The notes under the pieces: generated by a model | What the model was told of the DNA's origin: nothing | The model's database searches: none | Seen by the model: the letters and a program-made list of their open reading frames with translations, nothing else | From: a virus | Lineage: Duplodnaviria > Caudoviricetes | DNA: 64,000 nucleotides | Reading direction: 5' to 3' (one strand) | Virus record (IMG/VR): IMGVR_UViG_3300017700_000931 | Coordinates: 1-64,000 of that record | Part shown: in pieces, positions 1 through 64,000 of the stretch | How the letters are laid out: each line of letters begins with the position of its first letter | How positions within the stretch are numbered: position 1 is the first letter of the stretch | Position numbers and translations under genes: made by a program

Positions 1-210
1 AGCAAGCATATTCTACTTCAGGTAAATTAGCAATACATGGGTCATGACCTTCCTCGGTAGCTGTTAAGCCACATCTAGGACACACCAATTGTTGATGAAT
101 TTCACTTGTATATTCTTCACCATTTTCTAGTCGCCAAACGTTATCACTAGATTTCCAATAAAGTGGATGACCCATACAATATGAAATCATATTAACAATA
201 CCATTACTCA

Positions 211-420
211 TCATTTATTGTTTTTTAATTCTTCTTTTGTTTTTATAATTTCAATCCGGCCATCTTCCCAATGATGTATCAAGTTTCCATCTTTATCAAG
301 ATATGCTTTTGGTAATCCATGTCCCCAAGTATCTTTATTTACTTGCTCCAGAAAGCTTTTTTGGAACTCTTCAGACATGAGAAATTTTCCTACTTCATCA
401 TCATCGTCGACATCATTCAT
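211..420 (-). CDS. hypothetical protein
   Basis: 69-aa ORF in co-oriented run; no motif recognised. Confidence 0.6.
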   Translation of the reverse strand: MNDVDDDDEVGKFLMSEEFQKSFLEQVNKDTWGHGLPKAYLDKDGNLIHHWEDGRIEIIKTKEELKNNK

Positions 421-592
421 AAGGCATAAAAATTGACAACATTATGTATACAATCGGAGTGGCTGGGAATATCATGGTTAGAAAAATAAACCCAACACGA
501 ACTAATGTTGAATCAACATTCATTGATTTGGCTATTCCGCCACAAACACCCATGAATAATCTATCATCATTATTTAGTTTCAACTTTCTCAT
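413..592 (-). CDS. pspC: PspC domain membrane protein
   Basis: R-x-x-x-D-R-L-F-M-G-V-C-G-G-I-A...D-S-T-L-V-R pattern plus one TM helix; start moved to MRKL. Confidence 0.85.
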   Translation of the reverse strand: MRKLKLNNDDRLFMGVCGGIAKSMNVDSTLVRVGFIFLTMIFPATPIVYIMLSIFMPYE

Positions 593-1097
593 AATTTCGT
601 ATGTATTTATCAAATCTGTAATCAAAGCCATTTTCTTTTATTGGTCCTTCAAAACTAATTAAATGCCAATCAGATGCGACTAATCCTTCTAGGTATGTAT
701 CACCCTTAATTTCAGTCATGACCCTAGTAAGATATAACTTATTAGCATACTTAAAACCTTCTTTATAGATTTCAGCACCACCAATAATAAAAATGTCTTT
801 ATCTTGATAAGAAAATTCTTCTAATGCAGCAACTAAATCAGTCCTAACTTCAGCACCTTTTGCAACATAATCTTTGTTTCGAGTAATAACGACATTTAGT
901 CTATTTGGTAATGGTCTGTATTTTTCTGGAATTGATTCCCAAGATTTTCTACCCATTATCACTATATGGCCAGATGTGACTTCTTTGAACATCTTTAAAT
1001 CACTTGGTAAGTCCCAAGGTAATGTTCCGTCTTTACCAATACAGTTATTGTTTGATGCTGCAACAATGATGTTAATGTCAGCTATTTTTGTTGTCAT
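570..1097 (-). CDS. folA: dihydrofolate reductase
   Basis: IVAAS-N-CIG-DG-LPW-LPSDL, VIMGRKSWESI, RPLPNRLN, IIGGAEIY. Confidence 0.95.
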   Translation of the reverse strand: MTTKIADINIIVAASNNNCIGKDGTLPWDLPSDLKMFKEVTSGHIVIMGRKSWESIPEKYRPLPNRLNVVITRNKDYVAKGAEVRTDLVAALEEFSYQDKDIFIIGGAEIYKEGFKYANKLYLTRVMTEIKGDTYLEGLVASDWHLISFEGPIKENGFDYRFDKYIRNYEKVETK

Positions 1098-1174
1098 ATG
1101 AATTTATTTGGTAAGCAAAATTACACAAATAATTTTTTATCCACAACGAAAAAGGGTTCGAAAGAACCCTTTAA

Positions 1175-1963
1175 TTATTTTTTTAAAATTTCTTGCTTCT
1201 TATGGTATAAAGTAATTAGATTTTTAAAACACCAGTAAGCACCTAAAATAGAAAATATCAATAAGATGTAAATTACGGTTATTCCATCTTGACCATTCAA
1301 TTGAAATTGTAAGTTATAAATACCATGTAATATTGTAGCAGATAATAAACCAATTATAGTGAATAACACATTCCTTAGTGTTTTTCTTTTATCGATTATC
1401 ATATCAAATAAAGACATATTACCTAATGTAGGACCCATTCTACCAATCGCAATCCAATATCCCATAAATAAACCAAAAACCATATGTCCTAACACAGCAG
1501 TAATTGCTCTCCAATACAATACATCACTACCATAAATTAATCCATATTGTAAGTTTTCTACAACAGCAAATCCCAATGATACCATACCCATATAGAACAT
1601 GGTTGCAATTGGATTGTCTTTCACGTTAAAGGTTCTTCTTCTATAAAATTCAATCATTAAGAATATTGAAAGTTTAGATATTTCTTCTAGAAAAGCAACT
1701 TGAGTAAAATAAAAGTAATGGAAAAATCTAAATGGGTCTGTATTTGGATTAGCAAATAACTCAGCAAACGATGTTGTGGCCGGAACTAATGCCCAAATCC
1801 ACTTTAAAACACCTATTGACATAAAACCAGCAGTCAGATATAAAAATGCTACTCTTAAATTGATTTTATTGTATGGAACGGTTGAGTATATTATCAAGAT
1901 ATATACGATAACAGGTAATAATGATAATAAAATAATACTTAGTCCCATACTAATAAATATCAT
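1175..1963 (-). CDS. PrsW-family intramembrane metalloprotease
   Basis: FLEEISK, GFAVVEN, GHMVF, LHGIYN motifs in a multi-TM protein. Confidence 0.85.
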   Translation of the reverse strand: MIFISMGLSIILLSLLPVIVYILIIYSTVPYNKINLRVAFLYLTAGFMSIGVLKWIWALVPATTSFAELFANPNTDPFRFFHYFYFTQVAFLEEISKLSIFLMIEFYRRRTFNVKDNPIATMFYMGMVSLGFAVVENLQYGLIYGSDVLYWRAITAVLGHMVFGLFMGYWIAIGRMGPTLGNMSLFDMIIDKRKTLRNVLFTIIGLLSATILHGIYNLQFQLNGQDGITVIYILLIFSILGAYWCFKNLITLYHKKQEILKK

Positions 1964-2017
1964 GGCCCCTTGTCAATTGACAAGGGGCCATGAGAAAATT
2001 AATTATATTGGCTTAGA

Positions 2018-2803
2018 TTATAATTCCCCAAGGAGAATCATTTCTTCATCCCAAGCACCTAATATTTGCCAGAAAAATCCGAAAGGAGATTGAACCAAAA
2101 GAATTGGGTCACGCTTTTCATATGATTTTCTGAATTTAGATTCTTCAGCAATCACATAGAAAACAGGCTTTTGTCCAAACAATTCTTCACACTTTTGAGT
2201 GTAAGCTGTCATTGTTTCAATAGCGTCATTTGGAAAGTCAGGAATGAAAATATCTGACGTTTTCATCACCAATTTATAACCGGATAGAAGTTTATCTATC
2301 TTTTCATCGGTTGTGTTTTGGTAATTGTCGAAAAATGCTTTGCTTTCAAGATATTTTTTTCGGTTTTCAAGTCTCTTGATTAAAGCAGAAACCTCTCTTT
2401 TGGCGTAGTATTGTGTGATTAGATTTTCTTTGTCTTTCAGAATGGAAATCTTCTCATCCAACCCATTTAAACTAAATGGTGTTGGTATCGTTTCCAATTC
2501 AACCAAAACATCCTTTGGTTTAACGACCAATTTTTTGCTTTCAGCTTCTTGTCTGGCTTTTTTGTTGGCCTTTCTGGTTTCTTCATCATCAATCTCATCT
2601 GACCTGTGGTCATTTGATGAAAATCCGGCTGAATAATTTTTGAAGTCAAATAAATATTTTTCTTCAAGTGATTCATGGTGAACAACACCTTGGGATTCTT
2701 GTTGTTCTTTAGATTCTGATTTTTCTTCAGTTTCCTTTGTCTTAGTCCCAAAGATAATCTGGATTATCTGTTTAAACTTACTAACTTTTTTTACTTCTTC
2801 CAT
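2018..2803 (-). CDS. hypothetical protein
   Basis: long ORF; TAnnTTTG at 2828-2835. Confidence 0.75.
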   Translation of the reverse strand: MEEVKKVSKFKQIIQIIFGTKTKETEEKSESKEQQESQGVVHHESLEEKYLFDFKNYSAGFSSNDHRSDEIDDEETRKANKKARQEAESKKLVVKPKDVLVELETIPTPFSLNGLDEKISILKDKENLITQYYAKREVSALIKRLENRKKYLESKAFFDNYQNTTDEKIDKLLSGYKLVMKTSDIFIPDFPNDAIETMTAYTQKCEELFGQKPVFYVIAEESKFRKSYEKRDPILLVQSPFGFFWQILGAWDEEMILLGEL

Positions 2804-2866
2804 TTTTATAGATTTATAATTAATGGACAAAGATAAATAGAATATTTCAATCTACCAAATAAAACT

Positions 2867-3076
2867 TTAAATATTTTTTATAATCAGAAGTATTTCCCTT
2901 GGGCTCACAATGGTACACTTATCTTGAATTTCTTTAATTCTTAGTTTAGGAATATCGTAATGATTCTTATGGAACCAACATCTTTTGATTCCTAGTGCTT
3001 CCGCCATTTTGTGTAGATTCTCAATACTATACGGAACACAGACTAAATGTCTCATATTATCGCAATAATATTTCAT
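2867..3076 (-). CDS. DUF4031-like protein
   Basis: HLV...LHKMAEALGIKRCWF...HYDI. Confidence 0.7.
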   Translation of the reverse strand: MKYYCDNMRHLVCVPYSIENLHKMAEALGIKRCWFHKNHYDIPKLRIKEIQDKCTIVSPREILLIIKNI

Positions 3077-3540
3077 TGATTAAAACTTTCAAATAGATTG
3101 ATTATCCTCTTTTCCTTTGATTGGGCGTATTTGATGCAATTATAAGTACCACCATTAGTGCCATCCCACATGGCTAATACTACATCGGATTTATCTACCA
3201 TCCATTTATTTCTAATTTGCATTTTTTGTGGAGCATAACCCTCATCACAAATATACTCAACACTTTCAGCTTTAGTTAATAAATTATCGTAATATTTTTG
3301 ACCCTTATATGACCAAACACTTTCTTGACCTCTGAATGGTATTGCAGCAATGAATGGTATGCTTAAATTAATAGCTGCTTGAGCTAGAGCTTGGTCCCAT
3401 CCTTGGGCCATACCGGATATAATCTTAGTTGGTTTATTCTCATGAATCCAATCCTCCGCAATCTTTACTAATTTAAGATAAGAATCGTTATTATAACCAC
3501 CAAGTTTATTTGGTCTATGCCCAGTACCAGCAACTATCAT
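3073..3540 (-). CDS. SLOG/YspA-like protein
   Basis: VAGTGHRP, IISGMAQGWD, RNKWMVD, WDGTNGGT. Confidence 0.8.
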   Translation of the reverse strand: MIVAGTGHRPNKLGGYNNDSYLKLVKIAEDWIHENKPTKIISGMAQGWDQALAQAAINLSIPFIAAIPFRGQESVWSYKGQKYYDNLLTKAESVEYICDEGYAPQKMQIRNKWMVDKSDVVLAMWDGTNGGTYNCIKYAQSKEKRIINLFESFNQ

Positions 3541-3547
3541 TGATTTA

Positions 3548-4111
3548 TTATTTGAATTTATATTCCTTCTTAGTACCGTCAGCCTTAGAATAAACAATCT
3601 TACTTGGTTTGATTACTAACGCCTCTTCTTCAGTTAAATCCTTCGTGTATTTCTTACCAGTACCAGCATTAACATAAGCAATCGTCACATGTGGGTGATA
3701 TTCTGGATAATCAGTTGTATGTGGTAACTTAGTGAATTTTTTATTCATTTTAAACAAATCATCACCTTCCACATCAAACTTAACGACATCGAAACCCTTA
3801 TCTTTATTATCAAACATACTGATTTTCTTTAATGTTAGCTCCGGTGCTGTCATTTTATCAATAAGCTCTTCGATTGTTTCATCTGGAATATCATCATGTA
3901 AACCATATAAAATTGTTACGTGAGCCTCATCATATGGTTGAATACCATAATCTCTTTCACCTTCTGGTGAATAAATATCTTCTTCTTCAACCCTTTCGGT
4001 TACATCTTTCCACCATGTCTTTGGTACATCCAAAAACAACATCACACAACCGTATTTATGGCCTTTGGCCCCTTCATTTAAAAGTGCTTTAAATACATTA
4101 CCTATTTTCAT
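3548..4111 (-). CDS. 2H phosphoesterase (T4 gp57B/Acb1-like)
   Basis: two HxT motifs: HVTILYG and YHPHVTIAY. Confidence 0.8.
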   Translation of the reverse strand: MKIGNVFKALLNEGAKGHKYGCVMLFLDVPKTWWKDVTERVEEEDIYSPEGERDYGIQPYDEAHVTILYGLHDDIPDETIEELIDKMTAPELTLKKISMFDNKDKGFDVVKFDVEGDDLFKMNKKFTKLPHTTDYPEYHPHVTIAYVNAGTGKKYTKDLTEEEALVIKPSKIVYSKADGTKKEYKFK

Positions 4112-4337
4112 TCATATTCGCAAAAATTTTCTTGTTATTGTCAATAAAGTTGGCGTAAAGTGGTTCCCTTGGAAAACACTCACCCTTCCTTATATAAATA
4201 TAATTCCTATTGGGAAAGCGTTTAATGTGCTGAGTATCACAAATGGCATATTCATCATTCCACTCAATAATACCCCAAGCCATCCATGGTGTTATGGGTT
4301 TTGACTTTATAATTTTATACGCATCACAAAGATTCAT
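4098..4337 (-). CDS. hypothetical protein
   Basis: 79-aa ORF, operonic spacing. Confidence 0.55.
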   Translation of the reverse strand: MNLCDAYKIIKSKPITPWMAWGIIEWNDEYAICDTQHIKRFPNRNYIYIRKGECFPREPLYANFIDNNKKIFANMNENR

Positions 4338-4787
4338 TTAAACAAATAGCTTGGCAAAATCTTCGTTAAAAACAATGTTATCTGGAATATCAAATGAATT
4401 AAATACATTAGCCATCTCCTGAGCCGTATAGCCGTTTAGGTTGTTATTTAAATCAGAATAAGCAATGAAAAATTCCTTATCTGGATTATTCAAAGCAAAA
4501 GCATACAATTCCATGATATTATCTTGAATTTGTCTCAAACTAACACTTCTTGGTCCAGCTTGCTCATACTCTAATTCGGTTTCCACCTCATAATAGAATG
4601 GTGTGAGATTTTTGGTTACAAGTGCATATGATTGACCATAAAATCCACGACCCTTACCATATTTGGCTCCAAAATGTTCTAAGGCAATTTTAGCGGCTCC
4701 GGCACCATGGCGACCTTCTGGATTTGACCCAAACACAAAAACTTGATGTGATTCAAGTGGACCAATAAATCCTTGATATGTTTTCAT
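4338..4787 (-). CDS. conserved phage protein (A1S_2505-like)
   Basis: VFVFGSNPEGRHGAGAA. Confidence 0.75.
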   Translation of the reverse strand: MKTYQGFIGPLESHQVFVFGSNPEGRHGAGAAKIALEHFGAKYGKGRGFYGQSYALVTKNLTPFYYEVETELEYEQAGPRSVSLRQIQDNIMELYAFALNNPDKEFFIAYSDLNNNLNGYTAQEMANVFNSFDIPDNIVFNEDFAKLFV

Positions 4788-5078
4788 TTATTCGTAAACA
4801 ATTTTTATAATTTGTCTTGGGAAGACTTCTTCAATGTAATCATCTGTTCCATCACCACCATCTAAAACATATCTCTTGTTATTATCCCAAACCTCCATTT
4901 TAAAAAACTTACCATCAGACTCACGTTGAATAATTGTATCCCAACATTCCCCATCACAATCACGGTGAGTAATTTTTTCAATTTTTTTATAAGTTTCACC
5001 ACCCCATTTCCAAGGACCATATCCAGTAACATCACCGAATTCTTCAATATCAGTAATTTTAATTATCTCTCTTTCCAT
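4788..5078 (-). CDS. hypothetical protein
   Basis: ORF abutting neighbours; start MEREII. Confidence 0.65.
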   Translation of the reverse strand: MEREIIKITDIEEFGDVTGYGPWKWGGETYKKIEKITHRDCDGECWDTIIQRESDGKFFKMEVWDNNKRYVLDGGDGTDDYIEEVFPRQIIKIVYE

Positions 5079-5079
5079 T

Positions 5080-5370
5080 TTATCGTTTTGCCTTCTTTGT
5101 TTGCTTTTTAAGCCATGTGACAAATTTGAATACATCATCATTTGCCATTATTTTTTCAATCGTATTATAAGTCTCACCCAATTCTCTATGGGTAAATTTC
5201 TTGTGTAAATAAGGATGACAATCCCTACATAAATCAGCTCTACGTTTCTTCATCTCTTCCTTGGTAAACATCTTTTTGCACCAATTCTTAGAATGAATTT
5301 GTTGTGGAATTAAATGGTGAGAAGTTGTCGGTAAATCCCTTTGACACATCTCACATGTGTGTTCAGCCAT
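5080..5370 (-). CDS. small HNH-like Zn-binding protein
   Basis: CEMC...HHLIP...LCRDCH. Confidence 0.7.
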   Translation of the reverse strand: MAEHTCEMCQRDLPTTSHHLIPQQIHSKNWCKKMFTKEEMKKRRADLCRDCHPYLHKKFTHRELGETYNTIEKIMANDDVFKFVTWLKKQTKKAKR

Positions 5371-5377
5371 AAATAAT

Positions 5378-5659
5378 TTATTTTTCTTCTTCGGTTGAAG
5401 GGATTACCGCATCTGGTGGAATGATACTACGTTCTAAATGTACTACGCAATCATTTAAAGAATCTTGTGCTGATTTATAACCACTATTATGTGCTGCATT
5501 TATTAGCGTACAAATAGCCTCAGTCAAACAAGCAATATCTTTGATGACAACTTCTTTAGCTTCGTTCTCATCTTTTGGTAACTCTGTTGCATCGATTTTA
5601 CCAATTTTCACAACCGGAACACGGTCAGTATCAATATCTACAATAATAAGGTTCTTCAT
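5378..5659 (-). CDS. hypothetical protein
   Basis: 93-aa ORF; TAnnTTTG at 5664-5671. Confidence 0.7.
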   Translation of the reverse strand: MKNLIIVDIDTDRVPVVKIGKIDATELPKDENEAKEVVIKDIACLTEAICTLINAAHNSGYKSAQDSLNDCVVHLERSIIPPDAVIPSTEEEK

Positions 5660-5722
5660 ATTGCAAAATTATGACTTATATCTGAATTACACAATGGTAA
5701 ATAAAAAAAGGCTAACCATTGG

Positions 5723-6088
5723 TTAGCCTTTTTTAAATCTGTTCTTAGTCGGCGGTAAATTTGATAAATCAACCTTACCTAAAATCTTAAATGAGATTGC
5801 CTTGACTTTAGCTATTTTCTTTTTGATTTCCTCATTCTCTATAGCAGTAATCAATTTATTTTTATATTTTGATGTGAGGATTTTTCCGTTCCGGCCAACA
5901 TGATATTTGTGACAAACCTTGCACTTATAAGCAACGACTTTTTCTGTGATGTTAGGATAAGCATTAATCTTTTTTGCGGCTTCTATTGCAGCATCTAGAG
6001 TCGGAAATGGTTTCTTGGGTTGTGTTGTCTCTTTTCCATCAATTAAAACAATTTTTTCACAATGGGACCTTTTAAGTTCTACTACCAT
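5723..6088 (-). CDS. hypothetical Zn-ribbon protein
   Basis: AYKCKVCHKYHVGR. Confidence 0.7.
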   Translation of the reverse strand: MVVELKRSHCEKIVLIDGKETTQPKKPFPTLDAAIEAAKKINAYPNITEKVVAYKCKVCHKYHVGRNGKILTSKYKNKLITAIENEEIKKKIAKVKAISFKILGKVDLSNLPPTKNRFKKG

Positions 6089-6090
6089 AG

Positions 6091-6291
6091 TTATTTATCC
6101 TTTAAGAATTTCAATTTTAACTTTTCTTTCTCATATTGGTTTTGCATTTTTTTATACTTAACCATTTGAATAGGGTCATTCTTAGCCTCTTCTTTAAACC
6201 GCTCACTGTTTAGTGCTTTTTTAAGAAATGCTAAAAAATTCTCAGATTCCTCAATAGGGTCCTTGAGTTTATTTTTTTTCTTGCTGGCCAT
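6091..6291 (-). CDS. hypothetical protein
   Basis: 66-aa ORF, operonic spacing. Confidence 0.6.
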   Translation of the reverse strand: MASKKKNKLKDPIEESENFLAFLKKALNSERFKEEAKNDPIQMVKYKKMQNQYEKEKLKLKFLKDK

Positions 6292-6910
6292 CAGTTCTTT
6301 TTTCTAAATGATGGTCAACCGGATTATGACTTCTAGTAGCCATTATCTTACTTATTTCATCAAAACTAAATGGTCTGAACACACCTAGGATTCTATAAGC
6401 TGAATCAACGCCCACATCCATACTGCGACCCCACTCTTCGTGTTCCATTGAATCGTGAGAATGACCATATAACATCCATGACCCATGGTGACTTTTATTC
6501 CAAACCCTCATACCGTAGTGACATAAGACAATCATTTGTTGTTTGTTCTTAGTTGGAACTTCGAAATTTACTTCCCCAGTATCAACATATAATTCGTGGA
6601 TACCTTTAATCCAAACAAACCTATCTCGGCATGCCGCATTTTTCAATACTGATTTTTCGTGGTTACCAGTTATTAAATGGATGTTACCATTTAATCTATT
6701 GAGAATATGGAGTGTTTTCTTATCAGAGGATAATGAAACATCTCCTATGTGATAGACATCATCATCTTCATCCACTACAGCGTTCCACTGCCGGATTAAT
6801 TCTTCATCCATGTGATTCTCATCCTTAAATGGTCTATTAGCAAATCTAATGATATTCCTATGACCAAAATGTGTGTCTGATGTAAACCAAATCTTTTTAA
6901 TTTTTTTCAT
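6269..6910 (-). CDS. calcineurin-like metallophosphoesterase
   Basis: SDTHFGH, HIGD, GNHE, LYGHSH, DVGVD. Confidence 0.9.
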   Translation of the reverse strand: MKKIKKIWFTSDTHFGHRNIIRFANRPFKDENHMDEELIRQWNAVVDEDDDVYHIGDVSLSSDKKTLHILNRLNGNIHLITGNHEKSVLKNAACRDRFVWIKGIHELYVDTGEVNFEVPTKNKQQMIVLCHYGMRVWNKSHHGSWMLYGHSHDSMEHEEWGRSMDVGVDSAYRILGVFRPFSFDEISKIMATRSHNPVDHHLEKRTDGQQEKK

Positions 6911-7700
6911 TTAATCTCTTGTATTTTTTTTCATTTAATCTCTTGTAATTTAACTTATCAACCCTATATGGTAATTCAAGTTTATTTAAAACTATTTTAA
7001 TTTCTTCATCAATATCTTCTCCATCTTGGCATAAAAGTATTTCATCAACATTGATTGACACAATATCCATATGATGGGTATCAATTAGTTCATCAAACAC
7101 ATTTTTCGTATATCTACTTATTAGAGGATGATTAATTAAACGAAACTTTTCATTTACTGCTGAAATATAATAAGTAAAATTAACAATGAATCTAATCAAA
7201 TATTTTGTGTTTTCGTTTAATAACGTCTCAGTCAAATAATCCTCAACATCTAGAGGATTTTCTTTATTAGATATTTCACTTTTTATTTTATCTATGGATT
7301 CAATGATTAAAATAATTAGTGAACCATATAATTGGTTATTAAATTTGACAAGATTATTTTTATATAATTTTACTAATACATTCGGATAAAGATGTGTGAA
7401 GACAATTCTATGGGTAGTAGATATAGTCATATCTTGATTATAAAACTTATACACATCTGTCATTGAATTTTTTTCACAAAGATTTGATTCACAACCATTA
7501 ATGGTTGGATTTAATTCTTCATTGGAAAATTTAGATAATAGATGTTTAATTGTTATTTCATAAAGAATTTTTTCATTATCTCTTTGTTGATTTGCTAAAA
7601 GTCTATTACGCATATTACTATAACCAGTTCGTAACAGAAATATCAAATGAACATGTTCATTTGATATTTCGTATAGGGCGTTTAACAATTTATCTTTCAC
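6897..7700 (-). CDS. hypothetical protein, possible degenerate B-family polymerase palm
   Basis: VFTHLYPNV resembles DFxSLYPS; INVDE resembles xDTD. Confidence 0.45.
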   Translation of the reverse strand: MKDKLLNALYEISNEHVHLIFLLRTGYSNMRNRLLANQQRDNEKILYEITIKHLLSKFSNEELNPTINGCESNLCEKNSMTDVYKFYNQDMTISTTHRIVFTHLYPNVLVKLYKNNLVKFNNQLYGSLIILIIESIDKIKSEISNKENPLDVEDYLTETLLNENTKYLIRFIVNFTYYISAVNEKFRLINHPLISRYTKNVFDELIDTHHMDIVSINVDEILLCQDGEDIDEEIKIVLNKLELPYRVDKLNYKRLNEKKYKRLNEKN

Positions 7701-8107
7701 TGTTTTATTTTTAATCGTTTCAAATCAACAGTAGTACCTTCTTTTCTGGCAGCCCTAAATGATAACACAATTAGGATTGCAGCAACAACAAAATAAATCT
7801 TAGCTAATACAAGGAACCACCAAATATTTAAATCATCACCCCATAACCAAGTTGAATTCATCATCACCCACATCCAAGATGCGGCTAACACATATTCTTC
7901 ACTCTTTTTATTTCCCTCATAAGAAAGGAGAGCCCAAACCGAAAAGAATAGGGCAATTAAGCTGAAAATCCAAGCCGGAATCATATACTCTGATGACCAA
8001 CAAAAATCCATTAGTAACCAAGATATTGTTGCCGTTGTTTCTAATTTATGTGTCATTCCAATATTATTTAGTGTCATCAAAAAATCCTGAACGTTTACTT
8101 GGGTCAA
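7697..8107 (-). CDS. membrane protein
   Basis: about four hydrophobic helices; start uncertain. Confidence 0.65.
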   Translation of the reverse strand: MTQVNVQDFLMTLNNIGMTHKLETTATISWLLMDFCWSSEYMIPAWIFSLIALFFSVWALLSYEGNKKSEEYVLAASWMWVMMNSTWLWGDDLNIWWFLVLAKIYFVVAAILIVLSFRAARKEGTTVDLKRLKIKQ

Positions 8108-8858
8108 CGAGTTTCATGAAGATTTCTCTATTCTTCTCACCAACGACTTTTTTTACCTCTAACATGAATTCCTTAACCAATTCACGACTAACCATCTCTT
8201 GAGTCCTCTTATATGGTTTAAAACAACTACCAACAATTGCTCCATCAGCAATTGTTAATTGTTCAACGACATTACTTGCATCTAATCCGGCTCCAATAAT
8301 TAATGGAAACGAATCATCAGTAATAAATTCTTTGAATTGTTTTATTTTATCTAAAGGAGTTTCTTTCCCTGTTCCGGCACCAGTAACTACAATTCCATCA
8401 CATAACGCAATGGCCTCGGTGATATCAGATTTTAAATCAGAACCATCAACTGGTGTATAGTATTTTGGCCACACACCACCAAAGACTTTAATATTTGGTT
8501 TTAATGTAGATAAGTGTTTGTTGTAATCCGATAAATCAATTTTCTTATTCGCTTTGTACTGGCCAGATATGAAATCTAATTGAATGAAATCAGCATTATA
8601 GGTATTGGCTAAGTTAAAAGCCAAAGCATATTCATTTGGGAGAATATTGATACCAATTAGGATGGTCCTATCAGATGGTAAAGCTTTCAACACTGCTTCA
8701 ACATCAGCAATACTTCCATGATAATTTTCTATGATACAACCGTATAAACCTTCTTCTTCGTAAATCTTAATTTCGTTAAGGGCTCTTTGGATGGTTGAGT
8801 CACCTCCACCACCAGAAAGGTGTATCATACCCAATATTCTTTTGTTTTTAAAATCCAT
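8064..8858 (-). CDS. BtpA/SgcQ-family TIM-barrel protein
   Basis: GMIHL, IIENY, GINIL, DGIVVTG-GTG, ADGAIVGS. Confidence 0.85.
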   Translation of the reverse strand: MDFKNKRILGMIHLSGGGGDSTIQRALNEIKIYEEEGLYGCIIENYHGSIADVEAVLKALPSDRTILIGINILPNEYALAFNLANTYNADFIQLDFISGQYKANKKIDLSDYNKHLSTLKPNIKVFGGVWPKYYTPVDGSDLKSDITEAIALCDGIVVTGAGTGKETPLDKIKQFKEFITDDSFPLIIGAGLDASNVVEQLTIADGAIVGSCFKPYKRTQEMVSRELVKEFMLEVKKVVGEKNREIFMKLVDPSKRSGFFDDTK

Positions 8859-8950
8859 TTGGCAAATATAAGTAAATTATTTAACTAAAACAAATTTTTG
8901 TAATGATTTATTAGACAATTGAAATACTTATAAACAAAAACTGTTATAAA

Positions 8951-9088
8951 ATGGCAAAACAAACTTCAGTAACCACAAAAAAACGTGAAACTATCAAAAA
9001 AAGAAAAGGTATTCACAGCAAGAAAAAAACTTCCAACCATAAGAGGTCTAAAAACTACAGAAAAGCTTATTCTGGGCAAGGAAGATAA
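8951..9088 (+). CDS. small basic protein (45 aa), missed by ORF track
   Basis: MAKQTSVTTKKRETIKKRKGIHSKKKTSNHKRSKNYRKAYSGQGR; ATACTTATA upstream. Confidence 0.7.
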   Translation: MAKQTSVTTKKRETIKKRKGIHSKKKTSNHKRSKNYRKAYSGQGR

Positions 9089-9105
9089 TATCGTGGAAAT
9101 TTAAG

Positions 9106-9176
9106 AGCACCATTCAAGAATCGAACTTGAATCTCACCCCTACCAAGGGCGTATAATACCATTATACTAAAGGTGC
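9106..9176 (-). tRNA. tRNA-Thr(GGU)
   Basis: cloverleaf; loop UU-GGU-AG; 5' end overlaps stop of upstream CDS. Confidence 0.8.
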
Positions 9177-9859
9177 GAATTATTTAATTTTGTTAAGTCC
9201 ATACTAACATTTGTTGGCATGTCTTTAATTGGCAATTGGTCAGATTTTAATACACTATGATTCGTATCTAACGCTAACTGATGCATTGTCTTTAATTCAG
9301 TCCCAACATTATATAATCCAACATAAGATTTTTGAATCATAGTTGAAATCATTTCAGCAATCGTATCAACATAATCAAAGTTACCTAAAACCACACTAGG
9401 GGCTACCGGATAAGGAAATGGTGTTGGTTTAAAACCACATCTTATTAACAAGTAGTTTTTTGATTTCAATTGGGTTAATCCGTCAGCTAATAATTTAGTA
9501 TAAGCATACCAAGAATTATGATGAACCGGAACTGAATCTTCAGAAGCATTTGATACGGAGTTCGCATATACATAATCAGTTGATATTTGAACTAATTTAA
9601 CATCATATATGTTACAATATTTGATTAGTTCATCAACAAATTTATAATTGACTTCCCAGTGTTTATCCTTATTGATATCATATGTATTTGTATGCGCTAT
9701 GCAATTTACAACAACATCATAATCAATTAATGTTTTGGACCAGACTTCAGATTGATTAATATCTAAATCATTTTGTTTGCGACTAAGTACGCCCCATGTT
9801 GGATTGAGCTTTTTTAATTCGGAACCTAGAAGGCCATCACCTATAATTAATACTTTCAT
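9167..9859 (-). CDS. RmlD-like NAD-dependent sugar reductase
   Basis: IIGDGLLG, VVNCIAHT, ISTDYVY, YAYTK. Confidence 0.85.
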   Translation of the reverse strand: MKVLIIGDGLLGSELKKLNPTWGVLSRKQNDLDINQSEVWSKTLIDYDVVVNCIAHTNTYDINKDKHWEVNYKFVDELIKYCNIYDVKLVQISTDYVYANSVSNASEDSVPVHHNSWYAYTKLLADGLTQLKSKNYLLIRCGFKPTPFPYPVAPSVVLGNFDYVDTIAEMISTMIQKSYVGLYNVGTELKTMHQLALDTNHSVLKSDQLPIKDMPTNVSMDLTKLNNSHL

Positions 9860-9860
9860 T

Positions 9861-26786: not shown

Positions 26787-26875
26787 TGGAAAGGGTTAGA
26801 TTCGAACTAACGACACAATGGGTTTCACGCCATTTGCTCTACCAAGATACCGAAGTATCACTGAGCTACCTTGCC
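26787..26875 (-). tRNA. tRNA-Phe-like variant with D-loop hairpin and 8-nt anticodon loop
   Basis: GAUAC UUCG GUAUC in D loop; AAUGG CGUGAAAC CCAUU. Confidence 0.65.
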
Positions 26876-26985
26876 AAAATAAGAATACAAAAACATTAAT
26901 TTATTATAGCTTGGTTCAAGCGCATCGCCATAATCACTTTTCCACTCTTGAACTGAACAGTGAGTTGTTTGTTTTTATATTCTCG

Positions 26986-27058
26986 TGGTACGGGCTGGAA
27001 TCGAACCAGCGACACAAGGATTTTCAGTCCTTTGCTCTACCAACTGAGCTACCGCACC
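26986..27058 (-). tRNA. tRNA-Phe(GAA)
   Basis: AAGGA CU-GAA-AA UCCUU. Confidence 0.92.
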
Positions 27059-27145
27059 ATATAGGATTTTTAATCACCTCGAACTATGTATAAATACAAT
27101 CGTAGGGCTTTGTGGTATCCTATGTACCGCATCTTTAATATCATG

Positions 27146-27157
27146 ATGTCAAAAAAC
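27146..27157 (-). promoter_or_regulatory. boxA-like site
   Basis: GUUUUUUGACAU just after promoter. Confidence 0.55.
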
Positions 27158-27172
27158 GTTTGTTATTAATTG

Positions 27173-27202
27173 CAAAATTACTAAAATTTTTGCAATTGGC
27201 AA
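27173..27202 (-). promoter_or_regulatory. Bacteroidota-type promoter of ncRNA operon
   Basis: TTGC ... TAATTTTG. Confidence 0.7.
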
Positions 27203-27215
27203 GTATTTTATAAAA

Positions 27216-27704
27216 TTATTTTGAACCAATTAATAAATACTTACTTTTATTTTTTGTGATTGTATCACCAACCACTTTATGACCCAACCTACTTTCTAAA
27301 ACAGACTCTAAGTCATCTAATTTGTGACGGTCAAAACAAGCATCCGAATAATTTACATAGTCATCTTCTTCAGCTACATCAACTTCAACTATTTGAGTGA
27401 CATAATTCCACTTGTCATTTGATTCTACAACCAAAAATATATCACAAGCTAAGTGTTCACTTTTAAATGCAAAATATTGTTCATGAAGACCTTTCCCCCA
27501 AGGAATAAAACCATCTTCTTTATCTACTTCAGATAAATCTGGAACAATAACTAAATAATCACACTCAAGAAGCTGGTCGTGTGTATAACGACCACCTTTA
27601 AATTCAACTACCTCAACATTGTAATTCGATAAAATCTTTCTAATTCTAGATACATCATCAGGATTAGAGCGATTGGACTTGGCTAGATAAACCTTACCCT
27701 TCAT
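27216..27704 (-). CDS. hypothetical protein (NDT/TIR-like fold possible)
   Basis: VYLA...CDYLVIVP pattern. Confidence 0.65.
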   Translation of the reverse strand: MKGKVYLAKSNRSNPDDVSRIRKILSNYNVEVVEFKGGRYTHDQLLECDYLVIVPDLSEVDKEDGFIPWGKGLHEQYFAFKSEHLACDIFLVVESNDKWNYVTQIVEVDVAEEDDYVNYSDACFDRHKLDDLESVLESRLGHKVVGDTITKNKSKYLLIGSK

Positions 27705-28038
27705 TAGTTTTAGGAGTTTCTTCTGTAAACCATTCAGTCAAAATTGATTCAGCTTCTGTAAGCTCAATCTCTTTTAATTTCAGGTCCATCTTAGTTTGGT
27801 GTAATTCCTGTACCCATTTTGTTGCATTGAAATCTTTACCACCGGGTCTCAAACTGTAAGTGTTGTCTGGTGCTAAATCAGTCAGTTTTACAATTTTGTT
27901 TTTCAATAACATTTTCTCCTTCTTAAGGGTACTAACAAATTGATTTACTTCAATAATTGTTTCTTCAGCAATCATTTCAGCTCTAGATGATTTAATATCT
28001 TGATTACTTGCTGAAAGCATTGTTACAAATTTACTCAT
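27694..28038 (-). CDS. hypothetical coiled-coil protein
   Basis: 114-aa ORF. Confidence 0.75.
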   Translation of the reverse strand: MSKFVTMLSASNQDIKSSRAEMIAEETIIEVNQFVSTLKKEKMLLKNKIVKLTDLAPDNTYSLRPGGKDFNATKWVQELHQTKMDLKLKEIELTEAESILTEWFTEETPKTNEG

Positions 28039-28131
28039 AATTAACTTTTTAATTTATATTGTTTAAATTCACTTTTGAAGTACGAAATTACTGGTAGTAA
28101 ATTTATCTCACAAGGTTTTTTGTAATTATTT

Positions 28132-28545
28132 TCAATTATTTTTTCTACTCCACAATCTTTCATGTAAAAAAAACAATATTGGTTTAATCATTAATTCACC
28201 TACACCCAATAATGAAGACATTTCTATTGATACACCCAAACAATATGCAGTAAGAATTGTTGTTACAGTACCTAGAATTCTATAAGATATTGTCTTTAGA
28301 ATTTGATGTTTTAAAATTGATGTACCTGTTGTAATATAGGCAATAGAGTTTCTTATTTCGCAATGGCCATCACAAGTAATATGCCATTTAAAATCACTTA
28401 TATCATCAATCCAATCCTTACTAGTATAAGTACGGCCATTAATTATAATATTTGAAACCAACACTTCAATTCCATTTTCAATTAATCGCCATCTATCATT
28501 ATCATTGGTTGAATTGGTATTATACCTTATCTGATATTTTTTCAT
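28132..28545 (-). CDS. protein with C-terminal DUF2061-like domain
   Basis: KTISYRILGT...FFLHERLW. Confidence 0.75.
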   Translation of the reverse strand: MKKYQIRYNTNSTNDNDRWRLIENGIEVLVSNIIINGRTYTSKDWIDDISDFKWHITCDGHCEIRNSIAYITTGTSILKHQILKTISYRILGTVTTILTAYCLGVSIEMSSLLGVGELMIKPILFFLHERLWSRKNN

Positions 28546-29615
28546 TTAGCCAAATAATTCACAATGTCATCTTGGATTGATATGTCAACCATTTTTCTCC
28601 AAGCGTTATCACCAGTATTTAATGATTCTCTAATTTTTGTAGCCGAAACAGCACCAATGTTATCCGGTGGTATAAATTCATTAACTTCATATCCAACACC
28701 ACGACCATAGTTTACTGATTCAATATCGGGGATGGCCATAACAATAACATCATCATTACGATGATATTTTTCAATCATATTAATTGTCTGTTCAGTAGTA
28801 AATGGATTTTTTTCATCTGGTTGGATATCTCTGACCATAATCAGAGCAGGTATACCTGCATTGAGTTTTTGTTTGACCAAGGATGTGTGACCTTCATGAT
28901 ATGGTTGAAACCTGCCAATGAAAATCGCACTTTTTTTATCTTCATTTTCAGTTCTATTCCCACCATGGTTAATCTTAGACCATGAATTTAACTTAGTTTC
29001 ATTTTCTAAGTCCATGGGGATGATTCCATTATCTTGAAGGTAAATAATTATCTTAGCGACACAAAATAATACTGGTGTTTTACCAGCATCAATAATTAAT
29101 TTTGGATTCAAAGGAACTTCATATGGTGAACTGATACCTGTGAAATCTTTAATCTCACCATTCCTAGCTTTTTTATATAAACCCTTAGTATCTCTTTGTT
29201 CACAAATAGAAATATCGGTATTAATATAAACCTCTATGAAATTTTCTTCACCAACAATTCCTTTTATTAATTCCCTATCATCAATAAATGGTGAAATAAA
29301 TGCTGCAATAGTTAATGTTCCAGAATCTGACATCAACTTAGAAACTTCTGCTATGCGTCTAACATTTTCCTTTCTGTCATCTTTAGAGAAGCCTAAATCT
29401 TTATTTAATCCTAATCTAATGTTATCACCATCTAAAATATGTGTTTTGATACCCATATCAAATAATGATTCTTCTAAGGCATTAGCTATTGTTGATTTAC
29501 CAGAACTAGGTAATCCGGTTAACCAAATTACTGGTGACCCGTGATTAAATTTGAGATTCTTATCTTCTTTGCTTATAGTTTGAGAATGATGCGTTAAATT
29601 TCTATCGTTTTTCAT
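28542..29615 (-). CDS. cysC: adenylyl-sulfate kinase fused to cytidylyltransferase-like domain
   Basis: WLTGLPSSGKST, LDGDNIR, FTGISSPYE; C-terminal FIGRFQPYHEGH. Confidence 0.9.
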   Translation of the reverse strand: MKNDRNLTHHSQTISKEDKNLKFNHGSPVIWLTGLPSSGKSTIANALEESLFDMGIKTHILDGDNIRLGLNKDLGFSKDDRKENVRRIAEVSKLMSDSGTLTIAAFISPFIDDRELIKGIVGEENFIEVYINTDISICEQRDTKGLYKKARNGEIKDFTGISSPYEVPLNPKLIIDAGKTPVLFCVAKIIIYLQDNGIIPMDLENETKLNSWSKINHGGNRTENEDKKSAIFIGRFQPYHEGHTSLVKQKLNAGIPALIMVRDIQPDEKNPFTTEQTINMIEKYHRNDDVIVMAIPDIESVNYGRGVGYEVNEFIPPDNIGAVSATKIRESLNTGDNAWRKMVDISIQDDIVNYLAK

Positions 29616-29666
29616 ATTATACCAATTTACTAAGTATAATATAAATTAGAAAACTTGTAAATAGCT

Positions 29667-30131
29667 TTAACTTGAGTGTCGTTGGGATTTCTTCTTTTGA
29701 ATCAATTTATTCCATTCAACCATAAGTGGTTCTGGAATTTCAATATTTCTGAGATGAAATTCTTGAAGAATTTCATCTCTTGTGAATGAACATTCAACAA
29801 TTCCTTGACTCCATTGTTCAACCCACAAACCCCAACCCTTTTTTCCTACAATTACGGCTTTTAAAATATTTGAATGTTTGGTTACTGGAGTTTTTAATTT
29901 AAATCGACCATTATCATATTCTCTGAATCCAAATTTACCATCAGAACCATTAACATCAAAATTTACATCAACACCAACACCACAAAACGTTATTAATCCA
30001 GTGCGATAAACTTTCAAATAAAAATCAAACATTTTATTAAATTTATCTGAATATTTTTTCAAATGTCTATCATTTCTAGAACCGGATTTAGTTTTAGCTA
30101 ATTGAATTCGTTCTAATTTGTCTGGATTCAT
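29667..30131 (-). CDS. hypothetical protein
   Basis: 154-aa ORF. Confidence 0.7.
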   Translation of the reverse strand: MNPDKLERIQLAKTKSGSRNDRHLKKYSDKFNKMFDFYLKVYRTGLITFCGVGVDVNFDVNGSDGKFGFREYDNGRFKLKTPVTKHSNILKAVIVGKKGWGLWVEQWSQGIVECSFTRDEILQEFHLRNIEIPEPLMVEWNKLIQKKKSQRHSS

Positions 30132-30295
30132 AAATTACTTAATTCAGTATTTAAGTCTTGAATTTTTCTTTGATATTCACCAACATTTATTTCCTTCGTA
30201 TCTGAAGTTTTCTTTGTTAACGACAATCTTAATTCATTTTGAAGAAAATCAATTCTTTCTTGTAACTTCTTCTTCTTTTTTTCAATCTTTCCCAT
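30128..30295 (-). CDS. hypothetical protein
   Basis: start MGKIE outside the tRNA. Confidence 0.6.
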   Translation of the reverse strand: MGKIEKKKKKLQERIDFLQNELRLSLTKKTSDTKEINVGEYQRKIQDLNTELSNL

Positions 30296-30312
30296 AACAT
30301 ATTGATAATTTG

Positions 30313-30385
30313 TGGAACCACTCGGAGTCGAACCGAGTACTGCTGGGTGCAAGCCAACTATTATAGCCTGTTTAACTATAGCCCC
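30313..30385 (-). tRNA. tRNA-Ala(UGC)
   Basis: GUUGG CU-UGC-AC CCAGC; G3-U70. Confidence 0.9.
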
Positions 30386-30442
30386 TTAATATCTATGAAC
30401 CCTACATTGACTAGATGCAGGTTTGGTTGTCAACCGTTCATT

Positions 30443-30519
30443 TGGTGGAGCAGAAGGGAATCGAACCCTCCACTCTCTCCTTGCAAGGGAGAAACGCCAG
30501 CCTTGGTACATGCTGCCCC
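30443..30519 (-). tRNA. tRNA-Ala(UGC), encoded CCA
   Basis: UCUCC CU-UGC-AA GGAGA; G3-U70. Confidence 0.9.
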
Positions 30520-30583
30520 ATTTCACTTTTTCTTTCTCAGCTAATAGCTTCTAGGAAATATAAAAGTGTAAAACCCTACATCG

Positions 30584-30653
30584 TTGAGCCAACGAGAATC
30601 AAACTCGTGTCCCCACCCGTCTAGGTGGTGTTCTCTCACTAAACTATAGCCCA
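30584..30653 (-). pseudogene. tRNA-Ala-like body, 6-nt loop
   Basis: G3-U70; CCACC UAGACG GGUGG. Confidence 0.6.
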
Positions 30654-30724
30654 AAATTTATCCAATTTTCTTTCATTTTCAGTGTGCGGGATTGGATGCC
30701 CATCTCTGCTAACTTTTAATTTCA

Positions 30725-30817
30725 GTAGTACGATGTTTGCTTTCATTCTCAACTTCAGCATAGTGAGAACTACAGTTCACCGTTGTGTCGTTGTGCTGAA
30801 ACTACGACATCTACTAC
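30725..30817 (-). ncRNA. structured RNA with complementary loops
   Basis: GUAGUA/UACUAC; loops UUCAGCA and UGCUGAA. Confidence 0.5.
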
Positions 30818-30819
30818 CT

Positions 30820-30895
30820 TGGCGGTCCCTACGGGAGTTGAACCCGCTCCATACTGCGTGACAGGCAGATATCTTAACCATTTGACCTAGAGACC
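30820..30895 (-). tRNA. tRNA-Asp(GUC), encoded CCA
   Basis: loop CU-GUC-AC; G73. Confidence 0.9.
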
Positions 30896-30939
30896 ATTAT
30901 TAGTCCCCCAGCGGTTACTGGGATTTTTAAAACTAAAAG

Positions 30940-31010
30940 CGGTCTATGAGAGAATCGAACTCTCGGCACCACCGTGACAGGGTGGGATGTTACCACTACA
31001 CCAATAGACC
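30940..31010 (-). tRNA. tRNA-Asp(GUC)
   Basis: CCACC CU-GUC-AC GGUGG; G73. Confidence 0.92.
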
Positions 31011-31017
31011 AAATTTT

Positions 31018-31087
31018 GAAATGCACTGGGAATCGAACCCAGACCCCCGGCTCAACGCCGGAGTTCTAACCATTAAACTATACATTT
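31018..31087 (-). pseudogene. tRNA body with 5-nt anticodon loop
   Basis: CCGGC GUUGA GCCGG; normal D and T arms. Confidence 0.65.
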
Positions 31088-31183
31088 TAACTACTTACCC
31101 ATGACTGCTATCATAGTATCAGTAGAATGGCTTTTAACTTACGTTCAGTTAGCAGACCTACTTGCTTATTATCACCATTTTTG

Positions 31184-31267
31184 CGGTCTAGGAGGGATTC
31201 GAACCCACGTACATCCTTTCGGATTCCAGATTGAAAGTCTGGTGGCCTAGACCGCTAGCCGACGGCA
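31184..31267 (-). tRNA. tRNA-Glu(UUC) variant with rearranged acceptor and long variable arm
   Basis: CCAGA CU-UUC-AA UCUGG; 3' CCUAGACCGC pairs with GCGGUCUAGG in D region. Confidence 0.65.
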
Positions 31268-31278
31268 ACATTTAAAAG

Positions 31279-31350
31279 TACTCGGTAAGGGAATCGAACC
31301 CTTATTTAATGGCTGAAAACCATTCGTCCTAACCATTAGACGAACCGAGC
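31279..31350 (-). tRNA. tRNA-Glu(UUC)
   Basis: AAUGG UU-UUC-AG CCAUU. Confidence 0.88.
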
Positions 31351-31361
31351 ATCATATCAAT

Positions 31362-31373
31362 ATGTCAATGAAC
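31362..31373 (-). promoter_or_regulatory. boxA-like site
   Basis: GUUCAUUGACAU. Confidence 0.55.
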
Positions 31374-31387
31374 AATTTATTCTTTTG

Positions 31388-31459
31388 TGTGACCTCCCAG
31401 ATTCGAACTGGGCTTTCTTGGGCTTCAACCAAACGAAGGACCCCTGCTTCCAAGGTCAC
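31388..31459 (-). tRNA. tRNA-Phe(GAA)
   Basis: UUUGG UU-GAA-GC CCAAG. Confidence 0.8.
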
Positions 31460-31467
31460 ATATTTTG

Positions 31468-31540
31468 TGAGGGCAATCAGTAGCGACCTGATATCTCTGG
31501 TTTTTCAGACCAGCGCATAGACCATCTTTGCTATACCCCC
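31468..31540 (-). tRNA. tRNA-Phe(GAA), atypical T loop
   Basis: CUGGU CU-GAA-AA ACCAG; T loop GUCGCUA. Confidence 0.8.
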
Positions 31541-31554
31541 GAAATGTCATAAAC

Positions 31555-31587
31555 AAAAAAAGCTCGACCAAATTTGGTCGAGCTTTT
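31555..31587 (-). terminator. attenuator terminator, operon 2
   Basis: AGCUCGACCA/UGGUCGAGCU plus U tract. Confidence 0.9.
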
Positions 31588-31615
31588 ATCAGTGTTTTGT
31601 TTAAATACTTAAACG

Positions 31616-31705
31616 TTAACTTATGACAATACTTGACCACCCTAGGCGACAATCCGCCTCGGCTGCTTCAAAAGCAAAATCAAATATGTTGTTAACTGTT
31701 TTCAT
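31616..31705 (-). CDS. attenuator leader peptide 2 (F/D/A/E sensor)
   Basis: MKTVNNIFDFAFEAAEADCRLGWSSIVIS. Confidence 0.85.
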   Translation of the reverse strand: MKTVNNIFDFAFEAAEADCRLGWSSIVIS

Positions 31706-31750
31706 TGTATTATAAATATATTGTTTTTTATCAAAATCTTAATTACACTG

Positions 31751-31780
31751 CAAATATACGAAAGAATTTTTAATTAGCAA
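31751..31780 (-). promoter_or_regulatory. Bacteroidota-type promoter, operon 2
   Basis: TTGC ... TATATTTG. Confidence 0.8.
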
Positions 31781-31811
31781 GCTTTTTTCGAAATATTTTT
31801 TATTTTTTTTC

Positions 31812-32042
31812 TTAAGCGGTGTATTCTTTCATCAAAGTGTTGAATTCAGTATACAAATCTCTTGAGATATTTTTTCTCTTATAGTTGTTTTTGATTCTTG
31901 CTTTAACGTCAGAAACGTAATTTCTTCCGAAATCAAAAGTTCTTGATGCTTCTGATAATGAAATACCTCTGCTAATTGCTCTCTTTAAGATTCTAATACC
32001 ATTCTTAACGCTGGTTTCTGTTTTTGTACTTGTGTTTCTCAT
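31812..32042 (-). CDS. small HTH-like DNA-binding protein
   Basis: ISLSEASRTFDFGRNYVSDVK. Confidence 0.65.
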   Translation of the reverse strand: MRNTSTKTETSVKNGIRILKRAISRGISLSEASRTFDFGRNYVSDVKARIKNNYKRKNISRDLYTEFNTLMKEYTA

Positions 32043-32129
32043 GTTACTTTAGTTTTATTTAGATTATACCGCAAAATTATCAAGTAATTTCCAATACCAC
32101 AAGGGTTTTAACTAAAATAATTAATTTTG

Positions 32130-32218
32130 TAGGGGTGGTGGGACTCGAACCCACAGGTGTATCTTACGTTTGCCGTGAATTTTAAGCCCACCGCCTTTGC
32201 CAATTTGACCACACCCCC
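32130..32218 (-). tRNA. tRNA-Leu(UAA)
   Basis: GUGGG CU-UAA-AA UUCAC; long variable arm. Confidence 0.88.
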
Positions 32219-32227
32219 ATTTAATAG

Positions 32228-32298
32228 TAGCCCCAGATGGAATCGAACCATCGCTTTCTCCACGTCAAGGAGATATACTCCCATTATATTATGGGGCC
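32228..32298 (-). tRNA. tRNA-Val(GAC)
   Basis: UCUCC UU-GAC-GU GGAGA. Confidence 0.88.
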
Positions 32299-32303
32299 AT
32301 TTG

Positions 32304-32389
32304 TAGCGGGAGGTGGATTCGAACCACCGCAAGCCTTCTTAGGGTCTCTAGGTTATGAGCCTAGCGAGTTACCACTTCTCCATCCCGCA
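32304..32389 (-). tRNA. tRNA(CAU), initiator-like, long variable arm
   Basis: 1:72 mismatch; CUAGG CU-CAU-AA CCUAG; 19-nt variable region. Confidence 0.7.
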
Positions 32390-32394
32390 ATTTG

Positions 32395-32478
32395 TACCGA
32401 AGGTGGGATTCGAACCCACACGCCCTTTCGGACACTGGTTTCTAAAACCAGCACGTCTAACCGTTCCATCACTTCGGC
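32395..32478 (-). tRNA. tRNA-Leu(UAG)
   Basis: CUGGU UU-UAG-AA ACCAG. Confidence 0.9.
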
Positions 32479-32484
32479 ATATTG

Positions 32485-32572
32485 TACCCCTACTCAGACT
32501 CGAACTGAGAACGTTTCTTATGTTTTCCACGGCTTCTTAGACCGTAAGCTTTACCAGTTTGCTCATAAGGGC
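32485..32572 (-). tRNA. tRNA-Leu(AAG)
   Basis: ACGGU CU-AAG-AA GCCGU; long variable arm. Confidence 0.85.
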
Positions 32573-32628
32573 ATGTTCGGGCTACTATTCATTCGTCAAT
32601 ACCGCCCGACCGTATTGATTCCAAATTG

Positions 32629-32714
32629 TTGCAAAGGTAGGACTCGAACCTACAATTGGGTTTGCGACCCTCTCCCTCTCCGGGAGATGCGTATACCGAT
32701 TCCGCCACATTGCA
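32629..32714 (-). tRNA. tRNA-Leu(GAG)
   Basis: UCUCC CG-GAG-AG GGAGA (G33). Confidence 0.8.
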
Positions 32715-32741
32715 AGGATACTTGTACTTCGTATCCCTTTG

Positions 32742-32827
32742 TAGCCGAGGCGGGACTCGAACCCGCACGGGCATTTCTGCCCACCGGATTTTAAGTCCGG
32801 CGTGTCTACCAATTCCACCACTCGGCC
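32742..32827 (-). tRNA. tRNA-Leu(UAA)
   Basis: CCGGA CU-UAA-AA UCCGG. Confidence 0.92.
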
Positions 32828-32835
32828 ATCAGTTG

Positions 32836-32916
32836 TAGGGGCGGTGGGATTCGAACCCACATGCTCTAGGCGGTAGCTTTTGAAACTACTGCGTCTGCCA
32901 ATTCCGCCACGCCCCC
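32836..32916 (-). tRNA. tRNA-Leu(CAA)
   Basis: GUAGU UU-CAA-AA GCUAC. Confidence 0.9.
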
Positions 32917-32923
32917 ATTTATG

Positions 32924-32995
32924 TACCCTCGACTGGAATCGAACCAGTGCTTTCTGCATGTAAAACAAACGTGACTACCATTACACCACGAAGGC
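32924..32995 (-). tRNA. tRNA-Val(UAC)
   Basis: UUUGU UU-UAC-AU GCAGA. Confidence 0.85.
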
Positions 32996-32997
32996 AA

Positions 32998-33204
32998 TTA
33001 TATTCTATCAAAGTATTTAATCCAAACATCTAAATCCTCAAGTTCTATTTTAGTCAATTTACCAACACTACCTCTAATCGTATGTGATATTTTCAAATCA
33101 CCATTTTCAATCGTAATGAATGTAAATCCCCTAGTCCACCCTTTTGCATCAGTGACGAAGTTTCTCATTTTAAACATCAACTCCAATTCATTAGTGCGTT
33201 CCAT
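32998..33204 (-). CDS. hypothetical protein
   Basis: start MERTNEL between two tRNA-Val. Confidence 0.6.
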   Translation of the reverse strand: MERTNELELMFKMRNFVTDAKGWTRGFTFITIENGDLKISHTIRGSVGKLTKIELEDLDVWIKYFDRI

Positions 33205-33223
33205 AACCGGATTAATTACTATG

Positions 33224-33295
33224 TTGGAGCAGAGGGATTCGAACCCCCGACCTAGTGCATGTAACACACCAACTCTACCGCTGAGCTATACTCCA
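33224..33295 (-). tRNA. tRNA-Val(UAC)
   Basis: GGUGU GU-UAC-AU GCACU. Confidence 0.85.
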
Positions 33296-33330
33296 ATTTG
33301 ATAGGAATTACAACCTATCGTATTATTTTG

Positions 33331-33416
33331 AGCATGTGATAGGATTCGAACCTATGATGAGGGTTGCCCCATACGGTTTTGCAGACCGTTGCCTTCGACC
33401 ACTCGACCACACATGC
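33331..33416 (-). tRNA. tRNA-Cys(GCA), long variable arm
   Basis: ACGGU CU-GCA-AA ACCGU; U73; 17-nt variable region. Confidence 0.85.
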
Positions 33417-33430
33417 ATTTTATTTTGGTC

Positions 33431-33464
33431 AAAAAAAAAGCTCGAACTTTTTGAGTTCGAGCTT
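33431..33464 (-). terminator. attenuator terminator, operon 3
   Basis: AGCUCGAACU/AGUUCGAGCU plus U tract. Confidence 0.9.
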
Positions 33465-33488
33465 GAATATCTTTGGTATTAATCTTTA

Positions 33489-33581
33489 TTAACTTCCAAT
33501 CACATAGACATAGCTCGAACACTCTAACACCAATAGGCATAAGACTGAGTTAAGGAGCACTATGTTTACAAAATTGTTCAT
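33489..33581 (-). CDS. attenuator leader peptide 3 (V/L/C sensor)
   Basis: MNNFVNIVLLNSVLCLLVLECSSYVYVIGS. Confidence 0.85.
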   Translation of the reverse strand: MNNFVNIVLLNSVLCLLVLECSSYVYVIGS

Positions 33582-33615
33582 TGAAGATTTCTACGTTTTA
33601 TTATTAAATATATCA

Positions 33616-33645
33616 CAAAGATACTAATGTTATTTGAATTAGCAA
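33616..33645 (-). promoter_or_regulatory. Bacteroidota-type promoter, operon 3
   Basis: TTGC ... TATCTTTG. Confidence 0.8.
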
Positions 33646-33704
33646 TGATTTTTATAAATTATTTTTAAAATATTTTTTAATCGATTGATTTTGTGATATT
33701 TAAC

Positions 33705-33929
33705 TCATGATAAATTAACTGATAATTCTCCATTATTAAACCAACTTTCGGTATAAGTGATACTATAGTCGGTTAATGTTTTACCTACAATTCTTTTCAT
33801 TTCATCACTATTACCTGTGATAATGATTACCGATTTGGAGCCACCCATCAGGTGGTATCCAATGAATTTATCTACCTCTCTGGATACATCCGCATGTTTT
33901 ATACCATGTAAATCTAAACTATTTTTCAT
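33705..33929 (-). CDS. Smr-like domain protein
   Basis: LDLHG...VDKFI...IIITG. Confidence 0.7.
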   Translation of the reverse strand: MKNSLDLHGIKHADVSREVDKFIGYHLMGGSKSVIIITGNSDEMKRIVGKTLTDYSITYTESWFNNGELSVNLS

Positions 33930-34386
33930 TATTAATTTTTTTCAATATGTTAAGTACATTTATTACTGTTGCTTCATTATTGGTTTTGGAACCTAGCCAT
34001 AATAAATATCTTTTCATCTCATCTAATTCTAATAATGTAAGTTTACTAAGCCACTTACCTTTAAATTTACCAGTTATAAATGTGTAATCATCAGATACTT
34101 TCCTAATGACACCACATCTAGGATTTTTATTTGTATTTCTTATTGAGACCGGATGGATTAATTTACTACCTTCCAATTTTTTACACTCAATAACATACCT
34201 GTTACCCTTTCTTAGGGTTATTGTATCAAAAATTTTAGCACGGTTGGAGTGATATTCACCTGACATGTCTTCTCCGGCATCATTTCTCACACCGGACCAC
34301 ATCATTTGTAAATCACCAACAAAGTTATCTGATTTTTTTGGTTCTAAGTCTTTTAAACCATTAAATGTTGCATACAATCTAATCAT
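33919..34386 (-). CDS. hypothetical protein
   Basis: 155-aa ORF. Confidence 0.7.
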   Translation of the reverse strand: MIRLYATFNGLKDLEPKKSDNFVGDLQMMWSGVRNDAGEDMSGEYHSNRAKIFDTITLRKGNRYVIECKKLEGSKLIHPVSIRNTNKNPRCGVIRKVSDDYTFITGKFKGKWLSKLTLLELDEMKRYLLWLGSKTNNEATVINVLNILKKINNEK

Positions 34387-34906
34387 TTATTGGTCCCTCA
34401 TATTTTTCATCAGAATATTTAGATGATGTCACACAATCATAATCCATATCCCATGATGTTATTACAAAATTAAGTGATAAACACACAACACCATCGATAA
34501 TTTCTCTCCTTGCATGAAAATGACCTCGTCTATAATCAGAATGGCCATAATCATTTTCTTCCCACGTAGAAATTTCATTTAATAAATCACTAGCCGTTTC
34601 TTTTAAACGTTCTATAGATGTGATATCAATAATTCTGTTATGGTATCTATTAGAAAATGCCTCATAGTATTTTTTTATTAAATCAAAATCCATGTCTTCT
34701 AAAATCCAATGAATTTGTTCTTTAGTTGACATTTGTGGTAAAGTCAATAATGGCCTGTTTTTTAATTCAGTTGTTATCCGGCTTATTAATTCCTTATCTA
34801 GATTGGGTTTAGTAAGTTCTGAATGTAACTTAGTTTGTAAACCTTTATATGTGTACGTTGGGAATTCCATTGAGGCAAAATTACGTAATTTTTTATTAGT
34901 CTGCAA
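34379..34906 (-). CDS. hypothetical protein
   Basis: ORF; start uncertain. Confidence 0.65.
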   Translation of the reverse strand: MQTNKKLRNFASMEFPTYTYKGLQTKLHSELTKPNLDKELISRITTELKNRPLLTLPQMSTKEQIHWILEDMDFDLIKKYYEAFSNRYHNRIIDITSIERLKETASDLLNEISTWEENDYGHSDYRRGHFHARREIIDGVVCLSLNFVITSWDMDYDCVTSSKYSDEKYEGPIND

Positions 34907-34959
34907 TAAAAAAAGCCATACTTTTGGTATGGCTTTTACTTGTAAAAAATTTTTGAAAA

Positions 34960-35586
34960 TTATCTTTTACCATCTGCTTGTACTGTGATGCTTTGACCAC
35001 CTCTAGCTTGAGCTTCTTGAACTCTTGCTTCTCTATCAGCAGTGATTTGAGATTTGTAATCGTTAATTTGATTAACGTAAGAATCAATTTTATCTTTAGC
35101 TGTTGACAATTCTGCCTTCATTGTTGCAGAAGCAGCAGCAAATTCCAATTCTTTTGCTCTGATTTCTCCATTATGTCTTGCTGTGATAATAGCGATAGCT
35201 TTTTCAGTTTCAGCTTTAACATTTTTATCAAATGATGTTTTAGTAGATTCCAATTCACTCTTTAGTGAAGCTAGTTCACTAGCATCAATTGATACTTTAC
35301 CTTCTGATTTTAAGATTTCGTTTACCAATGAAGAAGCAGATTCTTTTGCTCTCAATTTAAGGTCTGCTTGCATTTCTCTTTCCTTTTCAGTGAAATTAAC
35401 ACTCAATTTCTCAAGTTCCGCTTGTTTTAATTCAATGTTTGTCACTAAATCTTCATATGATTCATTAGTTGCTTGTAAATCTGAAACGATTTTTGCTAAT
35501 GCTTCTGTTGCTTTGTTAATTTTTTGTGTACTAGCTTGTGCGATGCTGGTTACTTTGTTTATTTCATTACTTCCTTTTGTTGCCAT
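34960..35586 (-). CDS. coiled-coil protein
   Basis: 208 aa, Ala/Lys/Glu heptads. Confidence 0.8.
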   Translation of the reverse strand: MATKGSNEINKVTSIAQASTQKINKATEALAKIVSDLQATNESYEDLVTNIELKQAELEKLSVNFTEKEREMQADLKLRAKESASSLVNEILKSEGKVSIDASELASLKSELESTKTSFDKNVKAETEKAIAIITARHNGEIRAKELEFAAASATMKAELSTAKDKIDSYVNQINDYKSQITADREARVQEAQARGGQSITVQADGKR

Positions 35587-35810
35587 TTTAATTTTTTTAA
35601 GGCTTTGTTATGGTTTTTATTTCTAGTACAAAGATACGAAGAAACCTAGATATAGGCAAGGGTTTTTCGAACTTTTTTTTATTTTTTTTAAAGTATTTCA
35701 GTACTGATTATCAGTACTTTATGTATTTTTAATGAAAATATTTTTAATATATTAAAATAGGTCGACATTAGTCCTAAATGTTATAGTGGTGATTGAGATA
35801 TTTATAACAT

Positions 35811-36551
35811 ATGAAGCTAGTGAAATTATATGAAAGTGTTATAAAAGAAGGTCAAGTTGAGTCTTGTATTTCACAATTTGGTATGGAATTATTTTCGCCG
35901 GAATTCGGTGGTGATGAACCTAACACCGAATTAGAAAATGATTATATTGAATTAATTCATAAATTCTCTGGCAAACCACAAGGTACTAGAATCGATACTA
36001 ATATGTATAATATGGCCAACAAATTAAAAACGTGTGTTTCATATTATCCTGATATTCTTCAATCGAGAGGTTACGCTTTTAGAGGTATTAAGATTTCTAT
36101 TGCTGACTTCTTAAAATCATTCCCAGAAATAAAAGAAAGAATTAGAATGGGGCAACCATTTCAAATGGTTTATAATGCTAAAACACCGATACAAAGTTGG
36201 GGTGATGATGAGGATTCAGCTAATGATGATTTTGGGTATCGTGGGACTAGTATTGCTTCAGTATTAGATAAATTTGATGCTGCTAGAAAATCTGGAACAC
36301 TAAATGAATTCATTCAACATATAATTCACCATAATTTGGATACTGAGATTCCAATCATGATTAAATACAGAATCCAAGCTGATGATTTTATTTTCAAAGG
36401 TAAGTATTTTAATTACCTATCCAATAATGATAATAACGAAATTCTAAGAATTGATAATCGCCCAATAGAAGTATTGGCTAAGGTTAGTCCGATGGAATTT
36501 TCAACAAAATTATTTGATTTATTACAAATACTTTCTAGTTCAAAGTATTAA
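35811..36551 (+). CDS. hypothetical protein (MKLVKLYE N-terminus)
   Basis: 246-aa ORF; ATATTTATA at 35798-35806. Confidence 0.8.
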   Translation: MKLVKLYESVIKEGQVESCISQFGMELFSPEFGGDEPNTELENDYIELIHKFSGKPQGTRIDTNMYNMANKLKTCVSYYPDILQSRGYAFRGIKISIADFLKSFPEIKERIRMGQPFQMVYNAKTPIQSWGDDEDSANDDFGYRGTSIASVLDKFDAARKSGTLNEFIQHIIHHNLDTEIPIMIKYRIQADDFIFKGKYFNYLSNNDNNEILRIDNRPIEVLAKVSPMEFSTKLFDLLQILSSSKY

Positions 36552-36786
36552 CTTCTATTAGAATACCTAGAATTCCACCCATATCGGTGGCATGAAACAT
36601 TAGTTTCTCTCCAAAATGTTTATGCAACGATTCTTTGATTTTTGTACCATCACAATTTGGTTTTAATTGAAATTTTATTTCTTTATCAGTCACATTTTCA
36701 TCATCATCGAAAGTTATTTCGTCAATCCCATATTTACTTTTCAAGTAAGCAGCAATTTCTATATGCAATTCTTGTATCTCTGTCAT
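36535..36786 (-). CDS. hypothetical protein
   Basis: start MTEIQ; ATATTTATA upstream. Confidence 0.65.
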   Translation of the reverse strand: MTEIQELHIEIAAYLKSKYGIDEITFDDDENVTDKEIKFQLKPNCDGTKIKESLHKHFGEKLMFHATDMGGILGILIEVNTLN

Positions 36787-36844
36787 ATCAATAAAGTTAT
36801 ATATAAATATTGACAAACACAACCAAAAGAACTATAATTATCAA

Positions 36845-37156
36845 ATGGGAACAGTATACTTACTAAATGCTTGGGGGACCAATAAATACAAGATTGGGTT
36901 CACAAAAAGGGATATCAATTTAAGAATTAAACAATTACAAACTGGTTGCCCGGATGAAATTGTTTTAGCTAGAAAATATGAATGTGAAAATTATCAAAAA
37001 GTAGAAAAATGGCTCCATAAACAACATAGCTCCAAACGTGTTGAAGGTGAGTGGTTTTTACTGGAGGATGCTGATGTTTATAGTTTTATAAACGATTGTG
37101 ATAAGATTCATACCACAATAAAGTTATTAATCGAAGACAATCCTTTTTATAAATAA
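36845..37156 (+). CDS. T5orf172/GIY-YIG-like nuclease domain protein
   Basis: VYLL...YKIGFT...RIKQLQTG...EKWLH...GEWF. Confidence 0.85.
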   Translation: MGTVYLLNAWGTNKYKIGFTKRDINLRIKQLQTGCPDEIVLARKYECENYQKVEKWLHKQHSSKRVEGEWFLLEDADVYSFINDCDKIHTTIKLLIEDNPFYK

Positions 37157-37183
37157 AAATGGGACCCACTGGGTCCCATTTTA

Positions 37184-38227
37184 TTATGTTAGAAATTCTT
37201 TATAAAAAAATTCAAACTTTTCATAAATTTTATCAGTGGTTTCATCCAAAAGAAATTTATCATATTCTTCTGAGGAACCAAAGTAATCTTTAAACGAAGT
37301 TAGAGCTCTACCCAATTCTTTACCCTTAATACCATAACGTCTCATGATAACATCACCACTAAACTTTGACTTAATGTAAAGTTTTTTACATTCCAAGTAT
37401 TCTAATTCACGCATTTTCTCAGTCATTCTGGCTTCTGGGAAAAATTTATTTGCCCTAGCTACTGAAATTGCTTTGTCTTCGAATTCATAAGACTTGTCCG
37501 AATAGTGTTCAGCAATGTATGTCAAAAATGACATGTATGATTTTCTTTTAATATTTCGCTCACGATTTATTTTATTCAAATTTTTCAATTCAAACATTTC
37601 GGCATCGAAATATTGATTTTTAATTACGTATTCGAATATATCTTCAAGTGTAGAAAAACCTTTTTGCCACTCTGAATAATCAAATCCTAAGAATTCAAAT
37701 ATCTTAGGATAATCCTTAGAAATCATTACTGAACCAATTTTTTGGTCTTTAAAGTAATGGTTATACCATAAACCTTCTTGACCATATTTTAATCCAAGCT
37801 TCTGAGCAATTCTACCAATAAAATTACCTAGGTCATTAAACGCCAAGTAATGATAATTGGAATCAAAGTCTGCTGCGGAACAAGTAATTAAATCAACTTG
37901 AATTTCTTTATAATCAAATGACCAAGCATTACCATTATGAAAAATTTCATTAGGCATGAATGTCTGGGTAATATATGAATGCATATTCCCAAAAACATTT
38001 GAATTATCATCCATAGAGATGATGATATCAATATCACCAAAACTTTCCTTTGTTGAATAAAATAAAGGTACTTCAACTCTTTTGAAAGTTTGTCTAAGAA
38101 TGTTAACTAGCTTATCTGAAGCCACATCAAATTCTTCTCTAGAATAACGTCTAGTATATGTTGACTTTAATGCTAATCCACCCATTTTATTTTCTGTTAG
38201 TTTCCATATAACGGAATACATCCGCAA
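37184..38227 (-). CDS. nucleotidyltransferase-fold protein
   Basis: SFGDIDII; VQVDLI-like strand; C-terminal GIKGKELG. Confidence 0.7.
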   Translation of the reverse strand: MRMYSVIWKLTENKMGGLALKSTYTRRYSREEFDVASDKLVNILRQTFKRVEVPLFYSTKESFGDIDIIISMDDNSNVFGNMHSYITQTFMPNEIFHNGNAWSFDYKEIQVDLITCSAADFDSNYHYLAFNDLGNFIGRIAQKLGLKYGQEGLWYNHYFKDQKIGSVMISKDYPKIFEFLGFDYSEWQKGFSTLEDIFEYVIKNQYFDAEMFELKNLNKINRERNIKRKSYMSFLTYIAEHYSDKSYEFEDKAISVARANKFFPEARMTEKMRELEYLECKKLYIKSKFSGDVIMRRYGIKGKELGRALTSFKDYFGSSEEYDKFLLDETTDKIYEKFEFFYKEFLT

Positions 38228-39755
38228 CTTTTTGCATTACTGCTCGGTGTTCTTCATTACCACCTTTAGTAGAGAACAATTCTTTACCCAAAATTTGTAA
38301 TGCATCACTAACACTATCGTGTTGTTTGATTGCTCTACATTCAGCAAATTTAATTTGTTTTTTATACGAATCCGCAGCTGAAACAATATCTTCATTACTG
38401 ATTTGATTCCCTTGTCTGTGAATCATGTATGCTTTTGCTTTATCGATTACCTCAGAAGCGAAAGCCGGAACAATACCACACAATGAGTTAATTGCAGCAG
38501 TATGGTCACCTTCAACCATTAATGACTTACCTTCTTTATCAACAACCAATTTATCGATAAATTGTTTTGCTGTTTCTTCATCCAAAACACCAAAGTTAAT
38601 TAATGAACCAATACGTTTACCTCTTAAGAATGTTGGCTCAATTACTTCAATGTGATTTGTCGTAAAGATTGAGATGATTGGGAGATTTTTAGTGTCTCCG
38701 CCATCAAGAGTATTTACAATTTCTTGAATTTTTTCACCACGCTCTCCTCGAAGAACTTGGTCAATATCTTCAGTAAACAAAATAACTCCATTACCATTTC
38801 TGGCATAGTTTTCAGCAATTTTCAAAGCCTTAGCTGAATGTTTACATTCTTTAACATAAATGAAGGTCCAACCAAACTCTCTGGCAATTTTACCAAGCCA
38901 AAAAGCGGTTAAGGTTTTACCAGTACCATAGATACCTTCCATTAGTACTCCCAATTTTATATCAAGACCTTCTTTGCGGCATTTTTCAGTTTCCTTGATT
39001 CTGGCTAGAATCGGAATAAGACCATCAAGGATGTCTTTTGAAAATAAAATTTTATTTTCATCGATAGTTGATAAATCCATGAAACTTGGTTCATTAGCAT
39101 AGTCATCGTCATCAAACTCAAGTTCAATTGCTTGAGCTAAATACAATGCTTCTTTCGCTAATATCTCGTTAGTCATATCAATGACTTTTCTGATGTCTGG
39201 TTCGAATTTTTTTCTGATTCGAGCATGAACTGTTATAGTAGTATCCTCATAATCATAATCAAGGTCGATATAACACTCATCATCAAAACCCGGAAGTTGA
39301 ATTCGTCCCCACGGAACTTTTACTTCTTCTCCATTTGGTAATGAAACACTGATTAATTCAGGAATTTTATCACCAGACATACCACCAGTACTAGTTTGGT
39401 TAAAAACACCCAAAACCTTTTCAACTGCTTTTGAAATAGCATATGCTCCTTCATGTTGAAAACATTTTAATTCATAATGAATTTCAACTAGTTGTTTTGT
39501 TGCATGAATTTTATCATTCATGAACTTTAAAGCATATTCAAAACCTTTTTCTTGGGCTAGACCAACCATTTCGGTTAACTCTGCTTCATTCATTTCCGTT
39601 TGAGTTGGTTTGAACATGTCTGTATTGACAGTAGATTCCTCTGTTTCATTTTCTACAGATGTTTCAGAACCCAATTTTTTAATCGGATTTGATTTTTCAG
39701 AAATGCTAGTTTCACCAGCGTTTTTTTCTTTTGTAAGTTCGTTCGTGTTAGCCAT
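38187..39755 (-). CDS. AAA+ ATPase
   Basis: GIYGTGKT, LFTEDID, TTNH, RGKR. Confidence 0.9.
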   Translation of the reverse strand: MANTNELTKEKNAGETSISEKSNPIKKLGSETSVENETEESTVNTDMFKPTQTEMNEAELTEMVGLAQEKGFEYALKFMNDKIHATKQLVEIHYELKCFQHEGAYAISKAVEKVLGVFNQTSTGGMSGDKIPELISVSLPNGEEVKVPWGRIQLPGFDDECYIDLDYDYEDTTITVHARIRKKFEPDIRKVIDMTNEILAKEALYLAQAIELEFDDDDYANEPSFMDLSTIDENKILFSKDILDGLIPILARIKETEKCRKEGLDIKLGVLMEGIYGTGKTLTAFWLGKIAREFGWTFIYVKECKHSAKALKIAENYARNGNGVILFTEDIDQVLRGERGEKIQEIVNTLDGGDTKNLPIISIFTTNHIEVIEPTFLRGKRIGSLINFGVLDEETAKQFIDKLVVDKEGKSLMVEGDHTAAINSLCGIVPAFASEVIDKAKAYMIHRQGNQISNEDIVSAADSYKKQIKFAECRAIKQHDSVSDALQILGKELFSTKGGNEEHRAVMQKVADVFRYMETNRK

Positions 39756-40014
39756 TTTTTAGTTCTTGAGCTTGTTTGTATAAAAATTCCATTTGTTTTT
39801 TCGTGTCAGTTAAACAATCAATTCTAACTTTTTTATCAGGACACGTTCTGATATTAGAATCACCAAATTTATATCTAGTTATTGTTTTTTTCTTTAAAAA
39901 ATTATCAATCTGAGTAAGTGTTCCGGTTAAGCCTTTACAAGTGATAAGGATTTCACCATCTACTTTAGTAAAAGTGATTGGGTAACCACCAAAAGTTAAT
40001 TCTTGATTATCCAT
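39748..40014 (-). CDS. hypothetical protein
   Basis: 88-aa ORF. Confidence 0.7.
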   Translation of the reverse strand: MDNQELTFGGYPITFTKVDGEILITCKGLTGTLTQIDNFLKKKTITRYKFGDSNIRTCPDKKVRIDCLTDTKKQMEFLYKQAQELKNG

Positions 40015-40067
40015 AGTGCAAATGTATAAATAATATTTCGATAATCCAAATTATTTTCGAAAATAAT

Positions 40068-40619
40068 TTAAAATTTAATTAAACCACCATTAATTAAACC
40101 AATAATATATTGAGAGTGTTGCAGATTCATTTTTTTTGCTGTAGTGGCTCCGGCATCATTTTTTACTTCTGGTTTTCTATCTACTGCACTACCAATAGTC
40201 ATGTGCATACCAAAATGTGGTTTGCCTAATCCTAATTCGCTTCTTATTGCTTGTAGTTCACCCCTTTCATTATGAGGAATTATTAACCACCAATGAAGTC
40301 CGTTATCGGAAAATCGTGGCTTAATATCTAAAACAATTTTTATTTCTTTTTTGTGCCACTTAGCTTTAACCTTATCCCAATTACCATTCATATCACTAAC
40401 ATGGTCATTAATGAATGAAATATGTGTACCTCTAAGTGGTTTAGTCAATTCTAGTCCAAATCTTTTTTTTATGAACCAAGCATAATACTCAGTAGTATCA
40501 TCCTTAATAATAACCATAGCTAATCTTTTCCAAGATGATTGGGATTTGTGTTTGTTTGTTTTATCATCTGGGTCAAAATAAATTTTGCCTGTTAATGTTA
40601 TTGTATCCATATCCTTCAT
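40068..40619 (-). CDS. 2H phosphoesterase-like protein
   Basis: THISF and MHMTIG motifs. Confidence 0.65.
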   Translation of the reverse strand: MKDMDTITLTGKIYFDPDDKTNKHKSQSSWKRLAMVIIKDDTTEYYAWFIKKRFGLELTKPLRGTHISFINDHVSDMNGNWDKVKAKWHKKEIKIVLDIKPRFSDNGLHWWLIIPHNERGELQAIRSELGLGKPHFGMHMTIGSAVDRKPEVKNDAGATTAKKMNLQHSQYIIGLINGGLIKF

Positions 40620-41205
40620 AATTTGGAGGGGCAATTGGTGGTTGAATGTTGTGTCTATTTTCTTCTTTTTCAATAAATCGTATTCTAGTTCTAAATGTTG
40701 CTGGGTCTACTAATCTAATCGTTTGATAACCCAACATATCCATTGTGCCAATAACATCATCTAGGTTTGAACAATTAGATAATGAAAATCTTGCTGTTTC
40801 ATTATCCAAATGATTAGATAATTGCATTATCATAACCCTAACTAATTCATCTAAACCATATGGTCCTAGTGAATCAAAATCACTGGCGAATTCAACATTA
40901 ATTGTTTTACCACGAGGATACTTATCCCAAGCACCATCATGCTTAGTGTAACCATATAATTTTAACCATTCAGCAATAACTAAATTAATAAGACTTGCAC
41001 CAAAAGGATAAAATAATTTTAATTCTTCTTCGATTTGAATACCTAAAACTAATTCATCAGACCATTTATCTTTTATAATAAAATCTTTAGGGATTACAAC
41101 TCGGCTATTATTGTAATCATCCTTTTGGCTTACAACATAATTTTTAACTAGATAATCAAAAACTAATGTTTGCTTGTGAAATAAATCATCTAAATTATTT
41201 TTCAT
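40573..41205 (-). CDS. hypothetical protein
   Basis: 210-aa ORF. Confidence 0.7.
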   Translation of the reverse strand: MKNNLDDLFHKQTLVFDYLVKNYVVSQKDDYNNSRVVIPKDFIIKDKWSDELVLGIQIEEELKLFYPFGASLINLVIAEWLKLYGYTKHDGAWDKYPRGKTINVEFASDFDSLGPYGLDELVRVMIMQLSNHLDNETARFSLSNCSNLDDVIGTMDMLGYQTIRLVDPATFRTRIRFIEKEENRHNIQPPIAPPNYEGYGYNNINRQNLF

Positions 41206-41241
41206 ACACAACCCTATGAAAAATAATTTATTAAGTCAAGA

Positions 41242-41988
41242 TTAACCTTTAGCCAAAGCAAAATTTTTCAAAAAATCTCGTAAAAAAACATTTTTCTCAC
41301 CACCCATTTTTATAACCCAGCTAGCATAATTTTTTTTATTATCTTCTTCCCAACGAATAATATCATCAGTAGAAATTACTTCTGGGTTAAATGGTGTTTC
41401 CACATAATCTTTATACAGTTTCTTATTGAAAACACGTTCATCAACAATAAATGAAATACCTGTTAACATAGAATTTAGGTCCGGCTCATAAAATGTCGAT
41501 ACCTTAACATTCGCTTCTTTTAATTTAGCTAAATGTTGTTGCATCGAACCAATATACATTATCTCTCTAAATCCTTGTCTAACTTTATGACCTTCATTAG
41601 AAGTACCGCCATTTAAAAGAATACTTGTTTTCCATTCTTTAGCCCATCGAACGTATTGTTCATCCATTTCATCTGGGTCAATAACATATTTCACCACAAA
41701 ATCAGTATTTGAGTGTTCATGTTGAATACCCATTTGAATCCCCAACAAATTATATGGGACCAATGAATACATTCGTAATTCTAAGTATTTTTCAGACTTC
41801 AAATGAAGCTTACCATAAGTAACCTTAACACCTTTCAGATTAACTTTCAATAATGAACGAAATGTTTCCTCGTTACATTCTTGAGTGTAGAACATTTCTT
41901 CATCATCGGGATGGTTTTCCAATCCAGAAACTCTTATTTCAGATTCTATCGCCCACTCATAGGGTGTTTTTCTAATTTGTTTGTCCAT
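41242..41988 (-). CDS. PTH2-like peptidyl-tRNA hydrolase domain protein
   Basis: MYSLV...IQ...W...KT..LL...FYEPDLNSMLTGI. Confidence 0.6.
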   Translation of the reverse strand: MDKQIRKTPYEWAIESEIRVSGLENHPDDEEMFYTQECNEETFRSLLKVNLKGVKVTYGKLHLKSEKYLELRMYSLVPYNLLGIQMGIQHEHSNTDFVVKYVIDPDEMDEQYVRWAKEWKTSILLNGGTSNEGHKVRQGFREIMYIGSMQQHLAKLKEANVKVSTFYEPDLNSMLTGISFIVDERVFNKKLYKDYVETPFNPEVISTDDIIRWEEDNKKNYASWVIKMGGEKNVFLRDFLKNFALAKG

Positions 41989-42202
41989 TATCTGGTTTTT
42001 GTTTATCGAAATCATAATTCGGCTTTAAGGGTTTGTATCTAAACTCAGTATCAGTTGTTTCAGCTTTAACCTCTTTGGTGGTGCTCTTTAACATCTCAGG
42101 TCTATTCTCTTCAATCCAGACAATATAGCTTGGGTCATTTTCGGTAACCCAACTTAATGTTTTACCTTTATGTTTACCACTTCTGAATATTAGTTCACCC
42201 AT
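41972..42202 (-). CDS. small protein with FxxGKHKG motif
   Basis: FRSGKHKGKTL...DPSYIVWI. Confidence 0.7.
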   Translation of the reverse strand: MGELIFRSGKHKGKTLSWVTENDPSYIVWIEENRPEMLKSTTKEVKAETTDTEFRYKPLKPNYDFDKQKPDNGQTN

Positions 42203-42273
42203 TTGACCACAAATATAAATAAAAAAAGGGAGACTACCAAATAATCTCCCTTTTTTATTATAATTTTTTATTT

Positions 42274-42684
42274 TTATACGATAACACCCTCTATTTCATA
42301 TTCCACAACATCTATTGGTTTAGATGAAGCTTTTTTAGTGTAATATGATACATCATCAACATAAAAGGTGTAATCACCATACCAATCTTCATTTACAAAT
42401 GAAGAATAGATTAAATTGATTAAGATTTCATTATCAATAATATCCCCGGATTCATTGTAATAAACCCAATCATCTATATTGTTACCACTTCTATCATTTT
42501 TTCGCTTGGCTAAGTATGATTCATCACGACCTAATGATAACGAATATTTTGATTTAATTGTGATTATTGTTTCGTTATCTGAATTTGATAACACAAACAT
42601 TAGTGTGGTGATAAATGCACCAAATGCGAATAATAAAACCATATTATCTGAATATTTCTTTAAATAGTGTTGGATTGGATACAA
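42274..42684 (-). CDS. membrane-anchored hypothetical protein
   Basis: N-terminal TM. Confidence 0.65.
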   Translation of the reverse strand: MYPIQHYLKKYSDNMVLLFAFGAFITTLMFVLSNSDNETIITIKSKYSLSLGRDESYLAKRKNDRSGNNIDDWVYYNESGDIIDNEILINLIYSSFVNEDWYGDYTFYVDDVSYYTKKASSKPIDVVEYEIEGVIV

Positions 42685-42841
42685 TCCAATTATAAATCAA
42701 ACTTTGAAGGTTTGGTGGTAATGGGAATCCTTGCATATACACCACATCCATAACAATATGGAATTCTGTGTTACTTGGAAACTCTAGGCCGTGTTGTAAA
42801 CTTGCAGCCTTTTTTAATAAATGAATTTTATTTGCTATCAT
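42644..42841 (-). CDS. hypothetical protein
   Basis: start MIANK. Confidence 0.6.
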   Translation of the reverse strand: MIANKIHLLKKAASLQHGLEFPSNTEFHIVMDVVYMQGFPLPPNLQSLIYNWIVSNPTLFKEIFR

Positions 42842-42907
42842 AACTTTTTTGATAATGATAACTATAAATATCAACAAATAAAGGATAAAGACCAAAAAAG
42901 GGTTGGC

Positions 42908-43960
42908 TTATAAGCCAACCCCCTCATCAAGTTTTTGAAAAAACCACTTCCTAGCTTTATCTGCAACAGATTTTGTTATCTCTTTAACCTCAAATCCATT
43001 ACCGACAATAGTATCTAATTCTTCCTTCACAACGTCTCCACTAACCCAACTTAAATAAACACCAGTACTTTTTCTTGAAAATTCATGGTGATTTTCTTTT
43101 AAGTATGTGAATCCTTGAAGTAATCTTGATTCAGTTAAAAATGAATCGACTAATTCATTGATAGAATTCATTCTTTCAATATCCACTGGAATTTTTTCCT
43201 TGGTGCCAGATGATTTATGCTCATCACCTTTGGTTTTAAACCAATATCTAGATTGATACCAACCTTCAGTGGTACAAACCCAAACAATTCCCTCACCAAC
43301 ACCTTCTTTACCGAAAGCTTTACCAACCGGACATTCTTTTTCAACCATTTCTACCAATTTAGTCATCTCATCGGCAGCTAATTTTGGTTCATTAAAATCA
43401 ATGGTCATTGAATATGTTGGGAAGTCTAGGATGTTGTAAATTCGTTCTTCAGGACTTTTAACCAATGATAATTGTTCATCCTTCAACCAAATATTATCAA
43501 TTTTGATGGCAAAAATGACAAACATTTTATCTAGGCCATTAATAGCAACACCTTTTTGAATACTTTTACCACACCACTCACCATATAACCTTACTACTTC
43601 AGGTGTATAACCTAAATCATCCCCAAAAACCTTCATTATTTTTGAAAGTAGGGCATTATTATCAATAGTGTTAGCGAATGAAGAGAATCCAGCATTATCA
43701 TTCAATGGAGTAATAATACTTTCTTTAGACTGTGTTTGCATTTCATATTCAAAAGCAAGGGGATTCCATACCCAAACAATTCCAGCATTGGTTCCATGTA
43801 ATTTAACCGAACCCCTGAACGTTAAAACAGGTAACGATGCAGATTCATCATACATTGGCTCACCTTGTTCATCATTTCCGATATACCTAGCTCTATGTGC
43901 TACTTGATAAATAACATTTCTGAAGAGCTCAATGCTAGGGAATTTATAAACTTTTTCCAT
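42908..43960 (-). CDS. RNA ligase, Rnl2 family
   Basis: KLHGTN, YGEWCG, EGIVW, FKTK. Confidence 0.88.
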   Translation of the reverse strand: MEKVYKFPSIELFRNVIYQVAHRARYIGNDEQGEPMYDESASLPVLTFRGSVKLHGTNAGIVWVWNPLAFEYEMQTQSKESIITPLNDNAGFSSFANTIDNNALLSKIMKVFGDDLGYTPEVVRLYGEWCGKSIQKGVAINGLDKMFVIFAIKIDNIWLKDEQLSLVKSPEERIYNILDFPTYSMTIDFNEPKLAADEMTKLVEMVEKECPVGKAFGKEGVGEGIVWVCTTEGWYQSRYWFKTKGDEHKSSGTKEKIPVDIERMNSINELVDSFLTESRLLQGFTYLKENHHEFSRKSTGVYLSWVSGDVVKEELDTIVGNGFEVKEITKSVADKARKWFFQKLDEGVGL

Positions 43961-44496
43961 TACTCATTATCTAATTTAATTTCTTTTATTATCGAACCAG
44001 TTGGTAAATAAAGGTGATATTTTTGATAACCTGCATTACCAGATATTGGCAACCACCATGAATCATTTAATTCTTTTACAATGTAAACTTCAAGTCTTGG
44101 TGTATCAAGCGAATCCACTTCATAGATTGTTGTCAGATTCGCACTAATAGAACGTCTAACGATTCCACCACTATCATCTTTACGATAATAATTATAAACC
44201 TGTTTCTCACCTATGTGGCCGGAACCCAAAATGAAATTGCCATCAGTGTTATTTCCATCATTAATCGAAACTAATTCATGAACCACTTTTTCAGTGTATG
44301 GCATATCCTTCATGAAGAGTTGACCACCTAGACCCCATATCATAGGGGTAAGTAAACCAGTAATAAAAATAGCCATCACAATACCACAAAAATAATTAAT
44401 TATTTTTTTAATTATAGTCTGCCCGTATGATAAATCCCTAACGATTGCGATTGAACAGATTATACTAATAACGAAAATTATACAAAATATTATCAT
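43960..44496 (-). CDS. membrane protein
   Basis: two TM plus soluble domain. Confidence 0.7.
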   Translation of the reverse strand: MIIFCIIFVISIICSIAIVRDLSYGQTIIKKIINYFCGIVMAIFITGLLTPMIWGLGGQLFMKDMPYTEKVVHELVSINDGNNTDGNFILGSGHIGEKQVYNYYRKDDSGGIVRRSISANLTTIYEVDSLDTPRLEVYIVKELNDSWWLPISGNAGYQKYHLYLPTGSIIKEIKLDNE

Positions 44497-45887
44497 ACTA
44501 ATGTTTTTACCATGTGTTCGATTTCCTTAGCTGATTCTAATGAATCACAAGTGTTTTTATCCGTCCTTAATTCCACTACGGATGGATGTAAAGTAGACCA
44601 ATTACCATCTGAATCTTGGGATAATCCGCAACATCTTATTTCTACAACGCTACCCATTAATTTTTCTTGATTTTCGGTAACGTACTTCATCATTTCTTCG
44701 TTCATACCTGATGGATTTGTTTTTAACAAACCACAAGATGACTCAGTTCTAATTGTTGAAATAACATTTTCATTCTTGGTGCCCTTAGTTCCATAATTAA
44801 AACCAACGATTTTTAAATCAATAGACATTTCAAGTTTCATTTTTACTTGCCAGTTGGGTTTGCCATCTTTCCAAGCTCCATCATGCGCCTTAAGAATAGT
44901 TCCTTCGAGACCTTTAGCTAATGCTGTTTGAAAATGGGCCATCGCATCTGAATAAGATTCACATAGAACATTTTCTACCACACATACCTTGTTGTTTTCA
45001 TTTTGATTACCAAATAAAACACCCTCTAAATTTTTAAGTCTTTCATGATATGGTACTGATGTTTTTTTATTAAAATACTCATCAGTTGTAATCATATCCC
45101 AAACTGTAAACCGGATACCATTTATTGCATCAATATAAGGACCATGTTTTTTATCGAACGCACTTATTTTTTTAAGTGTTTCTACTTCACCTCTTTCTTC
45201 ACGCTTACCTTCGATATCTACGATTGATGCAACCATACCATTCGCAGTATATCTGTCGTATCCATCAATAGTTAATTCACCATTCAAAACAACGTCATTC
45301 AATAATTCCAATTCTTTTAAAAATGGTGCATTACCAACGAATGTTGTTTCACTTTGTCTTGAAACCAATTCAACTTCACCACCACGAATAATCGCATTAC
45401 AATAACGACCATCCATTTTTATTTGTGAAAAGGCTTTTTTACTTTTGTTGAAAATATCTTTAGCCAATTTTTCTGAAAATGATTTAGCTCCCATGTATGG
45501 TGTTTCTTCAATCAAATTAGGGATGACTTTATTTATCCCAGAGTCCATACCAATTTTCAAGTCTTTTTGAATGATACGTTCAATAACATAAGCATCATCT
45601 GATAATACTGATGAAAGAATATCTCTTAAATATTCAATAGCATCATTACCAGTGACTTCTCGATTGATTAATTTATCAAGTTTTTTCAATGCTTCATCAA
45701 GAGTTAAAGATGAATTACCATCCTTTGTGTATTCTGGAATTTGCTTAATATAAAACTTAATGCGTTTTGAATCGGCCAGATAAAGAACTCGTTTTAATAA
45801 TTCATTATCCTTGTATTTACCAAGAATCGCTAATTTAGCAAGCTTACCATTATCAGCCGCAATTTCATCTAAAATTTGTTTAATCAT
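44493..45887 (-). CDS. ATP-dependent DNA ligase
   Basis: KMDGRY, NGEL, EGTILK, KMKLE, OB domain. Confidence 0.92.
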   Translation of the reverse strand: MIKQILDEIAADNGKLAKLAILGKYKDNELLKRVLYLADSKRIKFYIKQIPEYTKDGNSSLTLDEALKKLDKLINREVTGNDAIEYLRDILSSVLSDDAYVIERIIQKDLKIGMDSGINKVIPNLIEETPYMGAKSFSEKLAKDIFNKSKKAFSQIKMDGRYCNAIIRGGEVELVSRQSETTFVGNAPFLKELELLNDVVLNGELTIDGYDRYTANGMVASIVDIEGKREERGEVETLKKISAFDKKHGPYIDAINGIRFTVWDMITTDEYFNKKTSVPYHERLKNLEGVLFGNQNENNKVCVVENVLCESYSDAMAHFQTALAKGLEGTILKAHDGAWKDGKPNWQVKMKLEMSIDLKIVGFNYGTKGTKNENVISTIRTESSCGLLKTNPSGMNEEMMKYVTENQEKLMGSVVEIRCCGLSQDSDGNWSTLHPSVVELRTDKNTCDSLESAKEIEHMVKTLV

Positions 45888-46117
45888 TTTTTTTGTTTTG
45901 GTAATTCATATTTTTCACTAAGCATTTCGATAACCCAATCGATGTTTTTATCGTCTTCACTATCACCAATGTGTAAGTTGGCCTTAATTTCATCCCATGC
46001 TTTATCTTCAAGAGCTTTTTTTTCTTCGGCTTCTTTAAGAGCGGCGGCTTCCATTATTTTTTTATCGGACTCACGCATTTCATGCTCTGCCCGTTCATTT
46101 TTCCAAGTTTCTGACAT
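45884..46117 (-). CDS. hypothetical protein
   Basis: 77-aa ORF. Confidence 0.65.
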   Translation of the reverse strand: MSETWKNERAEHEMRESDKKIMEAAALKEAEEKKALEDKAWDEIKANLHIGDSEDDKNIDWVIEMLSEKYELPKQKK

Positions 46118-46118
46118 A

Positions 46119-46625
46119 TTAAGCTGCTTGTTTTTCTAATTTTAATAATTTTTCAAGGTGGGCCCACATTGGCTTACCTTGTTCTGGTGTGTTTGCAAAT
46201 AAAAACCCACGGAATTGTTCGTATTCTGAAGCATACATATCAACTTTACCACCATGTTCAATGTTTGCAATTCTATCAGCCAATTTAAGAATAATTGAAT
46301 CTGGGTTGGAGGCTGTTTTAGGTAATGTTTTTGCTTTTTTCTCAGCTCTATCTCTACCTAATTCATCAGTCACACAATAAACCATTTCAGCCACAACAAA
46401 TCCAAAATGTCTTTTAACTTTGTTATAAGACAATGGTGTATCCTCAATAATATCGTGCAAGTATCCGGCTACAATGAATTTACCAGAGAAACCAAAACGT
46501 TTCAATACATCAACAACATCATCTAAGTGTTTTTTATAAGGAAAAATTCCATCATAATCTTGGTTTCCATGGGCTTTAATGGAAACCATTCTAGCCTCTC
46601 GGTATATTTTATCAGAGTATTCCAT
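46119..46625 (-). CDS. HD-domain (p)ppGpp hydrolase-like protein
   Basis: H-NQ...PY..H...LHDIIED...KLADRIAN. Confidence 0.85.
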   Translation of the reverse strand: MEYSDKIYREARMVSIKAHGNQDYDGIFPYKKHLDDVVDVLKRFGFSGKFIVAGYLHDIIEDTPLSYNKVKRHFGFVVAEMVYCVTDELGRDRAEKKAKTLPKTASNPDSIILKLADRIANIEHGGKVDMYASEYEQFRGFLFANTPEQGKPMWAHLEKLLKLEKQAA

Positions 46626-46684
46626 AAAAATTTGTTTAATGCAAATTTACACATAATATTCCAGTAAAACAAATTTTTATAAGA

Positions 46685-47209
46685 TTATTTAGTACGCTTT
46701 GATTTTTTACCATTCCACTCATCCTTTATTGCTAACCAAGGGAATAATTTATAAAATTTTGACCAGACTCTTTTAGACCTTTTTTTACTTGGATATCGAA
46801 TAGAATTACCACTACTTCCGCCACTGCCAACTTTAACATCTTTGTTATCCCGACCCTCTTTTATTGGAGTCTTTGACATTTCAATTTCTTGTAAATTTTT
46901 TTTCCTTCTTATTTCATACCATTTAGAAAGTACGTCATCACGCTTTAAGCCTAATTCTATTGATATGATTATTATTTGAATTGGTGCCCTAAGCCATCCA
47001 TTTTTTAAGTACTGAGTGGGTTCATAAGGGGCTGTTAAACAATCATAAGCAGAGATACCCATAGCAATTGCTATTTGGGCCTCTTGAAGTGTTTTATCAT
47101 AATCAAACATTAGTTCTAATCCATGAGCTTCATGCATTAAAAATTCCATTCTACGATGCATTTGTCTTCTATCTCTAGCCATGATTATTCCACATCCGGT
47201 TTTAACCAA
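46685..47209 (-). CDS. hypothetical protein
   Basis: ORF; start uncertain. Confidence 0.65.
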   Translation of the reverse strand: MVKTGCGIIMARDRRQMHRRMEFLMHEAHGLELMFDYDKTLQEAQIAIAMGISAYDCLTAPYEPTQYLKNGWLRAPIQIIIISIELGLKRDDVLSKWYEIRRKKNLQEIEMSKTPIKEGRDNKDVKVGSGGSSGNSIRYPSKKRSKRVWSKFYKLFPWLAIKDEWNGKKSKRTK

Positions 47210-47379
47210 TGTGTTACGATTTGATTAGTGCAACCCCAATGAGGTTTACCATTGGTTAAATGAAAATTAACGTGTATGATTCCAATATCACCCATCATTC
47301 TTTTAGTAAAGACAATATACTTACCATCTTTTTTTGGTAACTCACTAACGGGTGTTTTTGTAAAGTTTTCTCCTAACAT
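47185..47379 (-). CDS. hypothetical protein
   Basis: 64-aa ORF. Confidence 0.55.
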   Translation of the reverse strand: MLGENFTKTPVSELPKKDGKYIVFTKRMMGDIGIIHVNFHLTNGKPHWGCTNQIVTHWLKPDVE

Positions 47380-47409
47380 AATTCAAATGTAAAAATGCTC
47401 TAGGTTAAC

Positions 47410-48537
47410 CTAGAGCATTTTGTATAATAATTTATTATCATAACCGGACATGAATTCTCTTACTGTAGAAACCTTATTATCCTTAAGAGAAAAATACATA
47501 CCAGTGAAAGGTTTTAAGTCTAATTTATTAGCGACCTCGAAAACTGCCATGGCATATTTTTTTTGTTCTGCTGGTGTAATATTTTTAGGTTTTCTAAGTT
47601 TTAATTCTTCCCACCCAGCTTCCAATCTTGAAAGTAGAGCAACATAATTAGTGCTCAATTTTTCAATCTCTTCTTTTCGTTCTGGAAAAGTAGCAACGAA
47701 CTCTTCAATTTCATTTGTCTTAACAACATCCATAATTGCATGCTCAGATGTTTTAGATTTCAAATGGTGCACAGCTACATATGCTGGGTTCTTAACCTTA
47801 ATTCGGTTAAAATTACCATCAACAACAACATAACCCTCTTCGTGCCAAATCATGTTTTCAAATGTTCGCAACAAAGCACCAACATTACCATGGTTAAGGT
47901 CGTATGACTTAACTACTGGCACATTCAGGAATTCTTCAGCTTTATTTTTTAAAACACCGTATGGTAATTCTTGCAATGAAAGTCTATTTCTCATCGCCAA
48001 TAAAGTAGCTGAAGACTCACCATGTGGTTTTACCACAATGTTGTATGGTGTTGTTAATTCAAAAACATAAATGAAGTCTTTTTCTAAAAACTTTGAATCT
48101 GGAGTTAATGAATATTTATCCTTAAGCGTACCCCAAAATAATTCGCTAAAAGTAGTACCCATTTTATTGTTTACTTCACCTTCACCTTCGGCAGTACCAG
48201 TAGTACCAGCGAACCATTTGTTGTTATTCCAATCCCAATAAACTTGAATCATGGAACCATCCATTTTTTCTAAAACATGAGCAGTATCCCAGTCAATTTT
48301 TGCTGCGTGACCTTCTCCGCTATTGAAGAATTTGAAAAACGGTAAGGACATAACTTTCCAAGTACCTTTTTCTAGAATTAATCCTCTAGCTTCTTGAACA
48401 ATAGGCTCACCCATTGAAGACTCAATTTGGTCATATTTAATAAGGACCTTATTTTCATAATCTCTAGACTTAAGGGCAAAATCCTTAAGTGTTTTTTCAA
48501 GACCATGTAATTTTATATATTCAACAATTTTTAACAT
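47410..48537 (-). CDS. RNA ligase, Rnl1 (T4 RnlA) family
   Basis: EARGLIL, FFKFFN, EKMDGS, FEL, EGYVV, KVKNPAY. Confidence 0.88.
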   Translation of the reverse strand: MLKIVEYIKLHGLEKTLKDFALKSRDYENKVLIKYDQIESSMGEPIVQEARGLILEKGTWKVMSLPFFKFFNSGEGHAAKIDWDTAHVLEKMDGSMIQVYWDWNNNKWFAGTTGTAEGEGEVNNKMGTTFSELFWGTLKDKYSLTPDSKFLEKDFIYVFELTTPYNIVVKPHGESSATLLAMRNRLSLQELPYGVLKNKAEEFLNVPVVKSYDLNHGNVGALLRTFENMIWHEEGYVVVDGNFNRIKVKNPAYVAVHHLKSKTSEHAIMDVVKTNEIEEFVATFPERKEEIEKLSTNYVALLSRLEAGWEELKLRKPKNITPAEQKKYAMAVFEVANKLDLKPFTGMYFSLKDNKVSTVREFMSGYDNKLLYKML

Positions 48538-48541
48538 TTTA

Positions 48542-49108
48542 TCAATTTTTTAATTCTTTAATACGAATTTTAATATCATGAGGAGCTGTTTCATCACCAC
48601 CAAAATAAGGGTACAGAATATAATTCATACCTCTATCATATTTGTTGGTTCTATCCATTGAAATAACCACATTATCGACTGTGAAAACGTATGAATCCGG
48701 TTCAACTAGAATAGAATATGTATGCGTTTCATTAAAACCAACTGAAGTAATGTATTCATTCGACATTACCTCGTTATTATAAACGTAAGCATAAATTTCA
48801 ATAATATTATCGGTTGTGGACCATCTCCAGCCAAATCTGGCTGAATTCTTTTGGTGGTGTTGGTTATTGTCAGCAAAACCATACAATTTATTAATCGCAT
48901 ACTGGTTTTCTGGCAAAACACTTTCGTATTTAGCAGACTCATCAAATATTGCCTCAAATACCAATTCATTTGAAGACATCGTATTGAAGCTATTTGTAGA
49001 CTTATGGTTCCCTTCTTTTATTGTGTAAATTTTAAAACCATTCGCATCCTCTTTCTTACAACTATTGAGTGTAAGAATAACAATAATAAAATAGATTAAA
49101 TTTTTCAT
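48542..49108 (-). CDS. lipoprotein, beta-rich
   Basis: signal peptide with LNSC lipobox. Confidence 0.7.
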   Translation of the reverse strand: MKNLIYFIIVILTLNSCKKEDANGFKIYTIKEGNHKSTNSFNTMSSNELVFEAIFDESAKYESVLPENQYAINKLYGFADNNQHHQKNSARFGWRWSTTDNIIEIYAYVYNNEVMSNEYITSVGFNETHTYSILVEPDSYVFTVDNVVISMDRTNKYDRGMNYILYPYFGGDETAPHDIKIRIKELKN

Positions 49109-49177
49109 AACACAATCTTTTAATTGCTCAAAGATAAGCATTATTTTTTAATCTACCAAATTTAAAGTTGATTTTAA

Positions 49178-49576
49178 TTACAGGTCATCGTCGTCATCAT
49201 CGTTATCCCCCATTAATCCAAGGATACCATTGATGTCATCAAGATTTTCACTAGTCATACCATTCATACCACTCAAGCCATCGAATTTAGCCATCATGTT
49301 ACTACGTATGAGTCCACCGATTGGGGATTTCATCAAATCGTCCAGAATGTTTTTAGCTGTTAACATCGAACAGACATTATTGAATTCACCCATATCCTTA
49401 GAATTGAGTATTAAACCACCCAATAGGATTAATGTATTACCAACGGATAAAACGCAATAATCATCATTATTTTTACCCTCAATGAGTAAGCTCTTCCCCA
49501 TTTTAATTAGTTTAGCACTAATAACCATTCTACGTGCTTGATTTTCTGGGGATTCTATGAAGTCTTTTTTATCCAT
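49178..49576 (-). CDS. hypothetical protein
   Basis: 132-aa ORF, acidic tail. Confidence 0.7.
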   Translation of the reverse strand: MDKKDFIESPENQARRMVISAKLIKMGKSLLIEGKNNDDYCVLSVGNTLILLGGLILNSKDMGEFNNVCSMLTAKNILDDLMKSPIGGLIRSNMMAKFDGLSGMNGMTSENLDDINGILGLMGDNDDDDDDL

Positions 49577-49638
49577 GATAATTTTTTTATTTTAAGTATT
49601 CTACGAAGTTATCGAAAATTTTTTTAATTTATTGGTTT

Positions 49639-50034
49639 TTATGCAAACATTTTGAATTTAATTCCTAAATCATTTAGAGATTCACCAACAAGGGAATTAT
49701 ATCTACCAAAAGACCCAGACATAATTTCAGCAAAATGTGTCCATTTAACAACATGTGGCTCATCTGTTTGTATAGTGCCAGCCCAATCCTTAACCAAGTA
49801 TGTATAACCCATATAACCATCTTTATGAATGGCAAAAACCAATTCCATAGTCTTAGTATCAATACTTAATCCGGTTTCTTCATAAACTTCTCTACTCAAA
49901 GCATTTTCCATCGAATCATCCTCTGGGTCCACTTTGCCACCAGCAAGGCCGAAATCATTGTGGTCAGTTTTTCTAGAAACTGCTAAAACTTCACCCTTAT
50001 CATTTAAGATGATTGCTTGTACGGTATATTTCAT
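49639..50034 (-). CDS. NUDIX hydrolase
   Basis: GGKVD...ALSREVYEETG. Confidence 0.92.
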   Translation of the reverse strand: MKYTVQAIILNDKGEVLAVSRKTDHNDFGLAGGKVDPEDDSMENALSREVYEETGLSIDTKTMELVFAIHKDGYMGYTYLVKDWAGTIQTDEPHVVKWTHFAEIMSGSFGRYNSLVGESLNDLGIKFKMFA

Positions 50035-51029
50035 TCTGCTAAATTTGAATTACTGAATTGGTTCATACCTGTTACTTCCATGATTAGAACTTCTTTTAAC
50101 CAATCAGGAAGATTTAATTCATAGGTTTCGGATGGAAGCTCAATTTCCGCAATTACAAGTCTTAAACCATGACCAACAATGTCAGACCTAGTTCCCATCA
50201 AATCAACTTCCCATTTTAGTCCACCATCAATGTTTTTAATGAATCTACTTTTTCGAAGAGAACGTTTTTCTTTCACTGATAATGTAACATAGTCCTCCCT
50301 AGTTATTTCAATCTCATCTTCTTCGTTAGACATATGAGATATTCTATTTTTAGTTGTTTGAGTATATTCAATATCTGTAGGTAAATCTCTTTGAGTTTTT
50401 CTTATTCTTTCAACCACTGGAGCACCCTTTTCCGATAAATAAATTTGATGAATTGATAATTCATCATCCCACTTAACATTTGGTAATCGTTTAAGTAAAA
50501 ATCTCCTTTCGATTTCAATATTTATTGGTTTTTTCGGTTCCGGCTGGCTTTTCAATTCAGTCCTTAATTCCATCCACATATTACCTAATATGTTAGCTCC
50601 TTCCCAAGTACCATCTGGTAGCTTCATTGCACCCCAAAAAAGATTACTGTTTTTTGCTCCACGAGCAGTAACATCTTCGTAAATTGGTATCTCTCCAGAA
50701 CCAAGTAATATTTCTTTAAGTTCAGAATGTTGTTCAATTTTAAGCTTAATACAAAGCCTCATATTGGCTAAATCTTCTTCAGAAGTTGGGACTACTGACA
50801 TCCAATCACGATTTGCTTTTGCAACTAACTTAGCAGTAAAACCATTACTTGCTAATCTAATTTCTTCACGTATTGGGGAATTCTCAGGGAATCGCATTGC
50901 TTGAAATAATGCTTCAGTACTTTTCCACTCTATTCCATCATGAATGATTCTAAAATTTGACATATTACCCATCCAACCGAATGGTAAATTTGATTTTGTA
51001 AAGGCGATTTCTGTTATCTGATTATTCAT
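50031..51029 (-). CDS. NADAR-CYTH fusion protein
   Basis: STEALFQAMRF, FWG, GANILG..WMELR; then EIERRFL, WEVD, AEIE. Confidence 0.85.
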   Translation of the reverse strand: MNNQITEIAFTKSNLPFGWMGNMSNFRIIHDGIEWKSTEALFQAMRFPENSPIREEIRLASNGFTAKLVAKANRDWMSVVPTSEEDLANMRLCIKLKIEQHSELKEILLGSGEIPIYEDVTARGAKNSNLFWGAMKLPDGTWEGANILGNMWMELRTELKSQPEPKKPINIEIERRFLLKRLPNVKWDDELSIHQIYLSEKGAPVVERIRKTQRDLPTDIEYTQTTKNRISHMSNEEDEIEITREDYVTLSVKEKRSLRKSRFIKNIDGGLKWEVDLMGTRSDIVGHGLRLVIAEIELPSETYELNLPDWLKEVLIMEVTGMNQFSNSNLAE

Positions 51030-51340
51030 GATTCAATTATTTTTCGATATTTGGCAGTCATTACATTTAATAAATGAGTTTCAACACTCAAAGGAAATTT
51101 TTTATTCTTAACTAATCTTTTTGATTCAGTAATAAATAAATTACCAAAATATTTTAAATGAACACTTGATTTCATTAATCTCAAAGCATTCAATTTTTGG
51201 TCATACTTACAGAATATTGTATTAACTTCATGTATGTGTGCCGGATATTCTTTATTCAATATTTCAGCCAATTTTATTCCAGCTACCATATCGGTACCAC
51301 ACCAAGTAGTATGGTCAGCTATGTAAATTCTGTTTTTCAT
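51026..51340 (-). CDS. hypothetical protein
   Basis: 104-aa ORF. Confidence 0.65.
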   Translation of the reverse strand: MKNRIYIADHTTWCGTDMVAGIKLAEILNKEYPAHIHEVNTIFCKYDQKLNALRLMKSSVHLKYFGNLFITESKRLVKNKKFPLSVETHLLNVMTAKYRKIIES

Positions 51341-51343
51341 ATT

Positions 51344-51790
51344 TTATTTTGCTAAGCTCCTTACCGCAACTAACAATTCAGTCATTGAATGTACTTGTCT
51401 GACACCATACCTTGTAGCTACAATATCTACATTACCTTTTCTCCAAAAACCCTCTGGACAATACAATATCATCTTACCGCTGGCAGCATAAAGACCAAGC
51501 TCTAATAATGAAATAGGACTTTTTGTGTTCTCATCAAAATACATGAGAATAATATCAGATTTATCAAGATGGTCCAATTCCCATTCTACTTGTTCTCTGA
51601 ATTGTGGGTTATGAATAGATTGTTCCCAAGAACTATCCCAATTGTCTCTACGTGGATTAAAAATTATAACATTATAATCCTTTAGTTCTTCTTCAATTTT
51701 AGATTGCCAGTCTTCAGCAACACCCATTTCAATTGACCCAGCTAAAAATATGGATATTTTTCTAAACGGTGGTTTAATTACTTCTGCCAT
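51344..51790 (-). CDS. nucleoside 2-deoxyribosyltransferase-like protein
   Basis: IFLAGSI...WQ...FNPRR...QVEWE...SPISLLELG. Confidence 0.85.
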   Translation of the reverse strand: MAEVIKPPFRKISIFLAGSIEMGVAEDWQSKIEEELKDYNVIIFNPRRDNWDSSWEQSIHNPQFREQVEWELDHLDKSDIILMYFDENTKSPISLLELGLYAASGKMILYCPEGFWRKGNVDIVATRYGVRQVHSMTELLVAVRSLAK

Positions 51791-52227
51791 TATTTTAATT
51801 TATTTGAATCAAATTCATCATAAACTAACTTAGTTTTACTTTCTTGAATTTTACCATTCTGAACATAATAACGAGAAGGTGGGTCACCAAATCCTTGGTC
51901 CCAAGTAATATCTAATTGAAATAAAGCCGTTGGGTGTGATTTCGAAAAAATAATTAAATCTTCTTTTATATTACCACTTCCGGTTTCATTAACCCCACCT
52001 GAATTATTTATTAAATAATCTGCTGATGCACTCTCTGCTCTAAATAATTTAATAATATCTTTGACTTCAACTTCTTGCGATGATTTTCCTAACATATTAC
52101 CACACTTAGAACAATAAACTGCGTCTAATGGATAATGTGTCATGCAATTTCTACACTGCATGGATGGTTCGCTAGATAAAATTGATGGTTTTAAAACCAT
52201 CAATTTATGTTTATTATGGTAACTCAT
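51790..52227 (-). CDS. hypothetical Zn-ribbon protein
   Basis: CRNC...CSKCG. Confidence 0.7.
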   Translation of the reverse strand: MSYHNKHKLMVLKPSILSSEPSMQCRNCMTHYPLDAVYCSKCGNMLGKSSQEVEVKDIIKLFRAESASADYLINNSGGVNETGSGNIKEDLIIFSKSHPTALFQLDITWDQGFGDPPSRYYVQNGKIQESKTKLVYDEFDSNKLK

Positions 52228-53138
52228 TATTTCGTTTTTATTTCTGTAACAATTCCACTTAAATTAATATGAGAATTTAGTTTTACCCAATTAACAATGT
52301 CATTTGACATGACTGGTTTACCACCATCAGCAACATTTACTGCTAATGTAATGTGTGGTATTGCATTAGTACTTGGGTATCCAATCACTTTAACAGCAAT
52401 TACCTTATCAGTCATACCAATTTCAGTAGCCATTAAATTAACTTTCTTACCATTATCTTCCTTCATTTCGTCTGGAAGACCCTTTCCAAATATAATTGTC
52501 ATGTGGTGAGCAATTGGCTCCCAATCTTTAGGTATTTTATTAGCTAAAGCAGTGAATAATTTGCTTCTGGAAGCATCATCTAAAACAACCGCAGAAAATA
52601 AAATCTTAGGTTTATTTTTGAACATAGGTTTTGCTTTAATCACCTTTTCAAGTGTTAAAGGACCAATAGAATTCATTGACTCAATCATCATTTCAATCTT
52701 ATCTAATGGAACACCATGGGTATTTCTTTCAGCTAATTCCTCAGCCAATAATCCGGCAGTACCGACCTCAACAAATTCAATGTTTTCATCAGCATAACCA
52801 AGCTTTAAAGCAAACTCAACCAAATCTTTTGGCTCATTGGCTTTAATATTTGTGTTATCAATAATAACTGGGGAAATATCAGCTACCATAGAAGCCTTAG
52901 CGTTTTTATTGTTTTCGCTATGTACTTTATGTAGTGGTGAAAAATCTTTGGCTTCAATCATATCAGCAAAAAACTTATTGTAGTCATGTTTTGACTCAAT
53001 AATATCATCCGCTGAATGAATCACACCATTTTTAACAAGCCTTTTAGCTGCGGTAGATTTTCCAGAACCCGGAATACCACGCATAATAACCAACACATTG
53101 TTTGGTTTAGTAACTTCTATACCTAATGAATTTTTCAT
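52227..53138 (-). CDS. P-loop kinase fused to 2H cyclic phosphodiesterase
   Basis: RGIPGSGKST, IIDNTN, RNTHGVP; HHMTI and PHITL. Confidence 0.85.
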   Translation of the reverse strand: MKNSLGIEVTKPNNVLVIMRGIPGSGKSTAAKRLVKNGVIHSADDIIESKHDYNKFFADMIEAKDFSPLHKVHSENNKNAKASMVADISPVIIDNTNIKANEPKDLVEFALKLGYADENIEFVEVGTAGLLAEELAERNTHGVPLDKIEMMIESMNSIGPLTLEKVIKAKPMFKNKPKILFSAVVLDDASRSKLFTALANKIPKDWEPIAHHMTIIFGKGLPDEMKEDNGKKVNLMATEIGMTDKVIAVKVIGYPSTNAIPHITLAVNVADGGKPVMSNDIVNWVKLNSHINLSGIVTEIKTK

Positions 53139-53140
53139 GA

Positions 53141-53350
53141 TTAACAAGAACCAAATTTATAAGACATGAACATACCATCACTATCACTCCAATTGAAGCC
53201 CAAATCATCCAGTCTTTTTATATCTTCTGGAGAAATACCATCCTTCGTGATTTCTTGATTGATATACATTACTTCATGTTCGCAATGTGTTGGGCAGTCA
53301 ATGTCTTTATATTTTTGAAATATTTGTAACGCTTCAATTAATTCTTTCAT
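53141..53350 (-). CDS. hypothetical protein
   Basis: 69-aa ORF. Confidence 0.65.
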   Translation of the reverse strand: MKELIEALQIFQKYKDIDCPTHCEHEVMYINQEITKDGISPEDIKRLDDLGFNWSDSDGMFMSYKFGSC

Positions 53351-53390
53351 GAAGCAAAGATAGGAATAATTATTTAATTCACCAAATTTT

Positions 53391-54014
53391 TTAGTAAGTA
53401 AATTCGTCTAACATGATATATGGTTTATCCATAGCATTTAAAGCAATCTCAACTTCTTTAAGACACTCATGGATATGTCCCCCACATAATACTATATTTG
53501 AATAATTTGACATTTCATCCATTAAATCTGGAATGTGTAATGCATCGTCAGAAAATTCAACTAACGCTCTAATATCTTCATCACCATACTTATCAATGAA
53601 ACCATCCCAAAATTCTTCACCGAGGTCCCTAGAATCATTAACACCCTCAGCAATCATATATTTCACCAAATTAACGATTTTATCTTCGTCAATACCTTGG
53701 TCCATACAATACCTGAAGAAAGCATAACCCTTATCGTAATAGTGTGCATTAAAAGCTATATCTTCATCTAACCCTTGTTCGTACCACCAATTTTTATAAT
53801 CGTTCTCAGATATCATTCCTAATGTATCCGCACCATTATAAAGAAATGTTACCCTAGAAAGGAGTGGCATATTTTCATTGATAACATCAGCTAATTGAGA
53901 AGCCATTCTACCAAAACCACTTTGATATTCTGGTTGGATGTCAACGACTACTAAGTGCTTACCCGTAAGGTCCTCATTTAATACTTGTTCTAATATTGGT
54001 AATAATTTAATCAT
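53391..54014 (-). CDS. hypothetical protein, cysteine-hydrolase-like
   Basis: LVVVDIQP...VLCGG..HECL. Confidence 0.6.
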   Translation of the reverse strand: MIKLLPILEQVLNEDLTGKHLVVVDIQPEYQSGFGRMASQLADVINENMPLLSRVTFLYNGADTLGMISENDYKNWWYEQGLDEDIAFNAHYYDKGYAFFRYCMDQGIDEDKIVNLVKYMIAEGVNDSRDLGEEFWDGFIDKYGDEDIRALVEFSDDALHIPDLMDEMSNYSNIVLCGGHIHECLKEVEIALNAMDKPYIMLDEFTY

Positions 54015-54889
54015 GAATAATAAGATTGATATACATCACTAGTTAAACCATAATCTATAATGATGATTCTATCTTGACCATCTCTTTTAACTAATCCAAA
54101 AGTACTAAGTTTTTTTAAATCACCAGCCGGAATGCCATAATTACCAATGTATTGAAATATACCATACATGAATTCATTTTCCCACATATCAGCATAAACT
54201 TCTTTATCAATATGCATTTTAAATGGTTGTTGGCCACGTCTACTATTGACATCTTCACCGTAATTATGTACCGCTGCAACAAATTGTTCAAATGAATAAC
54301 CAGTAACTCTTTTGAAATCACCCTTATTAACTTTTCTAGCTAATTCCATTTCAATCCACAAATCATTTTGGTCATATTCAAATACACGAGCAACAATATC
54401 TTCCAAATCGGAATAATTGCTATAACTAGCTTCAACTTCATTTTGGGCTAACCCTTTTTTATTCTTGGCTAATTTAAGTACCTTTTCATCATCTACTTTA
54501 AAAACAATTCTGGAACTACCGGATGAGATTCTTTGTAAATTTTGTTGACAATACTTGATTCTTTGGTTGAATGATTTTAATGTTTTGAATTCATCAATAT
54601 TAAAATTTGATGGGTACTCTTCATCAACCATCATATTTTCTATGATATTAAAGGTTAATGACTCAGTATTTTGTGTTTCTTCGAGTTTTTTAATGATTCT
54701 CATTTTTAGAGCTGGTTTACCATTAATATGTAAGTCACCCTTATCTTCATCCCAATCAATATCCTTAACAACAACTTTTTTGTTTTTGAATTTACCCATT
54801 AGAATTGTATCACCAACTTCAATTGGTAACTCAATTACTTCCGATAACTTTTGTTTTAGTATTTTTTTTATGATGTCCTTCATAATCAT
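54011..54889 (-). CDS. kinase-like protein with N-terminal KOW-like segment
   Basis: GSSRIVF, VLKLA, IIDYG. Confidence 0.6.
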   Translation of the reverse strand: MIMKDIIKKILKQKLSEVIELPIEVGDTILMGKFKNKKVVVKDIDWDEDKGDLHINGKPALKMRIIKKLEETQNTESLTFNIIENMMVDEEYPSNFNIDEFKTLKSFNQRIKYCQQNLQRISSGSSRIVFKVDDEKVLKLAKNKKGLAQNEVEASYSNYSDLEDIVARVFEYDQNDLWIEMELARKVNKGDFKRVTGYSFEQFVAAVHNYGEDVNSRRGQQPFKMHIDKEVYADMWENEFMYGIFQYIGNYGIPAGDLKKLSTFGLVKRDGQDRIIIIDYGLTSDVYQSYYS

Positions 54890-54932
54890 AAATATTTGCT
54901 AGTTATGAAAAGACGTATTGGTAATTTTATTG

Positions 54933-55019
54933 CGGAAGAAGTAGGTCTCGAACCCAATGCGATTTTCACGCACCAATGGATTAGCAATCCACGCTCACAC
55001 CCCGATGAGTCCATCTTCC
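54933..55019 (-). tRNA. tRNA-Ser(GCU)
   Basis: GUGGA UU-GCU-AA UCCAU; G73. Confidence 0.82.
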
Positions 55020-55081
55020 ATTTATAACCACTATTATAATAGGTGGTTAGTCTTTTTATGACTAACCGAATATTTATTAGT

Positions 55082-55489
55082 ATGGAAACTAAAATATGCC
55101 CTACTTGTAATATCGATAAATCAATCGATGAATACTATTCACAAAATGATAGACCAAATGGTCAATCGTCTTGTAAAAAATGTTTTAATATTTATTGTAG
55201 TGAACGATGGATAAAGACTAAAATTAAAGCGATAGAATATAAAGGTTCTAAATGTCTTGATTGTACCCATTCATATCCTAATCAACCTTATGTTATTTTT
55301 GATTTTCACCATAGAGACCCATCAAAAAAAGATGCTGATTGGAACAAATTAAAAAAACGTTCTTGGAATAAGATTACTCAAGAACTTGATAAATGTGATT
55401 TACTTTGTTCAAATTGCCACCGTATTAGGCATCACAATATTAAATTAACAGTACCCCTATCAGGACTCGAACCTGAACTAAATGCTTAG
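55082..55489 (+). mobile_element. free-standing HNH endonuclease antisense within tRNA operon 4
   Basis: CPTC, CKKC, CLDC, FHHRDP, LCSNCHR; 3' end overlaps tRNA-Arg. Confidence 0.8.
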
Positions 55490-55523
55490 AAGGCATTTGT
55501 GCTATCCATTACACCATAGAGGC
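55452..55523 (-). tRNA. tRNA-Arg(UCU)
   Basis: AAUGC CU-UCU-AA GCAUU. Confidence 0.9.
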
Positions 55524-55530
55524 AAATTTG

Positions 55531-55602
55531 TGACCCCGACAGGATTCGAACCTGTGACCGTCGGTTTAGAAAACCGATGTTCTTCCGCTGAACTACGGGG
55601 CC
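55531..55602 (-). tRNA. tRNA-Arg(UCU)
   Basis: UCGGU UU-UCU-AA ACCGA. Confidence 0.9.
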
Positions 55603-55612
55603 AATAATTTTG

Positions 55613-55685
55613 TAGTTCCCAAGAGATTCGAACTCTTACTTCAACGTTCGTAGCGTTGGGTGCTATCCAGTTACACCAAGGAACC
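55613..55685 (-). tRNA. tRNA-Arg(ACG)
   Basis: CAACG CU-ACG-AA CGUUG. Confidence 0.9.
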
Positions 55686-55692
55686 ATTTATT

Positions 55693-55772
55693 TGGTACAG
55701 ATGATAGGATTCGAACCTACATTGCGCTCCGTTACAGCTTCTAGTTTCGAAGACTAGGCTGGCTACATCTGT
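55693..55772 (-). tRNA. tRNA-Arg(UCG), D-armless, encoded CCA
   Basis: 8-nt connector; CUAGU CU-UCG-AA ACUAG; 20-nt variable region. Confidence 0.7.
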
Positions 55773-55773
55773 A

Positions 55774-56007
55774 TTAAAATATCATTCTTTTCCTCACAAT
55801 TAAATCATGGTCATTATATGATTTAAAATCCCATCTAATTTTATCCACTTTTTGACCTTTTTCTAACCTCATTCCTTTTATTTTATTATTCTCACAAACA
55901 CTACCAATAAAATAACCAAACTTTCTAAGTATTGGATTGATGAGGACCTTTAACAAAGACCTATGATTAACAATTTTGTTATCTTTATAAAGTATTCCCA
56001 ATTTCAT
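55774..56007 (-). CDS. hypothetical protein
   Basis: 77-aa ORF starting 1 nt after tRNA-Arg(CCU). Confidence 0.65.
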   Translation of the reverse strand: MKLGILYKDNKIVNHRSLLKVLINPILRKFGYFIGSVCENNKIKGMRLEKGQKVDKIRWDFKSYNDHDLIVRKRMIF

Positions 56008-56008
56008 G

Positions 56009-56080
56009 TGACTCCGACAGGAATCGAACCTGTATCAAAAGTTTAGGAAACTTCTATTCTATCCGTTGAACTACGGAGCC
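56009..56080 (-). tRNA. tRNA-Arg(CCU)
   Basis: GAAGU UU-CCU-AA ACUUU. Confidence 0.9.
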
Positions 56081-56118
56081 ATTATCATTAATAATAAATA
56101 CTCTATAAAAATCAAGAG

Positions 56119-56190
56119 TAGCGATATACAGAATCGAACTGTAATTTCAAGGATATGAGCCGAGTGTAATAACCACTATACGATATCGCC
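56119..56190 (-). tRNA. tRNA-Met(CAU), elongator-type
   Basis: loop CU-CAU-AU; imperfect stem. Confidence 0.75.
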
Positions 56191-56195
56191 ATGTA

Positions 56196-56290
56196 AAAGT
56201 AATTTAATTATTGGGAGGTGCCCGACTTCTCCTTTTTGTATGGGTCTTTGTCAAATGAGCCAAATTTCAAACTCAACAATAAATTACTTT
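56196..56290 (-). ncRNA. spacer-encoded structured RNA
   Basis: 11-bp closing helix AAAGUAAUUUA/UAAAUUACUUU. Confidence 0.4.
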
Positions 56291-56292
56291 TG

Positions 56293-56380
56293 CTACTGGG
56301 GTGGGATTCGAACCCACGGTGGAGAATTAACTCGTCAGATTAACAGTCTGATGCATTCGGCCAACTATGCGAACCCAGTA
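56293..56380 (-). tRNA. tRNA-Asn(GUU), long variable arm
   Basis: UCAGA CU-GUU-AA UCUGA; G73. Confidence 0.85.
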
Positions 56381-56390
56381 ATAAATATTG

Positions 56391-56463
56391 CTCTCCTACT
56401 TGGATTCGAACCAAGGACCCTTCGCTTAACAGGCGAACGCTCTAACCGCTGAGCTATAGAAGA
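56391..56463 (-). tRNA. tRNA-Asn(GUU)
   Basis: UUCGC CU-GUU-AA GCGAA. Confidence 0.92.
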
Positions 56464-56544
56464 ATGTAAAATGGAGCTGAGATATTGGATTAATCGGTTT
56501 AATCCTACACCCACTTATTCAAAATATTCGTGGACTCCATTTTG

Positions 56545-56618
56545 TGGGCCTTGTTGGATTCGAACCAACCACCTACTGATTATGAGTCAGTTGCTCTAAC
56601 CGAATGAGCTAAAGGCCC
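56545..56618 (-). tRNA. tRNA(CAU), Ile2-type
   Basis: GGGCCUU body; ACUGA CU-CAU-AA UCAGU; resembles lysidine tRNA-Ile2. Confidence 0.75.
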
Positions 56619-56621
56619 AAT

Positions 56622-56711
56622 TTAAGAGTGGAGGATTCGAACCTCCGCAGGGTGCTACCCGTCCCACGACCTTCCTTTGGAATCGAACCAAACTTCAACC
56701 ATTGACTCTTA
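56622..56711 (-). ncRNA. tRNA-like RNA with two T arms
   Basis: UAAGAGU/ACUCUUA enclosing UUUGG UUCGAUU CCAAA and GGAGG UUCGAAU CCUCC. Confidence 0.6.
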
Positions 56712-56712
56712 G

Positions 56713-56789
56713 TACTGACGATGGGATTCGAACCCACTTGTAACCTATTACCCTTTCAACAAGATATAAGCTTGAGGGGATACATCAGC
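56713..56789 (-). tRNA. tRNA-Ile(UAU), D-armless
   Basis: CAAG CU-UAU-AU CUUG; connector UAUCC can pair with GGGUA. Confidence 0.65.
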
Positions 56790-56919
56790 ATTTGTAGTTT
56801 TATGCCCTAGAGAAACTACAACTCCGTCTCATTTCCGGCTAACGTCTGGTACCATCTTTTAGCCTTATAATCGATACCACATAGTGTGCATGCAAGCAGA
56901 GGCATATGGTGACTTCGAG

Positions 56920-57003
56920 TTGTGTCGGTGGGAGTTGAACCCACTTTGAGGATATACCTCCCAGCTTATCAGGCTGGTGCCTAAACCGTCCGACCCCGAC
57001 ACA
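56920..57003 (-). tRNA. tRNA-Ile(GAU), long variable arm
   Basis: CCAGC CU-GAU-AA GCUGG; GAGG UAUAU CCUC. Confidence 0.78.
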
Positions 57004-57064
57004 ATAATCTAATTCTAAGCTTCCGTTACCTGAACGGTCTATGAATTAGTAACAGTCTAGCTCG

Positions 57065-57136
57065 TTGTCTCGCCCAGACTCGAACTGGGAATACATCGGT
57101 ATCAGCGATGCGTGATAACCATTTCACCACGAGACA
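57065..57136 (-). tRNA. tRNA-Ile(GAU)
   Basis: CAUCG CU-GAU-AC CGAUG. Confidence 0.9.
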
Positions 57137-57147
57137 ATTTAAATTAG

Positions 57148-57218
57148 ACGAAATGATGAGAGTCGAACTCATACCAACCCCTTCGCTGGGGCCGTTCTAG
57201 CCATTAAACTACATTTCT
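57148..57218 (-). pseudogene. tRNA body with 6-nt anticodon loop
   Basis: GCCCC AGCGAA GGGGU; normal D and T arms. Confidence 0.6.
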
Positions 57219-57256
57219 ACTCTCCTTTACTAGTATTTCAGAGAGACTTGCAAGTG

Positions 57257-57328
57257 CGGACAGGGTCAGACTCGAACTGACATCCCCTCGCTTAACAGGC
57301 GAGTGTTTTACATTAGTACTACCTGTCC
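57257..57328 (-). tRNA. tRNA-Asn(GUU)
   Basis: CUCGC CU-GUU-AA GCGAG. Confidence 0.85.
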
Positions 57329-57385
57329 ATAGGTAAAAGAGCCTTGCACTCTATTTGGAAGTCACATCTATGCTTCTAAGTCAAG

Positions 57386-57459
57386 GGTGACTGACGGGAA
57401 TCGAACCCGCATTAACAGGACCACAACCTGTCGTGTTAGACCATTACACTACAGTCACC
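57386..57459 (-). tRNA. tRNA-His(GUG)
   Basis: G-1:C73; ACAGG UU-GUG-GU CCUGU. Confidence 0.92.
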
Positions 57460-57469
57460 ATATATTTTG

Positions 57470-57557
57470 CGGATAGAAAGAGATTCGAACTCTTGCAACG
57501 ATTCAACGTTCTACTGCCTTTCCAAGACAGCCTCTTTAGCCACTTGAGTACCTATCC
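57470..57557 (-). tRNA. tRNA-Ser(GGA)
   Basis: CUGUC UU-GGA-AA GGCAG; G73. Confidence 0.88.
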
Positions 57558-57563
57558 ATTTTG

Positions 57564-57645
57564 CGGAAGACAAAGTAATCGAAACCTGTACGATGTACGT
57601 ACCCCACGGGTTCAAGCCGTGTTTGCCACCTTGACGGTGCCTTCC
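57564..57645 (-). tRNA. tRNA-Ser(UGA), weak D and T arms
   Basis: CACGG CU-UGA-AC CCGUG; G73. Confidence 0.65.
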
Positions 57646-57652
57646 ATTTTTG

Positions 57653-57739
57653 CGGAGAGGGTGGGACTCGAACCCACACACCTCTAGGGCCTACGGTTTT
57701 CAAGACCGTTGCAGTTAGGCCAACTCTGCTTACCTCTCC
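57653..57739 (-). tRNA. tRNA-Ser(UGA)
   Basis: ACGGU CU-UGA-AA ACCGU; G73. Confidence 0.9.
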
Positions 57740-57741
57740 AG

Positions 57742-57829
57742 TAGACATGTATGAGATTCGAACTCATGGTCCCTACACGGGACACCTGTTTCACACAGGC
57801 CGCTTTAAACCACTCAGCCAACATTATCT
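57742..57829 (-). tRNA. tRNA-Ser(UGA)-like
   Basis: GCCUG UG-UGA-AA CAGGU (G33); bulged acceptor. Confidence 0.65.
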
Positions 57830-57830
57830 G

Positions 57831-57920
57831 CACACCCGTAGGGATTCGAACCCTCAGCCAATCGTAAGACTTCCGTAGAAACTGATTTGGAGCCAGCTGG
57901 TCACGCCAATGAGCGGGTGT
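57831..57920 (-). tRNA. tRNA-Trp(CCA), very long variable region
   Basis: A1-U72, G73; GCUGG CU-CCA-AA UCAGU. Confidence 0.7.
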
Positions 57921-57930
57921 GTATAAATTG

Positions 57931-58009
57931 CACGGATGGAAGGAATCGAACCCTCTAGACTTTCGTCACGGTTTTGGAGACCGCTGTCCCACCATAGGAC
58001 ATCACCCGT
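57931..58009 (-). tRNA. tRNA-Trp(CCA), variable arm
   Basis: A1-U72, G73; GCGGU CU-CCA-AA ACCGU; GAC GAAA GUC. Confidence 0.85.
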
Positions 58010-58020
58010 GTATTACCAAT

Positions 58021-58032
58021 ACGTCAAAGAAC
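58021..58032 (-). promoter_or_regulatory. boxA-like site
   Basis: GUUCUUUGACGU. Confidence 0.6.
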
Positions 58033-58065
58033 TATTGAATCTACATTTAGATTCACATTTTGTTG

Positions 58066-58137
58066 GGTGTAAGGACGGTACCGACCCGTCTTCTCTAGGT
58101 TCACAGCCTAGCACTTCACCTTAAAGCTTCAAACACC
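58066..58137 (-). tRNA. tRNA-His(GUG), atypical T loop
   Basis: CUAGG CU-GUG-AA CCUAG; G-1:C73. Confidence 0.78.
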
Positions 58138-58308
58138 ATTTATCTTAACAAATATAATCATGTTTCCATGTTCCTTTTTAAAAACCAGCTCACCATGATA
58201 TCCGGTGGCAATAGCTATTATTGTATATTTGTCAATTATCTTATCGAAATTTTTTTTAAAGTATTCCAACTTTTCACTCCCTAACTTTCTCACTAAATCC
58301 TCTTCCAT
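58129..58308 (-). CDS. hypothetical protein
   Basis: start MEEDL directly after the terminator. Confidence 0.5.
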   Translation of the reverse strand: MEEDLVRKLGSEKLEYFKKNFDKIIDKYTIIAIATGYHGELVFKKEHGNMIIFVKINGV

Positions 58309-58327
58309 AACCAAAAATTTTAAGCAC

Positions 58328-58356
58328 AAAAAAAGCTCGACCTTGTGAGTCGAGCT
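58328..58356 (-). terminator. attenuator terminator, operon 4
   Basis: AGCUCGAC/GUCGAGCU plus U tract. Confidence 0.9.
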
Positions 58357-58384
58357 AAATCCTTATTACCTATATCTTGTTACA

Positions 58385-58477
58385 TTATGATACTTTGGTT
58401 ATGGACATACCCGACTCGGTTGAAGAATTACGTCTCCAATTACTAATCGAAATCATATGTATGTGCATTGTCATCAT
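58385..58477 (-). CDS. attenuator leader peptide 4 (M/H/I/S/N/W/R sensor)
   Basis: MMTMHIHMISISNWRRNSSTESGMSITKVS. Confidence 0.85.
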   Translation of the reverse strand: MMTMHIHMISISNWRRNSSTESGMSITKVS

Positions 58478-58514
58478 TTTGTAAAAATTGTTTTGTTTAT
58501 TATTAAATATATCA

Positions 58515-58544
58515 CAAAGATACTAATGTTATTTGAATTAGCAA
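58515..58544 (-). promoter_or_regulatory. Bacteroidota-type promoter, operon 4
   Basis: TTGC ... TATCTTTG; within 53 bp identical to operon 3 promoter. Confidence 0.8.
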
Positions 58545-58557
58545 TGATTTTTGTGAA

Positions 58558-59175
58558 TTATTTTTTCTTTTTTTTAGTTTTCCTTGATTTTACTGGTGTT
58601 TTGACAGATGCGGCGATAGAATCTTTTTTTGTCATTTCAACATAATTGAATGGTTTTTCCACTCCTCCGCTAAAATGTGCTGCCGCAGATAATGCAATTT
58701 CTAACTTTTCGTATGGCTTCATTTTAACATTTTGAAGAGCATACATGGCACCATCTGCTATTTCTTCACCACACCCAACTGATATAAAATTATCTTTAGT
58801 CATTGCTACTTGATAATCTTCATCAATCATATAAAGTTCACCTTTATATCCGACTAAGAAGGTCCCACCTTTATCATCACCATCTTTAAATCTTTGACTA
58901 TACCCACCTTTTCTAAAACACTCCTTGACTGAGTCAATAAATGTTGTTATCATGAAATCAAAATCAGATTGACCTTTCTTTTGTTTTGGTGCTTTATAAT
59001 GTGAAGACATTAATAATTGTCCCATCCTAAAACTTGATGTAAAACCCATTATAAATGGTCCTGTTTTGAAAACCTTAGTATCTCGTCTAATATGGATAGA
59101 TAATCCGCCAACACCAGCACTATCACCACCAATTATAACTTTATCCTGTTGAATTAATCCTACTATACATGTCAT
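58558..59175 (-). CDS. HslV-like Ntn protease
   Basis: MTCIVG...GGDS, SVGCG..IADGAM. Confidence 0.75.
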   Translation of the reverse strand: MTCIVGLIQQDKVIIGGDSAGVGGLSIHIRRDTKVFKTGPFIMGFTSSFRMGQLLMSSHYKAPKQKKGQSDFDFMITTFIDSVKECFRKGGYSQRFKDGDDKGGTFLVGYKGELYMIDEDYQVAMTKDNFISVGCGEEIADGAMYALQNVKMKPYEKLEIALSAAAHFSGGVEKPFNYVEMTKKDSIAASVKTPVKSRKTKKKKK

Positions 59176-59225
59176 AGAGCGAAATTACACAAAAAAAGAC
59201 TCACTTACAAGGGTGAGTCTTTAAA

Positions 59226-60383
59226 TTATTTGAGTAATTCTTTGAAATTATCAATTTCCTTAGCATTTATGAATCGACCCATCGCTGGGCCATCTTCTAT
59301 TCCAGCATCAGTAGCATCTTTACCAGTAACACTTAAATTAAACTCTAAAAATGCTGCTAACATATTATCATCAAAAGAAATTAGCTTACCAAATTTCTTA
59401 ATTGAATCAGAATTAACGCCGGAACGCACTTGAAGCTTTTTATAGCCAACAATTGAATTAATTGCAAAATCCTTCAATGAAATTAAAAATGTAATAGCTT
59501 TGACTTCATTAGCTGAATATGTCAATTTGTTTAAATCTTTAGCCAATTGTGTTGGGTCATTATTTACTAATAACCAAGCAATTAATATGGCTGGGTCTCT
59601 TTCTTCAATAAAATCTTTGTTAACATCCAACCCAGTGAAAATCCAATCAAACAAATTGTATTTATTAATCAATTGTAAAAAATGAATTACCGATTTACTA
59701 GTTTTTAATCCCTTCAAGAATTCATCTCTGATTCTTTCTGGAGAAATATCTTTAAGACTTGCATCCTTTTGTAATGCTTTATCAACCGCTGGGTCTAATT
59801 CGGAACCAAACCTTCCCGCAAATCTAATTGCTCTCAGAATTCTAAGTCTATCTTCACCAAATCTATCTTCAGCAGAACCAACTGTTTTGACAACACCATT
59901 TTTTAAATCATCAATACCACCAACAAGGTCAACGACTTCGCCAGTATCGATATCATAAAATAATGCGTTAATTGTAAGGTCACGTCTTTTTACATCTGTT
60001 TCAATATTGGTGAATTCAACCTCATCCGGTCTTCTACCTGAACCAATATCTTTTCTGAATGTCGCTATTTCATATTCACCTGAATCGGAAAATACATTAA
60101 TAACACCAAATTGTTTTCCAGTTGGGAGTGTTTTGAGTCCAGCTTCTTTCATCATGGATTCAACCTTGTCTGGAACTGCATCAGTAGCTAAGTCCCAATC
60201 TTTTGGTATTTTACCAAGTAACGCATCTCTAACAGCACCACCAACCACAAATAATTTGTGCCCATTAGCAACAAATATGTTTTTTATTGCAATAATGTCT
60301 TGTGGAACCGGAATGTTCATTTTTACTCGACTTTCCATAATAAGACTTCTGATTTTATTTTTAATAAATTCTTTCACTTGCAA
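59226..60383 (-). CDS. cca: CCA tRNA nucleotidyltransferase
   Basis: VGGAVRD, DWDLAT, RRDLTINAL, EDRLRILRAIRF; start uncertain. Confidence 0.92.
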   Translation of the reverse strand: MQVKEFIKNKIRSLIMESRVKMNIPVPQDIIAIKNIFVANGHKLFVVGGAVRDALLGKIPKDWDLATDAVPDKVESMMKEAGLKTLPTGKQFGVINVFSDSGEYEIATFRKDIGSGRRPDEVEFTNIETDVKRRDLTINALFYDIDTGEVVDLVGGIDDLKNGVVKTVGSAEDRFGEDRLRILRAIRFAGRFGSELDPAVDKALQKDASLKDISPERIRDEFLKGLKTSKSVIHFLQLINKYNLFDWIFTGLDVNKDFIEERDPAILIAWLLVNNDPTQLAKDLNKLTYSANEVKAITFLISLKDFAINSIVGYKKLQVRSGVNSDSIKKFGKLISFDDNMLAAFLEFNLSVTGKDATDAGIEDGPAMGRFINAKEIDNFKELLK

Positions 60384-60412
60384 ATATAAGTATTAATTTT
60401 TGGATGACCTAA

Positions 60413-62491
60413 TTATTTGATTGTTTTCTTAATGATTTTAACACCCTCATCAAATAATTGGCCTTGGTGAATAAGATTCAATAATGTATTTAAATTGATA
60501 TTACCAGAATTTTTACCAATAGTAACATTGTACCTACCATTTAAAGTACTATCAATATTCACATGATTAATTCTAAGTTGTTTTCCTTTATCAATTTCAT
60601 ATGTTTTATTAAGTTCTAATTTATGTTCACCCAATGCTTCCTTAGCTTCAATATATTGTCCTAATGCCTCATTGTCACCTCTAAATTCATAATCAATACT
60701 AACCAAATGCTCTAATATACCATTCAAATCATCTCCTTCAATATATTCGTTATCTAATAAAGCACTAACTTCCCAATGTGATATCTTATCAGGGTCTTTT
60801 TCATAAACAAAGCCAGCATATATTGCATCTGATTCACCACCACTTCTTAATCTAGATAATGTATCTGTTAGTACATTAGGATTAACATCATCAGCACTTA
60901 ATGCTTCATAAAATATTTCACTATAACCACCATCAGCCATATCTTCCGTACTAGTTTCTAAGACGAAATCCCAAAACTTATCAGATGCACCTTGGAAAAA
61001 ATCACGTAATTCATCAGCATTTTCAATATGGTCGAAAAAATATGTTGCTGGTATCGGTCTATCGTTTTCATCCATCAATGAATCAGTCTCAAAATGTAAT
61101 TGATACTTTTTACTACCATCAGCATTAGTATCTTTGTTAACAATTACGTATAATGGACCATCTTTACTATATCTTTCAAAATAATTGTCTGATTCTTCAG
61201 CGGCAGTACACCATTGAGTTCCTTTACCTATTAAGCAAGAAGCCCTTTCGGTTTTAGGTATCATTACCAACCAGTTTTCGTTTTCAAAAACCTTATCAAT
61301 TTCTTCTTTTTTTATCTTTCTAAGTTCGTCTGATTTACTGGTTGCTTGTGTTGGTTCGCCCTCAGCAAATGGCTTAACTACTAGATATAAATCACCAAGT
61401 GTTTTAAATTTATTTATATCTCTATTTTCTTTAGGAATCTTATTAATGAATTTACCAAATAGATTTAAGTACTCTTTCGCTTTATAAAAATCTTCTTCTT
61501 TTAAATTACCAGTTTTAAGTAAATTATATAACCAAGTGAAATATCCTTTATTAAAATTATCACCTTTTTTTGGATACAGGTCATTCAATTTATTGAATAA
61601 TTCGACATCACCTTTTAGTGCTGGAAATTTTTCTTTATTAGAATAGAATTGAGTCCATGCATCACCAACATTTATTTCGGTAACTAAAGCTTCCCTTAGT
61701 AGTTTTTTAATGACAGTATTTTTAAAATGATGCGCTAATTCTAATTCAGGTTTATTTGGTTCAGATTTTTTTACTGGTTCCATTTGTTTTTGATTTGATT
61801 CTGGTTCTTCAGTTGATTTTATTTCTGATTTTTTAACTAATTTTTTGTCAACAATTTCATAATTAGTATCATCAATCATACCGACATTATTATAATCAAA
61901 TCCATCTAATATTGCTATTTTTTGTTTTGGGAAACTACCCTTAACGATTGCAAAACATGCTTGACCAACTACTTCAGTAAAGATAGCCGGAATAGCTTCT
62001 TTTGGTGCTAATTTAGCATGCCTATTATATGAGGCGATTTCACCTTTAGCTGAAAAATCATGATTACCTAATATGTGCACAATATAATCATGAACTGTTC
62101 TAAAAACAATATTATCAGCAACGCTAAAAATTGGGTGATTAGAATGGTCAATACTAACCTTTAGGGTACCAGTTGCTTCAAAATCAGATTTCATCTCCTG
62201 TTGAGATTGATATTCTTCTCCATCTGCTTGATAAATAATTTTATAATCCTTACCTAAGATGTTGATAGTACCAACTTTACTTTTATCAGTAGAATAAAAC
62301 ACCACATTAACCTTAGATAACAATCTTTTAAATAAAGTATAATTAGATTGGTTTAAAGTATTCCAATGTTTAACTACCGATGAATCATAATCCGGTGCTT
62401 CCATATATGCTTGTGTGACTAGTTCACTGTATAGTGTCCAATCCTTTAGCATCAATTTTTCATTTAGTCTATTTTTGAGAAAAGTGTTCAT
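60413..62491 (-). CDS. large hypothetical multidomain protein
   Basis: 692 aa; FLKNRLNE and IKKLLRE segments; WCTA...GPLYVI. Confidence 0.8.
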   Translation of the reverse strand: MNTFLKNRLNEKLMLKDWTLYSELVTQAYMEAPDYDSSVVKHWNTLNQSNYTLFKRLLSKVNVVFYSTDKSKVGTINILGKDYKIIYQADGEEYQSQQEMKSDFEATGTLKVSIDHSNHPIFSVADNIVFRTVHDYIVHILGNHDFSAKGEIASYNRHAKLAPKEAIPAIFTEVVGQACFAIVKGSFPKQKIAILDGFDYNNVGMIDDTNYEIVDKKLVKKSEIKSTEEPESNQKQMEPVKKSEPNKPELELAHHFKNTVIKKLLREALVTEINVGDAWTQFYSNKEKFPALKGDVELFNKLNDLYPKKGDNFNKGYFTWLYNLLKTGNLKEEDFYKAKEYLNLFGKFINKIPKENRDINKFKTLGDLYLVVKPFAEGEPTQATSKSDELRKIKKEEIDKVFENENWLVMIPKTERASCLIGKGTQWCTAAEESDNYFERYSKDGPLYVIVNKDTNADGSKKYQLHFETDSLMDENDRPIPATYFFDHIENADELRDFFQGASDKFWDFVLETSTEDMADGGYSEIFYEALSADDVNPNVLTDTLSRLRSGGESDAIYAGFVYEKDPDKISHWEVSALLDNEYIEGDDLNGILEHLVSIDYEFRGDNEALGQYIEAKEALGEHKLELNKTYEIDKGKQLRINHVNIDSTLNGRYNVTIGKNSGNINLNTLLNLIHQGQLFDEGVKIIKKTIK

Positions 62492-62559
62492 GATTATAAA
62501 TATTCCCCAATAAACTAAAAAAACCCACCAATTAATTGGTGGGTTTTAAGTTCTAATGA

Positions 62560-63690
62560 TTATCTTTCAAAGGATATTTTCTCCCAAGGTTTTTCTCTTA
62601 ATTCTCTTTGTTTTTCTTTAATGATGCTGATAGCATTCTGTAGACGTTGGTCACCTTTGCCCATCACAATCTTAAAATTAGCGTTATTAGCTTCTAATTG
62701 AGCCTTAATACGTAGAAAATGAAGAAGTCTATCTTTCTGTTCTGAGAAATCTCTTGTTCCATCATCTTTCCAAGCGATATCTGGGTAAGTTAATAAATAA
62801 AGGTCAATTTTACCAACATTTTGGTAAAATCCATTACCAAAAATTTGTAGTTTGATTAATCCATCGATTTTATCGGAATAATAGGTAACATCATCAGATT
62901 TATCAGAATTGTACCAATCATTCATATCGGTATACATTGATAAAAATGTTTTAGTAACAATTGCCTCAGTATCTACAAATATATATCGGCAATCCTTACG
63001 GTCCCTTTCACATATTCGCTCCGCTCTTAACATTGATTGATAATGTTCGCCAGCAATATGATAAAAATCTTCCGGTTTTAGGTCCTTGGTTTTAACTTTA
63101 TTTTCTGTATACCAACGTCCATATTCATCAACAACCATACCATCATATATTTCACCTAATTGGGTGGTCAGTGTTGATTTACCAGTAGATTCAGGACCAA
63201 TGATTGCAATTTTCATCCTGAAATAAGATTTTACTTCATCTGGAATATAGGCCCAATTATCAAAAGGATTTCTTCTAATGTCTGTCCCGGATATTGGAAA
63301 GGCTACTCGGTTCTTATCCACTAATACTGGCTCAACATTAAGACATTTAGCGAAAGCAAATACATAATCTTCCGAGGCGAATACTGCATCCAATTCTGGA
63401 ATATATGAATAAACTGAATCGTGCCAAATTTGCCAAAAATTTTCATTATCCTCTGGATATTGTGGGTTCTCATCTGGGCAATGGATAACGTTGATATTTT
63501 TTTCATTAATAAAAATATCCTTGGCCATCTTAAACCGGATTTCACCATCAATTGGCTCACAAAGACGTGAGCAAACCATAACATGAACTACTTCACATTG
63601 TTTAGCAGCCTCTCTTATCATATGGACATGCCCATTATGTATGGGCATAAATTTACCTAAGCAAAGTCCGTTTTTAAATCTTTTTTCCAT
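62560..63690 (-). CDS. nadR: NadR-like NMN adenylyltransferase/ribosylnicotinamide kinase
   Basis: GKFMPIHNGH, ISGTDIR, GPESTGKST, DTEAIVT, WKDDGTR. Confidence 0.92.
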   Translation of the reverse strand: MEKRFKNGLCLGKFMPIHNGHVHMIREAAKQCEVVHVMVCSRLCEPIDGEIRFKMAKDIFINEKNINVIHCPDENPQYPEDNENFWQIWHDSVYSYIPELDAVFASEDYVFAFAKCLNVEPVLVDKNRVAFPISGTDIRRNPFDNWAYIPDEVKSYFRMKIAIIGPESTGKSTLTTQLGEIYDGMVVDEYGRWYTENKVKTKDLKPEDFYHIAGEHYQSMLRAERICERDRKDCRYIFVDTEAIVTKTFLSMYTDMNDWYNSDKSDDVTYYSDKIDGLIKLQIFGNGFYQNVGKIDLYLLTYPDIAWKDDGTRDFSEQKDRLLHFLRIKAQLEANNANFKIVMGKGDQRLQNAISIIKEKQRELREKPWEKISFER

Positions 63691-64000
63691 AAAAAATATG
63701 CTTTAATCGACATTAAAAATAATACCACTTCTAGTATGGCAATAATATATAACCCTTGGTATAGCATCATACCACAAACTAATGTATTAACCACCATCCA
63801 TAATATCCACCCCTCTAGGTATTTATTACCCATATAATGGGTTGCCAATATAGCTATACCACTACTCATAGCATCTATATAGGGGGAGGGAGAATCAGTA
63901 TAGGTATCCATTATCCTACCCATAGGGATAGAAATAAGGGTGAAAATGATGATATGTGTTAAAAAATTAACATTTTGTGTTATTTTAAGCTCTAAATACT
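63657..64000 (-). CDS. pnuC: PnuC nicotinamide riboside transporter (5' truncated by window)
   Basis: PYIDA...YLEGWILWMVVN; frame stays open to window end. Confidence 0.85.
   Translation of the reverse strand, partial: YLELKITQNVNFLTHIIIFTLISIPMGRIMDTYTDSPSPYIDAMSSGIAILATHYMGNKYLEGWILWMVVNTLVCGMMLYQGLYIIAILEVVLFLMSIKAYFLWKKDLKTDFA

Follow-up and report, generated by a model that had tools for sequence, protein, structure and literature searches.

Phage tRNA-Arg(UCG) and tRNA-Ile(UAU) genes with a rewired, probably internally permuted D-arm, and a separate, altered tRNA-Glu(UUC)

Can a tRNA with no D hairpin before its anticodon arm still fold and work as an ordinary elongator? The question is raised by three tRNA-like elements in a 64-kb stretch of DNA (the window) that forms the start of a complete 362,532-bp phage genome with more than 55 tRNA genes on its minus strand. 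A sequence-only reading had described elements for Glu(UUC), Arg(UCG) and Ile(UAU) as D-armless; the sequence places all three at the coordinates then given, and all on the minus strand. Our comparison with related sequences suggests that Arg and Ile quite probably work as elongator tRNAs, with an internal circular permutation of the D/anticodon domain, and that Glu is a decayed or remodelled long-variable-arm tRNA-Glu. The features of the first two genes, and the phage gene for a CCA-adding enzyme, are listed here.

55693..55772, minus strand: tRNA-Arg(UCG) with rewired D-arm; 77 nt (55772..55696) plus encoded CCA (55693-55695)
55748-55750, minus strand: Arg anticodon, in the loop C-U-UCG-A-A
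55758..55761, minus strand: Arg D-stem strand equivalent to positions 22-25 (CAGC); abuts the 5' side of the anticodon stem and pairs with 55735-55738
55735..55738, minus strand: Arg D-stem strand equivalent to positions 10-13 (GCUG); 2 nt past the anticodon stem
55721..55734, minus strand: Arg D-loop equivalent and linker; U-A14-A15-C-G18-G19-A20 at 55728-55734, linker ending in the U48-like base 55721
56713..56789, minus strand: tRNA-Ile(UAU) with rewired D-arm; 77 nt without encoded CCA, discriminator A at 56713
56766-56768, minus strand: Ile anticodon, as read from the sequence
56777..56779, minus strand: Ile D-stem strand CCC; pairs with GGG 56751-56753, in the same columns of alignment A1 (below) as in Arg
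56738..56753, minus strand: Ile GGG strand (56751-56753), D-loop equivalent (U-A-A-U-A-G-G, 56744-56750) and linker to the T stem (56738-56743)
59226..60383, minus strand: CCA-adding enzyme gene (Pfam PolyA_pol head domain, E = 5.8e-37)

The Arg(UCG) gene consists of a 7-bp acceptor stem, an 8-nt connector, a 5-bp anticodon stem, a 20-nt 'variable' stretch and a canonical T arm, and Ile(UAU) follows the same plan with a connector of 7 nt. The 7-8 nt between the acceptor and anticodon stems hold no D hairpin in either gene, and neither is a cloverleaf, because half of the D-arm follows the anticodon arm in the chain and pairs with the strand before it. In Arg the resulting CAGC/GCUG helix is present in the single-sequence minimum-free-energy fold, and a helix H1, here of only 2 bp, can form between GC 55726-55727 and GC 55762-55763. 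H1 is not evident in Ile, and this copy lacks the usual R15-Y48 match because its 48-like base is A, not Y. ARAGORN called neither gene; against the Rfam tRNA model Arg scores 39.9 bits, above the 29-bit gathering cut-off, and Ile 25.6 bits, under it.

The missed calls and the low Ile score would suit decaying pseudo-tRNAs or chance tRNA-like sequences, a reading to which we attach almost no likelihood, since dozens of divergent homologues show compensatory substitutions in all helices, and cultured Streptomyces and Microbacterium phages are among the carriers. A pattern scan for UCG loops separated from the T loop by a long spacer recovered 115 viral loci, about 50 of which are distinct genes with the layout, and a scan for UAU added 12 members. 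Alignment A1 holds 62 sequences and the model-based alignment A3 holds 82 distinct sequences, all from unrelated phage contigs; sampling in both is biased because the sequences were pattern-selected with a fixed T loop. Ile has a syntenic orthologue in a relative whose CCA enzyme is 66% identical to that of the window phage (L358:14298-14387). There, a CGU/ACG pairing replaces the CCC/GGG of the window gene, a compensatory change.

Throughout the family, the connector pairs with the 2-4 nt immediately 5' of an invariant UA-R...GG motif (62-82 homologues). Two A1 column pairs carry this helix, 12:43 with 4 pair types and 13:42 with 6; both are standard in 62/62 sequences, and the D-stem-equivalent pairs are likewise standard in 82/82 sequences of A3. 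Their covariation scores in A1 (0.82-0.95) compare with 0.21-0.25 for shuffled and at most 0.18 for slid controls. In a mutual-information scan of all column pairs with average-product correction they rank 4th and 10th; the pairs ranked higher are nearly all stem pairs, the two exceptions (14-42 and 13-14) both involving connector columns. As with the 15-48 pair of ordinary tRNAs, there is covariation between the R that follows UA and the nucleotide immediately 5' of the T stem: A1 columns 46:62 are AU in 43 sequences, GC in 15 and other in 4, and rank 16th in the scan. UA and GG are invariant across A1, as is the T loop. The next base after GG is A in 48 of 50 Arg members and in none of the Ile members, and the discriminator is A in all 12 Ile members. 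RNAalifold did not predict the D-stem equivalent, a helix of 2-4 bp that is thermodynamically weak by itself; support for it therefore comes from covariation counts and mutual information, not from energy.

Both window genes show the connector pairing 5' of UA-R..GG behind the anticodon arm, and both score highly against the family model R1 (Arg 69.7 bits, Ile 65.4 bits, as against at most 35 bits for the phage's ordinary tRNAs); the Ile orthologue in the relative scores 55.9 bits. The earlier proposals that the connector finds its pairing partner 3' of the anticodon arm, that D-loop elements have moved behind that arm, and that this is an alternative architecture are borne out, with family covariation backing the pairing and phage homologues conserving the layout.

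The description of Arg and Ile as truly D-armless fares differently. It would liken them to animal mitochondrial tRNAs in which a relocated GG hairpin in the variable region replaces the D-arm; hairpins of 3 and 4 bp around GG can indeed be drawn in the two window genes, and mitochondrial D-armless tRNAs have connectors that are just as short. However, hairpin potential across the 62 homologues equals that of the shuffled control (stems of at least 4 bp in 26/62, versus about 21.6/62 with flanks shuffled), RNAalifold predicts no such hairpin, and in 62/62 its 5' strand is the very sequence engaged in pairing with the connector. Compensatory changes mark the acceptor, anticodon and T arms, and U8 is present together with the equivalents of the D-stem, A14, R15-Y48 and G18G19. 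Nothing in Arg or Ile corresponds to the loss of the D-stem and of the D-loop/T-loop elbow elements that marks the mitochondrial type; the conserved A14, R15-Y48, G18G19 and T-loop features speak for a canonical elbow and against a relaxed fold of the mitochondrial type. We therefore regard the D-armless reading as very improbable.

Connector pairing and the 15-48-like covariation together imply that the D-stem, D-loop and core contacts are retained and that the chain order is 22-25, anticodon arm, 10-21. In the permuted tRNA that we propose, the chain would run from the acceptor 5' strand through U8, A9 and a short linker to D-stem strand 22-25 and the anticodon arm. It would continue through a linker of 2-7 nt to D-stem strand 10-13 and the D-loop (A14, R15, G18, G19, with A20 in Arg), and then through a linker ending in Y48 to the T arm and the acceptor 3' strand. 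This threading would require three new joins, 9 to 22, 45 to 10, and 21 to 46-48. The joined positions are already in contact in an ordinary L, through the 9-12-23, 10-25-45, 13-22-46 and 8-14-21 triples, so a normal L with a normal elbow could form.

Such tRNAs would be charged by the host's ArgRS and IleRS, as searches of the phage genome found a gene for neither, and would read CGA/CGG and AUA. CCA, absent from the Ile gene, could be supplied by the phage's own CCA-adding enzyme, whose gene lies upstream of the His...Arg tRNA operon. TilS and TadA were also searched for in the phage genome and are absent, its sole deaminase being dCMP-deaminase-like (ComEB); UAU and UCG (with GCG) would therefore allow AUA and CGA to be read without those enzymes. 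To that extent the suggestion of modification-independent decoding holds, but the architecture is not bound to modification-free anticodons, because ACG, UCU, CCU, GCG, GAU and CAU share the layout in other phages.

It is also conceivable that Arg and Ile are conserved tRNA mimics that do not decode, acting as decoys for host tRNA-directed nucleases or sensors, or as substrates that regulate processing enzymes. The phage has many other odd tRNA-like genes, and the layout is nearly confined to phages, appearing at one of 120 loci fetched from prokaryote genomes. Against this stand the canonical anticodon loops, the retained amino-acid-specific identity bases, the presence of whole Arg and Ile isoacceptor sets in the family, and the supply of anticodons otherwise missing from the phage: Arg(UCG) (55696-55772) and Ile(UAU) (56713-56789) are the genome's sole UCG and UAU tRNAs. 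AUA makes up 23.6% of the phage's Ile codons and CGA 8.9% of its Arg codons. Taken together these points make the mimic reading unlikely, and we favor elongators, for which the place in a tRNA operon, the CCA encoded in Arg, the identity bases and the phage's CCA-adding enzyme give indirect support. An R1 scan of the phage genome found no further rewired-D-arm tRNAs, and a search of the cultured-phage collection by DNA similarity to the whole tRNA array found no close relatives, only scattered tRNA matches.

The Glu(UUC) element is most likely a separate case, a lesion in a long-variable-arm tRNA-Glu, with the following parts.

31180..31269, minus strand: Glu(UUC) element, a long-variable-arm tRNA-Glu by full-length alignment with 14 family members and the orthologue L361:1783-1868
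31263-31269, minus strand: 5' acceptor strand
31244-31260, minus strand: D-arm
31226-31242, minus strand: anticodon arm, anticodon 31233-31235
within 31209-31225, minus strand: variable hairpin
31192-31208, minus strand: T arm
31187-31191, minus strand: 5-nt insertion
31180-31186, minus strand: 3' acceptor remnant
31183..31255, minus strand: 10-bp helix between the D-loop (31246-31255) and the 3' end (31183-31192) in the minimum-free-energy fold, which yields the 'D-armless' reading 31184-31253

Glu has a normal D-arm, a variable-arm hairpin and a UUC anticodon. What it lacks is a 7-bp acceptor directly after the T stem; the remnant strands pair at 5/7 positions. ARAGORN made no call, and the Rfam score of 35.1 bits covers model positions 7-64 only. 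The 10-bp pairing of the 3' strand with the former D region, noted earlier, does exist and is the dominant feature of the minimum-free-energy fold (-33.9 kcal/mol, z = -2.8). By origin the element is not D-armless, as 31244-31269 holds the complete sequence of a D-arm together with a 5' acceptor strand. In separating the T stem from the 3' acceptor strand, the 5 inserted nt would have disrupted the acceptor stem while completing a quasi-palindrome with the D-loop. Against R1, Glu scores 37.4 bits in an alignment that deletes the connector helix, which places it outside the rewired family.

Could the new helix instead serve a functional D-armless tRNA-Glu? RNase P would then cut at 31253, a new 7-bp acceptor would stack on the T stem with G31184 as discriminator, and the phage enzyme would add CCA. 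The helix is perfect and in register, the fold is stable, G73 is the discriminator of bacterial tRNA-Glu, and the phage owns a CCA-adding enzyme. We nevertheless consider this reading rather doubtful. It concerns a single instance that retains a now useless 5' acceptor strand and the complete D-arm sequence, its intact positional orthologue in a relative (L361:1783-1868) has an ordinary acceptor, and a canonical tRNA-Glu(UUC) lies 14 nt upstream. Moreover, bacterial GluRS depends on an augmented D helix, and R1 aligns Glu with the D-stem equivalent deleted. A search of viral contigs found no Glu relative with this D-loop/3'-end helix, two exact-word scans of metagenome contigs likewise found none, and the relatives reached through the Ile loci have no similar Glu.

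An accidental insertion would have had to land exactly in register to place a perfect helix of 7-10 bp and a G discriminator directly after the T stem. Selection for a new fold would account for this coincidence as well.

A recent paper states that all known bacterial tRNAs are cloverleaves (PMC11551756), and a 2020 review of natural non-canonical tRNAs mentions neither phages nor the rewired layout (PMC7609411). We found no published description of an internally permuted D-arm layout in the literature searched. On balance we think it reasonably likely that a natural, widespread non-cloverleaf tRNA, permuted internally at positions 10-45 and keeping its L-shape and host synthetase identity elements, works in bacterial translation. 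Phages may retain the design as an escape from host enzymes that recognize normal connectivity of the D-arm and anticodon arm, such as tRNA-directed defence nucleases. If these tRNAs are charged and used, the cloverleaf would not be the sole chain topology able to build a working L-shaped adaptor, and the rewired design would be a natural scaffold for orthogonal tRNAs. Gene finders miss this layout, which is common to many phages: one rewired copy in Streptomyces phage Mildred21 is annotated as tRNA-Phe, and two in Microbacterium phage Magritte are unannotated. Under the same proviso, phage tRNA inventories would be systematically under-counted or mislabelled. Since cultured phages carry the design, its function is directly testable at the bench.

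With canonical class I tRNA-Arg and tRNA-Ile (RF00005), the phage forms share the 7-bp acceptor, the 5-bp anticodon stem and the 7-nt loop with U33 and purine 37. They also share the 5-bp T stem with its GUUCGAAUC loop, U8, A14, R15-Y48 and G18G19, and the identity bases A20 in Arg and A73 in Ile are kept. They differ in that the D-stem strands flank the anticodon arm, with no hairpin before it and the D-loop after it, which turns the cloverleaf into a three-way junction. tRNA-Ile(UAU) reads AUA without lysidine in bacteria without TilS, as in Mycoplasma mobile and Bacillus subtilis tilS suppressors; those tRNAs have the same anticodon as the phage Ile, but are ordinary cloverleaves.

D-armless mitochondrial tRNAs, for example mt-tRNA-Ser of mammals and of Ascaris suum (PMC7609411), resemble the phage forms in their short connector and in having no D hairpin between acceptor and anticodon stems. 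They are flexible molecules that no longer make the D-loop/T-loop elbow contacts, whereas the phage forms, which occur in phages of bacteria, retain all elbow and core elements and re-thread only the chain. Metagenome mining of bacteria and phages has also yielded allo-tRNAs, non-standard tRNAs with 8/4 or 9/3 acceptor/T branches and long variable arms (PMC5389517). Glu recalls them in that an acceptor-like helix of 9-10 bp can form, but we rejected it as a 9/3 allo-tRNA on helix register. Either 2 nt or the full 5-bp T stem separates the 3-bp GGG/CCC core from the long helix, and this helix adjoins a T stem of 5 layers (GUGGG/CCCUC) to give at least 14 layers, as against a contiguous 12-bp branch of 9-bp acceptor and 3-bp T stem. 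Arg and Ile, in contrast to allo-tRNAs, have the standard 7/5 arrangement. A non-standard order of tRNA segments is also seen in the red alga Cyanidioschyzon merolae, which has circularly permuted tRNA genes. There the permutation affects the whole gene, and processing restores a normal cloverleaf. The phage tRNAs have normal ends and are permuted internally (positions 10-45), so that the permutation would persist in the mature RNA.

The tRNA-Arg(UCG) and tRNA-Ile(UAU) genes of this phage belong to a large, phage-specific class of permuted-core tRNAs. Their anatomy, as well as that of the Glu element, was borne out when the minus strand was read, and the observation made in the sequence-only reading was largely right. 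The Arg gene runs in the order 7-bp acceptor, 8-nt connector (the stretch between acceptor and anticodon stems), UCG anticodon arm, 20 nt, T arm and 3' acceptor strand, ending with a discriminator A and an encoded CCA; Ile is built alike, with a connector of 7 nt, the anticodon UAU, a stretch of 21 nt and no encoded CCA. We refer to the layout as rewired: the connector pairs with nucleotides just 5' of a UA-R..GG element, 3' of the anticodon arm. The virus record is complete (362,532 bp, with direct terminal repeats), and the window, at about 32% G+C, holds 53 tRNA genes by ARAGORN, all on the minus strand. Rfam added several that ARAGORN missed, including 55696-55772 (Arg, 39.9 bits) and 31191-31263 within the Glu element (35.1 bits, covering model positions 7-64 only); Ile scored 25.6 bits at a relaxed Rfam threshold, under the 29-bit cut-off. 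These genes and other features of the array are as follows.

55696-55772, minus strand: tRNA-Arg(UCG), with CCA encoded at 55693-55695
56713-56789, minus strand: tRNA-Ile(UAU)
31180-31269, minus strand: the Glu element, a long-variable-arm tRNA-Glu(UUC)-like gene
59226-60383: CCA-adding enzyme gene, upstream of the His...Arg operon
14755-14842, 32303-32389, 33330-33416, 56292-56380, 56919-57003, 57930-58009, 57831-57920, minus strand: long-variable-arm tRNA copies
56622-56711, minus strand: 90-nt tRNA-like gene, with 1 nt between it and the preceding Ile(UAU) and 3 nt between it and the following Met
55774-56007, minus strand: 77-codon ORF within the tRNA operon, ending 2 nt before Arg(UCG), with no family match
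24795-24890, minus strand: match to the Rfam bacterial small SRP RNA (40.9 bits; gathering score 40)
24683-25741: several odd tRNA-like elements, adjoining the SRP RNA match
26787-26875, 30584-30653, 13134-13224, 14597-14669, 15044-15110, 15598-15671, 57564-57645, minus strand: tRNA-like genes missed by ARAGORN

The array is unusual in other respects as well. The long-variable-arm copies are for Thr UGU, Met CAU, Cys GCA, Asn GUU, Ile GAU and Trp CCA, which are class I in cells; most adjoin ordinary copies, and together they look like a second tRNA set of different build. The gene at 56622-56711 combines a 7-bp acceptor and canonical T arm with a second T-arm look-alike in the anticodon-arm place and a pyrimidine at position 37, and reaches only 18.8 bits with Rfam tRNA-Sec. 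The DNA of the 77-codon ORF is 70% identical to part of a 642-kb uncultured phage (LR756502.1). At 26787-26875 a hairpin is inserted in the D-loop and the anticodon loop is apparently 8 nt; 15044-15110 is a Tyr(GUA)-like gene of 67 nt in which the D region is minimal. The CCA enzyme led to a relative, L358, at 66% identity; at 14625-14694, flanked by Asn and Arg(ACG), this relative has a tRNA-like gene of 70 nt whose anticodon loop carries CAU and whose D region is reduced.

The rewired layout is widespread in viral sequence. We searched IMG/VR contigs for UCG anticodon loops with the T-loop word 22-34 nt downstream, a spacing impossible in ordinary class I tRNAs, and obtained 115 loci. About 50 distinct sequences parse exactly as the window's Arg does, with an acceptor of 7 bp, a connector of 7-8 nt that begins with UA, and a stretch of 19-26 nt that contains UA-R, 1-3 nt and GG. 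The UAU version of the scan returned 12 Ile members of the layout, and on some contigs (L065, L091) rewired Arg and Ile occur together, as in this phage. The same UAU scan also returned a larger, distinct class of tRNA-Ile(UAU) in which the D-arm is normal and the variable arm long, found on more than 90 viral contigs (loci L117-L236, e.g. L125, L131, L139) and with a conserved, CCAGAUUAG-like variable-arm loop; it represents a further unusual tRNA design in phages for decoding AUA. When 185,579 prokaryote genomes were scanned with the UCG pattern, at least 120 loci were found, and among the matches listed only one, from a metagenome-assembled genome in which it lies on a contig of 4 kb, has the rewired layout. 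Carriers include cultured phages (numbered L490 and L492 here). Streptomyces phage Mildred21 encodes a rewired Arg(UCG) annotated as tRNA-Phe(gaa) (MF155946.1:91367-91442; 73.8 bits with R1, a covariance model built on our alignment), and Microbacterium phage Magritte (OR553905.1) has a rewired Arg(UCU) at 73446-73522 (61.8 bits) and Ile(GAU) at 73536-73612 (55.5 bits), both where its tRNA array has a gap in the annotation.

A MAFFT alignment of 62 sequences (A1) shows the pairing between connector and variable region that had been proposed. Columns 12 and 13, in the connector, pair with columns 43 and 42, which hold the two nucleotides immediately preceding UA-R; this pairing is standard in 62/62 sequences and occurs with several pair types (12:43: CG 41, GC 10, UA 10, AU 1; 13:42: GC 24, CG 23, AU 11, UA 2, GU 1, UG 1); a third pair, 14:40, is standard in 22/62. 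In the window's Arg gene the connector pairs join 55758-55761 to 55735-55738. The R of UA-R covaries with the last nucleotide before the T stem (A-U 43, G-C 15, other 4), resembling the Levitt pair (15-48) of ordinary tRNAs. Where a member's connector is 8 nt long, connector positions 9-11 also pair with the three nucleotides after GG-A, with counts of AU 16/16; AU 17 and GC 8; and CG 15 and UA 11. Covariation over the whole structure is 0.82-0.95, compared with 0.21-0.25 in shuffles (0/500 reach it) and at most 0.18 with slid partners. An all-against-all mutual-information scan with average-product correction, which did not use the proposed structure, placed 13:42 in fourth, 12:43 in tenth and the 15-48-like pair in sixteenth position; the higher-ranked pairs are nearly all stem pairs, the only two others (14-42 and 13-14) both involving these connector columns. 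RNAalifold predicted only the three classical arms and not the short connector helix, so support for that helix comes from covariation, not energy. R1 recovered 87 matches in 100 loci, and the connector pairs are again standard in all 82 distinct sequences. Calling Arg and Ile "D-armless" was therefore wrong, as a D-stem equivalent is paired throughout both sets. The suggested GG-containing hairpin after the anticodon arm finds no support: stems of at least 4 bp enclosing GG occur in 26/62 members, compared with about 21.6/62 with shuffled flanks.

The Glu element is a separate gene, and probably a defective one. Its fold is dominated by a 10-bp helix (31246-31255 with 31183-31192). A scan for UUC loops with long spacers identified a phage tRNA-Glu family whose D-arm is normal and whose variable arm is a hairpin. 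The element aligns with this family over its full length, retaining a family-like 5' acceptor strand (31263-31269) along with the D-arm, the variable hairpin and the anticodon and T arms. The relative's record has an intact 86-nt member at the matching position in the order Phe, Glu, Glu-long, Asp. Five extra bases (31187-31191) lie at the place of the family's 3' acceptor strand; the strand after the insertion pairs with the 5' strand at only 5/7 positions, and the 10-bp helix with the D-loop arises from the insertion plus a pre-existing 4-nt complementarity. The lesion may represent templated completion of a quasi-palindrome. Neither viral nor metagenome contigs yielded a second example of the helix, R1 aligns the element with the D-stem equivalent deleted, and there is a canonical tRNA-Glu(UUC) 14 nt upstream. 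A damaged paralogue is likelier, and a functional D-armless tRNA seems improbable.

The architecture had been tied to modification-free anticodons, a link that does not hold, as fetched loci show the rewired layout with UCU (14), ACG (5), CCU (5), GCG (2), GAU (4), CAU (2) and CUU (1). The phage has neither TilS nor TadA, its sole deaminase being dCMP-deaminase-like, so UAU, and UCG with GCG, would spare the phage a need for such host enzymes. Modification-independent reading thus remains plausible as a matter of anticodon choice, separate from the fold.

Arg and Ile are the sole UCG and UAU tRNAs of the phage, in which AUA accounts for 23.6% of Ile codons (19.4 per thousand) and CGA for 8.9% of Arg codons. 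They score 69.7 and 65.4 bits with R1, and the genome's ordinary tRNAs all score 35 bits or less. At the matching place in its tRNA array, L358 has a 90-nt rewired Ile(UAU) whose D-stem equivalent is CGU/ACG, compared with CCC/GGG here. An A follows GG in 48/50 Arg members and 0/12 Ile members; in bacteria, ArgRS uses A20 as a major identity element. All 12 Ile members carry A as discriminator. As the phage lacks genes for ArgRS and IleRS, host enzymes would have to charge both RNAs, which fits the retained identity bases. From this strong comparative evidence, we infer that Arg and Ile function as tRNAs.

Phages go unmentioned in a 2020 review of natural non-canonical tRNAs (PMC7609411). Our full-text literature searches found no description of the rewired layout, and the class is apparently undescribed so far.

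The layout is a rearrangement of the ordinary tRNA core. The strand just before A14 corresponds to D-stem positions 10-13. The strand it pairs with lies immediately 5' of the anticodon stem, 0-1 nt away, and corresponds to 22-25 and then 26, so that the chain still runs natively from 13 to 14 and from 25 through 26 to 27. The altered joins (9 to "22", 43-45 to "10", and 21 to 46-48) make this a circular permutation of positions 10-45. The contacts predicted for the permuted Arg and Ile RNAs are 8-14, 15-48 and G18G19 with the T loop. A normal L-shape is plausible for them, since each altered join connects spatial neighbours: in the yeast tRNA-Phe structure, 9 contacts 12-23, 45 contacts 10-25, 46 contacts 13-22, and 21 contacts 8-14.

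Follow-up and report, generated by a model that had tools for sequence, protein, structure and literature searches.

A probable leader-peptide attenuator in front of a Phe/Glu/Asp/Ala tRNA operon in a large phage genome, and its three sister cassettes

In the phage genome described here, the tRNA genes for Phe, Glu, Asp and Ala are preceded by a cassette (cassette B) that is probably a ribosome-mediated attenuator, a reading to which we give a probability of about 0.8. Cassette B would raise transcription of these phage tRNA genes when the decoding of Phe, Asp, Ala or Glu codons is slow. A leader-peptide attenuator at this position had been proposed in a first-pass annotation of the DNA, and our analyses support that proposal, since the promoter, the short ORF with its codon run, the 2:3 and 3:4 pairings and a candidate 1:2 pairing are all present. 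Further backing comes from the set of four paralogous cassettes in the genome, from conserved orthologs in related phages and from covariation between the antiterminator and terminator arms. What appears to be new is an attenuation switch wired to tRNA genes, in which the molecule that is sensed is also the product.

Genome and source

The phage genome is a single contig of 362,532 bp with a G+C content of ~32%, and the window that we analyzed is its first 64 kb. ARAGORN identified 57 tRNA genes on the contig, 53 of them within the window and all 53 on the minus strand. The two ends of the contig share an identical overlap of 123 bp (genome positions 1-123 and 362410-362532), which indicates either a terminal repeat or a circular assembly.

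Across the whole genome, an SD-like 4-mer precedes only 7% of 252 long ORFs, the start contexts of the phage genes are A-rich, and the sequence TAnnTTTG is found upstream of 27% of long ORFs versus an expectation of ~10%. Starts without an SD, A-rich contexts and TAnnTTTG promoters are Bacteroidota-type signals. These promoter and initiation signals point indirectly to a Bacteroidota host. Searches of the cassettes against the INPHARED collection by megablast and blastn returned no match, and a tblastn search of INPHARED with the neighboring kinase-like protein returned distant matches only, which were uninformative as to the relatives of this phage.

The window also has a match to the bacterial small SRP (4.5S) RNA family of Rfam at 24795-24890 on the minus strand (40.9 bits; gathering score, 40). 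The match would represent an SRP RNA encoded by the phage, situated between tRNA operons.

Promoter, leader ORF and codon run of cassette B

The upstream part of cassette B comprises the following features:

31780-31751, minus strand: putative promoter, composed of TTGCTA (31780-31775) and TATATTTG (31758-31751), having the form TTG-N19-TAnnTTTG and lying behind an A-rich stretch
31705-31616, minus strand: leader ORF of 29 codons, ATG to TAA
31684-31652, minus strand: putative regulatory run FDFAFEAAEAD, codons 8-18 in the ORF translation

The promoter sequence of cassette B, TTGCTAATT-N12-G-TATATTTG, was also selected by a sigma-70 scan. Its form (TTG, a spacer of ~19 nt and TAnnTTTG) corresponds to that of the Bacteroidota-type promoter (-33 TTTG/-7 TAnnTTTG). 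The motif TTGCTAATT-N12-GTATNTTTG occurs in exactly four copies in the 362-kb genome, one before each leader cassette. The sequence 5' to the leader start codon is A-rich and lacks a Shine-Dalgarno motif, and in this the leader ORF resembles the other genes of the phage.

Translation of the leader gives FDFAFEAAEAD, in agreement with the earlier report of 11 consecutive Phe, Asp, Ala or Glu codons at codons 8-18. The codons are TTT GAT TTT GCT TTT GAA GCA GCC GAG GCG GAT, so that all four Ala codons (GCT, GCA, GCC, and GCG) and both Glu codons (GAA and GAG) are represented, as had also been stated. Codons 2-7, which precede the run, are all outside this set (K, T, V, N, N, and I). Among the 725,060 codon positions of the six-frame translation of the whole genome, a run of at least 11 residues drawn from F, E, D and A is expected 3.6e-4 times and was observed once, and this sole instance stands directly upstream of the F/E/D/A tRNA operon. 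Taken by itself, the codon diversity of the run is not significant (8 distinct codons versus 6.6 expected, P ~0.19), and relatives do not keep the full set of Ala and Glu codons.

Predicted RNA structures

The RNA elements predicted for the transcript of cassette B are as follows:

31682-31664, minus strand: segment 1, candidate anti-antiterminator arm, within the first seven codons of the run; pairs with segment 2
31662-31641, minus strand: hairpin P, a small stem-loop located within the ORF, at the 3' end of the codon run
31639-31624, minus strand: segment 2, candidate antiterminator 5' arm, UGGUCAAGU-A-UUGUCA, in leader codons 23-28
31591-31575, minus strand: segment 3, candidate antiterminator 3' arm, UGAUAA-AA-GCUCGACCA; overlaps the terminator 5' arm
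31587-31555, minus strand: intrinsic terminator (segments 3:4), with a 13-bp stem, a 4-nt loop and seven U

On the basis of these predictions the leader of cassette B is of the classical four-segment layout (1:2, 2:3, 3:4). The terminator has a folding energy of -20.1 kcal/mol (z -7.2), was also selected by a terminator scan, and is separated from the first tRNA gene by a gap of 15 nt. The pairing that had been proposed between segment 2 and the terminator arm was found as described: UGGUCAAGU (31639-31631) and GCUCGACCA (31583-31575) pair at 8 of 9 positions, one of them a G-U pair, and the helix is extended by UUGUCA (31629-31624) with UGAUAA (31591-31586). Minimum-energy folding of 31642-31575 yields this two-helix 2:3 hairpin (-14.8 kcal/mol, z -2.5), and the stop codon of the leader lies 5 nt past segment 2, inside the antiterminator loop.

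The competing 1:2 stem, which encloses hairpin P, is obtained in the fold of 31705-31620 (-21.9 kcal/mol, z -2.4). RNAalifold of 20 orthologs gives it as a 7-bp helix whose columns are invariant, meaning that it displays no covariation, and it overlaps coding constraints. In transcripts ended at the terminator 5' arm, folding favors hairpin P together with 2:3 over 1:2. Hairpin P itself is well preserved in five orthologs, with 92% of cells paired and three pairs changed on both sides; its score was reached by only 3 of 500 shuffles, and slid controls scored much lower. Based on its position, hairpin P may be a pause or spacer hairpin.

The tRNA operon behind cassette B

Genes that would be controlled by cassette B, and those within the operon that depart from canonical tRNAs, are these:

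31540-30312, minus strand: putatively regulated tRNA operon, from ARAGORN and Rfam tRNA matches with alignments
31263-31191, minus strand: tRNA-like gene previously read as a second tRNA-Glu; weak partial Rfam match (35 bits), loop CUUUCAA, anticodon UUC
31087-31018, minus strand: tRNA-like gene with a 5-nt anticodon loop and a full cloverleaf; called Gln by ARAGORN
30653-30584, minus strand: tRNA-like gene with a 6-nt anticodon loop and a full cloverleaf

The order of the operon is Phe(GAA) twice, Glu(UUC), the non-canonical UUC tRNA-like gene, the tRNA-like gene with the 5-nt loop, Asp(GUC) twice, the tRNA-like gene with the 6-nt loop, and Ala(UGC) twice. Two genes each for Phe, Glu, Asp and Ala had been assigned at first; the pairs for Phe, Asp and Ala are canonical, but there is only one canonical tRNA-Glu (31350-31278), as the supposed second copy has a 14-nt extra arm and an acceptor stem that is not aligned. 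The three aberrant tRNA-like genes might be decoys or non-decoding tRNAs. Their identities have no counterpart in the leader, a point which counts against the attenuator reading.

More generally, most anticodons of this phage are represented by two or three genes whose mutual identity is only 56-72% (for example, 31467-31540 versus 31387-31459, minus strand), and several copies of the Thr, Asn, Ile, Cys and Met tRNAs are 85-89 nt long, an unusual length for those identities. The phage thus seems to possess two divergent tRNA series.

Four sister cassettes in one genome

Behind each of the four promoter copies come, in turn, a leader ORF (29-31 codons), a terminator and the genes of a tRNA operon (4/4 cassettes):

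16232-15995, minus strand: cassette A, with leader 16153-16058, run TYQPKQYTQGGKP and terminator; then Pro, Gln, Tyr, Thr, Gly and Lys tRNAs
31780-31555, minus strand: cassette B, with leader 31705-31616 and run FDFAFEAAEAD; then Phe, Glu, Asp and Ala tRNAs
33645-33430, minus strand: cassette C, with V/L/C-rich leader 33581-33489 and terminator; then Cys, Val and Leu tRNAs
58544-58327, minus strand: cassette D, with leader 58477-58385, run MHIHMISISNWRRNSS and terminator; then a 59-aa ORF, followed by His, Trp, Ser, Asn, Arg, Ile and Met tRNAs

The amino-acid sets of the four operons sum to all 20. In the genome translated in all six frames, the runs of leaders A, B and D each occur only once, and the correspondence between leader and operon is specific: in a 4 x 4 leader-by-operon table, the diagonal holds 13, 11, 12 and 15 of 17 core residues, versus 0-4 off the diagonal. 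Tables for three relatives with full operons are also strongly diagonal. Relative to the expectation from genome usage, the runs of A and C are written in rarer and more varied codons (rarity P of 0.0006 and 0.0002, respectively), which fits with leaders that sample several isoacceptors. Three of the four leader types have the N-terminal motif M-x-T-x-x-N-I in common.

Several other features were observed around these cassettes. The 59-aa ORF (58308-58129, minus strand), situated between the terminator of cassette D and the first tRNA gene, is kept in 14 IMG/VR loci, 11 of which have a D-type leader just upstream. The only INPHARED match of the 59-aa protein, in a 635-kb uncultured phage, proved irrelevant, as that locus has neither a leader nor tRNA genes. 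A fifth copy of the promoter, diverged and weaker (TTGCCAATT..., 27202-27175, minus strand), precedes a lone third tRNA-Phe (26985-27058) and has behind it a 24-codon ORF and no terminator. The Cys/Val/Leu operon includes an 87-nt tRNA with anticodon CAU and a long variable arm (32389-32303, minus strand), which may be a Met, an Ile2 or some other tRNA, and leader C has no internal Met codon.

Conservation and covariation in relatives

Relatives were identified in IMG/VR by a promoter-pattern scan, a search with the small ORF that follows cassette D and a DNA-pattern scan for the B leader. They form a clade of large phage contigs of up to 368.5 kb, and in five distinct genomes the same four leader types stand before the same tRNA sets. 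As the partition of amino acids is the same throughout the clade, the relatives document conservation and do not constitute independent matches of leader to operon.

The B-type leader was found in 24 IMG/VR contigs (20 distinct sequences), and its ATG and stop codon are kept. The run in these orthologs has the form NIFDFAF-x-AAE-x-D, with the terminator located 47-55 nt past the stop. Wherever the locus sequence of the 24 contigs extends far enough, Phe, Glu, Asp and Ala tRNAs are found behind the B leader; five loci show a single tRNA only, which is Phe, or Asp in the cut contig of G006. Many of the substitutions in the run remain within the F/D/A/E set, with D replaced by E, A replaced by E or D, and the Glu codon GAA replaced by the Phe codon TTT; the last of these requires three base changes and is chemically radical, yet in-set. 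Changes to residues outside the set are few: S or N in place of A, I in place of F, and one T. The B operons of some relatives have extra tRNAs (for example, His, Asn or Ser) that are not mirrored in their leaders. The D-type leader is likewise kept, at 11 of 14 related loci, with the conserved peptide INIHMISISNWRRNS.

Pairing between the terminator 5' arm and the 3' region of the leader ORF is also general, as it is present in the minimum-energy fold of the partial transcript for all four cassettes of this genome and for 17 of 17 cassettes from five genomes. For single cassettes, this pairing is weakly better than in shuffled sequences (P 0.01-0.33). The terminator arms within the B family have diverged (GCUCGACCA, GCCUUCC, GUCUGAC, GGUUGGC, GCCGACCAC, and CCCUCGA), and segment 2 has changed along with them. 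RNAalifold on a MAFFT alignment missed the terminator because indels misaligned that region, and covariation was therefore assessed by an alignment-free test in which duplex energies were computed for each segment 2 with the segment 3 of its own genome and of other genomes, and compared by permutation.

For 18 distinct pairs of the B family, cognate duplexes have a mean energy of -14.0 kcal/mol versus -11.2 kcal/mol for non-cognate duplexes, an advantage reached in 0 of 20,000 permutations (P<5e-5). The D family behaves similarly (cognate, -15.8 kcal/mol; non-cognate, -11.6 kcal/mol; P=1e-4). In several B orthologs, the outer antiterminator helix takes in no more than 3-6 nt of the terminator arm, together with loop bases. 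The anatomy of the cassette, its conservation and this covariation are direct results of sequence comparison and computation.

One relative, G001, has lost part of two leaders. Its A and D cassettes are missing the 5' portion of the leader together with the ATG, and retain the promoter, segment 2 and the terminator. In both (L007, 1500-1680, and L009, 1500-1680), an identical 41-nt promoter block is fused to mid-leader sequence, the first part of the run is absent, and in-frame TAA and TAG codons lie just upstream. Control by the ribosome must therefore be dispensable or have been lost in these two cassettes. The same promoter type occurs elsewhere in G001, before a sequence that, read by eye, starts like the 5' end of tmRNA (L010, ~1565-1900), and before another stretch (L011). 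As a separate observation, the F/E/D/A operon of G001 includes a tRNA with a UUA anticodon, of the ochre-suppressor type (L015, 2269-2341), and tRNAs with CUA anticodons are present in G002 and G003.

Proposed mechanism and alternative explanations

From the anatomy of cassette B we infer translation of the leader, stalling and read-through, and propose the following sequence of events. Transcription would start at the TTG-N19-TAnnTTTG promoter, and a ribosome would initiate on the 29-codon leader. If Phe, Asp, Ala and Glu codons were decoded quickly, the ribosome would proceed to cover segment 2, allowing the 3:4 terminator to form and leaving the tRNA genes off. When charged cognate tRNAs are scarce, the ribosome would be expected to stall in the 11-codon run, masking segment 1 and leaving segment 2 free, and the free segment 2 would pair with segment 3 as the antiterminator, so that the polymerase could enter the Phe, Glu, Asp and Ala tRNA genes. 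On a leader without a ribosome, 1:2 would form and the terminator would act. The three sister cassettes would serve the other 16 amino acids in the same way, making the tRNA complement of the phage a set of four self-sensing regulons.

Because the products of the operon would themselves relieve the stall, such a switch would exert negative feedback on tRNA supply. Extended to all four cassettes, the virus would possess a closed-loop, four-channel sensor of decoding capacity, its four regulons being activated by stalling and shut off by their own tRNAs; we judge the odds to be modestly in favor of this larger proposal. If it is true, phage translation could be kept running independently of the host tRNA pool, which might drop through degradation of host tRNAs or through tRNA-cleaving defense nucleases. 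Since attenuators sense charged tRNA, the natural trigger (tRNA loss, nuclease attack or starvation) is not set by the sequence.

This last point bears on the best of the alternative explanations, which is that the attenuator operates as proposed but that its signal is amino-acid starvation or a general slowdown of translation, with output tied to host nutrition. Classical attenuators such as those of trp and his do answer to the level of charged tRNA, whatever the cause, and a stall at codons 2-7 of leader B, outside the set, would also free segment 2. However, additional tRNA provides no relief from a shortage of amino acids, and the exact partition of 20 amino acids over four leaders and operons is sensible only with product feedback of each operon on its own leader. 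We consider nutritional control unlikely.

A considerably less probable explanation is that the small ORFs encode functional, conserved micropeptides, that the terminator is a fixed, leaky insulator and that the match to the tRNAs is incidental. The peptides are indeed well conserved (24 contigs have NIFDFAF..AAE.D, and the D family has INIHMISISNWRRNS), and the M-x-T-x-x-N-I N-terminus is found in three of the four types. Against this explanation, each of the four peptides matches the amino-acid set of its own operon, three of the runs occur nowhere else in the genome, and radical replacements are tolerated provided they remain in-set. In addition, segment 2 co-varies with the terminator arm, which is not required of a free peptide.

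Slightly less probable again is a switch that operates without the ribosome, in which the run would bind tRNA anticodons in a T-box-like manner, or a protein, and so set the choice between terminator and antiterminator. Such a switch would account for a series of cognate triplets adjoining an antiterminator/terminator pair. However, a scan of the whole window at Rfam gathering thresholds returned only tRNAs and the one SRP RNA, with no match to the T-box (RF00230) or any other riboswitch family, and on this basis a T-box or other riboswitch assignment was rejected. Neither a specifier loop nor the architecture of a T-box bulge is present, the run is in frame within an ORF whose ATG and stop are kept in 24 contigs, and 11-18 contiguous in-frame codons are suited to a ribosome and not to a single tRNA.

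Equally improbable is the absence of any regulation, with the cassettes being relics of duplication and the tRNAs being produced by constitutive read-through or from internal promoters: the two truncated leaders of G001 and the weaker fifth promoter copy, which would drive a lone tRNA-Phe without a terminator, are in its favor, but the ORF, run, terminator and co-varying antiterminator are kept across divergent genomes, and a terminator with a 13-bp stem and U7 at a distance of 15 nt from the first tRNA would impose a cost if it were unregulated.

If ribosome-mediated attenuation is the correct reading, it would represent direct, virus-encoded feedback on tRNA supply and explain how large phages dose their sets of tRNAs. 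It would also offer a route by which a phage could respond to depletion of host tRNAs or to anticodon-nuclease defenses. The four cassettes would be natural, compact and codon-specific sensors of decoding speed that together address all 20 amino acids and could be tested with reporters, and metagenomes contain a cassette family wide enough to support comparative analyses.

Comparison with known systems

For nearly fifty years, leader-peptide attenuation has been a textbook mechanism of amino-acid operon control, and tRNA genes are usually treated as constitutive or controlled by growth rate. To our knowledge, all described leader-peptide attenuators govern genes for amino-acid biosynthesis, transport or aminoacyl-tRNA synthetases, and our full-text literature searches turned up no description of tRNA genes, phage or cellular, under the control of a leader peptide. 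The genes behind cassette B are tRNA genes only, and in this the cassette differs from the described members of the class. Assignment of cassette B to the attenuators is supported at the level of sequence by each of the expected features other than the type of gene regulated, the 1:2 arm being a candidate without covariation.

Blocks of phage-encoded tRNAs are also found in T4, T5 and large Vibrio and Caulobacter phages. Such clusters are thought to sustain late translation or to stand in for host tRNAs that degradation or anticodon nucleases have removed. The clusters of these phages have been described as using ordinary phage promoters.

The T-box resembles cassette B in that it senses the status of tRNA, involves a choice between terminator and antiterminator, and is located upstream of translation-related genes. 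It differs in binding uncharged tRNA through a specifier codon and a bulge, with no ribosome, whereas the codons of the phage cassette are in an ORF. A closer relation is to the pheST attenuator of Escherichia coli (pheM leader), which acts on a translation-machinery component and is responsive to the level of charged tRNA-Phe. The two systems would have in common leader-peptide attenuation of translation machinery; however, pheST attenuation is cellular, concerns a single amino acid and controls an aminoacyl-tRNA synthetase, while the phage cassette would control tRNA genes.

The proteobacterial attenuators of amino-acid operons (trpL, hisL, pheL, and leuL, and the multivalent thr and ilvGMEDA leaders) are the nearest counterparts in design. 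As predicted for cassette B, they have a short translated leader with a codon run, alternative 1:2, 2:3 and 3:4 pairings and a terminator, with a stall leading to read-through, and in the ilv and thr systems one leader senses several amino acids, as those of the phage cassettes would. They differ from the phage cassette in that they regulate biosynthetic enzymes, whereas the phage cassette would regulate tRNA genes and its output would be the sensed molecule. Unlike them, the phage cassette has a Bacteroidota-like promoter and SD-less start and an extra conserved hairpin, P, within the ORF. The phage system is, moreover, viral, and four paralogous cassettes split the 20 amino acids among them.

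Follow-up and report, generated by a model that had tools for sequence, protein, structure and literature searches.

The locus described here raises two questions. One is whether a short open reading frame (uORF) and a hairpin ahead of a Cys/Val/Leu tRNA operon in a viral genome form a transcription attenuator; the other is whether such a device would read the tRNA pool isoacceptor by isoacceptor, as an earlier note had proposed. The genome (W) is a single 362,532-bp contig recorded as a virus, with 32.7% G+C and 57 tRNA genes, and the window analyzed here is its first 64 kb. The elements of the locus, which we call unit D, follow one another on the minus strand in the order promoter, uORF, terminator hairpin and tRNA genes:

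33645-33616, minus strand: promoter, made up of TTGCTAATT (33645-33637) and a TAnnTTTG-type -7 box, TATCTTTG (33623-33616)
33581-33489, minus strand: leader uORF, ATG to TAA, 30 codons plus TAA
33576-33555, minus strand: region 1, the 5' strand of the anti-antiterminator (1:2) helix in the MFE and consensus folds
33560-33525, minus strand: regulatory run, uORF codons 8-19, VLLNSVLCLLVL, encoding V L L N S V L C L L V L
33544-33523, minus strand: H1, a conserved inner hairpin in the folds, inside codons 13-20 (33545-33522)
33520-33497, minus strand: region 2, the first 9 nt of which, GTTCGAGCT (33520-33512), are the antiterminator strand
33464-33454, minus strand: region 3, the 5' arm of the terminator, with region 2 as its alternative partner in the folds
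33448-33431, minus strand: region 4, with the terminator 3' arm at 33448-33438, the final two bases of which open the T9 run at 33439-33431
33416-32129, minus strand: unit D operon of 11 tRNA genes, Cys GCA first and Leu UAA last

For comparison we used G001 (353 kb, complete), G002 (71 kb) and L034 (a 1.4-kb metagenome piece), which were found via a neighboring 155-residue protein that is about 60% identical between W and these three, and G003 (152 kb), G004, G005 and G006, which were added by a promoter-pattern scan. It was a looser promoter pattern that succeeded, whereas an exact-pattern scan with the W -7 region gave no matches; neither did an exact-pattern scan of metagenomes with the leader core, and searches of the phage collection with megablast and blastn returned nothing useful. 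All four tRNA operons of the window are present in G001, and both G001 and G002 carry the Cys/Val/Leu and the Phe/Glu/Asp/Ala operons in the order seen in W. The chance figures given below are hand calculations from the residue and codon frequencies of 252 long ORFs of the W genome.

The promoter cassette, which we take to be a Bacteroidota-type sigma-A promoter, stands before each of the four tRNA operons in the window, recurs at a fifth site at 70763, and is kept in G001-G006. Judging from the promoter type alone, the host RNA polymerase would transcribe the four units. The gene directly upstream of the unit D promoter (33929-33705, minus strand) codes for a 74-residue Smr-domain protein (Pfam E 1e-5), and its position is conserved in G001 and L034.

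The uORF starts 35 nt past the -7 box and precedes the regulated tRNA genes, and it has homologues in G001, G002, L034 and G003. The reading frame and the codons listed for it in the earlier note are present as described, from ATG to TAA. Ahead of the antiterminator strand these are, with codon numbers in brackets, GUA (5), GUG (8), CUC (9), CUU (10), GUC (13), UUA (14), UGC (15), CUA (16), UUG (17), GUG (18) and UUA (19). Codons 8-19 do specify Val, Leu or Cys in 10 of 12 cases, and the chance of finding at least 10 of 12 residues in the set {L,V,C} is about 2.6e-7 per 12-codon window. The operon downstream specifies tRNAs in the order Cys GCA, Val UAC, a 59-codon ORF, Val UAC, Leu CAA, UAA, GAG, AAG and UAG, and, after Leu UAG, a type-II CAU tRNA, Val GAC and Leu UAA. 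The anticodons named in the earlier note (Cys GCA; Val UAC twice and GAC; Leu CAA, UAA twice, GAG, AAG and UAG) are all there, and what it left out is the CAU tRNA with a long variable arm (32389-32303). The small ORF of 59 codons between the two Val tRNAs lies at 32998-33177 on the minus strand.

The terminator between the uORF and the tRNA genes (33464-33438) is an 11-bp stem followed by the T9 run, with a folding energy of -15.5 kcal/mol and a z score of -4.8. Within the uORF, GTTCGAGCT (33520-33512) is the perfect complement, over 9 bp, of AGCTCGAAC (33463-33455) in the 5' arm of this hairpin, a pairing reported earlier that our reading of the strand bears out, and it is likewise an exact copy of the 3' arm. 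Three copies of the 9-mer occur in the window, all of them at the unit D locus, against 0.10 expected. When the leader is folded without the terminator 3' arm, the MFE structure is the 2:3 antiterminator (-21.4 kcal/mol, z -4.1). The MFE structure of the full leader is instead a 1:2 helix, joining 33576-33555 to 33520-33497 and enclosing H1, together with the terminator; the full-leader MFE folds with this helix reach -45.2 and -40.6 kcal/mol (z -4.9 and -4.6). In these predicted folds the unit D leader has the classical four-region layout. The 1:2 helix is predicted in W, in the consensus of W, G001 and G002, and in G003, with zero compensatory changes among the three close sequences. The H1 stem is common to W, G001 and G002, apart from a U-G pair that has become U-A.

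Unit D is one of four units in W built on the same plan, in which the common promoter is followed by about 30 codons of leader, a terminator with an antiterminator as its alternative, and a tRNA operon. The other three are:

16232-15998, minus strand: unit A, leader run TYQPKQYTQGGKP, tRNAs for Pro, Gln, Tyr, Thr, Gly and Lys; homologue in G003
31780-31555, minus strand: unit C, leader run FDFAFEAAEAD, tRNAs for Phe, Glu, Asp and Ala; homologues in relatives
58552-58325, minus strand: unit E, 18 of the first 19 leader codons in the set {M,H,I,S,N,W,R}, tRNAs for Trp, Ser, His, Asn, Arg, Ile and Met; homologue in G003

The probability that leader and operon would agree in amino acids by chance is about 3e-7, 1e-7, 2.6e-7 and 6e-9 for units A, C, D and E, respectively. 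The four units have amino-acid sets that do not overlap and that jointly comprise all 20 amino acids. The fifth promoter copy, which lies outside the window, was rejected as an attenuator unit, there being no leader ORF; at that site (genome 70116-70763) a structured RNA of about 570 nt is followed by a tRNA with the anticodon CAU.

Some further genes of these operons deserve mention in their own right. A small ORF of about 59 codons (58307-58130, minus strand) follows the unit E terminator and is conserved in G001 (L023:14468-14640). Operon C contains two tRNA-like genes, at 30584-30653 and 31191-31263 on the minus strand, that score 45 and 35 bits in Rfam and receive no ARAGORN call, as well as a 70-nt tRNA called as Gln(UUG) (31018-31087, minus strand), for which leader C has no Gln codon. 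The matching place in G001 is taken by a tRNA with the ochre-suppressor-like anticodon UUA (L025:8241-8313), and that in G003 by two tRNAs with the amber-suppressor-like anticodon CUA (L073:6936-7084).

Conservation of the unit D leader is greater than that of its surroundings: W, G001 and G002 share about 83% nucleotide identity across it, compared with about 60% in the flanking protein, and it is also kept in L034. The three top pairs of the terminator are compensatory in the consensus of W, G001 and G002. The antiterminator helix has 96.7% of its cells paired, against at most 47% when it is slid, and includes one double change, from U-A in W to G-U in G001 and G002. Between W and G001 the leader has undergone 11 replacements and only 2 synonymous changes, and several of the replacements stay within the set (V to L, L to V, S to L); it is the composition and the RNA of the D leader that are conserved and not the peptide. 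The G003 leader carries this further, as it is only 20% identical and nonetheless keeps a 10/12 L/V/C run, ILVLCLLSSVVLL. It also retains the GAGCU core between different flanking pairs, pairs it with a different terminator arm, and forms the same 1:2, 2:3 and 3:4 alternative helices. In the four-sequence alignment the 5' terminator arm of G003 falls one column off register, and its pairing was taken from the sequence and the folds in place of the alignment, on which no pairs were counted.

The remaining units and relatives show the same pattern. The terminator arms of unit C differ in three genomes (GCTCGACC, GCCTTCC and GCCGACCA), and uORF codons 22-24 change together with them. G004 has a 12-amino-acid operon, the leader of which runs through 23 consecutive in-set codons and contains a 9-bp perfect antiterminator. 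G003-G006 supply further examples of units with the promoter, a mini-ORF in the amino acids of its operon, and the terminator and antiterminator, and in all units and all relatives the antiterminator strand again lies inside the ORF. The A- and E-type leaders of G001 (L023:14279-14440 and L026:5706-5880) lack the ATG and about the first ten codons, the promoter being joined straight to the middle of the leader with an identical junction in both; either the leader is dispensable and really lost there, or the assembly is faulty. The A and E leaders of G003 are intact.

The anatomy of the locus, the three sibling units, and the conservation with covariation in relatives together lend good support to the attenuator reading, and we consider it likely that unit D is a ribosome-mediated (leader-peptide) transcription attenuator that gates the phage Cys/Val/Leu tRNA operon. 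The anatomy, the alternative folds and the conservation with covariation are shown by the sequences and their predicted folds; for the direction and the trigger of regulation we infer the following course of events. Transcription would start at the host-type promoter and the 30-codon leader would be translated at once. If the Val, Leu and Cys codons (roughly codons 5-17) are read without delay, the ribosome would run on over region 2, and with region 2 covered the terminator (3:4) would form and transcription would stop at about 33431, ahead of the tRNA genes. Should the corresponding aminoacyl-tRNAs be scarce, the ribosome would stall on region 1 or H1 and so free region 2, and GTTCGAGCT could then pair with the 5' arm of the terminator and allow the RNA polymerase to continue into the tRNA genes. 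Were the leader left entirely untranslated, 1:2 pairing would again permit the terminator to form. As more Cys, Val and Leu tRNA would relieve the stall, unit D would act as a negative-feedback controller of decoding capacity. The sensing would be by tRNA family, with a codon choice biased toward rare and wobble-read codons that is partly dictated by RNA pairing. In the footprint geometry assumed here, a ribosome with its A site at about codons 5-17 would cover region 1 or H1 and keep region 2 open. A ribosome at the stop codon has its trailing edge at about 33506, 6 nt short of the antiterminator strand, and the exclusion of the 2:3 helix in the "fast" state therefore relies on steric and kinetic arguments.

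Taken by itself, unit D is the weakest of the four units, with a Leu/Val/Cys-rich stretch of 18 residues that resembles a small membrane peptide. The uORF might accordingly encode a functional small hydrophobic peptide (membrane- or toxin-like) or go untranslated, in which case the hairpin would be a constitutive terminator or insulator and the tRNAs would be expressed from elsewhere; VLLNSVLCLLVL is in fact hydrophobic enough for a membrane segment. This doubt is removed by the sibling leaders A, C and E, which are not hydrophobic and each of which matches its own operon. An account centered on the peptide also sits poorly with the great excess of replacements over synonymous changes, under which composition and RNA pairing are kept, and with the ORF-internal antiterminator strand in every unit and relative. 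Nor is there any other promoter-like cassette between the unit D terminator and the tRNA genes from which they might be expressed. We regard this explanation as very improbable. The same holds for a switch that works independently of translation, be it a T-box-like RNA with uncharged tRNA as its ligand or an antitermination protein of the phage or the host. T-boxes and protein-dependent attenuators, too, are characterized by terminator and antiterminator folds that exclude each other; however, the leader is only about 150 nt long and has no specifier-loop architecture, and an ATG-to-stop ORF with a composition that tracks the operon is conserved in diverged relatives, all of which makes such a switch a far-fetched candidate. 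Rfam yielded no T-box or other riboswitch match, and for T-boxes this held across 30000-34000 even at E-values up to 1. Membership in the Rfam Thr_leader and Phe_leader families was rejected, with scores of 23-28 bits against a threshold of 55, and the resemblance to them is architectural only; several Rfam sRNA matches, far below threshold, were likewise rejected.

If unit D is a leader-peptide attenuator, it may still be asked how finely it reads the tRNA pool. The earlier note had seen a near one-to-one match between uORF codons and operon anticodons for Leu, Val and Cys, and had taken it to mean sensing at the level of isoacceptors. The match is exact for Leu, six to six: the six Leu codons of the uORF (CUC, CUU, UUA, CUA, UUG and UUA) match the anticodons of the six tRNA-Leu genes by Watson-Crick pairing, and, as had been noted, CUG is missing from the uORF and tRNA-Leu(CAG) from the entire genome. 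With the Leu codon usage of W (UUA 0.511, UUG 0.186, CUU 0.163, CUA 0.099, CUG 0.023 and CUC 0.018), this exact multiset has a post hoc p of 0.0051 in W. The counts for Val and Cys do not match. Four Val codons precede the antiterminator (six in all) for three tRNAs, one of the codons used, GUG, has no Watson-Crick partner in the operon, and one Cys codon (or two) stands against a single tRNA. Yet a Watson-Crick codon can be found in unit D for nine of nine operon anticodons, provided that the start AUG is counted for the CAU tRNA; the probability of having one for every operon anticodon is about 3e-4 to 1e-3, again post hoc.

A leader designed as an isoacceptor-by-isoacceptor sensor, in which each tRNA gene has its own Watson-Crick codon and the numbers match, would detect the loss of any single isoacceptor separately. 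The complete coverage of anticodons and the exact Leu multiset of W speak in its favor, as does the avoidance of GUU in D-type leaders. Two weak hints of covariation point the same way: operon A of G003 has Thr(GGU) and its leader ACU twice, W having neither, and operon E of G003 shows only Ser(GCU), two of the three Ser codons of its leader run being AGU. The Leu match, however, is not conserved in the relatives, as the Leu codons of their leaders and their tRNA-Leu genes make plain:

G001: leader Leu codons UUA four times, CUU and CUA; tRNA-Leu UAG, UAA twice, AAG and CAA, plus an aberrant type-II gene
G002: leader Leu codons UUA four times, CUU and CUA; tRNA-Leu UAG, UAA, a second UAG-like one and GAG
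G003: leader Leu codons UUA three times, CUG twice and UUG; tRNA-Leu UAG, GAG, UAA and CAA
G004: leader Leu codons CUC and UUA; tRNA-Leu UAG only

G001 and G002 thus combine identical leader Leu codons with different tRNA-Leu sets, so that Leu(CAA) is without a UUG codon in the former and Leu(GAG) without a CUC codon in the latter. In G003, two CUG codons stand without a Leu(CAG) tRNA, and there is no CUY codon for its Leu(GAG). The design fails equally in the other three leaders of W, in which a Watson-Crick codon is found for 4 of 7 (A), 2 of 5 (C) and 6 of 12 (E) anticodons, and in which the G34 tRNAs for Tyr, Phe, Asp and Asn are represented by the U-ending wobble codon. Finally, the two diagnostic codons of unit D are explained by pairing within the leader RNA: in the 1:2 helix, codon 9, CUC (33557-33555), is the partner of the region 2 GAG (33516-33514), and in H1 the last base of UUG, a G that the relatives keep in GUG or UCG codons, pairs with the C of CUA. 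With the mismatched Val and Cys counts added, a designed sensor of single isoacceptors seems to us unlikely, and the exact codon-for-anticodon match has probably arisen by chance, with structural constraints contributing. Of the earlier proposal the attenuator itself is well supported, but isoacceptor-level sensing as a one-to-one design is not supported by comparison with the relatives and sibling leaders. The case counsels caution, in that a striking codon-for-anticodon match in one genome dissolves once the relatives are read.

Nevertheless, codon choice in the leaders is clearly non-random, with rare and NNG codons favored and GUU never used. GUU, which both Val species can read, makes up 55% of Val codons and none of the six Val codons of the uORF (p ~0.009), and none of the D-type leaders seen contains it. 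In the W leaders an NNG codon is present for each of the ten families that U34 tRNAs read (p ~2e-6, post hoc), and four genomes show no variation in rare codons such as GUC, UGC and CUA. Since stalling is by nature codon-specific and codon choice is non-random, a looser tuning at the level of codons is plausible; the codons chosen may reflect RNA pairing, selection in favor of slow or single-decoder codons, or both.

Several tRNAs of this genome are themselves unusual. The first gene of operon D (33416-33330, minus strand) combines the anticodon GCA with a long variable arm, an unusual trait in a tRNA-Cys. This long-arm GCA tRNA, 85-91 nt in length, is conserved in four phages (L002:11307-11391, L003:10840-10930 and L054:1024-1110 in the relatives), and each of the larger genomes has a normal 72-nt tRNA-Cys elsewhere (e.g., genome position 66817-66888). 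The type-II CAU tRNA that lies among the Leu tRNAs at 32389-32303 on the minus strand has a counterpart in a relative at L002:12553-12641. Codon 7 of the uORF is AUA in five of five D-type leaders, as would fit a probe of the type-II CAU tRNA, were the latter a reader of the lysidine Ile2 type; no CAU tRNA is called by ARAGORN in the D operon of G003. That operon also holds a Leu-like type-II tRNA gene (L054:1225-1960) apparently interrupted by about 740 bp with ORFs, which may be an intron or a mobile insertion. Elsewhere in the window, three tRNAs of 85-89 nt (14755-14842, 56292-56380 and 56919-57003, minus strand) have the anticodons Thr UGU, Asn GUU and Ile GAU, which are normally found on short-arm tRNAs.

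The mechanism proposed for unit D would belong, by analogy of its parts, to the trpL/hisL/leuL/ilvL class. Like the enterobacterial leaders ilvL of ilvGMEDA, ivbL of ilvBN and leuL, unit D has a short leader ORF just past the promoter, a run of Leu/Val-type control codons and, in the predicted folds, a four-region RNA (1:2, 2:3 and 3:4) with an intrinsic terminator; in leuL it is a rare Leu codon that gives sensitivity. It differs from them in being phage-encoded, in including Cys, in its TAnnTTTG-type promoter, in sharing out the 20 amino acids with three further units, and in controlling tRNAs rather than biosynthetic enzymes, such that it would correct the supply of tRNA and not that of amino acids. 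There is no sequence homology to these leaders, and the Rfam leader models remain below threshold. The nearest functional analogue is the pheST attenuator of E. coli with its pheM leader, in which a component of the translation apparatus is controlled by its cognate charged tRNA. That system concerns one aminoacyl-tRNA synthetase and one amino acid, whereas unit D would govern 11 tRNA genes for three or four amino acids. T-boxes, the known case of true isoacceptor-level sensing, share with the mechanism proposed for unit D a terminator/antiterminator switch thrown by tRNA status, which they read with codon-anticodon specificity. In contrast to that mechanism, they bind uncharged tRNA directly without a ribosome and control synthetase and amino-acid genes, and unit D has no T-box features.

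tRNA genes are usually seen as controlled at their promoters (growth rate, stringent response), and phage tRNA genes are usually discussed as compensation for codon usage or as spares against tRNA-cleaving defenses. A full-text literature search did not find leader-peptide control of tRNA genes described. One could go further and suppose that the four leaders amount to a complete surveillance of decoding capacity over all 20 amino acids, with codons selected to probe the tRNAs likeliest to fail. The probes would be rare codons and NNG wobble codons, with avoidance of codons such as GUU that two isoacceptors read; the failures might come from cleavage by host anticodon nucleases or from degradation during infection; and the phage would replace exactly the depleted class of tRNA on demand. 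We hold this extension to be doubtful, though if true, tRNA genes would be regulated by a new kind of logic, and the leaders would act as a counter-defense sensor. For the attenuator reading itself, a leader-peptide attenuator before tRNA genes would mean that the ribosome itself gauges decoding capacity and orders more tRNA. Units of this kind would be compact natural sensors of the tRNA supply for given amino acids, and such gating would make it possible to test when, and for what reason, giant phages express their tRNAs.

Follow-up and report, generated by a model that had tools for sequence, protein, structure and literature searches.

Cassette 4, a short leader ahead of a block of about 20 phage tRNA genes, is very probably a ribosome-mediated (leader-peptide) transcription attenuator of the trp/his type that controls the tRNA operon behind it, to judge from its sequence and predicted RNA folds. 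This reading, proposed in a preliminary description of the same DNA, is supported by a promoter, a short open reading frame (ORF), a block of regulatory codons lying over region 1 of the RNA, a covarying antiterminator, an intrinsic terminator and the lack of any other recognisable promoter. The anatomy of the cassette, the statistics of its codon run, its conservation and the covariation of its pairing segments are matters of direct observation.

The window analysed here covers positions 1–64,000 of a virus record of 362,532 bp, with nearly all of its genes on the minus strand. ARAGORN finds 57 tRNA genes in the whole genome, 53 of them in the window, and the translation-related genes of the window include a class-I Glu/Gln tRNA synthetase and a CCA-adding enzyme. 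The GC content is 33%, a Shine–Dalgarno-like motif precedes 9 of 177 long ORFs only, leaving about 95% of the phage genes without one, and the phage promoters fit the Bacteroidetes consensus TTG-N19–21-TAnnTTTG. These promoter and initiation signals suggest that the record is probably a huge phage with a Bacteroidota host.

Anatomy and alternative folds of the leader

All features of cassette 4 lie on the minus strand and are given here in the direction of transcription. Starting from the 5′ end, the promoter (58544–58515) is of Bacteroidetes type, with TTG and TATCTTTG (a TAnnTTTG −7 box) separated by 19 nt, and is part of a conserved 45-nt box common to the tRNA and stable-RNA units of this phage. 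The leader ORF (58477–58385), which has 30 codons followed by TAA and encodes MMTMHIHMISISNWRRNSSTESGMSITKVS, begins with an ATG 37 nt past the −7 box. The intervening untranslated stretch is A-rich and has no Shine–Dalgarno sequence, a start context that is usual for the genes of this phage. The leader peptide has no family in Pfam or PHROGs.

Codons 4–19 of the leader (58468–58421) form the regulatory block MHIHMISISNWRRNSS, an uninterrupted series of 16 codons for Met, His, Ile, Ser, Asn, Trp or Arg (ATG CAC ATA CAT ATG ATT TCG ATT AGT AAT TGG AGA CGT AAT TCT TCA). The preliminary description had singled out this series, including its AUA, AGA, CGU, AGU and UGG codons, and a fresh reading of the sequence confirms it. 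Among the 1677 ATG-initiated ORFs of 20–45 codons found in six frames across the whole genome, no other has so long a run of in-set codons, the next longest after these 16 being 11. With an in-set residue frequency of 0.369, a run of 16 has a probability of 1.1 × 10⁻⁶ per ORF, or 0.002 expected occurrences genome-wide.

The RNA of the leader contains four pairing segments. Region 1 (ACAUAC ... UCGAUU, 58464–58445) lies within the codon block and pairs with region 2 in ribosome-free RNA. A small conserved hairpin (UUGGAGA-loop-UCUUCAA, 58439–58420) covers the Trp, Arg, Asn and Ser codons, and over the Trp/Arg codons it may provide a pause site for RNA polymerase. Region 2 (GAGUCGGGUAUGU, 58417–58404) has two alternative partners, either region 1 or, as antiterminator, the 5′ arm of the terminator. 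The intrinsic terminator itself (58356–58327) consists of a GC-rich 9-bp stem, AGCUCGACU/GGUCGAGCU (58356–58334), with a CACAA loop and seven U (−13.3 kcal/mol), and is set off from the leader ORF by a 28-nt spacer before the stem; its 5′ and 3′ arms are regions 3 and 4. The 9-bp pairing previously described between GAGUCGGGU (58417–58409) and GCUCGACUC (58355–58347) is correct, two of the pairs being G–U, and the duplex has a predicted energy of −15.5 kcal/mol, as against −5.6 ± 2.0 kcal/mol for shuffled sequences.

In the minimum-free-energy fold of the full free RNA, cassette 4 and all of its homologues form the 1:2 helix together with the terminator. A second round of folding for cassette 4 and the homologues imposed the footprint of a ribosome, 30 nt long, on the RNA. 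With the ribosome at the stop codon or absent, the predicted structure is again 1:2 plus terminator; with the ribosome on the His codon before the 3′ arm has been transcribed, region 2 pairs with region 3 instead, in cassette 4 and in the homologues alike. The same architecture recurs in all four leaders of the window, described in the next section: a long interrupted helix joins the codon block to a segment approximately 60–73 nt into the ORF and is followed by the terminator, and when the 3′ arm of the terminator is withheld, region 2 switches to the 5′ arm. Every sequence-level element of an attenuator is thereby present: the ORF, the codon run, the terminator, the 2:3 antiterminator and a 1:2 anti-antiterminator placed over the regulatory codons.

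Searched against all Rfam families, the leader RNA has no match; the best-scoring family, Trp_leader, reaches 17.7 bits (E = 0.62), its cut-off being 41. A T-box riboswitch was considered separately and rejected, as there is no Rfam T-box match at the gathering threshold or at E values up to 10, and neither a specifier loop nor a T-box sequence.

From this arrangement we infer that the leader is translated, that ribosomes stall on it and in which direction and to what extent the operon responds. Transcription would start at the promoter, and a ribosome would translate the 30-codon leader as RNA polymerase advances. If charged Met, His, Ile, Ser, Asn, Trp and Arg tRNAs are plentiful, the ribosome would pass through codons 4–19, region 2 would be either covered by it or captured by region 1, and the terminator would form, ending transcription ahead of the genes downstream, a 59-amino-acid ORF and the tRNAs. 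If any codon of the block is read slowly, the ribosome would stall on region 1, leaving region 2 to pair with the 5′ arm of the terminator; no terminator would then form, and polymerase would read through into the 59-amino-acid ORF and the tRNA genes. The new tRNAs would relieve the stall, a demand-driven negative feedback on tRNA supply and, because the product is the limiting tRNA itself, on decoding capacity. The effective sensor is probably codons 4–16 rather than the full block, because a ribosome stalled on the final Asn-Ser-Ser codons would cover region 2 and favour termination; this narrower stretch, deduced from spacing, still includes all seven amino acids.

The tRNA operon and three sister cassettes

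The first gene past the terminator, located between it and the first tRNA, is a conserved ORF of 59 amino acids (58308–58129, minus strand) that was missing from the preliminary description of cassette 4. It directly follows the terminator at every locus of cassette 4 type. The protein has no Pfam or PHROG family. Its predicted model (pLDDT 88) has a strand-helix-helix-strand-strand fold, for which the PDB holds no match better than E = 0.87. A homologue with 44% identity is encoded in the uncultured 634-kb phage LR745206.1, with no leader, terminator or tRNAs nearby.

The regulated block of about 20 tRNA genes (58136–54932, minus strand) runs His, Trp, Ser ×4, His, Asn ×3, Arg ×5–6, Ile ×2 and CAU-anticodon ×2, with the anticodons UGA ×2, GGA and GCU for Ser, GCG, CCU, ACG and UCU ×2 for Arg, GAU ×2 for Ile, and CAU ×2. 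The seven amino acids given for these tRNAs in the preliminary description hold, the count of 22 does not: 20 are detected, comprising 18 ARAGORN calls and two genes (58065–58136, His, and 55696–55772) that ARAGORN misses at its normal threshold and that come up with Rfam or when this threshold is lowered. Block and codon run represent exactly the same amino acids (Trp, Ser, His, Asn, Arg, Ile and Met) and no others. Under standard wobble, the run offers a cognate codon to 11 of the 12 distinct anticodons, the exception being tRNA-Arg(CCU), and conversely the block tRNAs serve all codons of the run except AUA, for which one of the two CAU tRNAs (56118–56190 and 56544–56618) would have to be a lysidine-type tRNA-Ile. 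A consensus scan of the minus strand from 58515 to 53385 found no further TTG-N17–21-TAnnTTTG promoter.

Cassette 4 is one of four cassettes in the window that share the same promoter box and the same layout of a short ORF, a terminator and a tRNA block. Sister cassette 1 (15995–16232, minus strand) has the codon block TYQPKQYTQGGKP ahead of Pro, Gln, Tyr, Thr, Gly and Lys tRNAs; sister cassette 2 (31553–31780, minus strand) has FDFAFEAAEAD ahead of Phe, Glu, Asp and Ala tRNAs, together with one Gln tRNA; and sister cassette 3 (33428–33645, minus strand) has VLLNSVLCLLVLEC ahead of Cys, Val and Leu tRNAs and one tRNA with a CAU anticodon. All four leader ORFs terminate in TAA, and in cassettes 1–3 the tRNAs follow directly after the terminator, with no ORF of the 59-amino-acid type. 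When each leader is scored against each operon, the longest runs on the diagonal of the matrix are 13, 11, 7 and 16 codons, with no off-diagonal run exceeding 4, and the amino-acid sets of the four cassettes together make up all 20. The four paralogous switches would thus jointly monitor all 20 amino acids. Somewhat less firmly than the attenuator reading of cassette 4, we consider it likely that the tRNA genes are under demand-driven autoregulation, with the four leaders splitting the 20 amino acids among them and each opening its own operon only when its codons are slow, so as to top up the limiting subset of tRNAs.

The 45-nt promoter box has six copies in the 362-kb genome, four at the leaders and two at tRNA/RNA units without a leader. 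These two units, under the promoter boxes at 27173–27202 of the window and 70734–70763 of the genome (both minus strand), also lack a terminator. One consists of a tRNA-Phe and an odd 89-nt tRNA-like gene, the other of a structured RNA of approximately 500 nt followed by an initiator-like tRNA-Met (C1 mismatch).

The Leu/Val/Cys operon contains an unusual 87-nt tRNA (32303–32389, minus strand) that has the long variable arm of a Leu-type body and the anticodon CAU. It is conserved in three phage genomes, the other two copies lying at L002:7555–7643 and L104:7917–8002. Such a tRNA might insert Leu at AUG, or at AUA if modified, or it might be an unusual tRNA for Met or Ile.

Conservation in relatives and competing explanations

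Homologous loci were collected by a pattern search and by a search with the 59-amino-acid protein. Their sources are metagenomes (lake, sediment and marine) and one complete phage, G001 (IMGVR_UViG_3300000976_000009, 353 kb), the closest complete relative. Eight distinct homologues of cassette 4 from other metagenomes have the ATG, the frame and the codon block intact, and changes in leader length among homologues are multiples of three. Promoters of the homologues retain TTG-N19/20-TAnnTTTG. The block has the consensus N-I-H-M/I/R-x-S-I/M-x-x-W-R-R-N-S, and 12 of 13 substitutions within it stay inside the set of seven residues, against approximately 46% expected from single-nucleotide neighbours (p = 6 × 10⁻⁴); codon 18 even alternates between the two serine families TCT and AGT. 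Within a 12-nt core, synonymous changes are absent from all homologues. Behind cassette-4-type leaders in four other genomes, 41 of 43 tRNA calls are for His, Trp, Ser, Asn, Ile, Arg or Met.

The peptide is well conserved over its N-terminal two thirds, and the third that follows the block is free in both sequence and length, while its RNA is always complementary to the local 5′ arm of the terminator. A terminator is found in all homologues, 26–34 nt past the stop codon. Five different terminator sequences occur among them, each with a matching region 2 whose position in the ORF does not change. Because MAFFT was unable to align these non-homologous terminators column by column, covariation was assessed by comparing the energies of cognate and non-cognate duplexes between region 2 and the 5′ arm. 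Cognate duplexes range from −9.6 to −16.2 kcal/mol, compared with a mean of −7.5 kcal/mol for non-cognate pairs and −9.35 kcal/mol for the best derangement, and 2 of 720 permutations match the observed cognate mean. Region 2 and the terminator covary likewise in the homologues of cassettes 1–3. On the opposite side of the switch, each of the nine intact leaders can pair the ACAUAC/GUAUGU core of the 1:2 helix, with a single compensatory change among them.

Exceptions occur among the close relatives. In the G001 homologues of cassettes 4 and 1 (L004:1500–1670 and L005:1500–1670), the 5′ half of the ORF, including its ATG and the first half of the codon block, has been lost, and the two share an identical promoter and 5′ untranslated segment fused to mid-leader sequence; both retain a region 2 complementary to an intact terminator. 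We treat these leaders as truncated because in-frame TAA or TAG codons lie directly upstream with no ATG, GTG or TTG, so that an alternative start was rejected. The two look like natural deletion variants of the switch. The loss of the 5′ half also means that the leader ORF is not indispensable in every lineage, and G001 has either released two of the four operons from control by translation or put the RNA to a different use. The leader of the L119 lineage contains Ile, Met and Arg codons, but none of the corresponding tRNAs is found within 5 kb downstream; because of this mismatch, we regard the match between codons and tRNAs as inherited rather than retuned in each genome.

These relatives bear on the best-surviving alternative, that the leader is an RNA-only element that is never translated, either a constitutively leaky terminator that would keep tRNA transcription low and constant or a structure bound by a protein or a tRNA, of the T-box or PyrR/TRAP type. 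The G001 leaders favour it in that they retain region 2, the terminator and the invariant segment TGGAGACGTAAT without a start codon, and a 12-nt core free of synonymous variation fits constraint at the level of RNA. We nonetheless consider it unlikely: 8 of 9 distinct lineages have retained the ATG and the reading frame, with indels in multiples of three, substitutions follow the amino-acid set and not a sequence or a structure, each of the four cassettes has its own codon block matching its own tRNAs, and neither the T-box nor any other Rfam family matches.

Conservation of the N-terminal two thirds would suit a 30-amino-acid functional small protein, an independent micro-gene with its own terminator, the tRNAs then being transcribed from an unrecognised promoter downstream. 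Phage-specific promoters, or promoters for a sigma factor of the phage's own, would escape a consensus scan, and a sigma-70-type gene lies near the homologous locus L119. This explanation, less likely again than the untranslated element, leaves unexplained why each of four peptides reproduces the amino acids of its own downstream tRNAs, why a C-terminal third that is free to vary is complementary to the local terminator arm, and why the distance from stop codon to terminator is fixed at 24–34 nt; the peptide, moreover, has no PHROG family.

A third possibility keeps the attenuator and changes its purpose, so that the 59-amino-acid protein would be the target with the tRNAs as passengers, or the switch would time events in infection and not sense tRNA supply. 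The constant position of the 59-amino-acid ORF behind the terminator and the presence of a homologue without tRNAs in another huge phage speak for it; against it, cassettes 1–3 have no such ORF and lead straight into tRNAs, and the codon block matches the tRNAs and not the composition of the 59-amino-acid protein, which makes this very improbable. Chance would make the leader an accident of AT-rich intergenic DNA, which is full of short ORFs (1677 in the genome, as counted above), one that happened to fall between a promoter and an upstream gene's terminator. This has a negligible probability and is refuted for practical purposes by the run statistics (P of approximately 10⁻⁶), by a pattern seen four times in the window and kept in eight other metagenomic lineages, and by the covariation of the antiterminator.

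Cassette 4 is directly preceded by genes for an HslV-like peptidase (PHROG 1040, 58558–59175) and a CCA-adding enzyme (59226–60383, both minus strand), an order that is syntenic in G001. A search with this neighbouring HslV-like gene returned 21 loci, and G001 is the only syntenic one. Four more distant huge phages that share the gene (G002–G005) have tRNA clusters without any leader; they belong to a different huge-phage lineage with sigma-70-like promoters. The cassette is lineage-specific, as the leaderless tRNA clusters of these four phages indicate. Their tRNAs (loci L036, L041, L046 and L050) are grouped by isoacceptor family and include paired CUA-anticodon (amber suppressor) tRNAs, which suggests recoding of TAG in that lineage. 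The phage collection searched contains no cultured relative, the uncultured 634-kb phage being the only one with matches, and these are weak. The Phe/Glu/Asp/Ala operon of G001 includes an ochre suppressor, a tRNA with a UUA anticodon (L007:2195–2267, ARAGORN); the matching place in the window (31191–31263, minus strand) gives a weak tRNA match of 35 bits.

Relation to known systems and the phage setting

Cassette 4 resembles the trpL, hisL, leuL, pheL, thrL and ilvL leaders in having a short ORF near the promoter that contains consecutive regulatory codons, 1:2, 2:3 and 3:4 pairings that exclude one another, and a terminator ahead of the regulated genes. Several amino acids are sensed at once by the ilvL leader of ilvGMEDA (Leu, Val and Ile) and by thrL (Thr and Ile). 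The breadth seen here is unlike that of ilv and thr, with seven amino acids in a single leader and all 20 over the four paralogues. As opposed to leaders of biosynthetic operons, which regulate enzymes, cassette 4 would regulate tRNAs, the sensed molecules themselves. Its stop codon is downstream of region 2, whereas in biosynthetic leaders it lies between regions 1 and 2. It also differs from those leaders in residing in a phage genome and in matching no Rfam leader family in sequence or structure.

The pheST attenuator of Escherichia coli, with the leader peptide pheM, likewise controls a component of decoding through the speed at which its own codons are read, but it senses a single amino acid, its product is a synthetase and it lies on a bacterial chromosome, in contrast to the seven amino acids, the tRNAs and the phage genome of cassette 4. 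T-box elements also couple the status of tRNA to terminator readthrough upstream of translation-related genes. They do so without a ribosome, by direct contact of uncharged tRNA with a specifier codon and the T-box sequence, both of which are missing from cassette 4. Among hosts with TAnnTTTG promoters and no Shine–Dalgarno sequences, the Bacteroid-trp leader motif in Rfam shows that leader-peptide attenuation is in use; it controls trp biosynthesis genes, and the scan of all Rfam families found no match to it in cassette 4. In function, the nearest analogues of cassette 4 are the pheST attenuator and, among multivalent leaders, ilv and thr. A full-text literature search, conducted mostly outside subscription journals, found no description of leader-peptide attenuation of tRNA genes.

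If the attenuator reading of cassette 4 is true, it would be the first case of leader-peptide attenuation in which the product is the sensed tRNA itself, extending the textbook mechanism to stable RNAs that serve as their own signal, a kind of target new to it. Why phages have tRNA genes, and to what use, has long been asked; the roles proposed are to compensate for codon usage, to replace host tRNAs that have been degraded and to evade anticodon nucleases. The switch would read the speed of decoding and answer with tRNA synthesis, and the tRNAs would therefore be made on demand. A shortage arising from decay of host tRNAs, from anticodon-nuclease defences or from high codon demand of late genes could then trigger it, making the switch a compact reporter of the decoding shortages that the phage meets. 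The design appears modular, with one scaffold and exchangeable codon blocks, and could be reused in synthetic biology as a sensor of tRNA availability.

The window also contains a match to the small bacterial SRP RNA at 24795–24890 (minus strand), which scores 40.9 bits, just over the Rfam cut-off of 40. Three tRNA-like genes on the minus strand (25456–25530, 26787–26875 and 30584–30653) have insertions or abnormal anticodon loops, for which ARAGORN reports two-letter ‘anticodons’, and some of the tRNAs for Thr, Cys, Asn and Ile are 85–89 nt long.
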